Below the pieces are notes generated by a model. That model searched no databases and was not told the DNA's origin. It saw only the letters and a list, made by a program, of their open reading frames with translations. Shown here one piece after another: positions 1-64,000 of a stretch of DNA of 64,000 nt. A program made the position numbers and the translations under genes. This DNA is from Stegostoma tigrinum (taxonomy: Eukaryota). The stretch is from the NCBI RefSeq assembly GCF_030684315.1, contig NC_081399.1, positions 6,248,113 to 6,312,112 on the forward strand, written 5' to 3'. Position 1 is the first letter of the stretch; each line of letters starts with the position of its first letter.

Positions 1-1566
1 GGTGTCATTCGAGCAGAAAGAATGGTTCATCTGAATCTCAGTGCATAGAAGGATTAAATAAATGTACTAACACGGGATGTATTGGAATTGAAAGAGTTAT
101 TCTGTGTTTTGTGAGTGTGTTGTTTCCTGAGATTATAACAGTCATTCACTTTCCATCAAATATAGAATTGCTTGCTATTAAACTTTGATGGTGATATCCA
201 GTTTCAAGGCCACATCAGACTTCAGCATGACTCTAATGTCTCTTCTGGAGTGAATGAGTAAAAGATAACTGAGTTTTGGAATGAATTTGTTTCTTCACCT
301 GCCAGATCGTGAAGTCACCCAAATCTCAGCGGTGTAAATAGGAAATGTGCATTTGTGTGGATGTATTGAAGCGGACGTGAAACACTGAGAGTGGTGAGTA
401 AAGGATGTTGCTGTGAAGAGGAAGAAGGCGTTGTTTTCACTCTGGCTGCTGCACAGCCCTGGAGGCCAGCAGATGAAATATTGCTCGAGAGGGTTGATTC
501 CAAACAACAAGGAAAGAATCACACAGAGGACATCAGTGGATATAATGTTTGGTGAGACAGATCTGCGGGAGAGATGAGATGCTCTGGTATCCTGGATACA
601 GGACATGAATTATTTGGGAGATTGTAGAGTATCTGGGTGATTTGGAGACTTTGGGAATAATACAGGGGGTCTCCAGTGGAGATAGGCTTGAGTTTTTCAC
701 AACAATGAAATATTCCTTGGAGTGAACACAGGAAACTCATTTCAATAAGATAAGTGACGTTCCTCAGAGACACAGTTTTCCACTCATTTGAGAAGTGAAT
801 AACTAGTCGGGGTGGGGGCGGGAGTCAGGTGAGTTTTAAGAGTTCCACGTGGAAGAAGGTGGACTCTTCCATGTGATGAAAAAAAATGTATCGATTGTAT
901 CGAACTTTAAAGCACGGCTCTATGAGACAAAGGTTTGGAAGCGGATTTAAAAATGACATTAGAAAGTTGATCAGAGTAAGGATGTGAATGGAAACGATTC
1001 TCTAGTTACTAGACCAAGATCAAAAGGAGATGGAGATGACACAAGTCCTTGAAAACCATTGTGAAAATCTGTGACCGTCACTGAGTGGTTAAACTCGCCC
1101 ATTTCAGTAGAAAACTAATGGCTAACAACATAGCAGTGTGAGTAGATTTACAGTTAGACCACATGGGCGAAACAAGCTTTGAATCTGCCATTCAAACATG
1201 CCCATCAGAACCTCGTTTTGAAGAAAATGGATATTAAATATCAGAGAAACTCTTCTGAGTTTTGTGAGCAAGTCGTTTCCAAACATTTTAACAGTCAATT
1301 TCATTTCATTAAACCCAGCATTGCCTGTGAGAAATTCGCACACAAATATAATTTTCTCTTCTGGGGGATCTTTCAGACTCGTTCTGGAGTTATCGCTCCC
1401 TTTGCTGGAAAGGCTAAGGATAAGAGATTGAGGTTACTGGCTAAATTGTTCCCTGCGAGATAGTAAAGTCATCTGTCCTTTAACAGAATATGTGTCCTGA
1501 ACATCAATCGTCTAACCCCACCTGCTGGTGAGAAATGAATCCTGAACATCCCTGGTGTCGAATGCA

Positions 1567-1605
1567 GGTTTTTGTAGCTGCAAAGACAATAACTTCAACA
1601 ATGTG
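1567..1605 (-). other. RSS-23 of V1
   Basis: CACATTG, 23-nt spacer, ACAAAAACC on the minus strand. Confidence 0.9.
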
Positions 1606-2424
1606 TATTACCGCATGCGCAGAAATAGACAGCCGTGTGAGATGGAGAGGTATCTTTCAGTTCTAAAGTAAACGTCGTTTCACTGGGTCTTTTAGCCTGA
1701 TAAGATTCGGATGTATAACTTGTAATTAAACCTTCACCAGCAGAGTAGAATAAAGCTTCTATTGCCCTGCTGGGTTGCTGTCTGTGCCAGTACCTATCTC
1801 TGTAAACTGTATTCTTCAGAATGCGTCTAAGTGTATTTGAGTCCTCTCTCTTAATCGAAACACTAGAAGGAGACTGCTCCACGTAGAAGGACAGATTTCC
1901 TGTCGAATATAAAATGAAAAAAGTCACATTTTTGACATTAATTAATCAGGACAAAGGGTGCATTTTACTAGAACATTTCCAGTCATGTAAAACCTGTTAC
2001 AATAAACAATGAAAGCACGTTAAAGCAACTTGGGTTCTTTATAAGTTAACCGCCTGGTTACTGTTAAATTTCATCCCAACTGTTTGTAGTAAAGCAAGAT
2101 CGAATAGCAGCAATGTTTACTGGCTACTACACCTGTTCATTTTTTTAAAAAAACATCGCTCCAGATTAAAATTACGGAGCCAGACCTGATTTTCTACGAA
2201 GAGGACTTTGCAATCTTTGATTAGCATTATTATGTGTTCACTATGAATTCCAGTTCCAGTAACTGAAGTGAGATACGAGCCTATGACTTTCTAACCCAGA
2301 CGGGCAACTGCTATAGAGTGAACTATAACTCTTTTGACAATACATTATTCCAATCACGGGGTTACTTTGGCTAACCTAGGAACAGCGCAAACAAACAGAT
2401 GAGTCAATAGACTTCATGCGACAT
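1606..2424 (-). pseudogene. TCR beta-like V pseudogene V1 (leader 2376-2424, V exon 1606-1899)
   Basis: The V exon is open (VEQSPSSVSI...YWHRQQP...AVYFCACG), but the first conserved Cys is Arg and leader codon 7 is TGA. Confidence 0.85.
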
Positions 2425-4628
2425 GATCCTGTCATTTAACACTGGCTCCCTCTGTGAATGGATTATGGTCCAATGGCACCTGTGAAGGCAGTTTCTCTGC
2501 TCCATCTGATTAAATACACCACCTCCGGTTGCTATCTCATTCCCAACACCATTTGTTCTGAAACTTAAGCTCCACCTCACTCTGTTTCTTACTAATCTCT
2601 TTGGATTGATAGGGCAGTATTAATAGCTGGGCTCAAATTTCGAGAGGGATTCTTTAGCCTGGATAAACAAAGACGAATTATTAAGTTGGGTTGTCACTAA
2701 CAACATTCCAGACGTTGAAATAATGGAAGGTGAGTTGTTTGAAATGTTAACTGGATGAGAGAAGAGGATTTATACACTGAGATGCTTAGATCTGAAATGC
2801 ACTTTCTGAAAGTATGGTCTAAGAGGAATAAGAGCAAATTTCAAACAGATTTTGATAAATACATGAAAAGAGAAATGGCAAAAATGGGGTAGAGCACACA
2901 TGGGGAGAAAAGGATTGAATAATGTGACCTACTAAACCAGAGATTTATGGGAGAAACACTACTTCACAAGAGAGTGGTTACCACTTCTTTAATTCTTTCT
3001 TCAAATGTGGATGGCCTTGCAGATCTAACATTTATTTCGCATCCTGAAATGCCATTGTTTTCACTAAGTTGTGGGATGAGGGCATCGCCAGTTACACAGG
3101 ACTTATTGTCCATCTCTGATTGCCCAGCGTGCAGTTCAGGGGCAACTATATGGCTGTGAGTTTGGAGTCACATGGAGGCCAGACCAGGTAAGGACATTTG
3201 TGGGTCAGTGGGATTTTGCAAAAATTCTCAGTTGCTTAATGGTCATCAATAGACTGCTAATTCCACATTCCTTGGTATTGAATTCAAACTCCAACATTGC
3301 TCATGGCAGGATTGAACCCTTGTGACCAGGATATTCTGGGGAAAATCCAGCAATAATACCACCAGACCATCGCCTGCCTTTGTCCACGAGAAGGTCGTGG
3401 TGAGCCGTCTTCTTGAACTTTCATGATCTATTCTATCACTATTTTGTGGCTGTGATGGTTTGCTGGGTCGTTTTTGGAGGCCATTTGGGAGTCAGCATCA
3501 CTGTTATGGGTATGGAATTCACTTCAGACCTAGTCAGGAAAGTAGACCTCATTCTTCATCAGTGAAACAGAATCGTTAATAAGAAACTTCATCACGCATT
3601 CATGATCACAATGACTTGAACAAGCTGTGATTTTTTAAATGTCCAATTAGTTACCTGAAACAGATTTCAATGATACATTTTAAAAGACACTGTATACTGA
3701 CATGAGGAAGATAATATTGAGAGGACGTGTTTACCCTGTACGAGGAACTGTGTTGATCTCATCTAAGGAGCTGACATTGATAGGAACACCCTTATGAACC
3801 TGTTCTGTAATCGTGGTGGTTTTATGAAATATATAACATTATTGAGCCAAGGTTTTCTGTTGTTCCACGGCTTATTACACCAATACGTGACTGTGTGTTT
3901 CTTCAAATTACTTCACCGGGTGTGGACTAAGGAAACGATGCACTGTCAGAGAAAGAACAAAGAGGGAGCGCTATGGTGCTGTCTGACAGGTGATGTAGAA
4001 AGGAGTCTTCTCTCGAATAAATTATTCCATAGCTTGAGAGTTATGCCTGCACTTTTGCTTAAAGGTAAGATTGGACTCTACTGAGACGCATCCACGAATG
4101 CCACTGAATGGTTTACATGCTTAATTTAGTGGAAAATAAATGGTGAACAGCATTGCTGTGAGCGTAGATGTACGTATAGTCCATATCAAGGAATGACAGA
4201 TGAAGTTAGTTGTGAGTCTGCCAGTCAAAGATACTGAGCTGAACTTCAGTTTTTGGAAATATGATGTTAAATTCTGGAGAATGTCTTGTGAGTTTTGTGA
4301 GCAAGAGAATTCCAAACATTATAAAGATCGGCTTCACTTCATTAAACCCAGCATTGCCGTATAGATATTCGCAAATGAATACAGTTGGCTTTTTTTATGG
4401 ATTTTCAGATTCGTTCTCGAGCTATCACTCTCTGCTGACAAGAATGGGGATACGATAGTGAGGTTACTGACTAAATCTGATGGTGAAGTCATCTGTTTTG
4501 TCATAGAAAATGTGCCCTGACATCAATCATCTTTCCCCATCTGTTCCCCATTGGAAATGAGTCATGTGTCCATGGAATGGAATGCAAGTTTTTATTTGTA
4601 AGCGGGAAGACACTATCTCAAAACTATG

Positions 4629-5623
4629 CACTACTATGCGCACTGAAATAGACGGCCACTACTGATGGAGAGGCGCCTCTCAGTTGCAAAGTAACATGTT
4701 TGGCTGAGATAACAAGGTGTAGAGCTGGATGAACACAGCAAGCCAAGCAGCATCAGAGGAGCAGGAAAGTTGACGTTTTGGGTCTGGACCCTTCTTCAAA
4801 ATGTTTGGCTGGGTCTTTTTGTCCGATAAGTCTCGGATGTTTAATTTATAACCATTCCTGTTGCAGCACAGTCAAATAAAGTTTCTATTGCCCGGTCTGG
4901 TTGTAGTCAGTACCAGTACATTTGGGGATAGCTTGTATCCTTCAGCGTGCATCTTAATGTCTCCCAGTTTCCTTCTTGTTTTGACACGATGGAAAGAGAC
5001 TGCTACACATAGGAGCCTAGAATTCCTGTCAAATGTAAAGTGGAAACGGCTCAAATTTCTGACAACAATTTATCAGTACAAGGGTAATATTTGAACGAAG
5101 GGTTTGCATTAACACAGACCTTGACACAATCCAGAACCATATTTCAAAACACTTAAAGAAATGAAAGAATCTTACCTAAATTCCTCGTCACAGATCAAGG
5201 TGTGTGTCATTCATTTTGAGCAAAACTAGATCTAATAACAATGTGGTAATGGCCAGTACGTAAGATGCTGTCAAACAGTTGCCTCAGTTTAATATTATGG
5301 AGCAGGACCTGCCATTCTTTGAAGAGGACACTGTGATCATTGTCTCCAACAGATGAGGACAGTTCAGTTCATATTATGTATTCGCTGTGAACCTTTTAAA
5401 AGTGTAGAAGCTTCTCAGGAATGACAGATGGAACAGCAGGCTTGATTTCCAGGTGCAGTATCTGAAGTGACAGTTGGGCCTTTGACTTTCTAAACCAAAT
5501 GGTCGAATACTACCAAATGAACTTCAGCTCATTTGACAATACATTGTTCCATTCACAGTATGACTTTAACTAACTTGGGGACAGTAGAAACATCCAGATG
5601 AGCTAATAGACTTCATGCGGCAT
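4629..5623 (-). pseudogene. TCR V pseudogene V2 (leader 5575-5623, V exon 4629-5025)
   Basis: Leader codon 7 is TAG, YFC is changed to YFS, the RSS is degenerate (CATAGTT), and the exon is interrupted by a Penelope-derived insert. Confidence 0.85.
4707..4800 (-). mobile_element. Penelope-derived short element inside the V2 exon
   Basis: Matches the terminus of the Penelope element at 25391; 11-bp TSD atgtttggctg at 4696-4706 and 4801-4811. Confidence 0.85.
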
Positions 5624-6479
5624 GATCCTGTTATTTAATATTTGTTCCATCTGTGAATGGATTCCGGTCCAATGGCACACTTGAAGGCAGCTTCTCTGGT
5701 CCATCTAACTAAATACACCACATCCCGTTGCTATCTCATTGCCCCGGGACCATTTGCTGTGAAACCTAAGCTCCACCTCACTCTATCCCTCAGCGACCCA
5801 TTGGATTGATAGATGACCGGTCAATGTGAAAAATAGCTCAAATTGCGATAGTAATTGTATAGGTTAGACAAGCAAAGACAATTATTTGACTGAGTTGTTA
5901 ATAGCAAGAGTCCAGATATTGAAGATGATGCAAGATGTTAGATTGAACGGTAAATGGGAGATAAAGAGAGCTTTTTATACTTCCAGGTGTACTGAATTGA
6001 AATCCATTGTCTGAGAATATATTCTGAGAAGAATTACTGAAACTTTCAAAGCAGATTTGGACCCCTGTCTGAAATTGGGAAAGGGCACAAATGAGGGACA
6101 AGCACATCACGATGGTGGAGTGGAAAGGGGGACGAAGTATCCAGATTTTAAATATATGGCATCGTTGATAAACTGGAGACTTCAGGGGAACCAATCTTTC
6201 ACAATTGAGTGGTGATGGCTTTTTATGTGCTTTTCTGGGATGTGAGTGTTGCTGGCTGTGCTAAAATTTGTAACCCATTTGTAATATATGATTAAGAATG
6301 ATCAAATAAATTTGATGATCATGGAATATTTTGATGTCACTTTGTTTAGAATCCAGTCATAGTGAGTTTAATATGGTTTGGATTGCGTTGTCTGTGTCAT
6401 AACAATCTATAAACAGGGAGTGCCGAAGGGCAGAGATCTTTCCGCCGTGAAAAGTACAGGAATATATCATGTGAGTAAA

Positions 6480-7192
6480 CAGGGGTCCATTGCTTGGCTG
6501 GTGGCAAGAGGAGCTCTGCCAATGAGATCATTTACGCATGACTGGGATCTCTGCGCTTCTGCACGCTGCCCTCGACGTGGCTGTGGGGGGGACGAGACTG
6601 CCAATCACTTCCTTCTGGAGTGTACCTATGCGCAGGAGGTCTGGAGGAGAATGCGGCGGTTTGTTTCAAGGTTCGTCCCGAGCAGCTCCGTGATACAGGA
6701 CTGCGTGCTCTACGGTCTGTTTCACGGGACGCACACCGAGATCATCATCAACTGCGCCTGGAGGACCATCAATGAGGTGAAAGACGCTCTTGGGTCTGCC
6801 CGTAACTTGCTGGTCTTGCAGCTGAAAGAACTAACCCCGACCGAGTGTTGCAGACTGGCACAATCCAAGGTCCAGGACTACTTGCTGAGGGACGCGCTAA
6901 AGCTTGGGGCAGCCGCCGCCAAGGTGCGGTGGGGAAAGACCACCATATGAGACCCATTGGCCAGAGTGTAACAGGGGCCCTATTCGGTAAGTGGGCCCAG
7001 CTGGCGCCTTCCCCAACCTGTCAGGGGGCCAACGGGGACTGTGCGGAGAGACGACCGCCAGGTATTTTTCTTTTGTTTTGGCTTTATTCTGTTAGTTGGT
7101 GTACTTACCCCTAGGGTAACCAGGAGCAGCTAGCATGACCGGGTAGGTGTGTAAATATGTTTTTTTTTGTATATTCTTCGAATAAAGTGTAA
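6480..7192 (+). mobile_element. 3' end of an L1/Tx1-clade LINE
   Basis: ORF 6378-6950 contains the C-terminal zinc-knuckle CPRRGCGGDETANHFLLEC, followed by a T-rich 3' UTR and AATAAA at 7181. Confidence 0.75.
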
Positions 7193-7194
7193 TG

Positions 7195-7915
7195 TATAAC
7201 AGCCCTTCCTCCAGCAGAGACAAATAAAGCTTTTATTGTCAGTCTGGTTGCTCATTGTACCAGTACATTCGAGGGAACCTCGTAGGCTTCAGCGTGCATC
7301 AAAATGTAGCTGAACCTCCATTGTATCGACATGCTGGAAGAAGACTGCTCCACATAGGAGGCTAGAATTCCTGTCCAATGTAATGCGGAAAAGTTTCAAT
7401 TCTTTTGAAAATCACGCATTAGCATGTTGCATTTAAACAAAGGCTTTGCATTGGCACAGAGCAGCTGACAACCCAGAAATATATTTCAACCCATAAAAAG
7501 AAGCAAGATAATTTTATGTTAACACTCTTGCCAACCCTTTCCAGCAAAGCAACATTCTACAACAGCAATGTGGCAACTTTTCTTTTCAAAGGATTGTCTG
7601 AGGTTGAAATGTTCACGCAGGACCTGCTTAATTCTGAAGAGGGCACTGTTGTTATTGTCTCATGCGGAAGAGGGCATTTCTGCTTAACATGTTGTGTTTG
7701 CTATGAACTTTCTAAAAGTGCAGATCACCCTGAGTAATGATCCGTGAACTGTCTGACTTGATTTCCAGTTCCAGGATCTGGAGTGAGAGTCTTTCCTCTG
7801 ACTTTCTCAAACAGATGAGAGAGTGCCACTGAGTGCAGTACTGCTTATTTGTTGACTTTGCCTGATCTGGGGGCAGAGCAAATATCCAAATGAGAGAACA
7901 GATTTCATGTGGCAT
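7195..7915 (-). pseudogene. Truncated TCR V pseudogene V3 (leader 7867-7915, 5' half of V exon 7195-7370)
   Basis: Leader MPHEICSLIWIFALPP has its splice donor mutated to AT; the 3' half of V and the RSS are lost at the L1/Tx1 junction. Confidence 0.8.
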
Positions 7916-8574
7916 GATCCTGTCATTTAACACTAGCTCTCTCTGTGAACGGAGTGCAGTCCAATCACACCTGTGAAGGCAGTTTCTCTGTAACATCTGA
8001 TGAAATGCGCCTCATCCGGTTGCTATTTCAATGTCACAACACCATTTACTGTAAAACCTAAGCTTCATCTTTCTTTATTTCTTACTGATTTATTGGATTG
8101 ATAGATGGCAGGGTAGTGCCAATAGTCGGGCTCAAATTTCATGAGGAATAGGATACTTTAGATAAGAAAAGACAATTCTTCCATTGTGTTGCCAGGCATG
8201 GTAGTTGAGGAAGATAATTGATTGAAAGTGAAAATAGGAGTTAAAAAGACCTTTTTGTTTTTACAGATCGAGATATTCTGATCTGAAATGCATTGTCTGA
8301 AAGTGTCGTATGAGCAGAATAAAATTAATTTTCCAACTAGATTTGAATAAGTATGAGAAATGAGAAATGGCAAAACTGAGGGAATCAAGAGAGATGCATA
8401 CGTACAGGGGAAAAGTCTCTGGATTTTAAATGCATACCCACAATCCAAACCCAGAGAGATCAGTTAGAAGCTTTCTTTCATAAGTGAACAGCCATCACTT
8501 GTTTAATTCCTTCCCTGGTATTTGGGTGTTGCTTACTGAACTATTGTGTATTGTTCATCTGATTCATTTTTCTT

Positions 8575-11500
8575 CTTATTCACTTTTTGGGATGTGGGCG
8601 TCGCTGGCTGGCCAGCATTCTTTTTTCAATCGCTAGTTGCCCTTGAGAAGGCGACGGTGAACTGCCTTCTTGAACTTGCAATCCGTTTGCTGTAGATTGA
8701 CCCATAATGCCGTTAGGGTGGCAAATCCAAATATTTGACACAGCGTCAGTGAAGGAAAAGCATTATATTTCCAAGCCAGGATAGTGAATGACTTGTAAGA
8801 TAACTCTAAAGAAGTGATGTTACCACATATCTGCAGCCCATGTCCTTCTAGATGTGAGTAGTCATGAGTTTGGAATGTTCTGTTGGAGAATCTTTGGTGA
8901 ATCTCTTCAGTGCATCTTGTAGATAGTACACACTGCTGCTACTGAGCGTCAGTGGTGGAGGGAGTGGAGGGTTGTGAATGCAAACTGCTTTGCCAAGATG
9001 GCGTCAACTTCTTGAGTGTTGTTGGGGCAGCAGTCAGCCAGACAATTTGGGAGGGTCAATCACATTCCTGCCTTTTGCTTTGTGGACAGGCTCTGAGAAG
9101 TTGGGTGGTGAGTTACTCGTCACACTATTCTTAGCCTCTGATCTTTCCTTGTAACCAAAGCATTGTGGTGAGTCCATTTGAGTTTCTGATCAACGATACC
9201 TCCCAGGATGTTGACAGTTGAGGATTCAGTGATGGTAACACAATTGTACGTTAAAGGGCAATGGTTTGATTGACTCTTGTTGGCGATGGTTATAGCCTGG
9301 CATTTGTGTGGCACAAATGTTACTTGTCAATTGTCAGCCCATGCTTGGATATTGTCCAGAACTTATTGCATTAGGATACAGTGTGCTTCAGTCTCTAATG
9401 AATTGTGAATGGTGCTGAACCTTGTGCAATCATCGGCAAACATCCCCATGTCCGACCTTTTGATGAAGGCAAGTTCATTTATGAAGCAGGTGAAGATAGT
9501 TGGGCCATTGACCAGAAACTCAACTGGGCTCACCACATAACAGAGTGGCTACAAGACCAGGCCAGAAGCTGGGAATACTGCAGCGAGTAACTCATCTTTT
9601 GACTCCTCAAAGCCTGCCCACCATCTTTAAGGCACAAGTCAGAGTGAAACTTGACGCTATCCAGTACAAGCAGCCCACTTTATTGGCACTACACCCACGA
9701 GCATTCACTCCCTCCACCATGGATGCTCAATAGCAGCAGTGTATACTATCTACAAAATGCACTGCAGAAATTCACCAAAGATCTTCAAACAGCACCTTCC
9801 AGACCCACGACCACTTCCATTTAGAAGGACAAGGGCAGCAGATACATGGGAACAACACCACCTCCAGTTTCCCCTCCAAGTCTCTCACCATCCTGACACT
9901 GAAATATATCAACCTTCCCTCACTGTCGCTGGGTCAAAATCCTGGAATTACCTCCCTAATAGCATTATTCATAAAGGCACAGCAGGAGAACTACAGTGGT
10001 TAGAGAATGCAGCTCAGCACCACCTTCTGAAGGGCAACTAGGAATGGACAGGAAATGCTGGCCAGCCAGTGATGCCCTAAAAATGATTAGAGACAAAAAA
10101 AAGGACACGACTGAAGAACTCCTCCAGAGATGTCTTGGAGCTGAGCTGACTGACCTCCAACAACCATGACCATCTTCCTATGTGTAAGGCATATTTCTAA
10201 CCAACAGACAGTTTTCCCGCTGGTACACATTGATTCCATTATGCTCGGGTTCCATGATGCCACACTCAGTCGAATGCAGCATTGATGCCAAGAGCTGTCA
10301 CTCTCACCTCACCTTTGTAATTCAGCTCTTTTTACTATGTTTCAGTCAAGGTTATAATGTGTGGCTCTGGTGGAACCCAAATTCAGCGTCACTGAGCAGC
10401 TTATTGCTGAGCTGTTGCTGCTTGATTGTACTGTTTATGAGGCCTTTCATCACTTTACTAATGATTGATAGTAGACTGATGGGGCAGTAGCTGGCCTGCT
10501 TGTTAAGGACAGGATATGCTTGGGCAATTTTCCACATTGTCGTGTAGATGCAAATGCTGTAACTGAACTGGAATAGCCTTGTTAAGGAGGTGGCGAGTTC
10601 TGGAGCACAGGTCTTCAGTATTATTGTCAGCACCCGTAGCCTTTACAGTATCCAAAGCCTCCAACAGTCTCAGATATCACGTGGAGTGAAATGAATCAGC
10701 TGAAGACTGGTATCAGTCACGCTGGGGACCCTTGGAAGAAGCCAAGATGGATCTTCCACTCGTCACTTCTGGCTGAAGATTGCTGTGACAGCTTCAGCCT
10801 TGTCTTTTGCCCTGACATACTGGGCTCTTTCATCACTGAGGATGGGAGTATACGTGGAATTTCCAGTTAGTTGTTTAATTACTCAGCATCATTTATACCT
10901 GAATTTGGCAGGATTGTAGAGCTTAGATCTAATCCGTTGGTAGAGGGGTCATTTCGGTCTGTCCATCACTTGCTGATTAAGTTGTTTGGCAATACAAGTA
11001 GCCCTGCTTGAGTGCTTCACCAGGTTGACACCTGATCTTCATGTGTGCCTATTCCTGCTTCTGGTGTGCCTTCCTGCACTCTCCATTTAAATAGCGTTGA
11101 TCCCCTGCCTTGATGGTAATTGTTCAGTAGGGGATGTGCCAGGCCATGAGGTTTACAGATTGTTCTACATTACATTTCTGCAGCAGTTAATGCCCCACAG
11201 TGTCTCTTGGATGCCCAGTCTTGAGTAGCAAGATCTGTTCAAAGTCTGCCCCATTTAGCACGGTGATAATGCCACACAACATGATGGAGGTTACTCTCAA
11301 TGAGAAGGCGGGACTTCATCTCCACACAGATTATGCAGTGGTCACTCTTATCGATACTCTTATAGGCACGTGCATGTGCAGCTGGCAGATTGGTGAAGAT
11401 GAGTCCAAGTGATTTTCTTATACCCTCCTGTTAGTTCCCTAAACACTTGCTGTAGATCCAATCCAGCAACTATGCCTATTTAGGACATGATCAGCACTGC

Positions 11501-11780
11501 TGTCGAGCCACTCTTGGTGTTGGATATTGGAATCCCCCACTCAGAGTACTTTTTGTGCCCTTACCATCCTAACCGCTTCCTCCACATGTTGTTCAAAATA
11601 GACGAGTGCCAATTGAGCTGAGGGAGGGTGTTACATTGTAATTAGCAGGAGGTTTTTTGGCCCATTATTAACCTGACGTCACGAGGCTTCAGGGGTCGAG
11701 TGAATGTTATGGAGTCCCAGAGCAGCTCCTTCCCCCCGATAGTATACCACTGTGCCACCAACTCTGCTGGGTCTTTCATA
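8575..11780 (-). mobile_element. Degenerate CR1/L2-group LINE containing an opposite-orientation 3' fragment of the same family (9507-10078)
   Basis: RT-adjacent peptide LKTCAPELATSLTRLFQ...YCPISLLSIISKVM; the same 3' terminal motif (cttctcaagggcaactag...gctggccagccag) occurs at about 8600 (minus) and 10020-10078 (plus). Confidence 0.75.
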
Positions 11781-13884
11781 AGTTGGTGGTGAGGCACAGT
11801 CTGGAATCTACCTGCTCGAATTTGCTCCTACTTCATGTAAATGATGACTTGTCGGGCCTTTTCAGAGGGCACTTCAGAGTCAGTCTTCTTGCTGTGTGTC
11901 CAATGATAATGTACTGTATATATCAGGTCAGGATTGCAGTTGACCTTACTGAAGTGTGCGATGAACAAGCAACGTGTTTCTGAAGCAGAATGACAGTTTC
12001 ACCATGATGATCACAAGCTTTCAAATGGTATTTTTTAAAATGTAAAATATAAAATACATTACTTTGCATGAATATCACTGATACTGTTAAAAGGACACTA
12101 TACAGTGACATGAGGAAGACAAGATTGGAAAGGTGTGTTGAAACTGTATAAGTAATTGAGCTGATTCCGTTTAACCAGCTAACATTGACAGGAAGAACCT
12201 TATCGTCCTCTTCTGTTCTGTCGGATCCTGTGGTTTGGTGAAACATACAATAGTCTCAGTTCAAAGTCCACTCCTGTTCCATGCAGCGAGGCCTATGCCA
12301 CCAACAGGCAACTAAATGTTTCTCCAAATTAACTCACTGGGCATGGACTAAGAGGACAACACAATGGATGGGAAACAACTCAGATGGAGGGCTGAGCTGC
12401 CTGTCCCAAATGGCTTGGATGTTGTTACTGAGATCAGCACTCTCCCAAGTGAATAATCACAGAGCTTCAGACATGAGCTTGCCCTTTTCTTTCACTGTGC
12501 TACATGTTGAACCACCTTCATGGTTTCCATTGGGTGGCTTACTTGGCCATTTCAGAGTGGACTAAACATGCACAGCATTGTTGTGTTTCTGGTGTCAGTT
12601 ATGGGCAAGGCTGGAGTAAGATGGGGAAGTTAGGGTCTGAACTAGCCAGAGAGAGAGAGATGTTCACCTCAATCTCAGTGCGTATAAGTATGTAGTAAAT
12701 GCCTTAGCATGGTTGCATTGGAATTGAAGGAAGTTATTGTGAGTTTTGTGAGCGAGTGATTTCCCAATATTTTAGCAGACAATTACATTTCATCAAATCT
12801 AGCACTGTTTGCGTGCTATTAATATTTGATTGTGTTATCTGTTTCAGGGACCCATCATATTAGGCATGTTTTATCGGTCTCTCTAGTGGATAGAAGAGAG
12901 TCAGGAAAATATAACGAAGGCTTTTTGAATAAATATAGTTCTTTGCCTGACAGTAAGTGAAGTTACCTGAATCTCAGCGGCATAAATAAGAAGGAAAAGT
13001 GGGCTACCACGGATGTATGGAAGCAAAACTAAAATGGGAATCAGGAGATTTTGGTGAGTATAGGCGTTTGTCGTGAAGGGGGAGGGTGCGTGGCTTCCCG
13101 ATTGTTCTCGCTCTATCTTTTGCAGCGTACTCAAGACCAGTATTTTTTAAAAGTCGAGATGGTCGATTCCAAACAAAATGGAAAGAATCACAACCGCGGA
13201 GGCCGGTGGGGACCCAATGTGTTCAGACGGATCTGCAGGAAAGATGAAATGGCTGGTATCCTGGCTGCAAAATAAGAACTAGTTGGGATCCTGGAGTATT
13301 TCCAGTGTAATACAAGGGACCGTCGCTGGAGATAGGCTTGAGGTGCATTAAATATCGAAATTTTCCTTAGAGGGAACAGAGGGAATTAATTTCGCTGGGA
13401 TAATGGATGGTCATCAGAGATACAGATTTTTACTAACTTGAATAGCGGTTAACTGATGGCAAGGCCCTCGGAGTTTCAGGAGTTTTACAATGAAGAGGGT
13501 AGGAATGGTCCATGTGAACAACAATTTGCAATGCACTTCAAAGCTGGACTGTCTGAGAGAAAGATTTGTAAGCAGTTTTAATAATGACATTATAGATTTG
13601 ATTGAATAAATCTGTGAGGGGAACATTTCGCCAGTTCGTGGCTCGACAACAAAGGGGAAATAGTGATCGTAGAAAGACGCCTCATAAAGCACAGGTAGTG
13701 AAACGATGGCCTGATTTCCTTCTTTTGTCCTGACCATTCTCCGACATTTCACCTGGTCGCAGAAAATGTGGCCTGAGCATCAATGAGCCCCTGGCCCCAC
13801 CTGCTGGTGGTGAATGAGTCCCGAATGTCTCTGGAGTCGGATGCAGGTTTTTGGCGCTGAAAACACACTTTCTCAAACGCTGCG

Positions 13885-14778
13885 CGCTACCGAACGCACG
13901 GAAATAGACGGCCGTATGAGAAGGAGAGGCGACACTGAGTTCCAAAGTGAGCAGCGTTTGGCTGGGTCTTTTAGCCTGGTAAATGTCGGATGCATAACTT
14001 GTAACAACGCCTGCTCCAACAGGAAACAATAAAACGTCTATTGGTCGGTCTGGTTGCTGTCTATTCCAGTACATGTTGGTATAGCCAGTATTCCTTAACG
14101 TACATCTGTGTGCGCCAACCTCCTGCTGCAATCAACACTGTGGAAGGCAACTGTTCACGTCAGAGGCAAGAATTCCTGTCGAGGTTAGAGTAGAATAGAT
14201 TCAAATTTCTAACAGTAATTCATGAGGACAATGCTTGCGTTTAAACAGAGGAATTCCAGTGATACGAAACGTCTCACAATAATATAACTTGTTAAAGCAG
14301 GTTAGAAACTTTTTTTGTGTTTTTTATAACTTAAATGTCGAGCTACTGTTAAAATTCATTTCTTCACCAAATCAAGATCCAATAACAGCAAGGTTTAATG
14401 GTTTTTACACACGTTTTCTTTTTATTTTAAGGCGGTGTTCCAAGTTGAAATTTTGGAGTAGGATCTGCTTTTCTCTGAAAAAGATGCCGTTATCGTTGTT
14501 TTGAACCGAAGAGCTCAGTTCTGTTTAACATTCTGTGTTCACTATGAATCTTGTAGAAGTGCTTAGCTCTCTCAGCAATGGTACGTGAATTGTCATCCGT
14601 GATTTCCATTTCCTACTGATCCGGAGTGAGAGTCGGGCTATAACTTTCTAACCCGAATAGAGAGCCCTACCACATGAACAACAGTGCATTGGAAATTGTA
14701 TTCTTCAATTCAGTGTGACTTTGACTAACCTGGATAGAATACAAACATCCAGATGAGGAAATAAACTTCACAGAGCAT
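13885..14778 (-). pseudogene. TCR V pseudogene V4 (leader 14730-14778, V exon 13885-14175)
   Basis: Leader MLCEVYFLIWMFVFYP is intact; the V exon has an early frameshift, YFC changed to YFR, and heptamer CGCAGCG (13878-13884) with nonamer at 13846-13854. Confidence 0.85.
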
Positions 14779-15274
14779 GTTCCAGTCGTTTAATTCTCGC
14801 TCTGACTGTGAACGGATTGCAATTCAATGACAGTTGTGAAGGCAGTTTCTCGACTGTATCTGGTTAAATGCACCACGGTCAGTTTATATGTTATTTCCTT
14901 GACACTATTTCCTGTGAAACCTAAATCCATCTCGCTATAATTTTCGGTGAATTCGTGGAATGAAAAAATTCAGGCACGATTAATACCAGGTTTCGAATTT
15001 CAAGAGTGATGACATATTTTGAACAAGGAAATCTATGCTTAAATTGTGTCGCCAGTAACAAGACTCCAGACATTAAAGGTGATGAAAGATACTTTCCTTT
15101 AAGTATGACTTGAAGATGAAGAGACATTTTTATATACTGACATTCCCTGATCTGAAACGTTATTGTCTGAAAGCGTAGTCTGAGCAGACTAAGAGCAAAT
15201 GTCAAAAGAGATTTGGGTAAATCCATGAAAACGAAAAGGCCGTAAATGAGACAGCACACGTGGGAGGATATGTG

Positions 15275-15606
15275 TAGCATGATAGCTCGGTAGGTAGCAC
15301 TGCTGCCCCACAGCATTGCAGACCAGGGTTCAATTTCGGCCTCTGTTGCCTGTCTCTGTGGAGATTGTATATTTTCCCGTGTCTGCGTGGCTTTGTTCCG
15401 ATTCCCTCCCGCAGTCCAAAGGTGTTGAAATTTGGTGGATTGGCCATGCGAAATTGTCCATAGTGTCCAGGGATGTGTTCATTTGATTACCCATGGGAGG
15501 TACAGGGTTACTGAGGTAGGGTAGCGGGATGGGATGTTATTTGAGAGAGTCGATGAGGAGTTGTTGGGCTGTATGGCCGGTTTCGCCATGGTAGGGATTC
15601 TATGAC
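15275..15606 (+). mobile_element. tRNA-derived V-SINE (HE1-like)
   Basis: tRNA-like head (agctcggtaggtagcactgctgcc...gggttcaat), V-domain core (gtggag...cccgtgtctgcgtgg...cagtccaaag...gtggattggccatg), tail gggattctatga. Confidence 0.75.
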
Positions 15607-17025
15607 ATGGAATGAATATTGTGACGAAGTGTAAGGACTATGAATATGTACTGAGATTGATAAACCAGACATCCCAAGGGGAAACCGGCCTTACCAAGGG
15701 AGAGAGAATCAGTTCTTTAATTCTTTCTTGGGATTTGGTGTCATGGCTGGGCTAATACTTAGTGCACATCCAGAACATACAAGGGCGTCGCCAGCATAGC
15801 CAGCATTTATGGCCAGAAATGCAATTCAAAGGCAACTGCATTGCTGTGAATGTGGTGTCACATGTAATCCAGAATAGGTTATAGGACTTTGCTGAACCAG
15901 TTGTGAATTGCCAACAATCGACAATTAATTCACGTTCGTTATTAGACTCCGGGTTCATTTTTTTTTGATGAATTCAGACTTCAACATCTTCTGAGAAAGA
16001 TTTGAACTCAGGTTCCGAGAATATTCCTAAATCTCTGGATTAACGTCCAGCAATAATTACACGAAGCCATCGCCAGGCCTTGTAATTGCGAAGGTGTTAA
16101 TGAGGTACCTTCTACAAATTCGTTGTCTATTCTCTCACGGGTCTGCAGTAGTCATGCTTTGTTCGGCCATTTCAAACCCAGCACTGCTGCTGTGGGTCTG
16201 AAATTGCATTTACTGCAGACCTGGTCAGGACGGCAGGTCTCATTCTAATAAGGGCATCAGTGAAAGAAATATGTGAATCTGAAATGCAATTACGGTTTTG
16301 TGATCGCAATGAATGAATAAGATTTTTTGTGTTGTTAAGGCATATTTAGTTACTTGAATCTGATTTCAATGATACGTTTTCACAGACAGTATATAATGAC
16401 ACGAGAAAGATAATACTGGGAGGTTGTTTTCACGTGTGCAATGAATTGTGCTGATCTCATCTGAAGAGCTGACATTGATAAGAACGCCCTGTTTTAGAGG
16501 TTCGTGGGCTTTTGTGAAATACGCAGCGTTCTTAGGTCAAAGTTCTCCCTTGTTCTAAACAGTGAGGCTTATTACACCAACGCGTATGTGTGCATTTCTT
16601 CAAATTACTTCTCTGGGCGTGGGCTGAGAGAAAGATACTCTGTTGGAGGAGCAACATAGGTCGAATGCTGCGCTGCTGTTTTGACAAGTGAGATAGAAAG
16701 GAATTTCCTCTCAAATAAACGATTCCATAGCTTGAGCATTACTTCTGCATTTCTGCTTCATTGTAGGTTTGGACTGAGGTGAGATGTATCCCTGAACGTC
16801 GCTGAGTGATTTACTCGCCCATTTCAGTGAAGATGAATGGTGAACTGCATTGCTGTGTTACTGGATTTACCTATAGACCAAATCGAGATGTTCCTTGTGA
16901 GCAACCATTTATATTGACTCTGAGCACGCAGTCTGAGTGAAGTTCCTGAAAGCAGACTGTGCAATTACATGTAAAGTTGATTTGTTCCAGTGCTCAATGT
17001 AGCGAGGCTTATTACACCATTGTTT

Positions 17026-17318
17026 CATAGAATCACTATAGTGTGGCAGCAGGTCATTGGGACCAGTGTAGCGACGCCAAACCTCCAAAAAGCATCCCAC
17101 TGAGATGCATCCTTCTAACCTATCCTGCAAACCTGTATTTTCCATGGCCAGTCCACCTATCCTGCATATTTTTGGACTGTTGGATAAACCAGAGCACCCA
17201 GAGAAAATCCACACATGCACAGAAAAACCCTCAAAGACAGTTGCCCGAGGCAAGATTCGAACCTGGATCCCTAGTACTGTGAAGCAACAATGCTAAACAC
17301 TGAGCAAACCTGCTGCAT
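17026..17318 (-). mobile_element. tRNA-derived V-SINE (HE1-like)
   Basis: Reverse-complement homology to 15275-15606. Confidence 0.7.
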
Positions 17319-18780
17319 TTTGACTGTGTTTCTTCAAATTCATTCGCTGGGAGTGAACTGACAGAAAGAAGCACTGCCAGGGAAACCACGCAGAGGGCAC
17401 ACTTATCAGCCTGTAGTGCACTGGTTGTGAGTAGAAGCTGAAGGAGTATTCTATCAAGTAAACAGTCACATAACTTTACACTTGACCTTTCCCTTTTGTT
17501 CGCCACATTTGTTGAAATGCCTTCATGAATGACTGGCTTACGCGTCCCTTTTGGAGAGGATTGGTGTCACAAGTGGACGAGATCAAGGTAAGAAGTGTAA
17601 ATCTGGGTGTGAACCAGTAGAGAGAGATGTCACCAGAATCGTGCAGCTAGAAGCTTTTTACTTTGGTTGTGCCAGCAAGGGATGCATTGGAATTGAGAGA
17701 CATTAACGTGAGTTTTGTGAGTGAGTGATTTCCTAACATTTTAACAGTCGAAGATTTTTCATCAAGTATAGTATTCCTTGGCTACTATTACCCTTTGACT
17801 GTTTCAGGGTGCCATCAAAATTGTACATGGGTTATTAATCTCTCTACTGGAGAATGAGGAAAATATAATTAAGTTACAGCATGAATCTGTTTCTGCGCCT
17901 GCCAGATAGTGAAGTCACATGAGTCTGAGCAGAATAAATAAATAGAGAATGTGAATTCGTATGGATGCTTTGGAGCAGAATGAAATCTTTGAGAATTTAG
18001 TGAGCGAAGATGAGTGTGAAGGGGAGATAGGTTTTCTCGTCGCTGTTGTTCCATCTGTCGCAGTTTCCAGGACATCAGCAAGTACCAAATTGCTCGAGAG
18101 GATTGATTCCAAACGAAAAGAATCACAACAGAGGATGCCAATGGTGAGACAGACCTGCGGGAGAGACGAGATGCTCGGGCGTCCTGGGTGCAGAACATGC
18201 ATCACATGAGAGACTCTGGAGTGGCTGGATCATTTGCAGATTTCCAGAAAAATACAGGGGCCCTTCAGGGGAGATAGTATCGGCGTGATCAGAAGAATGA
18301 AATGTTTCCTCGGAGTGCACAGACGAAGCTCATTTCAGTGCGATAAGGAACGGTCATCAGCGACACAGATTTCCACAAATTTGCACAGTTATTAGCTAAT
18401 GGGGTGAGGAGGGACATGTGAGTTTCAGGAGGGAAGAGGATAGGAATGGTCCATGTGAACAAGTTGTAATGAACTTTAAAGTATGGCTGGCTGCGAATAG
18501 ATTTTGGAAGCCGGTTTACTAATGACAATGGAAAGGTGATTGAGTGAAAATATCAAGGGAAACAATTCCATAGTTCATAGATCAAGAACAAGGGGAGGGT
18601 ATCATCGCCACAAGAGTCCTTAAAAAGCCCTGGGAAAGGAAAGAAAGGCTAAATTGCATCTTCTGCTCTTCCCATCCTCTGATTTCAAACCTGGTCGCAG
18701 AAATTGCGCCCTGAACATCAGTCGTCTGTCCGCATCTGCTGGTGGAAAATGAGCCTTGGACGTGCTTGGAGATGGATGCA

Positions 18781-18819
18781 GGTTTTCGTAACTGCAAAAA
18801 CACGGCGTCAAACGCTGTG
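18781..18819 (-). other. RSS-23 of V5
   Basis: CACAGCG, 23-nt spacer, ACGAAAACC. Confidence 0.85.
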
Positions 18820-19682
18820 CGTTGCTGCAGGCACAGAAATAGACTGCCGTTTGAGATGTGGAGGCGCCTGTCAGTTCCAAATTAAATTGTGTTTCACTGA
18901 GTCGTTTGGCCTGATAAGACTCGGATGTGTAATTTGTAACAGCTCCTTTTGCAGCAGAGTAGAATAAAGCTTCTATTTGTTGCTCTGGTCGCTGTCTGTA
19001 CCAGTACATAAAGCTGCAAGCTGTGGTATTCAGCGTGCACTTGAATATGTCGGACTCCCCCGGGAAATTGACATGATGGAAGGAGACTGCTCTACTCTGG
19101 AGGCCAGAATACCTGTCGAATGTAAAACAAAACTATTTCAATTTTTTCACAATATTTCTTCTGGACAACAGTTGCACTTAAATACAGAACTTCCAGTGAT
19201 ATAAAATCAATCACTGTGAAAGAACATTTTAAAGCATGCTGTAAGCATTTTGTCTTTTGTTTACTTCATAGCCAGGTTGCTGTTAAAATTCGTCTGAACC
19301 ATTTTGCGTGAAGGAAATTTCAACAACAGCAGTGTTTGTTAGCCAGTGCATATGTTCGCCTTAAAACGTTGCTCCAGTTGAAATTTGCTTTTCTTTGCAG
19401 AGGACTTGGTGACCTTTGACTCTAACTGAAGAGTACAGTTCTGTTAAAGATCATGTGTTCACTATGAACATTCTAAAAGTGCAGAGCTCTCTCAGTCAAG
19501 TCAACCTTCATTTCTAGCTCCATGATCTTGAGTGAGAATCAAGCCTGTTATATTCTACCCCTCATGGGCAAGCGGCACCGAGCGGACAGCTTATTTGACA
19601 ATGCATTGTTCTCTTCACTGTTCGACTTTGACTAACCTGAGTGCAGCACAAGCATCCAGGTGAGAGAGTAGACTTCATACAT
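18820..19682 (-). pseudogene. Near-intact TCR V segment V5 (leader 19637-19682, V exon 18820-19112) with a single -1 frameshift
   Basis: Leader MYEVYSLTWMLVLHS, GT/AG sites intact, both Cys and WYRQ present; one base is missing from the C-run at 19057-19061. Confidence 0.8.
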
Positions 19683-20649
19683 GATCCTGTCGTTTGACAC
19701 TGGCTCCTTCTGTGAATGGAGTGAAGCCTAATGACCACCTGTGAAGGCAGTTTCTCTGCTCTATCTGATTAAATACGCAGCATCCTGTTGCTACCTCATT
19801 CCTCAACAGTATTTGCTGTGAAACGTAAGCTCCATCTCAATCTGTTTCTTACTGACTCATTGGATTGATAGATGAATGGGTGCAACTAATTGCAGGTCTC
19901 AAATTTCAAAAGGCATTACATTGCCTGGAAAAACAAAGACCAATTACTGAATCATTGTATTAATAGACGATATGGCAGTGTTAATATCAGGGGTCAAATT
20001 TCAAGAAGGATTACATACTCTAGACAACCAAAGATTCATGGTTAAATTGGATTGACAATAGAAAGATTCTGGACATTGAAATAATGAAACACAAGTTGTT
20101 TGAAGTGTTAACTGGATAAGAAGGGGTTTTTTTTCTTACACACCAAGATGCGCAAATCTGAAGTGTATTTTTGATAGCGTGGTCTGAGCAGAATTAGAGC
20201 AAATTTCAAGATTTTGAAAAATGCATGGAAAGAGAATAGCAAGAATGAGGGCGAGAGCAGGTGGAGGGGGACAAGAATGAATACTTGACAATATGAATCC
20301 ATGCCAAAACTGATAAACCAGACATTTCCAGGACAAATAACATTTCACAAGAAAGTGGTGACCTCATTAATTCTTTCTTGAGATGTGAGCGTCTTGACAG
20401 AGCTAACATCTACTGCACGCCTGGAACTTTTGTGTTCTTATTAATTAACGACACAACGCCTTCTCCAGCTAAGCAGCATTTATTTCCAGTGTTAATTGCT
20501 CAGAGGGCATTCAGATGCAATTATATTGCTTTGGTCGGGAGCCACATGGAAACCAGAACAGGTAAGGACATATGTCGGTCAGTTAGCTGTTTTCCAAAAA
20601 TTGTCAATTGTTTCATGGTAATCATTAGACTTCCAGTTCCACAATCCTG

Positions 20650-21130
20650 TTACAGAGGCGTAGATCCTGTCATGGCACGGAAAATGACCCTTCAGTCCAA
20701 TTTGTCCATGCTCACCAGATACCCTATGTAAATAAAGACCCATTTGTCAGCATTTGGACCATATCCCATAAAACTCTTCCTATTCATGTACCTATTCAAA
20801 TGCCTGTTAAATATTGTAATCGTACCAGCTTCCAACATTTCCTCTGGCAGCTCATTCCATACTTGTACCTCCCACTGCATGAAAAAGTTGCCCCAGGTCC
20901 CTTTTAAATCTTTTCGCTCGTGCCTTAAACCTAAGCCTTCTAGTTTTGTATTCCCCAAACCAGGGGAAAAGATTTTGCCGCTTTACTTTACCCATGTCCC
21001 TCATCATTCATAAACCTCTATTAGATCATCCTTCAGCTTCCAAAGCTCCAGGGAAAACAGCCTCAACCCAATCAGCTTCTTCCGACGGTTCAAACCCTCT
21101 AACCTTGGCAGCATCCTCATGAAACTTTTT
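20650..21130 (-). mobile_element. CR1 LINE 3' fragment
   Basis: Peptide FFMQWEVQVWNELPEEMLEAGTITIFNRHLNRYM matches the CR1 ORF2 C-terminus seen at 58420-58818. Confidence 0.75.
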
Positions 21131-22002
21131 CCTGAACTTTTATTGAATTCAAACTCTGACAACTCCCATTGCAGGATTGAACTCTTGTGTCGAGAACGTT
21201 CCTTCGCCTCCCTAAATAGTCCAGTGATGATACTACTGGGCCATTGCCTGCCCTTTTCCTTGAGAAGTTAGTGGTGAGATGCCTTTGTGGATTTTGTGGT
21301 CTATTCTGCTCCTGCCTTGTCGAAGTGATAGGTTACTGGACATTATAGGAACTATTTCAGAGTCAGCAGTACTGCGGCAGCCCTGAGGTTGCATTAACTG
21401 CACACCTGGCCAGGATGGCAGATCTCCTTCCCGAAAGGGCATCGGTGAAACAGTACGTATATCTGAAATTTAATTATTGTTTCCTGACAGTAATGACTTG
21501 AACAAGCTTTGCATTATTTCTTTAGAACGTGCAATTAATTACTTGAAACGGATTTCAGTCGTACATTTTTAAATGTACTATATACTGAAACGAGGGAGAT
21601 AGTACAGGAAGGGTTTGTTCACAAAGAACACGGAATCGTGCTGATGTCATCTTCAGAGCGACCGACCGGAGCACTCTTATGGCCCCCTTCTGTTCTGAGG
21701 GATCCTGTGCTTTCATGAATGAAATATACAACATTTTTTCGGTCAACGTTTTGTCTTGTTTAACGCCGTAAACAAGACAATATGTGACTGTTCTTCTTCA
21801 AATCAATCAATTGAGCGTAGACTGGGGAAGCGCTGTACAATCGGAGAAATAGATAAGGGAGAGGTCTGTTGTGTCGTTTTGCTACTTTTTTTGTGACTGA
21901 GTTTGATTTTTTTTTAATCTTCTCATTTCGGGACCCTTCAGACCTCTCTAAGATTTGTGTATCACTCTTCTGGAAAGAATGAGACATATATAATTAAATT
22001 GC

Positions 22003-22216
22003 TATCAGAGGTAATGTGAACTGCAGATGCTGGAGGATCCAAGATAGCAAAGTGTGTAGCTGGATGAACACAGCAGGCCAAGCAGCATCTCAGGAGCACC
22101 GAAGCTGACGTTTCGGGCCTAGACCCTCTGATGAAGGGTCTAGGCCCGAAACGTCAGCTTTTGTGCTCCTGAGATTGTGCTTGGCCTGCTGCGTTCACCC
22201 AGCTTCACACTTTGTG
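22003..22216. mobile_element. Palindromic Penelope-derived mini-element with a hammerhead core
   Basis: Inverted duplication centred at about 22130; TSD aattaaattgc at 21992-22002 and 22217-22227. Confidence 0.85.
22128..22155 (+). ncRNA. Minimal hammerhead ribozyme-like motif
   Basis: CTGATGA-AGGGTCTAGGCCC (stem II)-GAAAC-GTC; helix I pairing is weak. Confidence 0.55.
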
Positions 22217-23032
22217 AATTAAATTGCCACATGGATTTTGTTCTTAGCCTGCCAGGCAATGAAGCTGTTTAGATCGCAGCAGTATAAATAAGAAGGGGAT
22301 GCGTACTGGCACAGAAGCATGGAAGCAGAGGTGGAATCATTGAGTTTGGTGAGTAAAGGAGATCTTCATAAAAGGAAGGAAGGCCTTTTTTTTAGCTGAT
22401 GTTGCCCTAGCTGTTGCAGCATCCAGCAGGCGGAAAATTCTTGGAGACAGCTCATTCCGCTCAAAGAAAGATTCAAATCAAAGAAGAACAGCAAATTCAT
22501 TGAGTTGTGATTCAGTTCTGCAGGGAGCATGGGATGTCCTCGAATCAGGGCAACAGAACATAATGTATATGGAGAGACTGGAGCATTTGCAGATTTTTCA
22601 TTATAATGCAGGGGATCATCGACGCACATGGGCTGGAGGTCCCCGAGTGTTGCCTTGGAATCTGATTGCCGTGGAATAAAGAATAACCGTTACGGACGCT
22701 GATTTTCTCGAATGATCACGTTGTGGGGGAGGCCCTGTGATTGGTGAAGAGATGTTCCATGTGAACAACAATTTATAATGTTCCTGAAAGCGCAGCTGTC
22801 TGAGAAGGTTGTGGATGCAGATTTATTACAGTCATTGGAAAGGTGATAGAGCAGATATACGAAGACAAACGACTCCCTCATTCGTGGGTTAAGAAAATGG
22901 GTAATTGACTGCAGAATTCACTCAAAGTGCTGGGCGTGCAAATGCGGGCTGAATTTCATCTTGTGTCCTCACTCTTCACTGATTGATTTTTAATCTGGTC
23001 ACCGAGAATCTGCCCTGACTCTCAATCCTCTG

Positions 23033-23046
23033 GCCTCACCTGCTGG
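23033..23046 (-). promoter_or_regulatory. CTCF-like/E-box motif 38 bp beyond the RSS nonamer
   Basis: CCAGCAGGTGAGGC; homologous copies at 1515-1528, 13794-13807, 18729-18742 and 32443-32456. Confidence 0.45.
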
Positions 23047-23084
23047 TGGGAGTGAGTCATGAACGTCCGTGGGTGTTGGATGCA

Positions 23085-23123
23085 GGTTTTTGTAGCTGCA
23101 AACACACGTTCTCTGGCACTGTG
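23085..23123 (-). other. Consensus RSS-23 of V6
   Basis: CACAGTG-CCAGAGAACGTGTGTTTGCAGCT (23 nt)-ACAAAAACC. Confidence 0.97.
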
Positions 23124-24003
23124 CGCTACTACACGCACAGAAATAGACACCGGTGTGGGAAACAGCGGCGCCTCTCAGTTCCAAACTAAACAGCTTCTCG
23201 CTGGACCTTTTGGCCTGAAAGGACTCGGATGTGTAATTCGTAAATGAGCCTTCACCAGCGGAGAAGAATAAAGCTTCCATTCCCCGGCCTGCTCGCTGTC
23301 TACACCAGTACATATTGCCAAAGCTAGTATCCTTCAGCGTGCACGTGAATGTAGCCGAATCTCTTTCTGCAATCGACACGATGGAAGGAGATTGCTCCAC
23401 ACAGGAGGCCAGAATTTCTGTTGAATGGAAAATATTCAAATTTATGGCAACAATTCAGTAGGACAAGGTCTGCATTGAAACTGTTAGCTTGCACTCATTT
23501 AGAAAGTACCGCCATCGAAAGCCGTATTTAACAGAGCTGCAATAATATTTACTTAATTAGCTCGTAACTGTTAAAATCCGTCCCCTCCGTTTTGAACAAA
23601 GCGTGATCCAAAAACAGAAATGTGGTAAAGGCCAGTACATACGCCCCTTGCAAAGAGTTGTTTCATGTTGAATTGTTGAAGTTGGATTTGCTTTTCTCTG
23701 AATGAGCCATTGCAACCATTGTCACTTTCTGAAGAGGACAGTTCTATTTATCGTTTTATGCTCATTGTGAACCTTGCAAAATTGCTGAGCATCTTCAGCA
23801 ATGATGCGTGGAATGTTAACCTTAATTTCTACCTCCAGGATCAGGAGTGAGAGTCGGGTCTATGACGTTCTCATCCAGATGGGAGAACGTGACTGAGTGA
23901 ACTATAAGTCATTTGGCAATGCACTGTTCCATTCACGCTGTGCCTTTGACTAACCTGAGGACATAGAAAATATCCAGATGAGAAAGTAGACTTCAGGCAG
24001 CAT
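23124..24003 (-). CDS. TRBV: Intact T-cell receptor beta-like variable gene segment V6 (leader exon 23955-24003, V exon 23124-23417)
   Basis: Spliced product MLPEVYFLIWIFSMSS-E-ILASCVEQSPSIVSIAERDSATFTCTLKDTSFGNMYWCRQRAGRGMEALFFSAGEGSFTNYTSESFQAKRSSEKLFSLELRGAAVSHTGVYFCACSS; phase-1 GT-AG intron; V-set Cys/Trp/Cys; perfect RSS. The beta-chain call rests on my recollection of TRBV30 sequence. Confidence 0.85.
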
Positions 24004-24044
24004 GATCCTGTCATTAACATTGGCCGCCTCTTTGAACGGACTGC

Positions 24045-24115
24045 AGTCCAATGACGTGTGCAAGCAGTTCCTCTGCTGCTTTTGACTAAATACGCAACAT
24101 CCGGTTGCTATCTTG
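24045..24115 (-). promoter_or_regulatory. Conserved V-gene promoter (GATA, ETS, TATA-like)
   Basis: GATAGCAACCGGATGT...TATTTA about 85-110 bp upstream of the ATG; retained in all copies that keep a leader. Confidence 0.6.
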
Positions 24116-25390
24116 TTTCCCAAACACCATTTGCTGAGAAAACTAAGCCGCATGTTGGATCTATGGGTGACAGAGTGGTATTAATAGCATGACTCAAATT
24201 TGAATAGCGATTGGATTGTTTCGGGAAGTAAATGTAATTCTTCACTGGGATGTCAGTAAAAAGAGCCCAGGCATTAAAGATGATAGAAAAATAATTTATT
24301 CGAAGTGTAGGTGGGAGCTGAAGAGCTTTTTCTACGTCGAGACGTTCTAATCTGAATTGCTTTGTCTGAAAGTGTGGTCTTAGCAGAGTGACAGCGACTA
24401 GACAAACAGATTTAAACAAATACCTGAAACGTTAAAGGGCAGGAATAAGGAATTGTGCAGGTGGCGGAGAGGTGGACTGGATACAGTGACAGACTCGAGA
24501 GGTAATAAATGCATACCGATTTCACTGCTAAACAAGAGACTTCAGTTGACAAAGCGTTCACAGGAGAGTAGCGACCACTTCTTTAATTCTTTCCTGGGAT
24601 ATTTGGGTTTGACTGCTGGGTGAACATTTATTGCCCATTGAGAAATGACTTTGAGAAGGTAATGGTGCGATGCCTTCTTGTCGTTTTAGTTTATTCTGTC
24701 ACGGTTCTGTGAAATTAATATTTTGTTTTCTGGGCCATTTCACAGGCATTTTTGGAGAGAGCTACATTGTAGTCGATCTGGAGAAAAGTAACTCCAGACC
24801 TATGACTCCTTTCCAAAAGGAAATCAGTGAACCAGATGAGTGTTATTGATACACAAAAGCATTTTCATGATCACAATGACTAGAACAAAACTTGAAATAG
24901 TGTTTTTCACTGTAAAATGTGTGATTTTAAATGAATACCAATGATACACTTAAAGAACGCTATATAATGAAACGACTGAGACAAAACTGGGGCGGGTGTG
25001 TTGACGGGGACAATAAAGTGTTATAATCTCATTTAAAGAGCTGGCATTGACTGGTCTTCCTCTGTTCTTCTCGATCCTCCAGTTTTATGAAACACACAAC
25101 ATTCTTGCGTCTTAGTGCTCCCTTGTTCCATGTAGTTAGACTTAATTCCACCAATATGTGACTGTGGGTTTCTTTGAAGAAGTTCACAGAACATAGACTG
25201 AGTAAGCGCTGTAGAGTCAGAAAAGTAACTCTGAAGGAGGGCTTCTGTGCCTGCAGTGCTCTGTTTGTTAGTGGTGTTGACTGAATTTGAGTGTGTTTTT
25301 TTTTCATTTCGGGACCCTTCAGACATGGATAAGGTTTATCGATCACTCTGCTGAAGAAAATGAGACAAACATAATTAAATTACTGCGTGA

Positions 25391-26929
25391 GAGATAATGG
25401 GAACTGCAGATGCTGGAGATTCCAAGATAATAAAATGTGAGGCTGGATGAACACAGCAGGCAAAGCAGCATCTCAGGAGCACAAAAGCTGACGTTTCGGG
25501 CCTAGACCCTTCATCAGAGAGGGGGATGGGGGGAGGGAACTGGAATAAATAGGGAGAGAGGGGGAGGCGGACCGAAGATGGAGAGTAAAGAAGATAGGTG
25601 GAGAGAGTGTAGGTGGGGAGGTAGGGAGGGGATAGGTCAGTCCAGGGAAGACGGACAGGTCAAGGAGGTGGGATGAGGTTAGTAGGTAGCGGGGGGTGCG
25701 GCTTGGGGTGGGAGGAAGGGATGGGTGAGAGGAAGAACCGGTTAGGGAGGCAGAGACAGGTTGGACTGGTTTTGGGATGCAGTGGGTGGGGGGGAAGAGC
25801 TGGGCTGGTTGTGTGGTGCAGTGGGGGGAGGGGACGAACTGGGCTGGTTGAGGGATGCAGTAGGGGAAGGGGAGATTTTGAAACTGGTGAAGTCCACATT
25901 GATACCATATGGCTGCAGGGTTCCCAGGCGGAATATGAGTTGCTGTTCCTGCAACCTTCGGGTGGCATCATTGTGGCAGTGCAGGAGGCCCATGATGGAC
26001 ATGTCATCAAGAGAATGGGAGGGGGAGTGGAAATGGTTTGCGACTGGGAGGTGCAGTTGTTTTTTGCGAACTGAGCGGAGGTGTTCTGCAAAGCGGTCCC
26101 CAAGCCTCCGCTTGGTTTCCCCAATGTAGAGGAAGCCGCACCGGGTACAGTGGATGCAGTATACCACATTGGTAGATGTGCAGGTGAACCTCTGCTTGAT
26201 GTGGAATGTCATTTTGGGGCCTGGGATGGGGGTGAGGGAGGAGGTGTGGGGACAAGTGTAGCATTTCCTGCGGTTGCAGGGGAAGGTGCCGGGTGTGGTG
26301 GGGTTGGAGGGCAGTGTGGAGCGAACAAGGGAGTCACGGAGAGAGTGGTCTCTCCGGAAAGCAGACAGGGGAGGGGATGGAAAAATGTCTTGGGTAGTGG
26401 GGTCGGATTGTAAATGGCGGAAGTGTCGGAGGATAATGCGTTGTATCCGGAGTTTGGTAGGGTGGTGTGTGAGAACGAGGGGGATCCTCTTGGGGCGGTT
26501 GTGGCGGGGGCGGGGTGTGAGGGATGTGTCGCGGGAAATGCGGGAGACGCGGTCGAGGGCGTTCTCGGTCACTGTGGGGGGAAAGTTGCGGTCCTTAAAG
26601 AACTTGGACATCTGGGATGTGCGGGAGTGGAATGTCTTGTCGTGGGAGCAGATGCGGCGGAGGCGGAGGAATTGGGAATAGGGGATGGAATTTTTGCAGG
26701 AGGGTGGGTGGGAGGAGGTGTATTCTAGGTAGCTGTGGGAGTCGGTGGGCTTGAAATGGACATCAGTTACAAGCTGGTTGCCTGAGATGGAGACCGAGAG
26801 GTCCAGGAAGGTGAGGGATGTGTTGGAGATGGCCCAGGTGAACTGAAGGTTGGGGTGGAAGGTGTTGGTGAAGTGGATGAACTGTACGAGCTCTTCTGGG
26901 GAGCAAGAGGCGGCGCCGATACAGTCATC
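25391..26929 (-). mobile_element. 5'-truncated Penelope-like retroelement (RT C-terminus, GIY-YIG endonuclease and 3' terminal repeat)
   Basis: ORF 25742-26611 with VVYCIHCTRCGFLYIGETKRRLGDRFAEH; 13-bp TSD aattactgcgtga at 25378-25390 and 26930-26942. Confidence 0.92.
25490..25517 (-). ncRNA. Hammerhead ribozyme-like motif in the Penelope 3' terminal repeat
   Basis: Minus strand CTGATGAAGGGTCTAGGCCCGAAACGTC, in the same sense as the element ORF. Confidence 0.55.
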
Positions 26930-27156
26930 AATTACTGCGTGAACCTGGTTCTTCCTCGCTAGTTGTTGAAGGAATCTGAAACTCAGCAGCGTAATTAAGA
27001 AGGGGATTCTGTGTATTTTTTACAGAGGTATTGGAGCAGAGTGGAAGCAGTGAGAATGTGGTAACTAAAGATGATTGATTATGAGTGGGAGAGAGGCGCT
27101 GTTTTCTTGATGATGATGCTACGTCAGTTGCACCATCTAGGATTATATAGCCGTGT

Positions 27157-29505
27157 AAGAACATAAAACGTCGAACATAGAACAGTACAGTACAGTACAG
27201 GCCCTTCGGCCCACGATGTTCTGCCGAACTTTTACCCTAAACCTAAGGTCTATCTAACCTCCACCCCTACCTTATATTGCCATCCATATGCCTATCCAAT
27301 AGCCACTTAAATGCCCCTAATGAGGCCGACTCCACTACCGTCTCCTGTAATGCATTTCACGCCTCTCTGAGTAAAGACCTTACCTCGACGTCTCCCCTAT
27401 AATTGTCTCTACTCAATTTAAAACTGTGCCCCCTCGTAATAACTACCTCCACCCTCGAAAAATGTCTCTGGCTGTCCACTCTATCTATACATCTGATTAT
27501 TTAGTACTCCTCTATCAAGTCACCTCTCATCCTTCGTCTTTCTAAAGAGTAAAGCCCTAGCTCTCTCAACCTTTCTGCGTAAGACCTTCCCTCCATACCA
27601 GGCAACATCCTGGTAAATTTCCTCTGCACCTTTTCCAATTCTTCCACATCTTTCCTGCAATGAGGCGACCAGAACTAGAAACAATACTCCAGATGTGGCC
27701 GAACCAGGATTTGGTATAGGTGGAGCATAACTTCACGGCTCTTTAACTCAATCCCTCCATTAATGAAAGCTAACACACCATACGCCTTCTTAACAAGTCT
27801 AACTACCTGGGTGGCAGCTCTCAGGGAACTGTGAACATGAACCCCAAGATCCCACTGCTCCTCCACACGGCCAAGAATCTTTCCATTAACCTTGTATTCT
27901 GCTTTCATTTTGTTCTTCCAAAATGAATCACCTCACACTTTTCAGGGTTTAACTCCATCTGCCACTTCTCACCCCAGCTCTGCATCCTATCAATGTCCCT
28001 TTGTAACCGAGAACAGCCCTCTGCACTATCCACCACTCGAGCCACCTTCATATCACCTGCAAACTTGGTAATCCATCCTTCCACTCCTACTTCCAAATCA
28101 TTGACAAAAATCACAAATGGGAAGAGGACTCAGAACAGATTCTTGTGGTACACCACTCGGAACTGAGCGCCATGTTGAATATTTTCTGTCCACTACCACC
28201 CTTTGTCTTCTAAGGGTCAGCCAATTCTGAATACAATCTGCCTCATTTCCCCCTATTCCATGCCTCCTTACTTCCTGCATGAGCCTACTATGGGAAAATT
28301 TATCAAATGCCTCACTTAAATCCACGAATACCATATCCAATGTTCTACCTTCATCCACGTGTTTGGTCACATCTACAAAGAATTCAATAAGTTTCGTGAG
28401 GCATGATCTACCCCTCGCAAATCGATGCTGACTATCCCGAATCAAACTGTGCCTATACAAGTGACCATAAATCCTATCTCTCGGAGCCCTTTCCTATAAT
28501 TTTCCCACTGCTGACACAAGACTAACTGGCCTGTAGTTCTGGGTTTATCCCTATTCTCTTTTTTGAACAAGGGCATGATGTTCACCTCTTTCCAATTTTC
28601 TGGCACTATACCCATGGGCAATGAGGACGAAAAGATCATCGCAAAAGCCCCTGAAATCTCTTCCCTCAATTTCCACAGAATCCTTGGATAAATCCCATCA
28701 GGCCCAGAGGACTTATCTGTCTTCAACTTCCTCAAAATTCCGAGTGCATCTTCCTTACTAACATCCACCTTCCCTAGCCTACCAGCCTGTTTCACAATGT
28801 CATCCCCCACAGCTAGGTTCCTCCCAGTTGTGAATACCGAAGAAAAGTATTCATTAAGGACCTCTCCTATTTCTTTAGTCTCCGTGCACAAATTCCCTTT
28901 ACAATCCTTGATGGGCCCTACCCTTTCTCTGGTCATCCTCTTCTTCCTCACATACGCATAAAAAGTCTTGGAGTTTTCCTTAATCCTATCTGCCAGGGTT
29001 TTCTCATGACCCATTACAGCTCTGCTAAGCCCTTTGTTCAGCTCCTTCCTAGCTAACTTGTAACCATCTAGAGCGTTTTCTGATCCTTGTTTCCTTAACC
29101 TTATATAAGCATACTTCTTCCTCTTAACCAGTCGTTCGACCTCTCTTGAGAACCAAGGCTCCATCACTCAACCACATCTTCCCTGCCTGCTAGGGACAAA
29201 CATTTTGAGCATGCACAGTATGCATTCCTTAAACAATCTCCACATTTCTATAGTGCTCTTCCCTGACCGCATCTGTTACCATTTTGTGTTACCCAGTTCT
29301 TTCCAACAGAATTATAATTACTCTTCCCCCAATTATAAACCTTACCCTGCTGTATGTACTTATCCTTTTCCATGAATATTGTAAAAGCACCAGAGGTATG
29401 ACTGCTACCACCAAAATGCTCTCCTACCAACAGGTCTAACACTTGATCTGGTTCATTGCCAAGCACCAATTCGAAAGTGGCCTTTCCTCGTGTTGGTCTA
29501 TCTAC
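27157..29505 (-). mobile_element. CR1 LINE, 5'-truncated and frameshifted
   Basis: ORF fragments 29248-29469, 28442-29167, 28098-28460, 27905-28114 and 27675-27908 carry CR1 RT motifs (KSSGPDGIYPRIL, SCLTKLIEFF, LVRPHLEYC). Confidence 0.92.
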
Positions 29506-29770
29506 ATGTAAGACGGAATGGCAACTCTCAGTTCAAAACTAAGCAGCAATTCATTGTGTCTTTTGGCCTGATAACACTTGGATATGTACTTTAGAACTGC
29601 TCCTGATACACCAGAGTGGAATAAAGCTTATATTGCCCCGTCTGGTTGCTGTCTGTGTCAGTACATGGAGCTGCAATCTGTATTATTCAGCGTGCATCTG
29701 AGTGTAGCCGAATATCTTCCTGCATTCGACATGATAGAAGGAGACCTCGCCAGGTAGGAGGCCAGAATTC
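29506..29770 (-). pseudogene. TCR V fragment V7
   Basis: RCTLNNTDCSSMY*HRQQP; the 3' end and RSS are missing at the CR1 junction, and no leader is found upstream. Confidence 0.8.
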
Positions 29771-29967
29771 CTGTCCAACATAGAATGGAATCGAATCAAA
29801 CTTCTGAAAAAAAAATCGTTAGAAGAGCTGTATTTAAATAAAGTGTTTGCATTGCAACCGAATGTGTCATACGGCAAAGCAACATCTATAACCACATTTT
29901 TTGAAAATATCTAGACATTGTTAAATTTATATGTGTTTATTGAGATGCTTGGATCTGGAATGTAATT

Positions 29968-30290
29968 TGTGCTATTGCCTCATAGAACCAGAGGCCGAGA
30001 TTCGAATCCACACTGGGGTGGTAACTGTCTGAGTGGATTTTTCTACATCCTCTGCGTGGGTTTCCTTGCACCTTCCATAAATGCGCATATTAATCCGATT
30101 GGCAGTGCTCAGCTAACAATTCTGCCCAGTGATGTGCAAGCTGGATTGAATAGCCATGGGGAATGCAGGATTACGAGAATAGGGTGGAAGGGTGGTGAGT
30201 GGATATGGGTGGGATGCTCTCTGGAAGTCAGTATGAACTGGATAACCTGAATGGCCTGCACCCACAGTTGTAGGGAGTCCACAATTCTAA
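29968..30290 (+). mobile_element. Degenerate V-SINE
   Basis: Homology to 15275-15606 (ctgtctgagtgga...ctctgcgtgggtttcc...gtagggagtcc). Confidence 0.6.
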
Positions 30291-32532
30291 CTTTCGAACC
30301 AAATTTGGATCAATGTACGAAAGGGGGCAGAGCAGGTGGGGAAAGTAGAATAAATGCCATTAAAAGACTATTAGCTGATAAATCCAAACGATTGGTAAAC
30401 CCAAGATTTCAGGGAGAGGCAAAAAAGATGGAATTCAGAAGACAATGGGACTACTTGTTTAATTTCATCCTGGATGTGGACGTACTATTTATCCTCACCT
30501 TTGTTGTCCATCCGGAATTGTCCTTATGAAGATGTTGATGAGACACTTCTTGAATTATTGTGCTTTATTCCGTCACTGCTTTGTACAAATGGCTTGCTGA
30601 GCCATTTAAGAGGAAATTCAGAGCCAACCAATTTCTGTGGGTCTGCAGTTACATGTACTCCAGACCAGATCAACATGGCACATTCTGTCCCCGAAGGACA
30701 TCAAAGAACAAGATGCGTGTTTGTAATTCGTAATGACAGTTTTGTGACCACGATGGCTAAATCAAGTTTGGAAGTTTTTTTTAATGTTATATTGACATAT
30801 ATGTCAATTGCACTTTTAAAAATGCGTTACATACTGACATGAAGAAGATATGACTGGGAGGGTCTATCGACAGGATGAAACGGATTATGCTGATCCCATC
30901 TAAACAGTTGACATTGAAAACAAAACAGCCTCATGGCTCTGTTCTGTTCTGTAGGATTTTGTGGTTTAGTGAAATATGCAACAGTCTTGGGTGAAAATTG
31001 CTCCCCAGTTCCATGCAGCGAGGCCCTATTCCAACCAAGTGTGACTGTATGTTTCTTCGAGGTTATTCACTGGGCATGGACAGAGAGAATGATGCACTGC
31101 CAGAGAAGCCAAGACAAAGAAGCGCTGCTTTGCTGTTTGGCAGGTGATGTTGAAAGCAATATTCTCTCAAACAGCGATTACATAGCTTGAGGTTTGCACC
31201 TGAAAGTTTGCTTATTTGTGGAATTGGACTGCGATGAGGCAAATTCATGAAGGTTACTGCGGGGGTTACTAACCCATTTCAATGATGAATCCTTCTGAAT
31301 AGCATTATAGAGTTTCTGAGCCTATATATGGACCAGATCGTGAAATGTAGGGCGGAATTAGCTGTGAACCTGCCAAAGATGTCATCTGAACTTCAGTGTG
31401 CGATGGATTACTAAATCCAGGATCGTGGAGTCCATTTGAATAGAAAGAAATTCTGGTGAATTTCGTCAGCTAGTGACTTCCAAGCACTTCCACGGTCAGT
31501 CTCTTTTCCTTCAACACTTCTTTACTTGCAGGAAATTCTCACATGAATCTATTTTGCTGTTTGTGGGATCTTTCTGACTTGGGCTGAAATGGTCAATCAC
31601 TGTGCTGGAAAGATTGAGAATAGGACAGTGAAGTTACAGACAAAATCTCATTCGTTAGCTGCCAGTAACTGAAGTTATCTGCAGGCCATTACAGTAAATA
31701 GGAAGTGAAGCTGCACCGGAACAAAAGCATTGGAGCAGAGTGAAATCCTCGGAAATTCGTTGAGTAAAGGAGTTCCGTGTGAAGGAAGGGCAGGGAGCCA
31801 CTGTTTACTTGCTGTTGTTGTGCCATTTTTTGTAGCATCCAGAAAATTTCTGCGGAAGAGGTTCAATAGTCTGGCATGAGTTGTTGGGGTGGTGGGGTGG
31901 AGGGCGCAAAGATGAATGATGCGCAGAATCGGAAGGATTTGCAGATGTTCACTGCAATTCGGGGGCCTTCAGGAGAGATAAACTTGAGTGCTCAGAGTAT
32001 TGAAAGTTACCTTTTTTGATAAAAGGGAATCTGCTTTCAGTGGGATTAGGCATCACCATCAGAAACAGGAAATTCCACTATTGGAAAAATGATCACCCTG
32101 CTGGGGGTCAGGTGGGTGTTTGGGGTTTGGGGGAGTTCCAGTGAGTGGAGGTTGGCTATGTTCCCAGTGACGAAGAATTTAAGATGATTTTGAATGCGAT
32201 ACTGCTTGACAGAATGTTCTGGAGATGGGTTTATTAATCATGTTAGAATGGGATTAAGTAAATAAGTCAACGGTAACAATTCAGCAGTTTATTAGAGAAG
32301 CGCAAGGTGAGATTGTAATCGACAGGAGCGTTATCTCAAAGCCATGAGAGGGATAAACTTGACTGAATTCCAGACTATATCCTCTTAATTACCTTATTCA
32401 TAATCTGGTCACGGAAAATGTACCCTAAACATTAATCGTGTGTCCCCACCTACTGATGGAACATGAGTCCTTAATGCCCCGGAGTTGGATGTGGGTTTTG
32501 GTTAATGCAAAGACGCTTTCTCAACCGCTGTT

Positions 32533-33367
32533 CACTGTTGCACGCACAAAAAATAGACACCAGTGTGAGACGGTGAGGCAGTTCTCACTTCCAAAATGAA
32601 CAGAGTATCAGTGGTTCTTGCGGCCTGATAAGATTCAAATGTGTAATTTGTAACAACCCCTGCTGCAACTGAAAAGGGTAAAGCTTCTACTGCCTGGCCT
32701 GTTTGCTGTCTGAACCAGTACATTCGGAGATAGACAGTATCTCTCAGCGTGAACTTGAGTGTCGCTGAGCGTCCTCCTGAAATCGACACGATGGAAGGAG
32801 ACTGCTGCACGTCGGGAACCAGAATTCCTGTCGAATCTGAAGTGGAATAGAATCAGATTTATAGCAATCATTCATAAGGACATTCATTGAAGCAATGATA
32901 TATTTGATATAAAACCTGTCACGATAAACAAACGTTTTAAATCGGGTGCAAATACTTCTTTTCACTTAATTGTCAGTTCTCTGTTAAAAGTCATCACTAT
33001 CACTTCAAGCAAAGCGCTGTTCGAGAATTCTAATGTTTATTGGTCAGCAGATATGTTATTTTCGAAAGGTACTTCCACATTGAAATTTTGAAGCTGGGCT
33101 TGTTTTTCTCTGAAGAGGAAAATGTAGTCATTGTCTCCAACTGTTTAGCATTGTGTGCACCATTTAAAATTGCAGACCATCCTCGGTAATGATGTATGGA
33201 GGGTCAGCCTTGACTTCCAACTTCAGGATCAAGATTCAGAGTCAGGCCTTAGACCAGATGGGAGAACGCTATCGAGTGAACAATGCATTGTTCCATTCAC
33301 GGTGTGTCTTTCTCTTACCTGGGTTCAGTGCCAATATGCAGATGAGATGAGAGAGTTCATTCAGCAT
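32533..33367 (-). pseudogene. TCR V pseudogene V8 (leader 33319-33367, V exon 32533-32827)
   Basis: First Cys changed to Phe, +1 frameshift in the A-run before the second Cys, heptamer AACAGCG. Confidence 0.85.
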
Positions 33368-35030
33368 GATCTTTTCATATAACACTGGCTCCCTCCGTGA
33401 ACGGAATGCGGTCCTTTGGCACCTGTGAGCACAGTTTCCGTGTTGCTTCTGATTAAATACAGGACATCCGGTTGCTATTTCATTGCCCCGACACCATTTT
33501 CTTTAACACATAATGCTCCATCCTACTACATTTTCACTGATTAGTTGGATTGACAGACGAGAGGTCGGTGTTAACAGCAGGGCTCAAATTTCAAGAGGAA
33601 TGGGACAGGTTAGATAAGCAATTCATACATTGTATTCTTGGTAACAATATTCCAGACATTGCAGATGATGGAAGATAATTGATTGCAAGTGTAAATGGGA
33701 GATTAAGAGATTGGTATGTTCTGGTCTGAAGTTCATTGTCTGAAAGAATGGTCTGAGTGGAACTACGGCAAACTTCAAAACAGAATAGAATAAATACCTC
33801 AAAAGAGAAACAACAGGAACGAATGAGAGAGCAGTTGGGGAGTGGTGAACTGGTTACAGGGACGAAGTCTCGTTTCATAAATTCATATCGACGCTGGTAA
33901 ACCAGAGTCTGGAGGGAGCGGTGACCACTTCTTTCATTCTTTCCTGGGATGTGGGTTTAGCTGTCTGGAATAACATTTATTGTCCAAATTGTCTTTGAGA
34001 AGGGAATGATGAGATGCGTTCTTAAATCTTCCTGTTCTATTTTGTTGCGGTTTTGGGTAACTGGTAGGCTCGCTGGCCCATTTCTGAGGTCAGCTCAGAG
34101 TCAGCCCTATTGCTGCGGTTCAGCACGTACATGTACTCCAGACCAGGTCAGGACGGCAGATTTCCTCACCTGAAGTGCGTCAGTGAACCAGCTTTGTGTT
34201 TCTGATACACAGTTTTGTGGTCGCCATAACTGGACCAATGTTTGAACTGATAAAAATAGAAAATGTGTTATTTGAAATAAATATCAACGACAAATTTGAC
34301 AGGACACTTACGAGTGAGACAACACTGGAAAAGTGTGAAGGCAGGCTGCAATGCATTCCTTTGGTCTCATCTAAAGAGCTCAAATTGACAGGAACAGCCT
34401 CGTGGTCTACTTCAATTTAGTGGGATCCTGTTGTTTTGTGAAATACACGACTTTCTTTGGTGTAACTTTTTCCTTGTACCATGCGGGAAGGTTTATTTCA
34501 TCAATGTTTGACTGTGTGATTCTTCAAATTAATTCACTGGGCACGCATTAAGGGAAAATTGCATTGTCAGAGAAGAAATATACATAGGGAACGCTGCTTT
34601 GCATGTAGCGAATTTTTTGGCAGGTGATGCTGAAAATAATCATTTCCCAAGGAAATTATCCCAAAGTTTGGGTGCTTAGCTTGCTCCTTTACTTAATTCC
34701 GGGATTGGACTGTGGAGAAATGTACTATGAAAATGTCACTGACTTGCATCGTAATCCAGTTCAGAGGAAACTTAGTATTGAGTAGCGTTGTAGTGTGACT
34801 GGAGTCACATTTGGTTTAGATCGGGATAAGTTGGTTAAAATTAGCTGTGAACCCGCCAGAGAGACTGAGAGTTGGTGGGTTTTCAATTGGTCCATAAAGG
34901 GTGGATCAAAGCTGGCCAGTCAGCCTTCAAGAAAGTTGAACAACAATGAGAAAACAGACAGTGACTTGGCATTGAGGCAGATTATTATTTTCTCTACTTT
35001 GGAAGCTGATTGATGCAAAGCTCTTGTTTA

Positions 35031-35037
35031 GTGTGTG

Positions 35038-35106
<69 letters not shown>
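35031..35106. repeat. (GT)n microsatellite
   Basis: Direct dinucleotide run. Confidence 0.95.
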
Positions 35107-35111
<5 letters not shown>

Positions 35112-36214
35112 ATCTCTTTCTAGATATTAATCAATTAATGACGTGTTGCAAGTTCTGTGGAAGAACGCCAGTCTGCAGCAAATACGTGAGAGTCCAGAGA
35201 TCTAGTGCAGTTTCATAAACGAGTGACTTCAGAATTCATGGAAGAGACACGTATTTCCGTTTGCTTCTGATAAATCCCATCGTCAAAGAATTTCATGAAA
35301 GAGTGGCATGTACTGTTGAAATGGGTGTCCAGTTGGCAACTTATGATTCTTTTATATGCAGTTTTCATTTATCTCTTAATTATGTCCGTCTTTCGGTGTG
35401 GCAGTGGTGTTTTATATTGAAAAAGATTGGGCTTAGACAGCCTTGTTTTTATTTTCTATGTTCTACTAAGGGTACATTGCTAATAATGATTTGCTCTTTA
35501 CAATTTAAGTCATAGACTTTATATCCAACATAAAGCCTAGATACAAGCAATTAAACAGTTTTGAGAGTTGAAATTCTGAATATTTTAAATTCTCTGTGTT
35601 GCAAATTCAGTTAAAACGAGACTGGAATGGTTTAACTTGTTCTCCCTGTGCCGCAAAATTCGATAATGCAGAAATGTTTAAGGAGATACAGCTTTGAGAT
35701 GTTGAAATTGCAGAAGTGAAACATTTGAGCGGAATGTCCTGACAGTGCGATGAAGGATGAACATCAGAGACATTGATTTCCACTCAACGGAAAAAGGATC
35801 GGCCTGATTAGGGAGTCCCAGTGAGTGGGAGAGATTAGATGTTCCATTTGAGCAACAATTCATAGTTCCCCTGAAACCAAGGCTGCTTTTAAAAAATCTG
35901 GAATCTGAATTTAAAATGACTTTTACAAAAAAAATGCTTCTGTAAACATATGAAAGGAAAAGTTTCCCGAGTTTATGGGCCAAGAAGTGGCGGAGATTGT
36001 GATTTACAGAAGAGCTCTCTCAAAGCGCTGACAATGGAAAGATGACCTGAGTTCTATTTGCTCTCTGCCCCATTCTCCGATTCTTCATCTTTTCGTGGAA
36101 AATTTGTTCCAAACATCTATAGTCTGACACCTCCTGCTGTTAGGAATTAAGCCCTGGGGTTGGATGCGTATTTTTTTTTCTCTGTAGCTTGCAAAGAATT
36201 TCTCAAACCTTGTT

Positions 36215-37040
36215 CACTACTGCTTACACAGAAATAGACTGCAGTGTGAGTAACTGCATTTTTAAAATAGACAGTGTTTGGTGAAGTCTTATGCTCAGAA
36301 AAGACTCGAATGTGTAATATCCAACAGGTCCTACTCCAACAGAGCAGAACAAAGCCTCTGTTGCCAGGTCTGTTTGTTGTAAGCACCAGTTTCTTTGGAG
36401 ATAGCCAGGATCCTTCAGCGTGCATCTAAGTGTAACCGGAATCTCCTCTTGACGTACTCATCACAATCGCTATGATGGAAGGAGACTGCTCCTCTGTTCA
36501 GGCCAGAATTCCTGCAGAATCTGAAATGGAATAGATTCAAATTTATGACCATAATTGATTTGTACAAGGGTTGCATTGAAACAGAGGGATTGCGCTGATA
36601 TCAAAGATACCTAAAAATCATTTTCCAAGAGCATTACAGGCAATGAAGTAAGCTATACTTAAATGTTTCAGAGAGATAACGGGAACTGCAGATGCTGGAG
36701 AATCCGAGATAACAAAGTATGGAGCTGGATGAACACAGCAGGCCAAGCAGCATCTTAGGAGCACAAAAGCTGACCTTTCGGGCTTAGGCTCCACACTTTG
36801 TTAGCTCAAATGTTTGGGCACTGTTAGAAGTGTTGTACCCATTCTGAGCAAAGCTAGATTCTCAGAAATGATCCTTGAAATGTTAACCTTGAATTCCAGT
36901 TTCTGGATCAGGAGTAAGAATCGGATCAATGTCTCACTAAGCAGCTGATTGGACAATGCATTGTTCCATTCCTGGTACTCCCTTAACTAACGTGGGTCCA
37001 GTGCAAACATCCAGATGTGATAATTAACTTCACGTAGCAT
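36215..37040 (-). pseudogene. TCR V pseudogene V9 (leader 36992-37040, V exon 36215-36511)
   Basis: Indels in the V exon, HTAVYFCVSSS end retained, RSS destroyed; Penelope-derived insert in the intron (about 36669-36807, TSD aaatgttt). Confidence 0.8.
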
Positions 37041-37429
37041 GATCATGTCGTTTAACACTGGCTTCCTCTGCGAATGGCGTGCAGTCGAATGACACCTGTG
37101 AAGACAGTTGCTTTGCAACATCTGACTAAATACCACTTCCGGTGGCTACTTCACTCACCTGCTTCATTTGCTGTGAAACTTTGCTTAGTCTCCTATTGGG
37201 TTGATACACATTGGATTAAGAGTGAACAAGGCAGCCTGAACAGCAGGGCTCAAATTTCAAGAAGGATTGATCAGATTAGATAAGTAAAGATAATTCTTCC
37301 AATGGGTTGTCGTCAAGACATTGAAGATGATGGAAATTAATTGATTGCAAGTGTGAATGAGCAACCCCTATACAGCGAGGTGTTGTGATCATAAATGTGT
37401 TATCTGAAAGTCTATTCTGAGTTGAATAA

Positions 37430-38352
37430 CGGCAACTTCCTACCGTGGTGTGGGACAATGCCACACTTCCCACGAGCCCCACCAACCAGGGCACTTTTCC
37501 CTGCAACTGCAGGAAGTGCTAAACCTCCCCTGACATTCCCCCCTCACCCCCATCCCAGGCTCCAAGAAGACCTCCCACATCAAACAGATGCTCACCTGCA
37601 CATCTGCTAATGTGGTATACTGCATTCTCTGTTCCTGTTGTGGTCTCCTCTTCATCCGGAAAACCAAATGGAGACTTGGGACCGTTTTGTGGAACACCTA
37701 CTCTCAGTTCACAACAAACTACTGCACCTCCCAGTCGCAAACCATTTTAACTCCCCCTCCCATTCCTCAGACAACATGTCCATCCTGGGCCTCCTGCAGT
37801 GCCACAACGATGCCACCCGAAGGTTGCAGTAACAGCAACTCATATTCCGCTTGGGAACCCTGCAGCCCAATGGTATCAATGTGGACTTCACCAGCTTCAA
37901 AATCTCCCCTCCCCCAACCGCATCCCAAAACCAGCCCAACTTGCCCCGCCTCCCTAACCTGTCCTTCCTCCCACCTATCCACTCCGTCCACCTCAAGTCC
38001 CAATCCCATCTCTTACTCACCAGCTTCATGCCACCCCCTTGACCTGTCGGTCCTCCCTAGACTGACCTATCCCCACCCTAACTCCCCACCTATACTCACC
38101 TTAACTGGCTCCATCTCCACCACCTTGACCTATCTGTCTCCTCTCCACCTGTCTTCCCCTTTACCCATCTTCTGCCCGCCTCTCCCTCTCTCCCAACTTA
38201 TTTCAGAATCCCTTTCCCCTCCTCCATTTCTGAGGAAGTGTCTAGATCCAAAACATTAACTTTCCACCTCCTCCGATGCTGCTTGGCCTGCTGTGTTCAT
38301 CCAGCTTCACACCGTGTTATCCCAGTTTCTCCAGCATCGGTAATTCCCACTA
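37430..38352 (+). mobile_element. Degenerate Penelope-like element 3' part
   Basis: VVYCILCSCCGLLFI (decayed GIY-YIG), LGTLQPNGINVDF and a terminal repeat homologous to 25391-26929. Confidence 0.88.
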
Positions 38353-38354
38353 CC

Positions 38355-38530
38355 CCTTCATGCGTCATGATCCTGTATCTGTCACTGGCTCTATCTATGA
38401 ACAGCGTGCAATCCAATGACACTGGTGGAGGCAGTTTCTCTGCTGCACATGATTTAAAACATCATATCTGCTTGCTATCTCATTCCCCAGACACCATTTG
38501 CTGTCAAAATTTAACTCCACCTTACTTTAT
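38355..38530 (-). pseudogene. Orphan V promoter plus first leader codons (V exon deleted)
   Basis: ggatcATGACGCATGAA and the conserved promoter block directly abut the Penelope end. Confidence 0.7.
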
Positions 38531-38689
38531 TTCTCGGTGACTATTGGAGATCAGCCCCAGACCTGCCGAGGCGTCACCTGTCTACTTTGTAATAGTCCCA
38601 CCTTCCCACAACCGCTTCCAATGCCCGATGAATTTGAAACTCTCCAGCTCACGCTATATTTTCAGTCATATGTTCATCCAATATATCCT

Positions 38690-39035
38690 GCTGAAGAGGA
38701 TGAGGCCATTCAGCCCTTAGAACCTGCTCCGCCATTCATCACAATCATTGCTGATCATACAACTCAATAACTTAATCCTGCTTTCTCCCCATAATCTCTG
38801 ATCCCATTGGCTATATCCACCTGCTTCTTGAATACGGTCAATGTTTTCACATCAACTACTTCATGTGGGAATGAATTCCACAGACTCACCACTTTTTGAG
38901 CAAAGAAATGTTTCCTCATCTGTTTCCTAAACAGTCTGCCCCGAATCCTCAGACTGTGACCCCTGGTACTGGGCACACCCGCTAATGGGAACATCCTCCC
39001 TGCATCTACCCTGTCTAGTCCTGTTGGAATTTTCT
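38690..39035 (-). mobile_element. CR1 3' fragment
   Basis: Peptide TRGHSLRIRGRLFRKQMRKHFFAQKVVSLWNSFP. Confidence 0.75.
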
Positions 39036-39923
39036 ATGTTAGAAACGCCTTGAGAAAACATTACTGAGCCACTTCTTTGATCATTTCGGATAAAGGTGAA
39101 TGGTGAGCATCTTTGCTGTGTAAGTGGAATCACACATAGGCTAAATCATGAAATGAAGAGCAAAATTAGCTGTGAACTCGCCAGAGAGAGGCAGAGACTG
39201 GGAGTTTGTGGACGTTAAATTGGTAAATTAAGGGATGATCAGTGTTGACCAATCCATCGCAGAGAATGCTGAACAATAAATGGAAAACAGTGAGTGAGCT
39301 AGTTCTTACTGGGCTTTTTGGGCACGAGGTAGTTCTTTTTTAGTTTGGGAAGATGCTAAACTGCAAAGTTCTTGTTCGGTTTTGCTCACTCCAGATGATC
39401 AAATGTTATTGACAAATTTAATGTTCTGAGAAACAACCCAGCCTGTGGTAAATATGTGAAATTCTACAGTTCCAGGATTATTTGCATTGACCAGTCATTC
39501 GGAATCGAAGAAAAATATAAACTTCCACATGCCTATAATACAACACAAGCCAAAGAACTTTACTACAGTTTGGTATTCTTCGTTGAAATTGCAATTGAAC
39601 TGATAATTTACAGTTGTTTGATGTTCCTTGTTAATTTATCCATGAATTGTGGCTGTCTGTCTGTTGGTGTGTGAGTGGTGTTTTATAATTAAGACGATTG
39701 AGCTTAGATCATTAAAATTAATTAGACTGTCTTGTTCATCTGCATTCCAGTGCGGTGGCATTCTTAACAAGAAATTGTTAATATTTGTCTAAGTTATAAA
39801 CTGTGTATCTAAAGTCAGATTAAAGTCTGGTCATGAACAAGTGAACAACTTTAAGGATCAGTGAATGTTTTAATTTCACTGTGTTGCAAATCTAGTGATA
39901 AGCTGATATGGTTTAACTTTCTA

Positions 39924-40123
39924 AATAAAAACAAAAACCAAAAGAACTGTGAACGCCCTAAATCAGGAACAAAAACAACACTGAAAGGGCTGGAAAAGCT
40001 CAGCAGGCCTGGCAGCGTCAATTCCGAGGAAGGGTCAGCAGACCGGAAATGTTAACTTTTTTTTACTTAACAGATGCTGCCAGACCTGCTGAGCTTTTCC
40101 AGTAGTTTTGTTTTTTTTTCCCA
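39924..40123. mobile_element. Palindromic mini-element of a second Penelope-like family
   Basis: Inverted arms ctggaaaagctcagcagg / cctgctgagcttttccag; 14-bp TSD ggtttaactttcta at 39910-39923 and 40124-40137; degenerate hammerhead-like core. Confidence 0.7.
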
Positions 40124-40684
40124 GGTTTAACTTTCTATCAACCTGTTCTAACATTCTGTAATGCAGGAGCGATTAAGGGGAGATCAATTTGCACAGCTCA
40201 AAATACTGAAATGACTCTTTTCGGGAAACAGGGAAGTGTGTTTCCAGTTGGTTAAAGGACGGTCAGCAGAGCTACTGATTTCCACTAAATGTGAATAGGA
40301 TCAGCTTGCGGGAGGAGGCCCTGAAAATGGGGGAGAAGAGATTTTCCATGTGAGGAACAATTAGTTGTTGGATACAAGATTCTAGAAACAGATTTAATAA
40401 TGTCATTAAAAGATATTTGAGTAAATAAGTGAATGGAAATGATTCTGTAGTTTATGGTTCAAGATCAAAGAGAGATTGTGTTTGACAAGAGGCTTTTCAC
40501 AGACCACTGAAAATGAAGGGATGAGCTGAATTCCACGTTCTGTCCTCCATATTCTCTGAATCTTAACTTCGTCACAGAAAATGTGCCCTGAACATCAATC
40601 ATCTGATGGTGGACAATAAGACCTGAATATCCCTGGGGTCAGAGACAGGTCTTTGTAGCTGAAAAACCACTTTCACAAAAGTAG

Positions 40685-40949
40685 AGAGTCGTGTAAGATG
40701 GAGAGGCACCTCTCAGTTACAAGACAAACAGCGTCTAGCTGAGGCTTTTGCGTGACAAGACTTGGTTCTGTAAATGGCAACAAGGCCTTCTCCAGCAGAG
40801 AAGAATAAGGCTTCTATTGACCGCTCTGGATACTGTTTGTACCAGGGCACTCGAGGATAACTAGTGTCCTTCAGCGTGTATCTGAGTGGAGTCTCCACCT
40901 CCAAATGGCACAATGGAAAGAGACTGTTCCACGTAGGAGACCAGAATTT
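40685..40949 (-). pseudogene. TCR V pseudogene V10
   Basis: YTLKDTSYPRVPWYKQYPERSIEALFFSAGEG; first Cys lost, YFC and heptamer deleted, nonamer-like ggtctttgt at 40648-40656 remains, leader absent. Confidence 0.8.
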
Positions 40950-42284
40950 CTGTCAAATGTAAAGTAGATTAAATGCCAATTTCTAACATTAACTCATTGG
41001 AAAAAGGATTACATTTAAACGGAGGGTTTGTATTGATCTTGAACTCATGGGTGGTTCGTGAGTAGAATGAAATTTCTGAGAAAGTGGTGGATGAGGGCGC
41101 AACTACTGCATTTAAAAGACATTTAGGAAAAGTGTATGAAGAGTAAAATTTTGGCAGGATATGGGTCAGGGTTCATACACTAAAGATGATGGAAGATAAT
41201 TGATTGAAAGTGCAAATGAGAGATGGAGGGAACTTATAATACATCGAGATGTTCTGATAGGAAATGCATTGTTTGAAATTGTGGACTGATTAGCACAGCA
41301 ACAAGTTTCAAAACAGATTTGGATTAATACCTGAAAAGTGAACCGGCAGGAATGAGTGAAAGGTTAGGAAGGGAGAAATGGAATGAATACTCTGACAAAG
41401 TCTAAGGACTCAAAATATATAACGAGATTGATAAACCAGAGACTTCAGGGAGAAACAAGACAACGGTGTCCACTTCAGTTAATCCTACTCTGGGTTGGGG
41501 GTGTGGCTGGCAAGGCTAACATTTACTGCATATTCGGAGTTGCCATTGAGATGATGGTGGTGAGACATCCTTTGAATCTTTATGTTCTATTCTGTCGCAG
41601 TTTTTGTGCCAGTGATGCATTGCCAGGCAATTTCAGAGGTCACTTCAGCATCAGCCCTAATGTTGTAGGTCTGCAGTTCATCAAGTTTGGATCAGGTGAG
41701 GATGGCGGATTTCCTTCCCGAAAGGACACGAGTGAACCAGACCAGTGTGGTTGTCACCATGATTTGAACGAGGTTGGAACAGATTTTATATTAATTTAAA
41801 AGTTTGTTACTCGAAACGCTTTCCAATGATACATTTTAAACGATATATATACTGACATGAGGGAGACAAGGCAGGGAGGGTACAGTGAACTGTACTGATC
41901 ACACTGAAAGAGCTGTCATTTTCAGAAACACTCTCATAGTCTCCTTCTAATCTGATGGATCCTGTGTCTTTTGTGAAACATGAGATATTCCTGAGTCAAC
42001 ATGCTCCATGCAGCAGGGCTTATTCCACCAATGTGTGACAGTGTGATTCTCCAAACTAATTCGCTGGGTGCAAACTGAGGGAACGATGCACTGTCGGAGA
42101 GGCAACATAAAGACAAGCACAAAGAACGCACCATATGTATGCACACACAAAAAGGCATGTTACCTCTCATAATGGATACAGAAAGACCAACTGACATGCT
42201 CTGAAAGAAAGCCACACAGCCTCACTCGCGCACAGACACATAAAGACACACTTTTTCTGAAGCACAGGAAGAAGCCACAGGCTC

Positions 42285-42433
42285 AAACACACACACACAC
42301 ACATAAAGGCAAACTTTTTTCTCACACACTGAGAGAAACACCTACAGGATCTCACTTACTCTCAGACACACAAACTCAGAGACAAACTTCCTCTCACACT
42401 CTGAAAGAATCACATTAAGATTCACACACACAT

Positions 42434-42465
<32 letters not shown>
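42285..42465. repeat. CA-rich low-complexity region and microsatellites
   Basis: (CA)n runs. Confidence 0.8.
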
Positions 42466-42468
<3 letters not shown>

Positions 42469-42629
42469 TACATATACTCTCTGACATACTGAAAGAAATG
42501 CACACAAGCATGCATACAAAGATGCAATTTTTCTCACATACTGACAGAAACACAAGACTCAGTTATACGCGCACACGCACATAAAGAGATACCAGTAATT
42601 ACTAATAATGTTCTTTTAAATCTAATTAT

Positions 42630-45045
42630 AGTTTTAAAGATCCCTCCATCGTCCAGACCTGAGTATTGGCAATGCTAGACTCGCAGACCCAGGACAGACC
42701 TATCGCTCTCCCGCAGGATCCACGAGGACACAGGCCTGGCCCATGACCCTGCAGTGACCCAACCTGGAACGGAATCAGCTCCAACGCTTGCTCAACCCAT
42801 TGGAACTCCAACCGACCCAAGGCTGGCAGCAGAGCAACCCTAAGGAGGCCCAAATAGCCGAGGCCCGCTCCCCTGACTACCATACCCCATGGAGGCCCAG
42901 CACGACCAGGCCCAATTCACTTACCTGCAAAAAAAAGGAGATTCACTTAAACCAGCATTCAAGATCGCCCATGATCAGAAACTCCACCCTCATAACCCGT
43001 CCCCGAGGAGATGGGACCAGCCAGGCCCAAACTCTGACCTTGCGACATCCTACCCCGGGGGAGGCCCAGGCCAACTGGAGCCGACTCACTTACCCGTTGA
43101 AGCAGCAGACTCACACCACCGACTCTCTGGACAGTCGGGATGCAGGAAACCTACAGGGAAACTGGGGAAAGGTGCTGGCCTAAAGGTGAGATTGAAACTA
43201 CGTGGTTTCAAGGCACCCTCCCCAGCATATTCCTGCCAAATGTCCAAAGTATCAGAAAAAAATGGATGAACTCAGATCTATACTTACCTCCCAGAGGCAA
43301 CTGACAGCCCAATGTATGCTCTGCTTCATGGAGACCTGTTGCACCACTAGCGCCCCCGACTGCGCCCTATAAGTGAAGTGCAGTTGGTGACCTGTACTGA
43401 TACAGAAAATACAGATACGACCTCCGGAATGACATCAGGGAAGCCAAGATGCAGCACTGGACCAAATTAGAGGCCCAGACCCACCCTACAGATTCCCACT
43501 GTCTATGGCAAGGACTCAACGGCATTACAGGATGCAAAATTAAACGGTGTAAGATAGCAGGCAATGACACATTGGTCACCCTTCCACCCTCTGAAACTGG
43601 ATCCTCAGCTTACTGTCCCATAGGTCACAATCAATGATGATAGGTAACTGTTCCTCCTCCACAGTAATACTCCACACTGGAGCCCCACAAGGATGCCTCC
43701 GCAGCACCCCTACTGTATGCCGACGACTGTGTTGCCAAATTCCTAATGAATGCAATCTAAAAGTTCACTGACAACACCACCATAATGAGATGGATGCCTA
43801 ACAACATCAAACTACAAAAGAGAGATAGAGGCCTTGGTGACCCGGTGCTATGAAAGCAATCTGTCTCTCAACATCAGAAAAACAAAAGATCTGATCACCA
43901 GCTTCTGAAAGAAAGGAAGAAAACACACTCCCATCTACATCATCAGAGCTGAGGGTGAAGACCATCAAGTTCCTCGGACTGACAATAACCAATGACTTGT
44001 CGTGGACTTCCCACGTAAATGCGACAGTCAATAAGGCACAACAATGCCTCATCCTCCTTCGGTGGCTCAGTTAATTTGGAATGCCGATAAGGTCCCAACG
44101 CCAACCTTTACAGATTCACCATCAAAAGCATGCTGTCCAAGTGCATAATGGCCTGCTATGGCAACTGGTCTTCCCAGGACCATACAAAACTGCAGAAGGT
44201 GGTGTGCACAGCCCAGACCATCATGAAAGTCAACCTTACATCCATTTATTACAGAGATAATAGGAACTGCTGATGCTAGAGAATTTGAGATAACGCGGTG
44301 TGAAGCTGGATGAACACAGCAGGCCAAGCAGCATCAGAGGAGCAGAGGGGTAACAGGAGCTGCAGATGCTGGAGAATGTGAGATAACATGGTGTGGGGCT
44401 GGATGAACACAGCAGGCCCAGCAGCATCAGAGGAGCAGAGGGGTAACAGGAGCTGCAGATGCTGGAGAATGTGAGATAACATGGTGTGGGGCTGGATGAA
44501 CACAGCAGGCCCAGCAGCATCAGAGGGGCAGAGGGGTAACAGGAACTGCAGATGCTAGAGAATTTGAGATAACGCGGTGTGAAGCTGGATGAACACAGCA
44601 GGCCAAGCAGCATCAGAGGAGCAGGAAAGTTGACATTTCGGGTCAAGCCCCTTCTTCAGAAAGAAAATTTTCTGAAGGTTTCGACCCGAAACATCAACTT
44701 TCCTACACCTCTGATGGTACTTGGCCTGCTGTGTTCATGCAGCTTCACACGAATTTGCATGGCTCACTGCCGAGGAAAGGCTGCCAAAATCATCAAAGAC
44801 CATCACACCATGGTAATGACCTCCTGTAACCTCTCTGTCAGGCATAAGATGCTGAAGCCTAAACTCAAATACCGGCAGGTTCAGGAACAGCTTCTATCTG
44901 GCCATTATCAGGCTGTTGAGCGGAATCTAGCGTCAAATAAGCCTGTATGGCTCTCAATCTTTTTGATTTGTACATGATTTGCTGGCTGTGATCTACTTGT
45001 ACTGCTCATAAAGAAAGCTTTTTGCGATATTTCGGTACGCAAAAA
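42630..45045 (+). mobile_element. Degenerate Rex1/Babar-like LINE
   Basis: Fragments such as LWQGLNGITGCK, 'actggagccccacaaggatg', 'aagttcactgacaacaccacc' and 'aaggcacaacaatgcctc' are typical of Rex1-type RT regions. Confidence 0.65.
44254..44752. mobile_element. Penelope-derived element with four 93-bp tandem units and a terminal inverted arm
   Basis: Units start at 44258, 44351, 44444 and 44537, followed by a palindrome centred at about 44665. Confidence 0.85.
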
Positions 45046-46134
45046 ATCAATCTTTCACACAGCGAAATGAAGGCACAAAAGCTTGCATTCACTCAGACAG
45101 AAGCGCACTCAGGCACACCGTAAATGCACATCCTCTGTCATACACTGAAAGACACATCAACCAGTTAGCACATGAACATAAACTGTTTCACATATCCAGA
45201 AAATGCCAGCTTAGAAATTCACACATAACTAAGACACATACAAAAACAAAGACTCACAAACATTTAGCAATCAAGCTTACGCACAAGCACAGGCTTACAG
45301 ATGCGCGCACGCAACACAGCTCATGCTAATAGACATAATCTCCCTTGCCCAAACAATAGCAAACTGATAGATGGAGAAAACAAACTCGCACACACACCTG
45401 CAAAAAGCCTCAAACACGTGAATCATGCAAATACATACAATAAGCGTCATGCGTGAATGTAAATGCAGACACCTGCCAACAAAAGATTAACCACGTAACG
45501 AAAGCCCCCAGGCACCAGTATAATGCTGTCTTACTGACTCAGATACACAAGCACATAAATAGAGAGGAAAGCGAGCATGCAAAAAACAGTAAAATCAAAG
45601 TGCACACAATTCATAGAGGGACATTCACAGTCTGTCGCAGGCAGAATCTATCTCACACACAGATTATCAAATGCACACGTGCAGCCACTTAGAAAAACTC
45701 AGCAGTTTTGGCAGTATTGGTACAGAAATGAATGAGTTCATGTCTCAAGTCCAAAGACACTTACTCGGAAATGTCAGTTCACCCTCTATGCGTGCAGTTA
45801 CATTAATTCGTCAGTAGAGAATGGCATTGCATCACATCAATCACAAGAGAAGGAGAAGCGGGGAGAGAGAGAGGCTTTGACCTTGTAAAATTCATTCAAC
45901 TTCCCAGTGTCGGAGATAAACACGAGCACATACACGCACATCCAAAGTTACACACAAACCCATGATAGTGACAGAGACGTACACATTTGGACAAATATTT
46001 ATACGCCGCGACAGAGAGATAAACAGAGAGAGAGAGAGACGCACACATTTGCACAGCTATGCAAATAGGCGCACGTATGGATCGAGAAATCTGTATACAC
46101 ACATGCAAAGGGATAGCATCGAGAAAGACACGCT

Positions 46135-46960
46135 GATAGAATTGAAAGTAGCGGTGGAAGTCGGCTTTTCAGCCCTTTTGAGCCTGCTCCACGGTTCAAT
46201 GTGATCATGGCTGATCATCTGTTCAGTCCCCTGTTCTTGCTCTCTTCCCCATACTCTTTGATCCCTTTACCTCGAAAACTACGTGTAACTCCTTCTCGAA
46301 AGCCTTCAATATTTTGGTTTCATCTGCTTAATCTGGCAAAGAATGCCAGATGCTCACGACTCGCTGAGTGAACAAGGTGTAGAGCTCGATGAACGCAGCA
46401 GTCAAGCAGCATCCGAGGAGCAGGAAGGATGCTGTTTCGGGCCTCGGGCCTTGTTATCTCAGATTCTCCAGCATCTGCAGTTCCCAGTATCTCTGAGTGA
46501 AGAAGTTTTTTTCCTCATGTGTCCTAAATTGTTTACCCTGTATCCTTAGACTGTGGCCTTCCGGTTCTTGGCTCCCTAGTCATTGGGAACATGCTTCTTG
46601 AGTTTACCCTGTCGCGTCTTGTTAGAACTTCAAAGGCTTCTATGAGATTCCTCTTCATTATTCTAAACACCAGTAAATACAGCCCAAAAGGGATCCACTT
46701 TGCCTCCACATGCCTGTCCTGCCAACCCAGCAATTAGTCAGGTGAATTTTGCTGCATTCCTGCCATCACCAGAACATCTTTCCTCTGCTAAGGAAACAAA
46801 AGCTGTACACAGTACTCTGTCACACAAATGCTGTGAACAACTGCAGCAAGACATCCCTGTCCTGTACTGGAATCAGCTCTCAATGAATGCTAACAAGCCA
46901 TTCACCTTCTTCACTGCCTACTGCACTTGCACGCTTACCTTCAGCAAGTGGTATAGAAGG
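46135..46960 (-). mobile_element. CR1 3' fragment with a nested Penelope mini-element (46373-46492, TSD ctgagtgaa)
   Basis: Peptide GLYLLVFRIMKRNLIEAFEVL; TSD at 46364-46372 and 46493-46501. Confidence 0.7.
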
Positions 46961-47569
46961 ATATCCTCTAATATTCTCCACCTTTGTATCTATGTATTTT
47001 TTTCTGGCAGGGTGTATCATCATGACCCCCAACTCCCAGCACTCACATTTGTAACGTTGCCTCTCTATCTGGCTCTCTGTATCTATGTCTGTCTCTCAAT
47101 TTCTCACCACCTCTCTGTGCGCTCTTGTCTCAAGATGTATTTCTTTCTTCATTTGATCTCATTTCTGCCTCTCTTCATATTTGTGGCTCTCTTCATTGTC
47201 TTTATCAGTCTCAGTGTCTCCTAATATTTCTGAAGTAGTATCACAAACTGCCCCATATTTCTTACTTTTTCATGTTGTCACCCCCGACTCTATTTCTTGC
47301 TCAAAATTTTCTCACTGTTTCTTAGACTCTCTCTTACTATCTCCCCTCTCTCTGTTATTCAGCAGACCAAACTTCCTCAAAATATATCAAGGAAATAGCT
47401 TATACCCTAAATTGTATCTTATTTAAAGGCAAGTATTTCAGCAAATGCTGCATTCCAGTTGCGATTGCAAAGAAAAAGTTGCCATAACTTTAACTCGATT
47501 GAAACACTCAATAAAAATAGTACATTATCTAAGTACTACTCATCAACTATCAAAATAGCACCAAACGTG

Positions 47570-49795
47570 TATCTTGTCTGACCAGATGTCTGATCATCGT
47601 TGTCTATTATGACAAAACCATCAAAGATGCCTACCGTACCATTCACTGCCAGTAGTTTAGAAAATCAGTTCCCAGCGCTGTGCTCCTCCTCCAAGCTTAC
47701 CTCAAGCAGAAATTGAAGCATGAAGACACCATCAGAAAATAGTGCAGTCTTGGTCTGATGCAATGGAAGGGCTTCTACGTGACAGCTTAGAGTCCGCCAC
47801 CAGGTATAACTTCAAGAACTCAGTAACTAACTGAAACAAGTATGCCACTAATGTTACAGACTTCATTGGTAAGTGTGTCTAAGAAGGCCTGCCAATGAAG
47901 TTAACCCAAATGTTTTCCAACTGGGAACCATGGATAAACCAGGAGATTCACTCCCTACCAAATTCCATGTTTGAGGTGTTCCATTCAGGTGACCCTGCCC
48001 GATACAGGAAATCCAGGTACAGCATTCACAAGGCCACCAGAGATGCCAAGACAGAATGTGAAACTAAGCTTGAGACACAGACTAATCACATAGGCTCTTG
48101 TGGTTTGCGGCAAGGTTTACACGACATAACAGGCTACAAAGTGAAGTTGAACAGAATCGCGGGCAACAATGCATCCTTCCCCAATTAGCTCAACGCATTC
48201 TAAACTCACTTTGAACAAAAGGTCAGTGAAGCGATGCCATGTGTTCCAACACTCCCGAGAATACCTGCACCGGGCTCACCGCTACAGGTTTCTTGAGAGT
48301 GAACCTATGGAAAGTGAATGGCCTAAATGGATACCACAGTCTTGCACTCAGATTCTGTGCTGAACAGCTGGCAGGAGTATTCATTGACATCTTTAACCTC
48401 TCCTTACTTCGAACTGAAATCCCCACCATCTATCTCTGTGCCAAAGAGCAATCATTCATCTTCAACGACTACTGACCAGTGGCCCTGACCTCCATAATTA
48501 TGAAGTGCTTTGAGAGGCTAGTTGTGGCTCACAGCGACTCTAGACTCCCAAACTGCCTTCATCCTTTGCATCCATTTGCAACAGGCCCATGACAGGTGAC
48601 ATCTCCTTGGCCCGACAGTTATCCATGGAACATTTACATAACAAGCACACTTATGTCAGGGTCCGACTTTATTGACTAAGTCCCCCTGCAACATCATATT
48701 TCCAAGAAAGTTTGTCTCCAAACTCCGAGACCTTGGCCTCAACTTCCCCCTCTGTAACTGAATTCTCGACTTCCTGAACCATAGACTGCAATTAGTGAGA
48801 CTACGGGCTCCACATTCTCCATCATCATCCTCAATATTCGTGCTCTGAAATGATGCGCATTCAGCGCCCTAATATATACTTGTTACACACTCACGACTGT
48901 CTGGCCATATCCAGCTGTTACTCCATTTACAAGTTTGCTAACAACATCACCGTTGTTGGTTAGATCTGAAACAACGACAAGACGGAGCACAGAAAAGAAA
49001 TTGATTGCTTTGCAGCGTGGTGTAAAACCAGCAATCTTTCTATCAACATTAGCAAAACAACGTAACTGGCCATTGAATTCATGTAGTGGAGTGGAGGGCA
49101 CACCTCTATCTGCATCAATGCTACTGAGGTAGAGATAGTTGAGAACGTCAAGCACTTGACAATGATGGCCACCAAATCTCTGACCTGGTTCATCTATGTC
49201 AACACAATGTTCCGGGAAGAATAACGATGCCTGTTGTTCCTTAGAAGGCTAAGGAAATTTGGCATGTTACAAAGACTACGACCAGTTGTTATAGATTCAC
49301 AACAGAAAACATCTTACTTGGATTGATCACAGCATGGGATGGCAGCTGCTGCTCCCCAGACCACAAAAAAAATGACAGAGAGTTATGAACATAGTCCAGT
49401 CCATCACACAAAGCAACCTTCTTTTCCATTGACACTGTCTGCACTTGCAGCCAACTCAGGAAAGCAACCAATATAATCAAAGAGACTTCCACTCCAGTTA
49501 TATTCTCTTTCACCCTCTTCCATCAGAGAAAAGTTTGAACACGTGTGAACAGATGCAATAATAACTTCATCCCCTCCCACCCCCAATCCCAGCCAGTCCC
49601 ATGTCAGTCGTTGAATGAAACTCTCAAATGTTAATGTTGATCTCTCACAATCTGCATTTTCTCTGAGGCTGTAGCATTGTAAACTTTACTCTGTTCTGCC
49701 ACCTGACGATTTTTTTTTTCACAAAATATGCCTGTACAGTACATAAAACAACACTTTTCATCGTATGTCAGTAAATGTGGCAATAATAAATGAAA
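47570..49795 (+). mobile_element. Second degenerate Rex1/Babar-like LINE
   Basis: PWINQEIHSL, LRFCAEQLAGVFIDIFNLSL, NDY(R)PVALTSIIMKCFERLV; 3' AATAAA. Confidence 0.75.
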
Positions 49796-50019
49796 TCAAA
49801 CAAAATAAAATTAACTCACGTCAGCTCATATCAACTTTTTCAATATTGCAGGGTTCTATTAACACACACTTGGCAAAGGAAAATTCAGCAACACCTGCAA
49901 TGTTTTCACTCTAATCTGTGAGAACAAAACACTTGAAAGAAATAGTCTACCAGCAGAAAGAGATTTCAAGTTTTGTTGCATCAACAGAGAGAACAAATAA
50001 CATAAAACAAAAAACAGAA

Positions 50020-53000
50020 AGCAATGAACAAAGAAAAATACAGGACAGAAACAGGCCCTACAGCCCTCCAAGTATTTGCCAACACATTTTCCCCTTCCAT
50101 ACTAAAACTATCTTCACCTTCAGGATCCATATCCCTCTATTCCATCCCTATTCATGTATTCATTTAGGCACTTCTTAAATGCAGTTACTCTGTCTACTTA
50201 CACCACCTCCTCTAGCAGAGTGTTCCAGGCACTCATCACCCTATGTGCAAAAAGCTTACCTCGCATATCTCTTATGAACACCTGTCATGCCTTCTTGAAC
50301 CTGTGCCCCCTAGTAAATGACCCCTCCACCCTGGGAAAATATCTCATACTTTCCACTCTATCCATTTCTATCACAATCTGACAAAATTCTATTAGGTCAC
50401 CCCTCATCCTCCTGCAATCCAGTGAAAATAAACAGCCTATCAACTTTTCTTAATAGCTAAAATCCCCCATAACAGGAAACGTCCTGGTACTCTCTCCAAA
50501 GTATCTACATCCTTCTGGTCGTGTGGTGTCCAGAACTATATGCAATACTCCAAGTATAGCCAAACAACAGTTCTATAAAGCTACAGAGTGATTTGTCTAT
50601 CCCTAAACGCAATGCGCTTTCCATTGAAGGCAATCATGACATAACACTTTTTTTACTAACTTATCAACTTGCGTTGCCACCTTCAGTGATCTGTGAATCT
50701 ATACATCCAGATTCCTCTGCATATGAATACCCCCAAGGCTTCTGCTATTCACCATACAATTTCCACTTGCAATGCCCGTTCAAAATGCATCATGTTACAT
50801 TTGTCTGGATTAAACTCCATCTTCCATTTTTCTGACATGCCTCCAACTGATTTATATCCCGCTGTATTCTCTGACAATCCTCCTCTCTATCCACAACTGT
50901 GCCAATCTTTGGATCATCTGCAAACTTACAAATTAGGCCAGCTAGGTTTTCCTCCAAATCGTTTATGTTGATCACGAACAGCAGAGGTCCTGGAGCTGAT
51001 TCCTATGGAATGCCACTAGTCACAGCCCTTCATTCCAAAAAATCATCGCTACTCTCTCTCTCCTATGACCAAGCCAGTTATACATCCATCTTGCCAGCTC
51101 ACCCCTGATACCATGTAATCTTTTGTTCCAGTCTGCCATGAAGTACCCTGTCAATGGCCTTACTGAAGTCCCTGTGAACAACATCAACCACTTTCCCCTC
51201 AACAATAATCTTTGTCATCTCCTCCAAAAATTCGACCAAGTTAGCAATGTACGACCTTCCCTGCACAAAAACCATGCTGGCTATTGCTAATAGATCCTTT
51301 TGCTTCTAAATGCGTATTGATGTTGTGCTTGGGAATCTTTTCCAATAACTTTCCGACCACTGATGTGAGATTCGCAGGCCTGTAATTTCCAGAACTATGA
51401 CTGCTACCCTTCTTAAACACTGGGACAACATTGGCTACTCTCCAGCCCTGTGGTACCTCACCCATGGCCAAAGAGGATACAAAGATGTCTGTCAATGCTC
51501 CACCAGTTTGTTCTCTTACCTTTCCGCTTCCCCCCGCCAACCCCCTCCCTCGCCAATCTGGGATAGATCCCACTAGGTCCCAAGGATTTATCCACCTTAA
51601 TGCCTTTTAAGATGCACAACACCTTTTTAATAGCAACTTGGGCTTAGAAACTTGACACTCCCTCCCTTGAGATCATCCTCCACCAATTCCTTCTCTTTGG
51701 TGAATTTCAATTCAAAATATTCATTTAGGACTTCACCTACATTTTCTGGTTGCACACATAGATTCTCTCCTTTGCCCTTGAGTGGGTCAATCATTTCCCT
51801 TCCTACCCTATTGTATTTTATATGTGCCTAAAAAGCCTTGGGATGCTCCTTAATCCTGTTTGCCAACATATTTCATGATCCCTTTTAGACTTTCTAATTC
51901 CTGTTAAAGTTCTTTCCTACTTTGCATATCTCCTTCAAGGGCGTCATCAGTTTGTATCCTCTAGACATTATGCATGCTTTCTTTTTCTTTTTGGCCAAGG
52001 TCATAACATCCCTGATCAGTCATGGCTCATGTAACTTGCCATACCTACTCTTCCCCCTGCAGGAACATGCCACTCCTGAACTCTTATCAACTGCCATTTG
52101 AAATGTGCTCACTAGTCAGATGCAGATTTACCTTCAAACAGCCACCTCCAATCAAAATTCTCCTGTGCCTGCCTAACATTGTTGTAGTTCACCTTCCCTA
52201 TATTTAATACTTTCACCCAAGGATTGCTATTATCCCTATCCATGAGTATCTTAAAACTCACAGTGTTATGATCACTTCTTCTGAAATGCTCTACCGCTGA
52301 AACTTCACTCAACCAGCTGAGTTCACTTCCCAGAACCACTTCCAATATAACCCCTTCCCTGGTTGAACTGTTTGCACATTAAGTCAGGAATCCATCCTGA
52401 ATGCTTCTTACAAATTCAACCTCATCCGAGACACTAGCACGTACTGAATTCCAGTCAATGTAGGGGAAGTTAAAATCATCCACCACAACAACCCTGCTGT
52501 TTTTACGACTTTGCAAAAGCTGTCTGCATATTCTCTCCTCGATTTCCCGATGGCTGTTGGAAGACCGAAAAGTATACCCTCAGCTTGTGATTTCACCTTT
52601 CCTGTTCCTGAATTCTAGCCATATTGCCTTGTTGCATGCGTTCTTCGATGTATCCTCCCTCAGTACAGCTGTGAAATATTTATTTACCTGTAGTGCAACT
52701 CCCCCACCTCTTTTTCACTCCCTTTCTAACACACCTGAAACATCCAAAACCTGAGATACTCAGCTTCCAGCCCTGGCCTTTTTTCCAGCCAAGTCTCCCT
52801 AATTGCAATAATGTCATTATTTCAAGGACTTAACAAAGTTCTAAGCTCATCTACATTGCCTATTATACTTCTTGCATTAAAACACATTTGTTTCAGACCA
52901 CCTTCCCTGTTCTTTTCGGTTATTTCCCTGCCTGTTCCTGTTCCTTCCTTTATTCAGAATGAGGCAGCATTTAATGCCCATCCCTAATTGCCCAGAGGGC

Positions 53001-53600
53001 AATTCGGAGTCAACCACATTGTTATAGGTCTGGAGTCACAAGTAGGCCATTACCAGGTAAGGATGGCCTTTTTCTTCCTTAATGGAAGTTAGTGAACAAT
53101 ATGTGTTTTTCTAACGGGTGACAATGGATTCATGGTCATCATTAGAGTCTTAATTCCAAATAGTTTGTTGAATTCAAATTCCACCACCTGCTGTGGCAGG
53201 ATTCGAACCCTGGTTGCCAAAATGTTGTCGGGGTTTCTAGATTCACAGTACAGTGATAGTACCAGTAGGCCATCGCCTTCCCGAGTGAATTTTGCCTTGG
53301 TTTCTACCTCTCCCTCAATTTCTGCAATTATTGCCCTACTCCTCTGGTTTCCATGCCCCTACCTCAGTAGTTTAAACCTTCTCCAATGTATCCCTCCAAA
53401 ACATCAGTCCTGGTCCTACCCACACATAACCGATCCACAGGTTCCACCTCCCCTGGAAACAGTCACAATGTCCCATGAATCTGAAACCTTCCCCCAACAC
53501 CAACTTTTCTCACATGTGTCAATCCCATGCATTTTTCTGTTTCTACTCTGAAATAGCTTGTGGCACTGGTAGCATTCCTGAGATAACTACCTTTGAATTA
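50020..53600 (-). mobile_element. Degenerate CR1 LINE with a nested SINE-like element (about 52950-53285)
   Basis: WRVANVVPVFKKG...GNYRPANLTSVVGKLLE, ICKFADDPKIG and EHFRRSDHNTVSF (endonuclease end). Confidence 0.85.
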
Positions 53601-54624
53601 ATAAATTTCAACTAGTTAAGAGAGCTGTATCTTGCTCCTCCATCGTCCCAAAACTACATCTTCAACAGCTGAAAGCAAAACTAAAACCATGGGTATGTCT
53701 GAGCCTGACTTCACACACTCATGCTTCTATTATCAAATTAAAACAAAGCTGTTTACATTGCTTTCCATGGAGCTGACAGCTAAGTACCAGATTTACAACA
53801 CGTCTCTTCTAGTGACCCAGGGCAGTTATATCTCTCAGAAAAGCACATTTTATCATATCTCTCTCAGTCTGCTTTGTAAATTTGAGGTCAAAGAGAATAA
53901 ACTGTAACCTGGAATGTAGAACTCGTTGGTTTTGTTAGGATTGATATGAATTCATTGTTTTACATGTTGGTAATTTGATCTGTAGATTATGGCATTGTTC
54001 TCAACAAACCACTGCAGAGTCAATCACCCTCAACAACTCTATAAAGTCATCTAGCTCAGTCCATCTGCTGGCAACTCATTACCTTCTTACCAATCTTAAC
54101 TGCAGACAAGAAAATAAACTTTTTTTCATTGATTCTTCATTGAACAAGAAACAGTGACAGTGTGGAACGCCTTCATAAATTCACATTTGTTCATCTGAAA
54201 TCATTCCCATCAGAGCTATCCTGACTTGTACTTTCCATCTGGCTTGGAGGCAACTCTGTTTAACTTTTAATTCTCTTTCCACGTGGTAAATGTCACTTCA
54301 GTGGGAATTCGGCTCAATGCTCTTGGCACAGATACATTTGAGAATTTGAAGGTCAATCCCAGAAGAGAAGGCAGGGGTCCAGTACTGGAGACCACGAAAG
54401 TAACGTTGATTGACGTATAGCCTCTCTCTGGTTCACTGGTTACCGTATGGAGAGTGGACTGCATAAGGCTGCAGACCCACCACTCTGTGGTTCAGCTCAA
54501 AAGCCACTCAGGAGGAGAGCAGTTGGTCGAAATAGCCTGGTCTTGTCAGAAATTCCCCATTGAATGAACAATCAAAGTAAATTAAAATTCTCTAATGAAA
54601 TTAACGCAGTACTAAGCCCTCAAC

Positions 54625-54742
54625 ACTGAGTGTGCGGTGTTCCCTTCATACTGACCCCAGACGGTGCAGTGCTTTCTCAGTACTGACCTTCCGACACTGC
54701 AGCACTTTCTCAGTCCTGATCCCCCGATTGTTCAGCACTCCT
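54625..54742. repeat. Degenerate ~32-bp tandem repeat (gtgcagcactttctcagtactgaccttccgaca-like, about 4 units)
   Basis: Direct imperfect repeats. Confidence 0.6.
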
Positions 54743-55171
54743 TTCATTTCTATGGAGCTTAGGTGAGAGTTCACCTGGATTATAATGGGGAGTTTTCTCG
54801 CCTTGTCCAAGGAAATACATATTTTCCGTAGAGGGATTGCTCTGAATGATGAAAAGTTAATTTTCTTTTGAAGACAGCTTCGATGATAATCTGTGCAGTT
54901 AACGTGGATTGAGAGATTTTAGGCAAACCTACAGAAGCAAAAAAAACAAAGAAACTTCAGCAGATAAACACTTGAAGGTTAGAGATGGAGATAGGATTCC
55001 TAGATAAATGGGAAAGGGAAATTAAAAAGAAAGTTTGGAAGGGTGGCGCGAATTTGTGAGTGGCTGAACAGCACGTGTGAGAGAGGTTCACAGAGTGGGT
55101 ATCAGTTTGGGGACAAGGTCTAAGAGAAGGTGTGAGGGAGAGGGACAGAATGATGTGTGTGGGTAAAGGGC

Positions 55172-55177
<6 letters not shown>

Positions 55178-55208
<31 letters not shown>
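55178..55208. repeat. (GA)n microsatellite
   Basis: Direct run. Confidence 0.9.
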
Positions 55209-55209
<1 letters not shown>

Positions 55210-55452
55210 GAGGCGTGCCAGATGGACTGCACGGTTGTTATCTGATTTGTTGGTTGTGGGACAACTTACAGCTTCAGTGAAAGGGCGAGAGAGCTGACAT
55301 GAGGAAATTTGGGTCAGCCATGATCCTACTAATGATGGGGCAGACTTACTGCGCGGAATAGCTGACTCTTATTTCTTGGTCCCTTGGACATATGGTCTTA
55401 GCTCGCTGTACTGCATGCTACTTCCACCATTTGGCATACAGTCGAACTAAGT

Positions 55453-55967
55453 NNNNNNNNNNNNNNNNNNNNNNNNNNNNNNNNNNNNNNNNNNNNNNNN
55501 NNNNNNNNNNNNNNNNNNNNNNNNNNNNNNNNNNNNNNNNNNNNNNNNNNNNNNNNNNNNNNNNNNNNNNNNNNNNNNNNNNNNNNNNNNNNNNNNNNNN
55601 NNNNNNNNNNNNNNNNNNNNNNNNNNNNNNNNNNNNNNNNNNNNNNNNNNNNNNNNNNNNNNNNNNNNNNNNNNNNNNNNNNNNNNNNNNNNNNNNNNNN
55701 NNNNNNNNNNNNNNNNNNNNNNNNNNNNNNNNNNNNNNNNNNNNNNNNNNNNNNNNNNNNNNNNNNNNNNNNNNNNNNNNNNNNNNNNNNNNNNNNNNNN
55801 NNNNNNNNNNNNNNNNNNNNNNNNNNNNNNNNNNNNNNNNNNNNNNNNNNNNNNNNNNNNNNNNNNNNNNNNNNNNNNNNNNNNNNNNNNNNNNNNNNNN
55901 NNNNNNNNNNNNNNNNNNNNNNNNNNNNNNNNNNNNNNNNNNNNNNNNNNNNNNNNNNNNNNNNNNN
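55453..55967. other. Assembly gap (515 N)
   Basis: Run of N. Confidence 1.
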
Positions 55968-56507
55968 GAAGTGTTATTTGCTGCGTTTGTTTGCGATGTT
56001 CGAATGCTTTGGGTTTGTATAGTAGTCGAATTTGTGGCATAACCACAAATAGAACACTTTAATAACAGAATTTTCAGAGTTTTAGAGGGACATTACATAT
56101 CAGGCTGCAGTATAATAGCCCTGAGAAACAAGGTAACGTTATAAATTTTAATTACCGAATGGCCACAAACGAATAAAAAATATGAGACCTAGTATGGGGG
56201 AAGAGATGGGACAATGAATGGACAGCGCACTTGCTGTTTTATTATTGGTTACAAATGTCATTTGCTAAACGTGAGATAACTTAAATGATCGAGTTTCGCT
56301 TTTAAATATATTCAATTCCAACAGGAATTAACTGAGTGTTGCAATACGTTTCTCCAATTTGTTTTTTTGGAAAGAAAGTTAAAGCTGTTGCATTTGTTAC
56401 CTCTGGGAGGCTTTCCAAAGGGAATAAATGAATGGTTGAGGTTAATATCACTTCGGAGTATTTTATATTGCCTACAGTACTAAGGGATCGATTACCTTGT
56501 AATATAA

Positions 56508-59500
56508 ATGCATTTCCCAATGCAATACGGGCTGAAAATATATTATGCAATTCTTGCTGTTATTGGTGTTCCTGGTAAGTCACCGTAGAGTTGTGTAAAT
56601 ATGTGGGGTCCAAATTTTGTGATTTTCTGCTCTGACAGGTTATCGTAACTGTCTACAAAGTATACGCGCACGAGACCAACGTTATTACTTCTTTGACGAG
56701 AATGAAAGAATATTCAATCCTATTACAACGTGTCCTCAAATTTATCTTTTGCTCTTGATGCCTCATGGATGCCTTGTGTTCTGATGTTTATTGTGCTGTC
56801 TATGATCAATTGCAGAACAAATTGCAGTAATTTCTATCAGTGAAGACTTTGGTTCACTGCTAGGTTAGAAAACTTAGAAAATATTGGCATTATCAGGTAA
56901 GAAGGGGGAAGATTAAGAAGCCTTGGATGACGGGTACAGGGGTGCTTCTTGTCAAAAAGAAAATGGTAGCGTACGTAAGGTGGAGGAAGCAAGGGTCTAG
57001 CCCAGCTTTAGGGTATTATAGGCTTGCTCGGAAGGAACTCAAAAGTCGACTGAGGAGGGCCAGGAGAGGGCACGAAAAGGGCTTGGCAGGAAGGATTAGG
57101 GAGAACCCGAAGGCATTTTACTCATACGTGAGGAATAAGAGAATGATCAGGGAGAAGGTAGGGCCAATCGGGGATAGCGCAGGGAACTTGTGTGTGGAGT
57201 CTGAGCAGATAGGGGATGCCCTAAATGAGTTTTTGGCTTCGGTTTTCACGAAGGAAAGGGACCTTGTTGTGAATGAGAACTTTGAGGAACAGGCAAACAG
57301 GCTTGAACAGATCAAGATTGAGGAAGTTGATGTGCTGGAAATTTTGGCAAACATTAAGATTGATAAGAACCCAGGGCCAGACCATATTTATCCTAGGTTG
57401 CTCCGGGAAGCCAGAAAGGAGGTTGCTAAGCCGCTGGCAAAGATCTTTGCTTCCTCACTGTCCACGGGAGTCGTACCTGAAGGTTGGAGGGAGGCAATTG
57501 ATGTTCCTCTTTTCAAGAAAGGGAATAGGGAAATCCCTGGAAATTACAGACCAGTCAGTCTTACGTCTGTCGTCAGCAAGGTTTTTGAAAGAATTCTGAG
57601 GGATAGGATTTATGACTATTTGGAAAAGCATAGCATGATTAAAGGGAGTCAGCATGGCTTTGTGAGGGGCAGGTAATGCCTTACAAATCTTATTGAGTTC
57701 TTTGAGGAAGTCACGAGACAGGTTGATGAGGGTCGAGCAGTGGATGTGGTGTACATGGACTTCAGCAAGGCATTTGATAAGGTTCCTCACAGCAGGCTCA
57801 TTCATAAAGTCAGGAGGTATGGAATACAGGGTGATTTGGCTGTCTGGATTCAGAATTGGTTGGCTGACAGGAGGCAGAGTGTGGTTCTAGATGGTAAGTA
57901 TTCTGCCTGGAGGTCAGTGCTGAGTGGTGTCCCACAGGGCTCTGTTCTTGGGCCTCTGCTCTTTGTAGTTTTTATAAATTACTTGGAAGAGGAGGTTGAG
58001 GCATGGGTTAGTATGTTTGCTGATGACACAAAGGTTGGAGGTGCCGTTGATGGTATCAAGGGCTATTGCAGGCTTCAGCAAGACATTGACAGAATGCAGA
58101 GCTGGTCTGAGAAATGGCAGATGGATAAATGCGAAGTGATGCATTTTGGAAGGTCGAACTTAAATGCTGAAGATAGGATTAAAGGCAGGATTCTCGGCAG
58201 TGTGGAGGAACAGCGGGATCTTGGTGTTCAAGTGCATAGCTCCCTCAAAGTTGCCACCCAGGTGGATAAGGTTGTTAAGAAAGCATATGGTGTTTTGGCT
58301 TTCATTAACAGGGGGATTGAGTTTAAGAGCCGCGAGGTTATGCTGCAGCTCTACAAAACCCTGGTGAGACCACACTGGAATATTGTGTCCAGCTCTGGTC
58401 GCCCTATTATAGGAAAGATGTGGAGTCTTTGGAGAGGGTGCAAAGGAGGTTTACCGGGATGCTGCCTGGACTGGAGGGCTTGTCTTACGAGGATAGGTTG
58501 ACTGAGCTCGTACTTTTCTCTCTGGAGAGAAGGAGGAAGAGAGGTAGCCTGATCGACGTGTACAAGGTGATGAGAGGCATGGATGGAGTCAATAGCCAGA
58601 GACTTTTCCCCAGGGCAGGATTGGCTGCCACGAGGGGTCATAGTTTTAAGGTGTTAGGAGGAAGGTATAGAGGAGACGTCAGAGGGAGGTTCTTCACCCA
58701 GAGAGTTGTGAGTGCATGGAATAGCTTACCAGTGGTAGTCGTGGAAGCAGAGTCATTAGTGACATTTAAGCGACTGCTGGACATGCACATGGACAGCAGT
58801 GAATTGAGGGGAATGTAGGTTAGGTTATTTTATTTTTGGATTAGGATTATTCCACGGCACAACATCGTGGGCCGAAGGGCCTGTTCTGCTGTACTTTTCT
58901 ATGTTCTATGTTTTATCTGTCGGAATGGCATCAGACTGAGTCTCGGTCACAAACTGGAGTAAATTGCCTGATCTCAGTTGCTCATGTTTATTAGGTATGT
59001 CTATACGCTGGGATCAGGGCTTTTTCGTCAGCTCAGTTCTTAATGGTCTACGCTATACCCTGGATAGTTACGCCTGGTCCCAGACTCCTTAACCACGGGA
59101 AGAATCTAGTCAGTCTAGTCCTGTTCAGAGGCTCCATTTGTGCCAATCTTTCCTCATGAAACACTCCTCTCACCACCGGTTTCAGCATGGTGAACTTCCG
59201 CTGCACTCCCTCAGTGTTAAGTATCTTCTTTCTTAGATATCGATATTATTGTCCACAAGAACTTACAATGCTTCAGCTTCATATTTTGAAGTGCTTGCTT
59301 CATAGTCATTCAGGGTGGAGGGTTTTTTTGTGAATCCACCTCATTTTATATTGTGATTCAAATGTCCACCACTAATCATGAATGCTACGGCATGACTGCA
59401 GATTTTCATTCTGCTCTGTTGGTTGTGGAATCTCAGAGATGCTTACATAATACCTTTGACTGTGCCTGAGTGCTGAATCAGATACTGTCAGGAGTTTTCA

Positions 59501-62207
59501 CTTTGCTTTGTGATCCACGAGTCAGAAACAAGCAAGGCAAAAACTGAAATTACTGGAAAAGCTCAGCAGGTTTGGCACCTATGAAAATGAATCAGTTAAC
59601 GTTTTGTGTCAGGTGACCGTTATTGAGAATTGATGGTCGCTAGGAAGAAAAAACGTCCTTTTTTCAGTGCAGCACACAGGGCTGGTGGAGGGGTAAGGAG
59701 TAAATGATAGATGGAGATAGAGAGAGAAAGACTTGAAGTGATAATTTTTGATTTTTGTCAATCTGGACAAAGCATGGCACTGGAATTAATTTGGAAGAGA
59801 CACAGGGAAGAGTCATTCTGTACACAGACTCAAACAGGGATGTTCATCTCGACAATGTATGACACTTCGAAATAGTTGGGTCTGATCTTTGGTTTATTGC
59901 TCCTGTTAAAACCATGAGATGTAGGAGTGAAATTTGGCCATTTGAGCAATCAAGAATGCTCTGTCCTTCAGTGAGATCATGGCTTATCTGATAATCTTCA
60001 AGATAACAAAGTGTGGAGCTGGATGAACACAGCAGGCCAAGCAGCATCTCAGGAGCACAAAAGCTGATGTTTCAGGTCATCAGTGAGGTCTGATGAAGGG
60101 CCTAGGCCTGAAATGTCAGCTTTTGTGCTCCTGAGATGCTGCTTGGCCTGCTGTGTTCATCCAGCTTCACACTTTATTATCTTGGATTCTCCAGCATCTG
60201 CAGTTCCCATTATCTCTCATAATCTTCAGCTCTACTTTCCTGTCTTTGCTACGTAACCCTTGTTTCCCTGATTAATTAAAATCTGGTCATCCTGGCTGTA
60301 AATCTACTGAATGACCCAGCCTTGACTGTCCTCTGTAGTAAGGAATTCTGCAGATTCACTGTACACTGTGTAAAGAAATTCATCCTTGTACCTGTCTTAA
60401 AATGAGCGGGCCCTTGCTGGAATTTCATGCCCTCTGGTTGCAAATATTCACACAAGGTAAGCCAAAGGTAAAGATGGCTTTGGGGAGTAAAACAGTGGTT
60501 GTTGTCAACATGGACTTAATTCAGGAATTTGATCAGGTTCACCCTGGTAGTTTGGCCCAGAGGTTAAATCACAATCCATTTGACTCCGCGGAGATGGCAA
60601 GTTGGATATAAAACTTTCTTGGTGATAGAAGATAGGGTGTCATTGTGGAGGGATGTATTTCTAATTGGAGGCCAGTGGCCAGTAGTTTTTCACAGAGCTG
60701 CGTACTGTGAATTCTGTTTATAACTTAACTCCGTGATTTAGATAATTGTCAATGGTCTGATTAGCAATTTTGAAGATGACACTAAGATTGGTAGCATTGT
60801 GGGCAGTTAGGAAAGATGTGAAATCATGCAGCTTTATGTAGATCAACTGGAACGTTGGTGGGAGAAATGGCAAATCATATTTAATCCAGATAAATGTAGG
60901 GTGATGCATTTTGGGAGGTGTTGTTCTCCAACTTTGTCCTGAGCTTCACTGGAGCACTGCAGTAAGCCTGAGACCAAGATGTTGGCCATGTGACAAGGTG
61001 GTATGTTGAAATTGCAGTCAGAATTGGATAACGAAACAAACCAAACTCCTCTCCCACACCTCCAACCCAACCTTCCAGCTTCAGAAAATCCTGAAGTTCA
61101 AAACCCTTCCAGCAATGAAAATACTTCTGAGGGTAATAACTCCGAGGTTTAGGTGGGATATTTCAATAGTATGAGATCTGGTGATAAAATGTAGCTGGTC
61201 AGAATTAAGCCTATCAAACAGATTAAATCAGTCACGGGCTCAAGCATGGAGTACATTTGTTCATTAATATCTAGCTTTTCTCTTTAATATCTCTTTTCAC
61301 TCTTACAGTTAACTTCCTGGGAATTGTGATCCTGTCTCGTGGAAAGTGTGGCCTCTCGACTTGCACAGCTCGTTACCTGGTGGCCATGGCAACAGCCGAT
61401 CTATTGGTCATTGTCACTGAGGTCATATTGTGGCGTATCAATTATTATTATTTCCCAGGGTCATTCCTTGAGCTTACACCTGTGTGCAGTCTTAATGATG
61501 TCTTGCTCCGAGCAGCCACAGACTGCTCTGTCTGGTTCACTGTCACTTTTTCCTTTGATCGATTTGTGGCCATTTGCTGTCAGAAGCTAAAAACAAAATA
61601 CTGCACGAAGAAAACTTCAGCTGCTTTTCTAGCAGCAACCACTATTCTTTCTTGTTTAAAAAACATCCCTCAGTACTTTACATATCAACCATGGGTTATA
61701 ATCAACAATGTACCAAGGCTCTGTTATCGAAAGCCAGCCTATTATACTGAACCTGGATGGGTAGCATTTGCCTGGCTTGACAGGATCTTAACACCATTGC
61801 TTCCATTCTCTTTAATTTTGTTGCTCAATGCTCTGACAGTCAGGCACATTCTCATCGCCAGTCGTGTCCGCAAAGGACTGAGGGGTCAGAGCATGAGGGA
61901 GAGTCCTAGTGATCAGGAAATGGAGAACAGAAGAAAGTCTGTGATTTTACTCTTCACCATATCTGGCACCTTCATAGTCCTGTGGTTGGTGTATGTTATA
62001 GAGTTCATATATTATAATGTAAAAGGAACAAATCCCTGGGAGTACAGTGATTCTGAATACGTATTTCGGGAAGTTGGGTGGATGTTGAGGAATTTAAGTT
62101 GCTGCACAAATACATTTATTTATGGTGTGACGCAGTCCAAGTTCAGAGAACAGGTTTGGTGTGTAATGAAATATCCAATCAGATCATTTATTACATTTAA
62201 TGAGTGA
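56508..62207 (+). CDS. Class A orphan GPCR, GPR139/GPR142-like; exons 56508-56574 and 61309-62207, 321 aa
   Basis: Exon 1 MHFPMQYGLKIYYAILAVIGVP with G|GTAAGT donor; ttacAG acceptor in phase 1 gives V-NFLGIVILSR; seven hydrophobic segments, MATADLL (TM2), DRFVAIC (TM3), NTFIY (TM7). Confidence 0.88.
56895..58912 (+). mobile_element. CR1 LINE in the GPCR intron, 5'-truncated and relatively young
   Basis: ORFs 56927-57676, 57740-58501 and 58420-58818 with NYRPVSLTS, GVPQGSVLGP and MFADDTK; 3' (ttctatg)n tail. Confidence 0.93.
60001..60218. mobile_element. Palindromic Penelope-derived mini-element
   Basis: Inverted arms; TSD ataatcttca at 59991-60000 and 60219-60228; core ctgatgaagggcctaggcctgaaatgtc. 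Confidence 0.85.
60500..60920 (+). mobile_element. Old CR1 RT fragment
   Basis: Decayed homology to 57740-58150 (aattttgaagatgacactaagattgg, aaatgtagggtgatgcattttgg). Confidence 0.6.
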
Positions 62208-62374
62208 AGAAAGTACTTAGAGAAGTCCAGGTGAAGATCATCCAATTCGGGAATTCTGACCTGTATCTGACATTGTCCTCAATAAATCCAGGAGCTGCAT
62301 CCAATGACTATCTGCCACCTTAAATTTTCAGGTCCTTTCACACAGTTAATAAAAAAACAACACCCAATCATATT

Positions 62375-62806
62375 AGATAACAAGCAGCATCATCTTCCCT
62401 CCCCCATTGCATCCCAAAACCAGCCCAGCTCATCCCCGCCTCCCTAACCTGTTCTTCCTCTCACCTATCCCCTCCTCCCACCACAAGCCACATCCCCATT
62501 TCCTACCTGCTAACCTCATCCCACTCCCTTGACCCATCCGCCCTCCCCGGACTGACCTATCCCCTCCCCACCTCCCCACCCATACTGTCCTCTCCACTTA
62601 TCTTCTCCTGTAGACATCTTCAGTCTGCCTCCCCCCCTCCCTATTTATTTCAGAATCCCCTCCCCATCCCCCTTTTCTGATGAAGGGTCTAGGCCCAAAA
62701 TGTCAGCTTTTGTGCTCCTAAGATGTTGCTTGGCCTGCTGTGTTCATCCAGCTCCACACCTTGTTATCTCGGATTCTCCAGCATCTGCAGTTCCCATTAT
62801 CTCTGA
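62375..62806 (+). mobile_element. Penelope 3' terminal fragment downstream of the GPCR
   Basis: Homologous to 25391-25800 (reverse complement); 13-bp TSD acccaatcatatt at 62362-62374 and 62807-62819. Confidence 0.85.
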
Positions 62807-63059
62807 ACCCAATCATATTGCTTCATTTGATGCTTAACTGCCCAATATCAATGATAGACAGTTGCTTCAGTCAATACCACTACCAAGCCCTGGAATAGAC
62901 AGCTACATCGATCAATCAGGCTGTCCTCTCTGTGGAATGGTGATTTAACCAGCCAGACTGGAAAGTTTCTGATGGACTGTGGAAGCCCACAAAGGGCTGT
63001 ATCAAAATTGGGACAGATATCGACCTTACATTTGAAGCTGTGCATTGTTGGCTTGGAAT

Positions 63060-64000
63060 TTAGCAACATAGGAACAGAATAGGGCCACTCAACCCATTGA
63101 ATCTGCAGCACAGTTCACCACAATCATGGCTGATCTTGTATCTCAACACCATACCCCTGCTTTCTCTCTAAACCCCTTGGTTATCTTAATATATTAAATA
63201 TATAACCTCTTCCTTGATCGTACTAAATGCTCCATTGCTCACAGATCTCTGTGGTGGAGAATTCTACATGTTGACAATCTACTCAGTGAACAAATATTTC
63301 CTCATCTCCATCCAAGATGGTCTGTCCAGTATTCTGAGACTGTGTCCCCTCGTTCTAGGCTCCCCAGCCAAGGGAAGCATCTTCTTTTAATCTGATATTT
63401 CTAGCCCTGTCAGAATTTCATACATTTCAATCAAATGTCTTTTTACAGTCTGAACTGTAGTAAATACAGGGCAAGTCGAACCAACCTCTCCTCATAGAAC
63501 ACTCTTTCCATCCCAGTCCCAACGTAATGAACCTCTGCTGAACTTACCATCAGTTATTATGTCCTTTCTTCGACAGAGGCATCAGAACTGCAAACAATAC
63601 TTCAAGTGTGGTCTCACTGACGTCTTTGGTCACAGCATTCTTACATTCTGATTTCTGTACTTAAAACCTTTTGCAATGGAGGTCAATGTACCATTTGCCT
63701 TCAGAGTGTTTGTTACACCTGCCTGTCTACTTCCATTGATTCGTGAACAAGTCATCTAAATCCCTTTGTACAACCGCATTCCTCAAAACATCGTAATTTA
63801 TGCAATGCTCTGACTTTTTTTCATTCTTAAGTGTGAAACTTCACTTTTATCCACATTATTACTGCACCTGTCACATGTTTATTCACTCAGTCAAATATTC
63901 TTCATTGGCCTGAAGCCTTCTTACAGCTCACAATAAAAGCTTAATTTGTTTCATTGGCCAACTTGGAAATATTTGCTTCTGTCCTCTATGTTGTTAATAA
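63060..64000 (-). mobile_element. Degenerate CR1 3' portion
   Basis: Reverse-complement similarity to the CR1 3' regions at 27160-28100 and 38690-39035. Confidence 0.6.

What the first reader, a model, noticed from the sequence alone, without database searches (positions are those of the whole stretch)
1567..40949. Expanded, mostly decayed array of TRBV30-like V genes in a probable shark
Seen: about 11 paralogous units, of which only V6 is intact. Recalled knowledge: the V6 framework (CTLKDTSFGNMYWCRQRAGRGMEALFFSAGEG...FQAKRSSEKLFSL...YFCACS) aligns closely with mammalian TRBV30 (CTVEGTSNPNLYWYRQAAGRGLQLLFYSVGIG...LSASRPQDRQFIL...YLCAWS), which in mammals is a single inverted V lying 3' of TRBC. 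Inference: this ancient V lineage expanded locally and is now decaying. No D, J, C, trypsinogen or EPHB6 neighbour is in the window, so the array could be the distal edge of TRB, an inverted 3' cluster, or an orphon.
Basis: partly seen in the sequence, partly recalled or inferred. Interest (0 to 1): 0.7.

Follow-up and report, generated by a model that had tools for sequence, protein, structure and literature searches.

The report
Second shark T-cell beta locus edge

Summary
The array is real: 10 V exons plus one leader-only remnant on the minus strand; only V6 is intact. It is neither an orphon nor an inverted 3' cluster. Four more family members, six other V genes or fragments, one D, at least five J and a C-beta lie left of the window on the same strand. 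The family is the nurse shark TCR betaV1-V3 group (83% identity to cDNA ADW95896). In trees it joins alligator, turtle and newt V genes ending CACS (99/98), not the TRBV30-type genes ending CAWS; a sister relation to those is favoured but unresolved. TRBV30-type V genes do exist in this genome, on contig C51, where 7 of 9 lie inverted behind two further C-beta genes. The scan had already noted that C51 locus, and its layout matches the published bamboo shark map. What may be new: one shark genome holds two separate TRB loci with different V families. Expression of V6 was not testable.

The parts
1567..2424 (-). Unit 1: V pseudogene. Leader (ATG 2424) has a stop at codon 7; V exon 1606-1899 is open but the first canonical Cys is Arg; 23-RSS 1567-1605 near canonical
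4590..5623 (-). Unit 2: V pseudogene. Leader stop, 3 stops in the V exon (4629-5025), 103-nt repeat insertion, second Cys lost, heptamer damaged
7100..7915 (-). Unit 3: truncated V pseudogene. Leader donor lost, frameshifts and stop, 3' end and RSS gone
13846..14778 (-). Unit 4: V pseudogene. 1-nt and 2-nt deletions, second Cys is Arg, heptamer starts CGC; leader open
18781..19682 (-). Unit 5: V pseudogene with a single 1-nt deletion in the V exon (18820-19112); leader and 23-RSS otherwise usable
   Evidence: same letters in contigs of 4 runs
23955..24003 (-). Unit 6 (V6) leader exon, 16 codons plus 1 nt, GT donor
23124..23417 (-). Unit 6 (V6) V exon, open, V-set domain; two private Tyr-to-Cys changes (SCVEQ, WCRQ) and the family's CACS end
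23085..23123 (-). Unit 6 recombination signal, perfect heptamer, 23-nt spacer, perfect nonamer
29483..29770 (-). Unit 7: V pseudogene. Stops, 3' end and RSS lost, no leader found
32494..33367 (-). Unit 8: V pseudogene. First Cys is Phe, 1-nt insertion near the end, heptamer starts AAC; leader open
36176..37040 (-). Unit 9: V pseudogene. Stop, 13-nt insertion, 10-nt deletion, heptamer starts AAC
38356..38446 (-). Leader-only remnant of an eleventh unit (ATG 38368), cut after 4 codons by a repeat
40675..40949 (-). Unit 10: most distal V pseudogene. 5-nt and 1-nt deletions, stops, RSS lost, no leader found

Best explanation
The array is the distal 5' end of a conventional T-cell receptor beta locus whose D, J and C segments lie 77-115 kb to the left on the same strand, and its one intact window member, V6, would likely be used by ordinary deletional V-D-J joining. 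Shown: contig C59 carries, all on the minus strand, 14 V genes of this family (10 in the window), 6 V genes or fragments of other families, one D (C59:6172493-6172505, 12-spacer signal on the V side, 23-spacer on the J side), at least 5 J, a C exon (C59:6154550-6154894) and a TM exon. Inferred: RAG joins D to J, then a V 23-RSS to the D 12-RSS, deleting the DNA between. The family grew by old tandem duplication of a 3-5 kb leader-V unit and has since lost 10 of 14 copies, mostly at the distal end (birth and death). It is the nurse shark betaV1-V3 family, part of a CACS-ending clade shared with alligator, turtles and newt, and is at most a sister of the TRBV30 lineage. This TRB locus is separate from a second, two-cassette TRB locus on C51 that holds the TRBV30-type genes.
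For: Layout and strand. The C exon is 73.9% identical to nurse shark TCR-beta cDNA ADW95896.1; the same cDNA matches family member C59:6245359 at 83.7%, its leader at 94% and a J at 85.7%, so a member of this family is joined to this type of C-beta in a related shark. Nurse shark betaV1, V2 and V3 forward primers (PMC5931798 table) match family members with 2, 0 and 1 mismatches. Tree of 80 V domains: shark family plus tetrapod CACS genes 99/98, starred; no family member falls with TRA/TRD/TRG/Ig rows; repeated at 100/97 with 34 rows. V exon identity among the 14 copies is 54-80%, median 68%, while single copies match nurse and whale shark genes at 83% and 86% of residues, so the duplications predate those species splits (inference). 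Four intact-looking copies have 45 nonsynonymous to 42 synonymous single changes, nine broken ones 165 to 75 (p 0.006; unit 3 left out). Intact copies: 3 of the 4 proximal, 1 of the 10 distal (p 0.04, split chosen after seeing the data).
Against: Use of V6 itself is not shown. Its own ratio (15 to 10) cannot be told from broken copies (p 0.38) or from the other intact ones (p 0.35), and it has two Tyr-to-Cys changes absent from the four paralogues aligned with it, so it may be an open but dead gene. The trees have only 95-96 columns, no mammalian TRBV30 row, and the large tree's bootstrap had not settled. AU tests do not reject the CACS clade lying with bony-vertebrate TRBV30-type genes to the exclusion of shark CAWS genes (p 0.30), nor with mouse V-beta-8/TRBV6-like rows (p 0.30). 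The one rejecting test (p 0.016) was framed after the first tree and also forces the tetrapod CACS genes out. C59 lacks the usual tetrapod TRB neighbours among scored hits.
Confidence: 0.85

Rival explanations
1. The family is the un-inverted shark branch of the TRBV30 lineage: amniote inverted V genes descend from it, as in the model that a 5' family moved behind C.
For: V6 alone ranks two TRBV30-type chains first among single-V TCR hits, 53.4 and 53.0 bits. CACS and CAWS clades are sisters at 98/74 and 83/84. AU p 0.30 for CACS plus bony CAWS genes. PMC11754216 proposes a 5' ancestral family and finds non-inverted axolotl V genes in the inverted clade.
Against: The lead over mouse V-beta-8.2-type chains is 0.3-0.7 bits and vanishes for the family profile and for member C59:6245359. 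Better candidates exist on C51: 86.5 against 50.2 bits (V6) and 73.4 (best family member) for reedfish TRBV30, 85.1 bits for MEL5, and 7 of 9 CAWS-type C51 genes or remnants lie inverted behind a C-beta. The family lacks the CAWS end and the NP-containing CDR1.
Confidence: 0.1
2. The locus reading holds, but V6 too is a dead gene, so the whole window is a graveyard and only the three proximal copies serve.
For: Two private Tyr-to-Cys changes, one next to the conserved Trp; substitution ratio not different from broken copies; flanked by broken copies on both sides.
Against: Open leader, both splice sites, open exon and the only perfect RSS of the family; branch length 0.31-0.33, like intact paralogues.
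Confidence: 0.3
3. The array is an orphon or an inverted cluster 3' of a constant gene.
For: No D, J or C inside the window; flanks hold GPCR, trypsin-like and pyrin-domain frames, not tetrapod TRB neighbours.
Against: D, J and C-beta lie downstream on the same strand with no N gap between; no V or C hit in 200 kb right of the window or in about 180 kb beyond the C exon.
Confidence: 0.02

Closest known systems
Nurse shark TCR betaV1-V3 families (cDNA ADW95896.1; primers in PMC5931798)
   Same: Same V family (62% identity to V6, 83% to member C59:6245359), same leader type, similar J, C exon 74% identical.
   Different: Seen there as cDNA; here the germline array with 10 broken copies. V6 has no close nurse shark match among the proteins retrieved.
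CACS-ending TRBV-like genes of alligator, turtles and newt (KYO37520.1, KYO37522.1, KYO37526.1, CAM5078457.1, KAJ1121889.1)
   Same: One clade at 99/98; shared YVEQ start, EALFYS-like stretch and YxCACS end; 37-48% identity.
   Different: FR3 one residue shorter in tetrapods; their genomic position and expression could not be checked.
TRBV30 lineage (human MEL5 beta chain, PDB 3hg1; reedfish and bichir TRBV30; shark C51 CAWS genes)
   Same: TRB V gene with 23-RSS, similar loop lengths, LFYS/MFYS stretch; possibly the sister clade.
   Different: Not inverted, not 3' of C, ends CACS not CAWS, lacks the NP CDR1, 33-40% identity to reedfish TRBV30 against 41-48% for two C51 genes.
Bamboo shark TRB locus (Giorgetti et al. 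2023, PMC10322711 Supplementary Table 3)
   Same: Its layout (V+, C-J-D minus, three V minus, V+, D-J-C plus, V minus) matches C51 of this genome.
   Different: The table lists one scaffold with two C genes and no single-cassette locus like C59; the match to C51 rests on layout, not on sequence.
Multiple TRB loci of salmonids and squamate TCR-epsilon (PMC10464911, PMC11754216)
   Same: More than one V-D-J-C beta-type locus per haploid genome.
   Different: The three shark C exons are only 39-53% identical, so the split is old; no whole-genome duplication is invoked here.

Membership tests
Rearranging TRBV gene (V6) | V-set domain with both canonical Cys and the conserved Trp | tested here: met
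   Pfam V-set 50.7 bits; alignment
Rearranging TRBV gene (V6) | Leader exon with GT/AG splice sites in phase | tested here: met
Rearranging TRBV gene (V6) | 3' recombination signal with 23-nt spacer | tested here: met
   perfect heptamer and nonamer at 23085-23123
Rearranging TRBV gene (V6) | Linked D (12/23 signals), J segments and C-beta | tested here: met
   C exon 73.9% to nurse shark TCR-beta
Rearranging TRBV gene (V6) | Groups with TRBV, not TRA/TRD/TRG/Ig V | tested here: met
   tree; single-V PDB hits are TCR beta chains
Rearranging TRBV gene (V6) | Found rearranged and transcribed with C-beta in this species | not testable with these tools
   see Tried and rejected; a family member is rearranged in nurse shark
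Nurse shark betaV1-V3 family | Clade membership and high identity to the expressed nurse shark V | tested here: met
   98/85 for the shark clade with ADW95896, not recovered as one clade in the 34-row tree because of the sawfish row; primers match
TRBV30 lineage | Inverted position 3' of TRBC | tested here: not met
   5' of D-J-C, same strand
TRBV30 lineage | CAWS end and NP-containing CDR1 as in reedfish TRBV30 | tested here: not met
   family ends CACS or CARS
TRBV30 lineage | TRBV30 is the best mammalian match | tested here: not met
   tie for V6; absent from best 60 for the family profile and for member C59:6245359; met instead by C51 genes
TRBV30 lineage | Nested in one clade with TRBV30-type genes | tested here: inconclusive
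   separate clade, sister at 98/74; AU p 0.016 and 0.30 for two framings; no mammalian TRBV30 row
Orphon V cluster | No D-J-C in cis | tested here: not met

The most novel reading that the evidence does not exclude
Carpet sharks run two long-separated T-cell receptor beta systems: a single-cassette locus (C59) that alone holds an ancient CACS V family kept in amphibians and reptiles but not found here in mammals, and a two-cassette locus (C51) that alone holds the TRBV30-type genes. The nurse shark cDNA literature and the bamboo shark genomic map each describe only one of the two. If both are expressed in one animal, shark alpha-beta T cells need exclusion between loci and may split into beta isotypes, a parallel to squamate TCR-epsilon, and the CACS/CAWS split predates the shark-bony fish split.
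Probability: 0.45. Interest if true: 0.62.

Novelty: new member of a known kind. Interest (0 to 1): 0.38.

Why it matters
The window itself is an ordinary V-gene graveyard at the far end of a TRB locus, of a family known from nurse shark cDNA. Its value is in context: it ties the expressed nurse shark betaV1-V3 family to a germline locus, suggests an old TRBV lineage shared by sharks, newts, turtles and alligators, and shows one shark genome with three divergent C-beta genes at two places. That bears on how many TRB loci the jawed-vertebrate ancestor had, where the inverted TRBV30 came from, and on shark repertoire studies primed on one C-beta type, which would miss the other locus.

Tried and rejected
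Expression: no RNA holder listed; this says nothing for or against use of V6. Word-index search with V6 alone found nothing; with the family alignment 1 hit of 107 candidates; with reedfish TRBV30 2 of 4 candidates and no mammalian TRBV30, so none could enter the trees. A repeat about 2 kb upstream of each V was first taken for the leader and rejected: wrong splice phase, absent before two intact-looking copies; the true leader came from the nurse shark cDNA. Tetrapod TRB neighbours: no hit on C59 among the 150 listed trypsin matches (150 of 296 candidates scored, 1 match not listed), 14 Eph matches or 5 monooxygenase matches. Pfam scans of flanks covered 149 of 247 unique frames 3' of C, 50 of 431 frames right of the window and 50 of 690 on C51, so neighbours may be missed. 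The C-domain tree (8 rows) did not resolve the three shark C genes. PDB search with the C exon is dominated by multi-domain Ig chains; the one TCR chain among the best 60 of 774 is a beta chain. The published tree in PMC11754216 DataSheet3 was unreadable as text. Two key shark papers (PMC7909615, PMC3222143) are not held. A lone TM-like exon 3' of the C59 C gene had no C1 or J partner. No structure prediction was run: it would not separate TRBV families.
Full report
1. Observation. The window is G000:C59:6248113-6312112. Translated and DNA searches with V6 find ten V exons on the minus strand between 1606 and 40949, each in a 3-5 kb unit whose non-coding parts are also duplicated. The leader exon was found through nurse shark cDNA ADW95896.1 (P0005). 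Eight window units keep a recognisable leader and one further leader stump sits at 38368, giving 11 units. Only V6 has an open leader, splice sites, an open exon with the canonical residues and a perfect 23-RSS. Unit 1 has an open exon but a leader stop and no first Cys; unit 5 has a single 1-nt deletion; the rest have several lesions. Contigs of four runs from one study agree with the assembly over the V5 and V6 exons; they may be the assembly's own source.

2. Where it lies. I fetched 280 kb left and 200 kb right of the window. Leftwards, on the same strand, come four more family members (C59:6245359, 6243696 broken, 6234315, 6231832), six V genes or fragments of other families (6216329 to 6182436), one D with a GGGACAGGG core and 12/23 signals (6172493-6172505), five J motifs with GT donors (6172006 to 6163875), a C exon (6154550-6154894) and a TM exon near 6151151. 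V6's signal is about 99 kb from D. No V was found right of unit 10 or beyond the C exon. The C exon is 73.9% identical to the nurse shark TCR-beta constant domain. The array is therefore the distal end of a conventional V-D-J-C beta locus; orphon and inverted cluster are refuted.

3. Which family. A profile search of 1.84 billion representatives (1314 hits at E 0.001, best 150 seen) returned as best single domains whale shark, nurse shark, catshark and sawfish proteins (170-108 bits), then alligator, turtle and newt genes (92-74 bits), then CAWS-ending genes of bamboo shark, reedfish and sturgeon (71-65 bits). Nurse shark betaV1-V3 primers printed in PMC5931798 match family members with 0-2 mismatches, so this is a known expressed family. 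In an 80-row tree (96 columns; rows chosen by me from 477 retrieved domains and the fetched loci) the shark family and the tetrapod CACS genes form a starred clade (99/98); the CAWS genes form another (99/76); the two are sisters at 98/74. A 34-row tree gave 100/97, 80/82 and 83/84. Holding the shark family with bony-vertebrate CAWS genes alone is rejected (p 0.016), but holding the whole CACS clade with them, or with mouse V-beta-8/TRBV6-like rows, is not (p 0.30 each). Deep order is unresolved, and no mammalian TRBV30 row was available.

4. The TRBV30 claim. Human TRBV30 could be tested only through PDB scores; the MEL5 beta chain is TRBV30 according to a figure legend of PMC5887915. V6 gives MEL5 53.0 bits and a mouse V-beta-8.2-type chain 52.7 (the label V-beta-8.2 for the top mouse chains is partly recalled, one listed chain carries it). 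The family profile and member C59:6245359 leave MEL5 out of their best 60. A genome search with reedfish TRBV30 led to contig C51. There lie two more complete cassettes in opposite directions, each with D, J, C and TM (C exons at C51:671900 minus and 767277 plus). Of nine CAWS-type V genes or remnants there, seven are inverted behind a C and two broken ones lie 5' of the plus cassette. A profile of six of them scores MEL5 at 85.1 bits, with no other TRBV family among the single-V hits shown. These, not the window's genes, are the shark's TRBV30 counterparts. The scan had already reported C51, and its layout matches the bamboo shark TRB table of PMC10322711.

5. How it most likely works. Shown: the parts and their order. 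From established V(D)J rules: D-to-J then V-to-DJ joining by RAG under the 12/23 rule, by deletion because all parts share a strand. Inferred: tandem duplication of a leader-V unit long ago (exon identities 54-80%, lower than orthologue identities across species), followed by loss. Intact-looking copies show fewer amino-acid-changing substitutions than broken ones (p 0.006) and sit mostly near D. V6 is formally functional, but its own counts are uninformative and it carries two private cysteines, so I give about 30% to its being dead.

6. Two loci. A genome search with the C59 C exon finds three beta-type C exons: itself and the two on C51 at 42-43% identity; the next hits are 35% or less (150 of 162 candidates scored). 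Pairwise the three are 39-53% identical. Hits to V6 at 45% identity or more occur only on C59 and CAWS genes were seen only on C51. The C59 locus is over 6 Mb from the nearer contig end, so the two loci are at least that far apart; whether they are on different chromosomes is not shown. The nurse shark cDNA uses the C59 type (74% against 44-45%), while the bamboo shark table, with most segments marked transcribed, fits C51. A complement C1s-like exon lies beside C51; that C1S lies near TRB in birds is recalled, not tested.

7. Literature seen. Passages only: PMC12227049, PMC10464911, PMC5931798, PMC5887915, PMC12529555. PMC11754216: passages, Table2 and part 1 of 2 of DataSheet3. PMC10322711: passages, a search over 11 of 19 supplements, legends, and part 1 of 5 of the TRB table. 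Eight searches showed no paper that describes two separate shark TRB loci or this germline array, but I saw listings only for most hits, and the two most relevant shark papers were not held. From memory, early horned shark work (Rast and Litman 1994; Hawke et al. 1996) reported several TCR-beta constant regions; unverified, it would lower the novelty.

8. Verdict. Real feature, ordinary mechanism, known V family; the TRBV30 label belongs to another locus. New member of a known kind, interest 0.38; the two-locus reading would deserve about 0.62.

Noticed in passing
G000:C51:585900-819251 (L045-L068): Two-cassette TRB locus with CAWS-ending, TRBV30-type V genes inverted 3' of both C genes; already noted by the scan and matching the bamboo shark map.
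   Followed up: yes
L012:1231-1341 (C59:6129343-6129453, plus strand): An exon with AG and GT borders encoding a TCR-like transmembrane segment with a central Lys, facing the C59 C-beta tail to tail, 22 kb away; single copy; no C1 exon or J found upstream. Possibly the remnant of a lost opposite cassette.
   Followed up: partly
window 23124-23417 and family: The family has a third Cys two residues after the second canonical Cys, kept in the rearranged nurse shark cDNA; several members (C59:6234315, units 5 and 7, turtle genes) also have a Cys in CDR1, and V6 has two others. A CDR1-CDR3 disulfide is possible but untested.
   Followed up: no
window 61275-62207 (+): Open single-exon rhodopsin-family GPCR frame of 310 aa (Pfam 7tm_1), the nearest non-repeat gene-like frame 5' of the V array.
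   Followed up: partly
L030:5056-6018, L038:9296-9763, L028:1823-3454: Right flank holds a trypsin-like (Trypsin_2) frame, a pyrin-domain frame and a 544-aa frame with no Pfam match.
   Followed up: no
L050:894-1172 and L050:2850-3032 (C51:630894, 632850): Two unusual V genes with a short, Cys-pair-containing CDR2 region, inverted behind the C51 minus cassette; already noted by the scan.
   Followed up: no
G000:C58:7220021-7224328 and 8328770: Trypsin exons and a divergent Eph ligand-binding exon lie about 1.1 Mb apart on C58, not on either TRB contig; the tetrapod TRB neighbourhood seems split here.
   Followed up: no
window 25742-27019, 37534-38259, 6372-6950, 27387-29167: Retroelement fragments (GIY-YIG-bearing and LINE-like) are inserted between V units; one short repeat interrupts unit 2 and another cuts the leader at 38368.
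   Followed up: partly

What the first reader, a model, noticed from the sequence alone, without database searches (positions are those of the whole stretch)
23033..23093. CTCF-like motif at a fixed 38 bp beyond the RSS nonamer
Seen: minus-strand CCAGCAGGTGGGGC (V4), CCAGCAGGTGGGGT (V1), CCAGCAGGTGAGGC (V6) and CCAGCAGATGCGGA (V5) each lie 38 bp past the nonamer, and TCAGTAGGTGGGGA (V8) lies 37 bp past it, all in the same orientation. Known: the CTCF core is CCASYAGRKGGCRS, and RSS-adjacent CTCF sites at mouse proximal VH genes promote capture during RAG/cohesin scanning. Inference: sharks may use the same V-accessibility logic, which would date it to the base of jawed vertebrates. Caveats: the motif also contains an E2A-type E-box (CAGGTG/CAGATG), and its conservation may simply reflect duplication.
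Basis: partly seen in the sequence, partly recalled or inferred. Interest (0 to 1): 0.7.

Follow-up and report, generated by a model that had tools for sequence, protein, structure and literature searches.

The report
CTCF-like site behind shark TCR-beta Vs
One duplicated family of shark T-cell-receptor beta V gene pieces carries an imperfect match to the binding motif of the DNA-looping protein CTCF about 38 bases behind its cutting signal, which likely helps these far-away pieces reach their joining partners, but it is one inherited copy multiplied by duplication, most other shark V pieces sampled lack it, and binding is untested.

Summary
In detail: all five motifs lie where stated (38, 38, 38, 38, 37 bp), pointing toward D-J-C. 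The window is the D-distal end of a TCR-beta locus, not IgH. The five Vs belong to one family of 14 copies. Twelve keep the motif block, inherited once with its flanks, so the fixed spacing reflects duplication. For CTCF: 8 of 12 copies score at least 8 bits (recalled PWM); a site as good as the majority motif would lie behind a V by chance 0.2-0.3% of the time; substitutions are PWM-tolerant (p 0.02); a relative keeps CTCF-compatible motifs in 3 of 3 copies seen, losing the E-box in one. Against: 10 of 11 copies have G where the core wants C (0 of 43 mouse RSS sites do); excess conservation is marginal (p 0.05-0.2); 0 of 6 D-proximal TRBVs and 1 of 57 other Vs sampled carry a site; no binding data. 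Verdict: probable weak CTCF site (about 0.5), analogous rather than homologous to mouse VH sites; dating it to the base of jawed vertebrates is unsupported. This scan noted similar 21-26 bp sites on other sharks' TCR Vs before.

The parts
23124..23420 (-). V6: intact TCR-beta V exon (V-set, both cysteines, open frame)
   Evidence: family identity from paralogs V5 and V1
23085..23123 (-). V6 23-RSS, consensus heptamer and nonamer
23047..23084 (-). 38-bp linker, homologous in all 12 copies that keep the block
23033..23046 (-). V6 CTCF-like motif, 12.7 bits, p 1e-5, mismatches at core positions 11 and 12; contains an E-box
22995..23032 (-). Conserved block 3' of the motif; homology shared by the whole family ends about 25-45 bp after the motif
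13794..13807 (-). V4 motif, 16.8 bits (best copy), 38 bp behind a dead RSS of a frameshifted V
1515..1528 (-). V1 motif, 12.9 bits, 38 bp; V frame open but first conserved cysteine lost
18729..18742 (-). V5 motif, 6.3 bits, 38 bp; V frameshifted
32443..32456 (-). V8 motif, 8.2 bits, 37 bp, E-box absent; V frameshifted, heptamer dead
36127..36140 (-).
4534..4547 (-). V3 decayed motif, -5 bits, E-box kept; pseudogene
40596..40609 (-). V10 motif remnant, 3' half deleted; pseudogene
29505..29774 (-). Truncated family member without RSS or motif block
7156..7380 (-). Family fragment without RSS or motif block

Best explanation
The motif is an imperfect CTCF-type sequence that sits 38 bp behind the recombination signal of one D-distal shark TCR-beta V family, was inherited once and spread by duplication, and likely binds CTCF weakly so that cohesin loops would pause or anchor next to the signal and help these distant Vs meet the D-J region. 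Shown: position, orientation toward D-J-C, single origin, locus layout (family 59-116 kb from D, motif-free Vs 10-44 kb from D), predicted sites of opposite orientation 3' of C. Inferred: CTCF occupancy, loop anchoring, any effect on V usage. By analogy with mouse Tcrb the benefit could come from loop-assisted diffusion rather than strict RAG scanning. In the eight broken copies the motif is likely decaying with the rest of the unit.
For: PWM (JASPAR MA0139.1 counts recalled from memory): 8 of 12 copies reach 8 bits or more, the threshold used for skate ATAC peaks in PMC10115646; all 4 intact Vs score 8.4-12.7. Chance of a 13.9-bit site behind a V 0.2-0.3%. Orientation matches mammalian V-region sites (PMC6746451, PMC10772921, PMC5859386). 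Given their number, the observed substitutions cost less PWM score than random ones (summed 99.8 versus 61.6 +/- 18.6, p 0.02 for 11 copies; p 0.047 for the 4 intact). In intact Vs the 19-bp motif differs from the majority at 10 of 76 sites against 63 of 262 in flanks (p 0.027), in pseudogenes 22 of 133 against 83 of 451 (p 0.36). A related species keeps sites of 13.2, 14.3 and 15.3 bits in 3 of 3 copies that could be read, and its V6 ortholog lost the E-box. All 5 sites of 11 bits or more from -240 to -66 kb point back toward the Vs, the nearest (16.8 bits) about 33 kb beyond C (two of the five are duplicates).
Against: G at core position 12 in 10 of 11 copies here and 3 of 3 in the relative; the recalled matrix has G there in under 1% of sites, and in mouse Table S1 of PMC6746451 0 of 43 RSS-associated and 2 of 142 listed sites end in G. 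No upstream TGC module at -17 to -15 (read against PMC10287918). Motif not significantly more conserved than its flanks overall (permutation p 0.20 for 12 copies, 0.048 only after dropping the three worst; a window 14-34 bp downstream is as conserved; Fisher p 0.057-0.18), unlike mouse, where the site is far more conserved than the spacer. Best score is in a pseudogene; intact versus broken scores p 0.11. The relative's V6 ortholog has 3 substitutions and an insertion in or beside the 14 bp against about 8% overall. No site of 11 bits or more between the last V and C. The intact-only tests are post hoc and the copies are not independent. No binding data.
Confidence: 0.5

Rival explanations
1. 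Neutral passenger: a chance CTCF look-alike in the ancestral V flank was copied with the gene and has no function; the fixed distance is only shared descent.
For: Linker (0.67), downstream 40 bp (0.68), intron end (0.69) and exon (0.69) are about as conserved as the motif (0.71). One origin only. Strongly disfavoured base at position 12. Spacing changed to 59 bp in an intact V. Motif region of the V6 ortholog changed more than average. Absent from 56 of 57 other Vs and 6 of 6 proximal TRBVs.
Against: A single site this good is a 0.2-0.3% event per V family, a few percent even over the dozen or so families sampled; PWM-tolerant substitutions (p 0.02); better retention in intact copies (p 0.027); orientation as in mammals.
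Confidence: 0.3
2. The functional element is the E-box (E2A/HEB type) or a composite element bound by another factor that opens chromatin at the RSS; the CTCF likeness is incidental.
For: The six E-box bases are the best conserved part of the motif (pairwise identity 0.81-0.86, like the nonamer at 0.81-0.84). 9 of 12 copies hold a CANNTG in or overlapping the motif, including V3 and V10, which lost the CTCF match, and the intact V at -2.8 kb, which lost the usual E-box but has one 3 bp upstream. E2A promotes mouse Tcrb accessibility (PMC9134016). The relative's ortholog of the V at -13.8 kb holds two inverted E-boxes in a palindrome.
Against: The E-box is gone in an intact V here (-13.8 kb) and in the relative's V6 ortholog, both of which keep 12-14 bit CTCF scores. 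The E-box bases are also the high-information CTCF positions, so their conservation does not separate the two. The review places E2A at V-beta promoters and enhancer, not behind the RSS. A 6-mer occurs often by chance.
Confidence: 0.2

Closest known systems
RSS-associated CTCF sites of mouse Igh proximal VH families (7183, Q52, S107 and others) and human IGHV (PMC6746451)
   Same: CTCF-type motif within 100 bp 3' of a V 23-RSS nonamer, one orientation toward D-J, presence follows V family descent
   Different: TCR-beta not IgH; D-distal not D-proximal; 38 bp versus 17-19 bp (one mouse site at 34; human 19 or 48); core position 12 is G (0 of 43 mouse RSS sites); spacer is as conserved as the motif here, whereas in mouse the motif is much more conserved; mouse sites are shown to bind by EMSA and ChIP
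Mouse Tcrb V-region CTCF elements, including the Trbv1 element (PMC10772921, PMC5859386)
   Same: Same locus type; V-region sites all point toward D-J-C and converge on sites flanking it; the most distal V depends on its site for contacts and recombination
   Different: Mouse has 18 bound sites, only 2 near an RSS and several at promoters, not one per V at a fixed distance; mouse has convergent sites between V and D (5'PC, CBE1), for which no 11-bit equivalent was found here; no sequence homology tested
E2A/HEB E-boxes of mouse Tcrb (PMC9134016)
   Same: CANNTG embedded in the motif in 9 of 12 copies
   Different: Described at promoters and enhancer; the E-box is lost in intact copies that keep the CTCF match

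Membership tests
RSS-associated CTCF-binding element (Igh type) | Motif match above background | tested here: met
   8 of 12 copies at 8 bits or more, 5 at p about 1e-5 or better, recalled PWM; local chance 0.2-0.3%
RSS-associated CTCF-binding element (Igh type) | Canonical core including C (or tolerated T/A) at position 12 | tested here: not met
   G in 10 of 11 copies; 0 of 43 mouse RSS sites have G, 35 C, 6 T, 2 A (counted)
RSS-associated CTCF-binding element (Igh type) | Within 100 bp 3' of the nonamer at a fixed distance | tested here: met
   37-39 bp in 10 of 12 copies, but explained by shared descent
RSS-associated CTCF-binding element (Igh type) | Uniform orientation toward D-J-C | tested here: met
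   All copies on the minus strand, D-J-C at lower coordinates
RSS-associated CTCF-binding element (Igh type) | Motif much more conserved than the RSS-to-motif spacer | tested here: inconclusive
   p 0.20 (12 copies), 0.048 (9 copies), 0.027 (4 intact, post hoc), 0.36 (pseudogenes)
RSS-associated CTCF-binding element (Igh type) | Present at functional members, typically absent at dead ones | tested here: inconclusive
   4 of 4 intact at 8 bits or more, 4 of 8 broken; Mann-Whitney p 0.11
RSS-associated CTCF-binding element (Igh type) | Located at D-proximal Vs | tested here: not met
   0 of 6 D-proximal Vs have a forward site above 4.2 bits; the family is D-distal
RSS-associated CTCF-binding element (Igh type) | Convergent partner sites near the recombination centre | tested here: inconclusive
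   5 of 5 sites of 11 bits or more 3' of C are convergent, nearest about 33 kb from C; none between last V and C; at 8 bits 14 versus 10
RSS-associated CTCF-binding element (Igh type) | CTCF binds in vitro and in lymphocytes; loss lowers V usage | not testable with these tools
   No ChIP, ATAC or RNA holder was listed for this stretch
E2A/HEB E-box element | CANNTG kept in all functional copies | tested here: not met
   3 of 4 intact Vs here hold one; lost in the relative's V6 ortholog
TCR-beta locus | V(23-RSS) - D(12/23) - J(12) - single C1 in translocon order; V most like TRBV | tested here: met
   C exon matches IgH constant domains first and TCR-beta next, so C alone is not decisive; TRA/D and TRG-like Vs lie on other contigs

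The most novel reading that the evidence does not exclude
Sharks independently wired a CTCF loop-anchor behind the recombination signal of their most distant TCR-beta V family, using a deliberately weak G12 core, to offset distance from the D-J centre; with the TCR sites at 21-26 bp noted in other sharks by this scan, RSS-adjacent CTCF would be a solution that jawed vertebrates reached repeatedly at different antigen receptor loci.
Probability: 0.2. Interest if true: 0.7.

Novelty: new member of a known kind. Interest (0 to 1): 0.4.

Why it matters
How distant V segments get a fair share of recombination is understood almost only in mouse. A bound site here would show that cartilaginous fish use CTCF-tuned looping at a translocon TCR locus, and the locus offers a built-in contrast: four intact distal Vs with the site against proximal Vs without it. 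It would show convergence, not inheritance from a shared Igh-type ancestor. If CTCF does not bind, it is a caution that fixed spacing among paralogs is not evidence of function.

Tried and rejected
Genome-wide word counts to ask whether the G12 variant is used in this shark: canonical 461 versus reversed control 13, G variant 490 versus 38; inconclusive, because the commonest G word lies in a LINE-like repeat in 4 of 6 places checked and Markov expectations (335-405 and 462-658) overshoot the controls three- to fourfold or more. Strict nonamer-plus-motif patterns: 15 hits, 2 at a V, both in this family; 37 hits for the full C12 core, none on the contigs holding the TCR loci at those loci, judged by position and not fetched. 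Origin from a repeat: a DNA search with exon plus flank gave 13 hits, all in this locus (very common words are skipped). My leader-exon regex found only one leader, so 'intact' rests on V frame, cysteines and RSS; V6's leader was read by eye. In one search the V9 motif was taken 3 bp off register; the values for V9 come. Twelve of 60 loci (mostly light-chain-like clusters) gave no RSS-bearing V and are not in the 57. Look-ups of earlier notes by sequence, by relatives and by TCR-beta words gave nothing. Whole genomes of other elasmobranchs were not available.

Full report
Setting. The window is G000:C59:6248113-6312112 of a 3.2-Gb genome. I read 120 kb on one side and 80 kb on the other, later 120 kb more on the D-J-C side. 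On the minus strand the order is V segments with 23-RSS, a D with 12- and 23-RSS at about window -75.6 kb, five J motifs at -76 to -84 kb and one C1-set exon near -93.4 kb. A window V matches TCR-beta chains best in the PDB; the C exon matches IgH constant domains first and TCR-beta next. TRA/D-like and TRG-like Vs lie on other contigs, with IgH-like clusters beside TRA/D as described for elasmobranchs (PMC12227049, passages). So this is a TCR-beta locus of a shark-like fish; that the D core is the conserved TRBD type is recalled.

Observation. All five motifs are present at 38, 38, 38, 38 and 37 bp from the nonamer. They belong to one V family of 14 copies from -16.3 to +41 kb, 59-116 kb from D. 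Twelve copies keep the 3' block; spacing is 38 in 8, 37-39 in 10, 59 in one and about 32 in one. Six Vs of other families lie 10-44 kb from D.

Motif quality. With the JASPAR MA0139.1 counts recalled from memory (column sums 908-913, not checked against a database), scores are V4 16.8, V1 12.9, V6 12.7, -13.8 kb 12.3, -16.3 kb 12.2, V9 9.0, -2.8 kb 8.4 (9.6 in a shifted register), V8 8.2, V5 6.3, -4.4 kb 5.9, V3 -5.0, V10 half deleted. The skate genome paper used the same matrix at threshold 8 and reports a CTCF orientation code in a cartilaginous fish (PMC10115646, passages). The majority motif scores 13.9; with the family's sites masked, such a site falls in a 120-bp window with probability 0.0017, or 0.0034 in either orientation. 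All copies point toward D-J-C. The flaw is core position 12 of the consensus CCASYAGRKGGCRS printed in PMC6746451: G in 10 of 11 copies. In that paper's mouse table (supplement file 2, part 1 of 3, 142 of 144 sites seen, predicted sites) 0 of 43 RSS-associated sites and 2 of 142 overall end in G. Weak cores can fall to non-specific binding (PMC10287918, passages), but only 36% of core SNPs changed occupancy in a human pedigree (PMC3310774, passages), so the G does not decide the matter.

Conservation. The block from exon to about 35 bp past the motif is homologous in all 12 copies. Pairwise identities: intron end 0.69, exon 0.69, nonamer 0.81, linker 0.67, motif 0.71, E-box part 0.81, next 40 bp 0.68. 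Permutation p for the motif is 0.20 with 12 copies and 0.048 after dropping V3, V9 and V10; a window 14-34 bp downstream is as conserved. This differs from mouse, where the site is far more conserved than the spacer. Two weaker signals favour selection: the substitutions cost less PWM score than random ones (p 0.02 for 11 copies, 0.047 intact, 0.09 broken), and the 19-bp motif is better kept than flanks in intact copies (10 of 76 versus 63 of 262, p 0.027) but not in pseudogenes (22 of 133 versus 83 of 451, p 0.36). Both are post hoc, on non-independent copies, and on a motif noticed because it matches. Scores of intact and broken copies do not differ significantly (p 0.11).

A relative. Contigs of a second organism from three studies cover V6 at about 92% identity. 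Its motif has three substitutions and a G insertion that turn the 3' half into a G run: E-box lost, score about 14.3, linker one base longer. Sixty-two difference rows were not shown, so the 5' half is not confirmed. On the V at -13.8 kb, loose ends give the ortholog's motif (13.2 bits, no poly-C insertion, up to two unlisted differences possible) and that of a multi-copy paralog (15.3 bits), both with E-box. So 3 of 3 readable copies stay CTCF-compatible and all keep G12; but the V6 motif changed more than its flanks.

How general. The six D-proximal TRBVs have no forward site above 4.2 bits within 200 bp; one has a reverse 10.2-bit site. Of 57 distinct RSS-bearing Vs from 60 fetched loci (TRA/D-like, IgH-like, TRG-like, one TRB-like; a sample guided by the 150 scored of 986 V-set candidates), 1 has a forward site (8.2 bits at 37 bp) and 1 a reverse site, about the 0.8 expected by chance. 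Both Vs called in a second TRB-like locus on C51 (one already among the 57) lack it; a third shows none by eye. Earlier notes of this scan report CTCF motifs 21-26 bp behind some shark TCR Vs in other genomes; my sample in this genome did not meet such a family, and the sample is incomplete.

Locus context. From -240 to -66 kb, 5 of 5 sites of 11 bits or more point back toward the Vs, the nearest 16.8 bits at -126.2 kb; two are duplicates, none lies between the last V and C, and at 8 bits the split 3' of C is 14 to 10. In mouse Tcrb 18 bound V-region sites share one orientation and converge on three sites flanking D-J; only 2 are near an RSS; the distal Trbv1 needs its site, and recombines partly by diffusion rather than scanning (PMC10772921 and PMC5859386, passages).

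Mechanism. Most likely (0.5) a weak CTCF site gained once in the ancestor of this family, which would slow or anchor cohesin just inside the interval to be deleted and raise contact between distal Vs and D-J. Position, orientation and descent are shown; binding and effect are inferred. Rivals: neutral passenger (0.3) and an E-box or composite element (0.2; E2A acts at mouse V-beta promoters and enhancer, PMC9134016, passages).

Novelty. RSS-adjacent CTCF sites are known in mammalian IgH. Searches combining CTCF with shark, TCR, RSS, teleost or cartilaginous terms (listings only) showed no paper describing them at shark V genes; the library lacks most subscription papers, and file 1 of the PMC6746451 supplements could not be searched. 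It works like an Igh RSS-CBE at best; it fails two membership features (core position 12, proximal location) and gives no evidence of common ancestry with the mouse sites.

Noticed in passing
G000:C51:540001-780000 (L129-L148): A second TCR-beta-like locus on another contig: Vs ending in CAWS, two D-J-C clusters, one of them inverted (D near 686127 and 757061; C exons at 671918 minus and 767301 plus). This shark appears to have TRB loci on two contigs.
   Followed up: partly
window about 22995 and equivalent places in the paralogs: Family-wide homology stops 25-45 bp after the motif; beyond it the 12 copies fall into three unrelated flank groups (28-42% identity between, 53-72% within), although introns stay homologous across groups. 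Two breakpoints lie just past the block.
   Followed up: partly
L015:6010-6040 (window about -13.9 kb): A poly-C insertion moves the motif of an intact V to 59 bp and removes its E-box; the related organism lacks the insertion and has a 16-bp palindrome with two inverted E-boxes there.
   Followed up: partly
window 23051-23057 and 4560 region, minus strand: An AP-1-type heptamer (motif recalled) lies in the linker of V6 and V3; other copies differ by one or two bases.
   Followed up: no
L121, L123, L125, L126: A LINE-like repeat carries a near-consensus CTCF word with G at position 12 and accounts for many genome-wide matches (4 of 6 checked).
   Followed up: partly
L079:803: One TRA/D-like V has an 8.2-bit forward CTCF-like site 37 bp behind its nonamer, with C at position 12; single case, at chance frequency.
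   Followed up: no
L109-L120 (window -128 to -232 kb): Several single-exon GPCR-like open frames and a duplicated segment flank the locus 3' of C; no inverted V was found there by tblastn.
   Followed up: no
window -16.3 kb to 41 kb: Only 4 of 14 members of the distal V family look intact, and none of the nine other members inside the window does; the exon tree is star-like, suggesting one burst of duplication followed by decay.
   Followed up: partly
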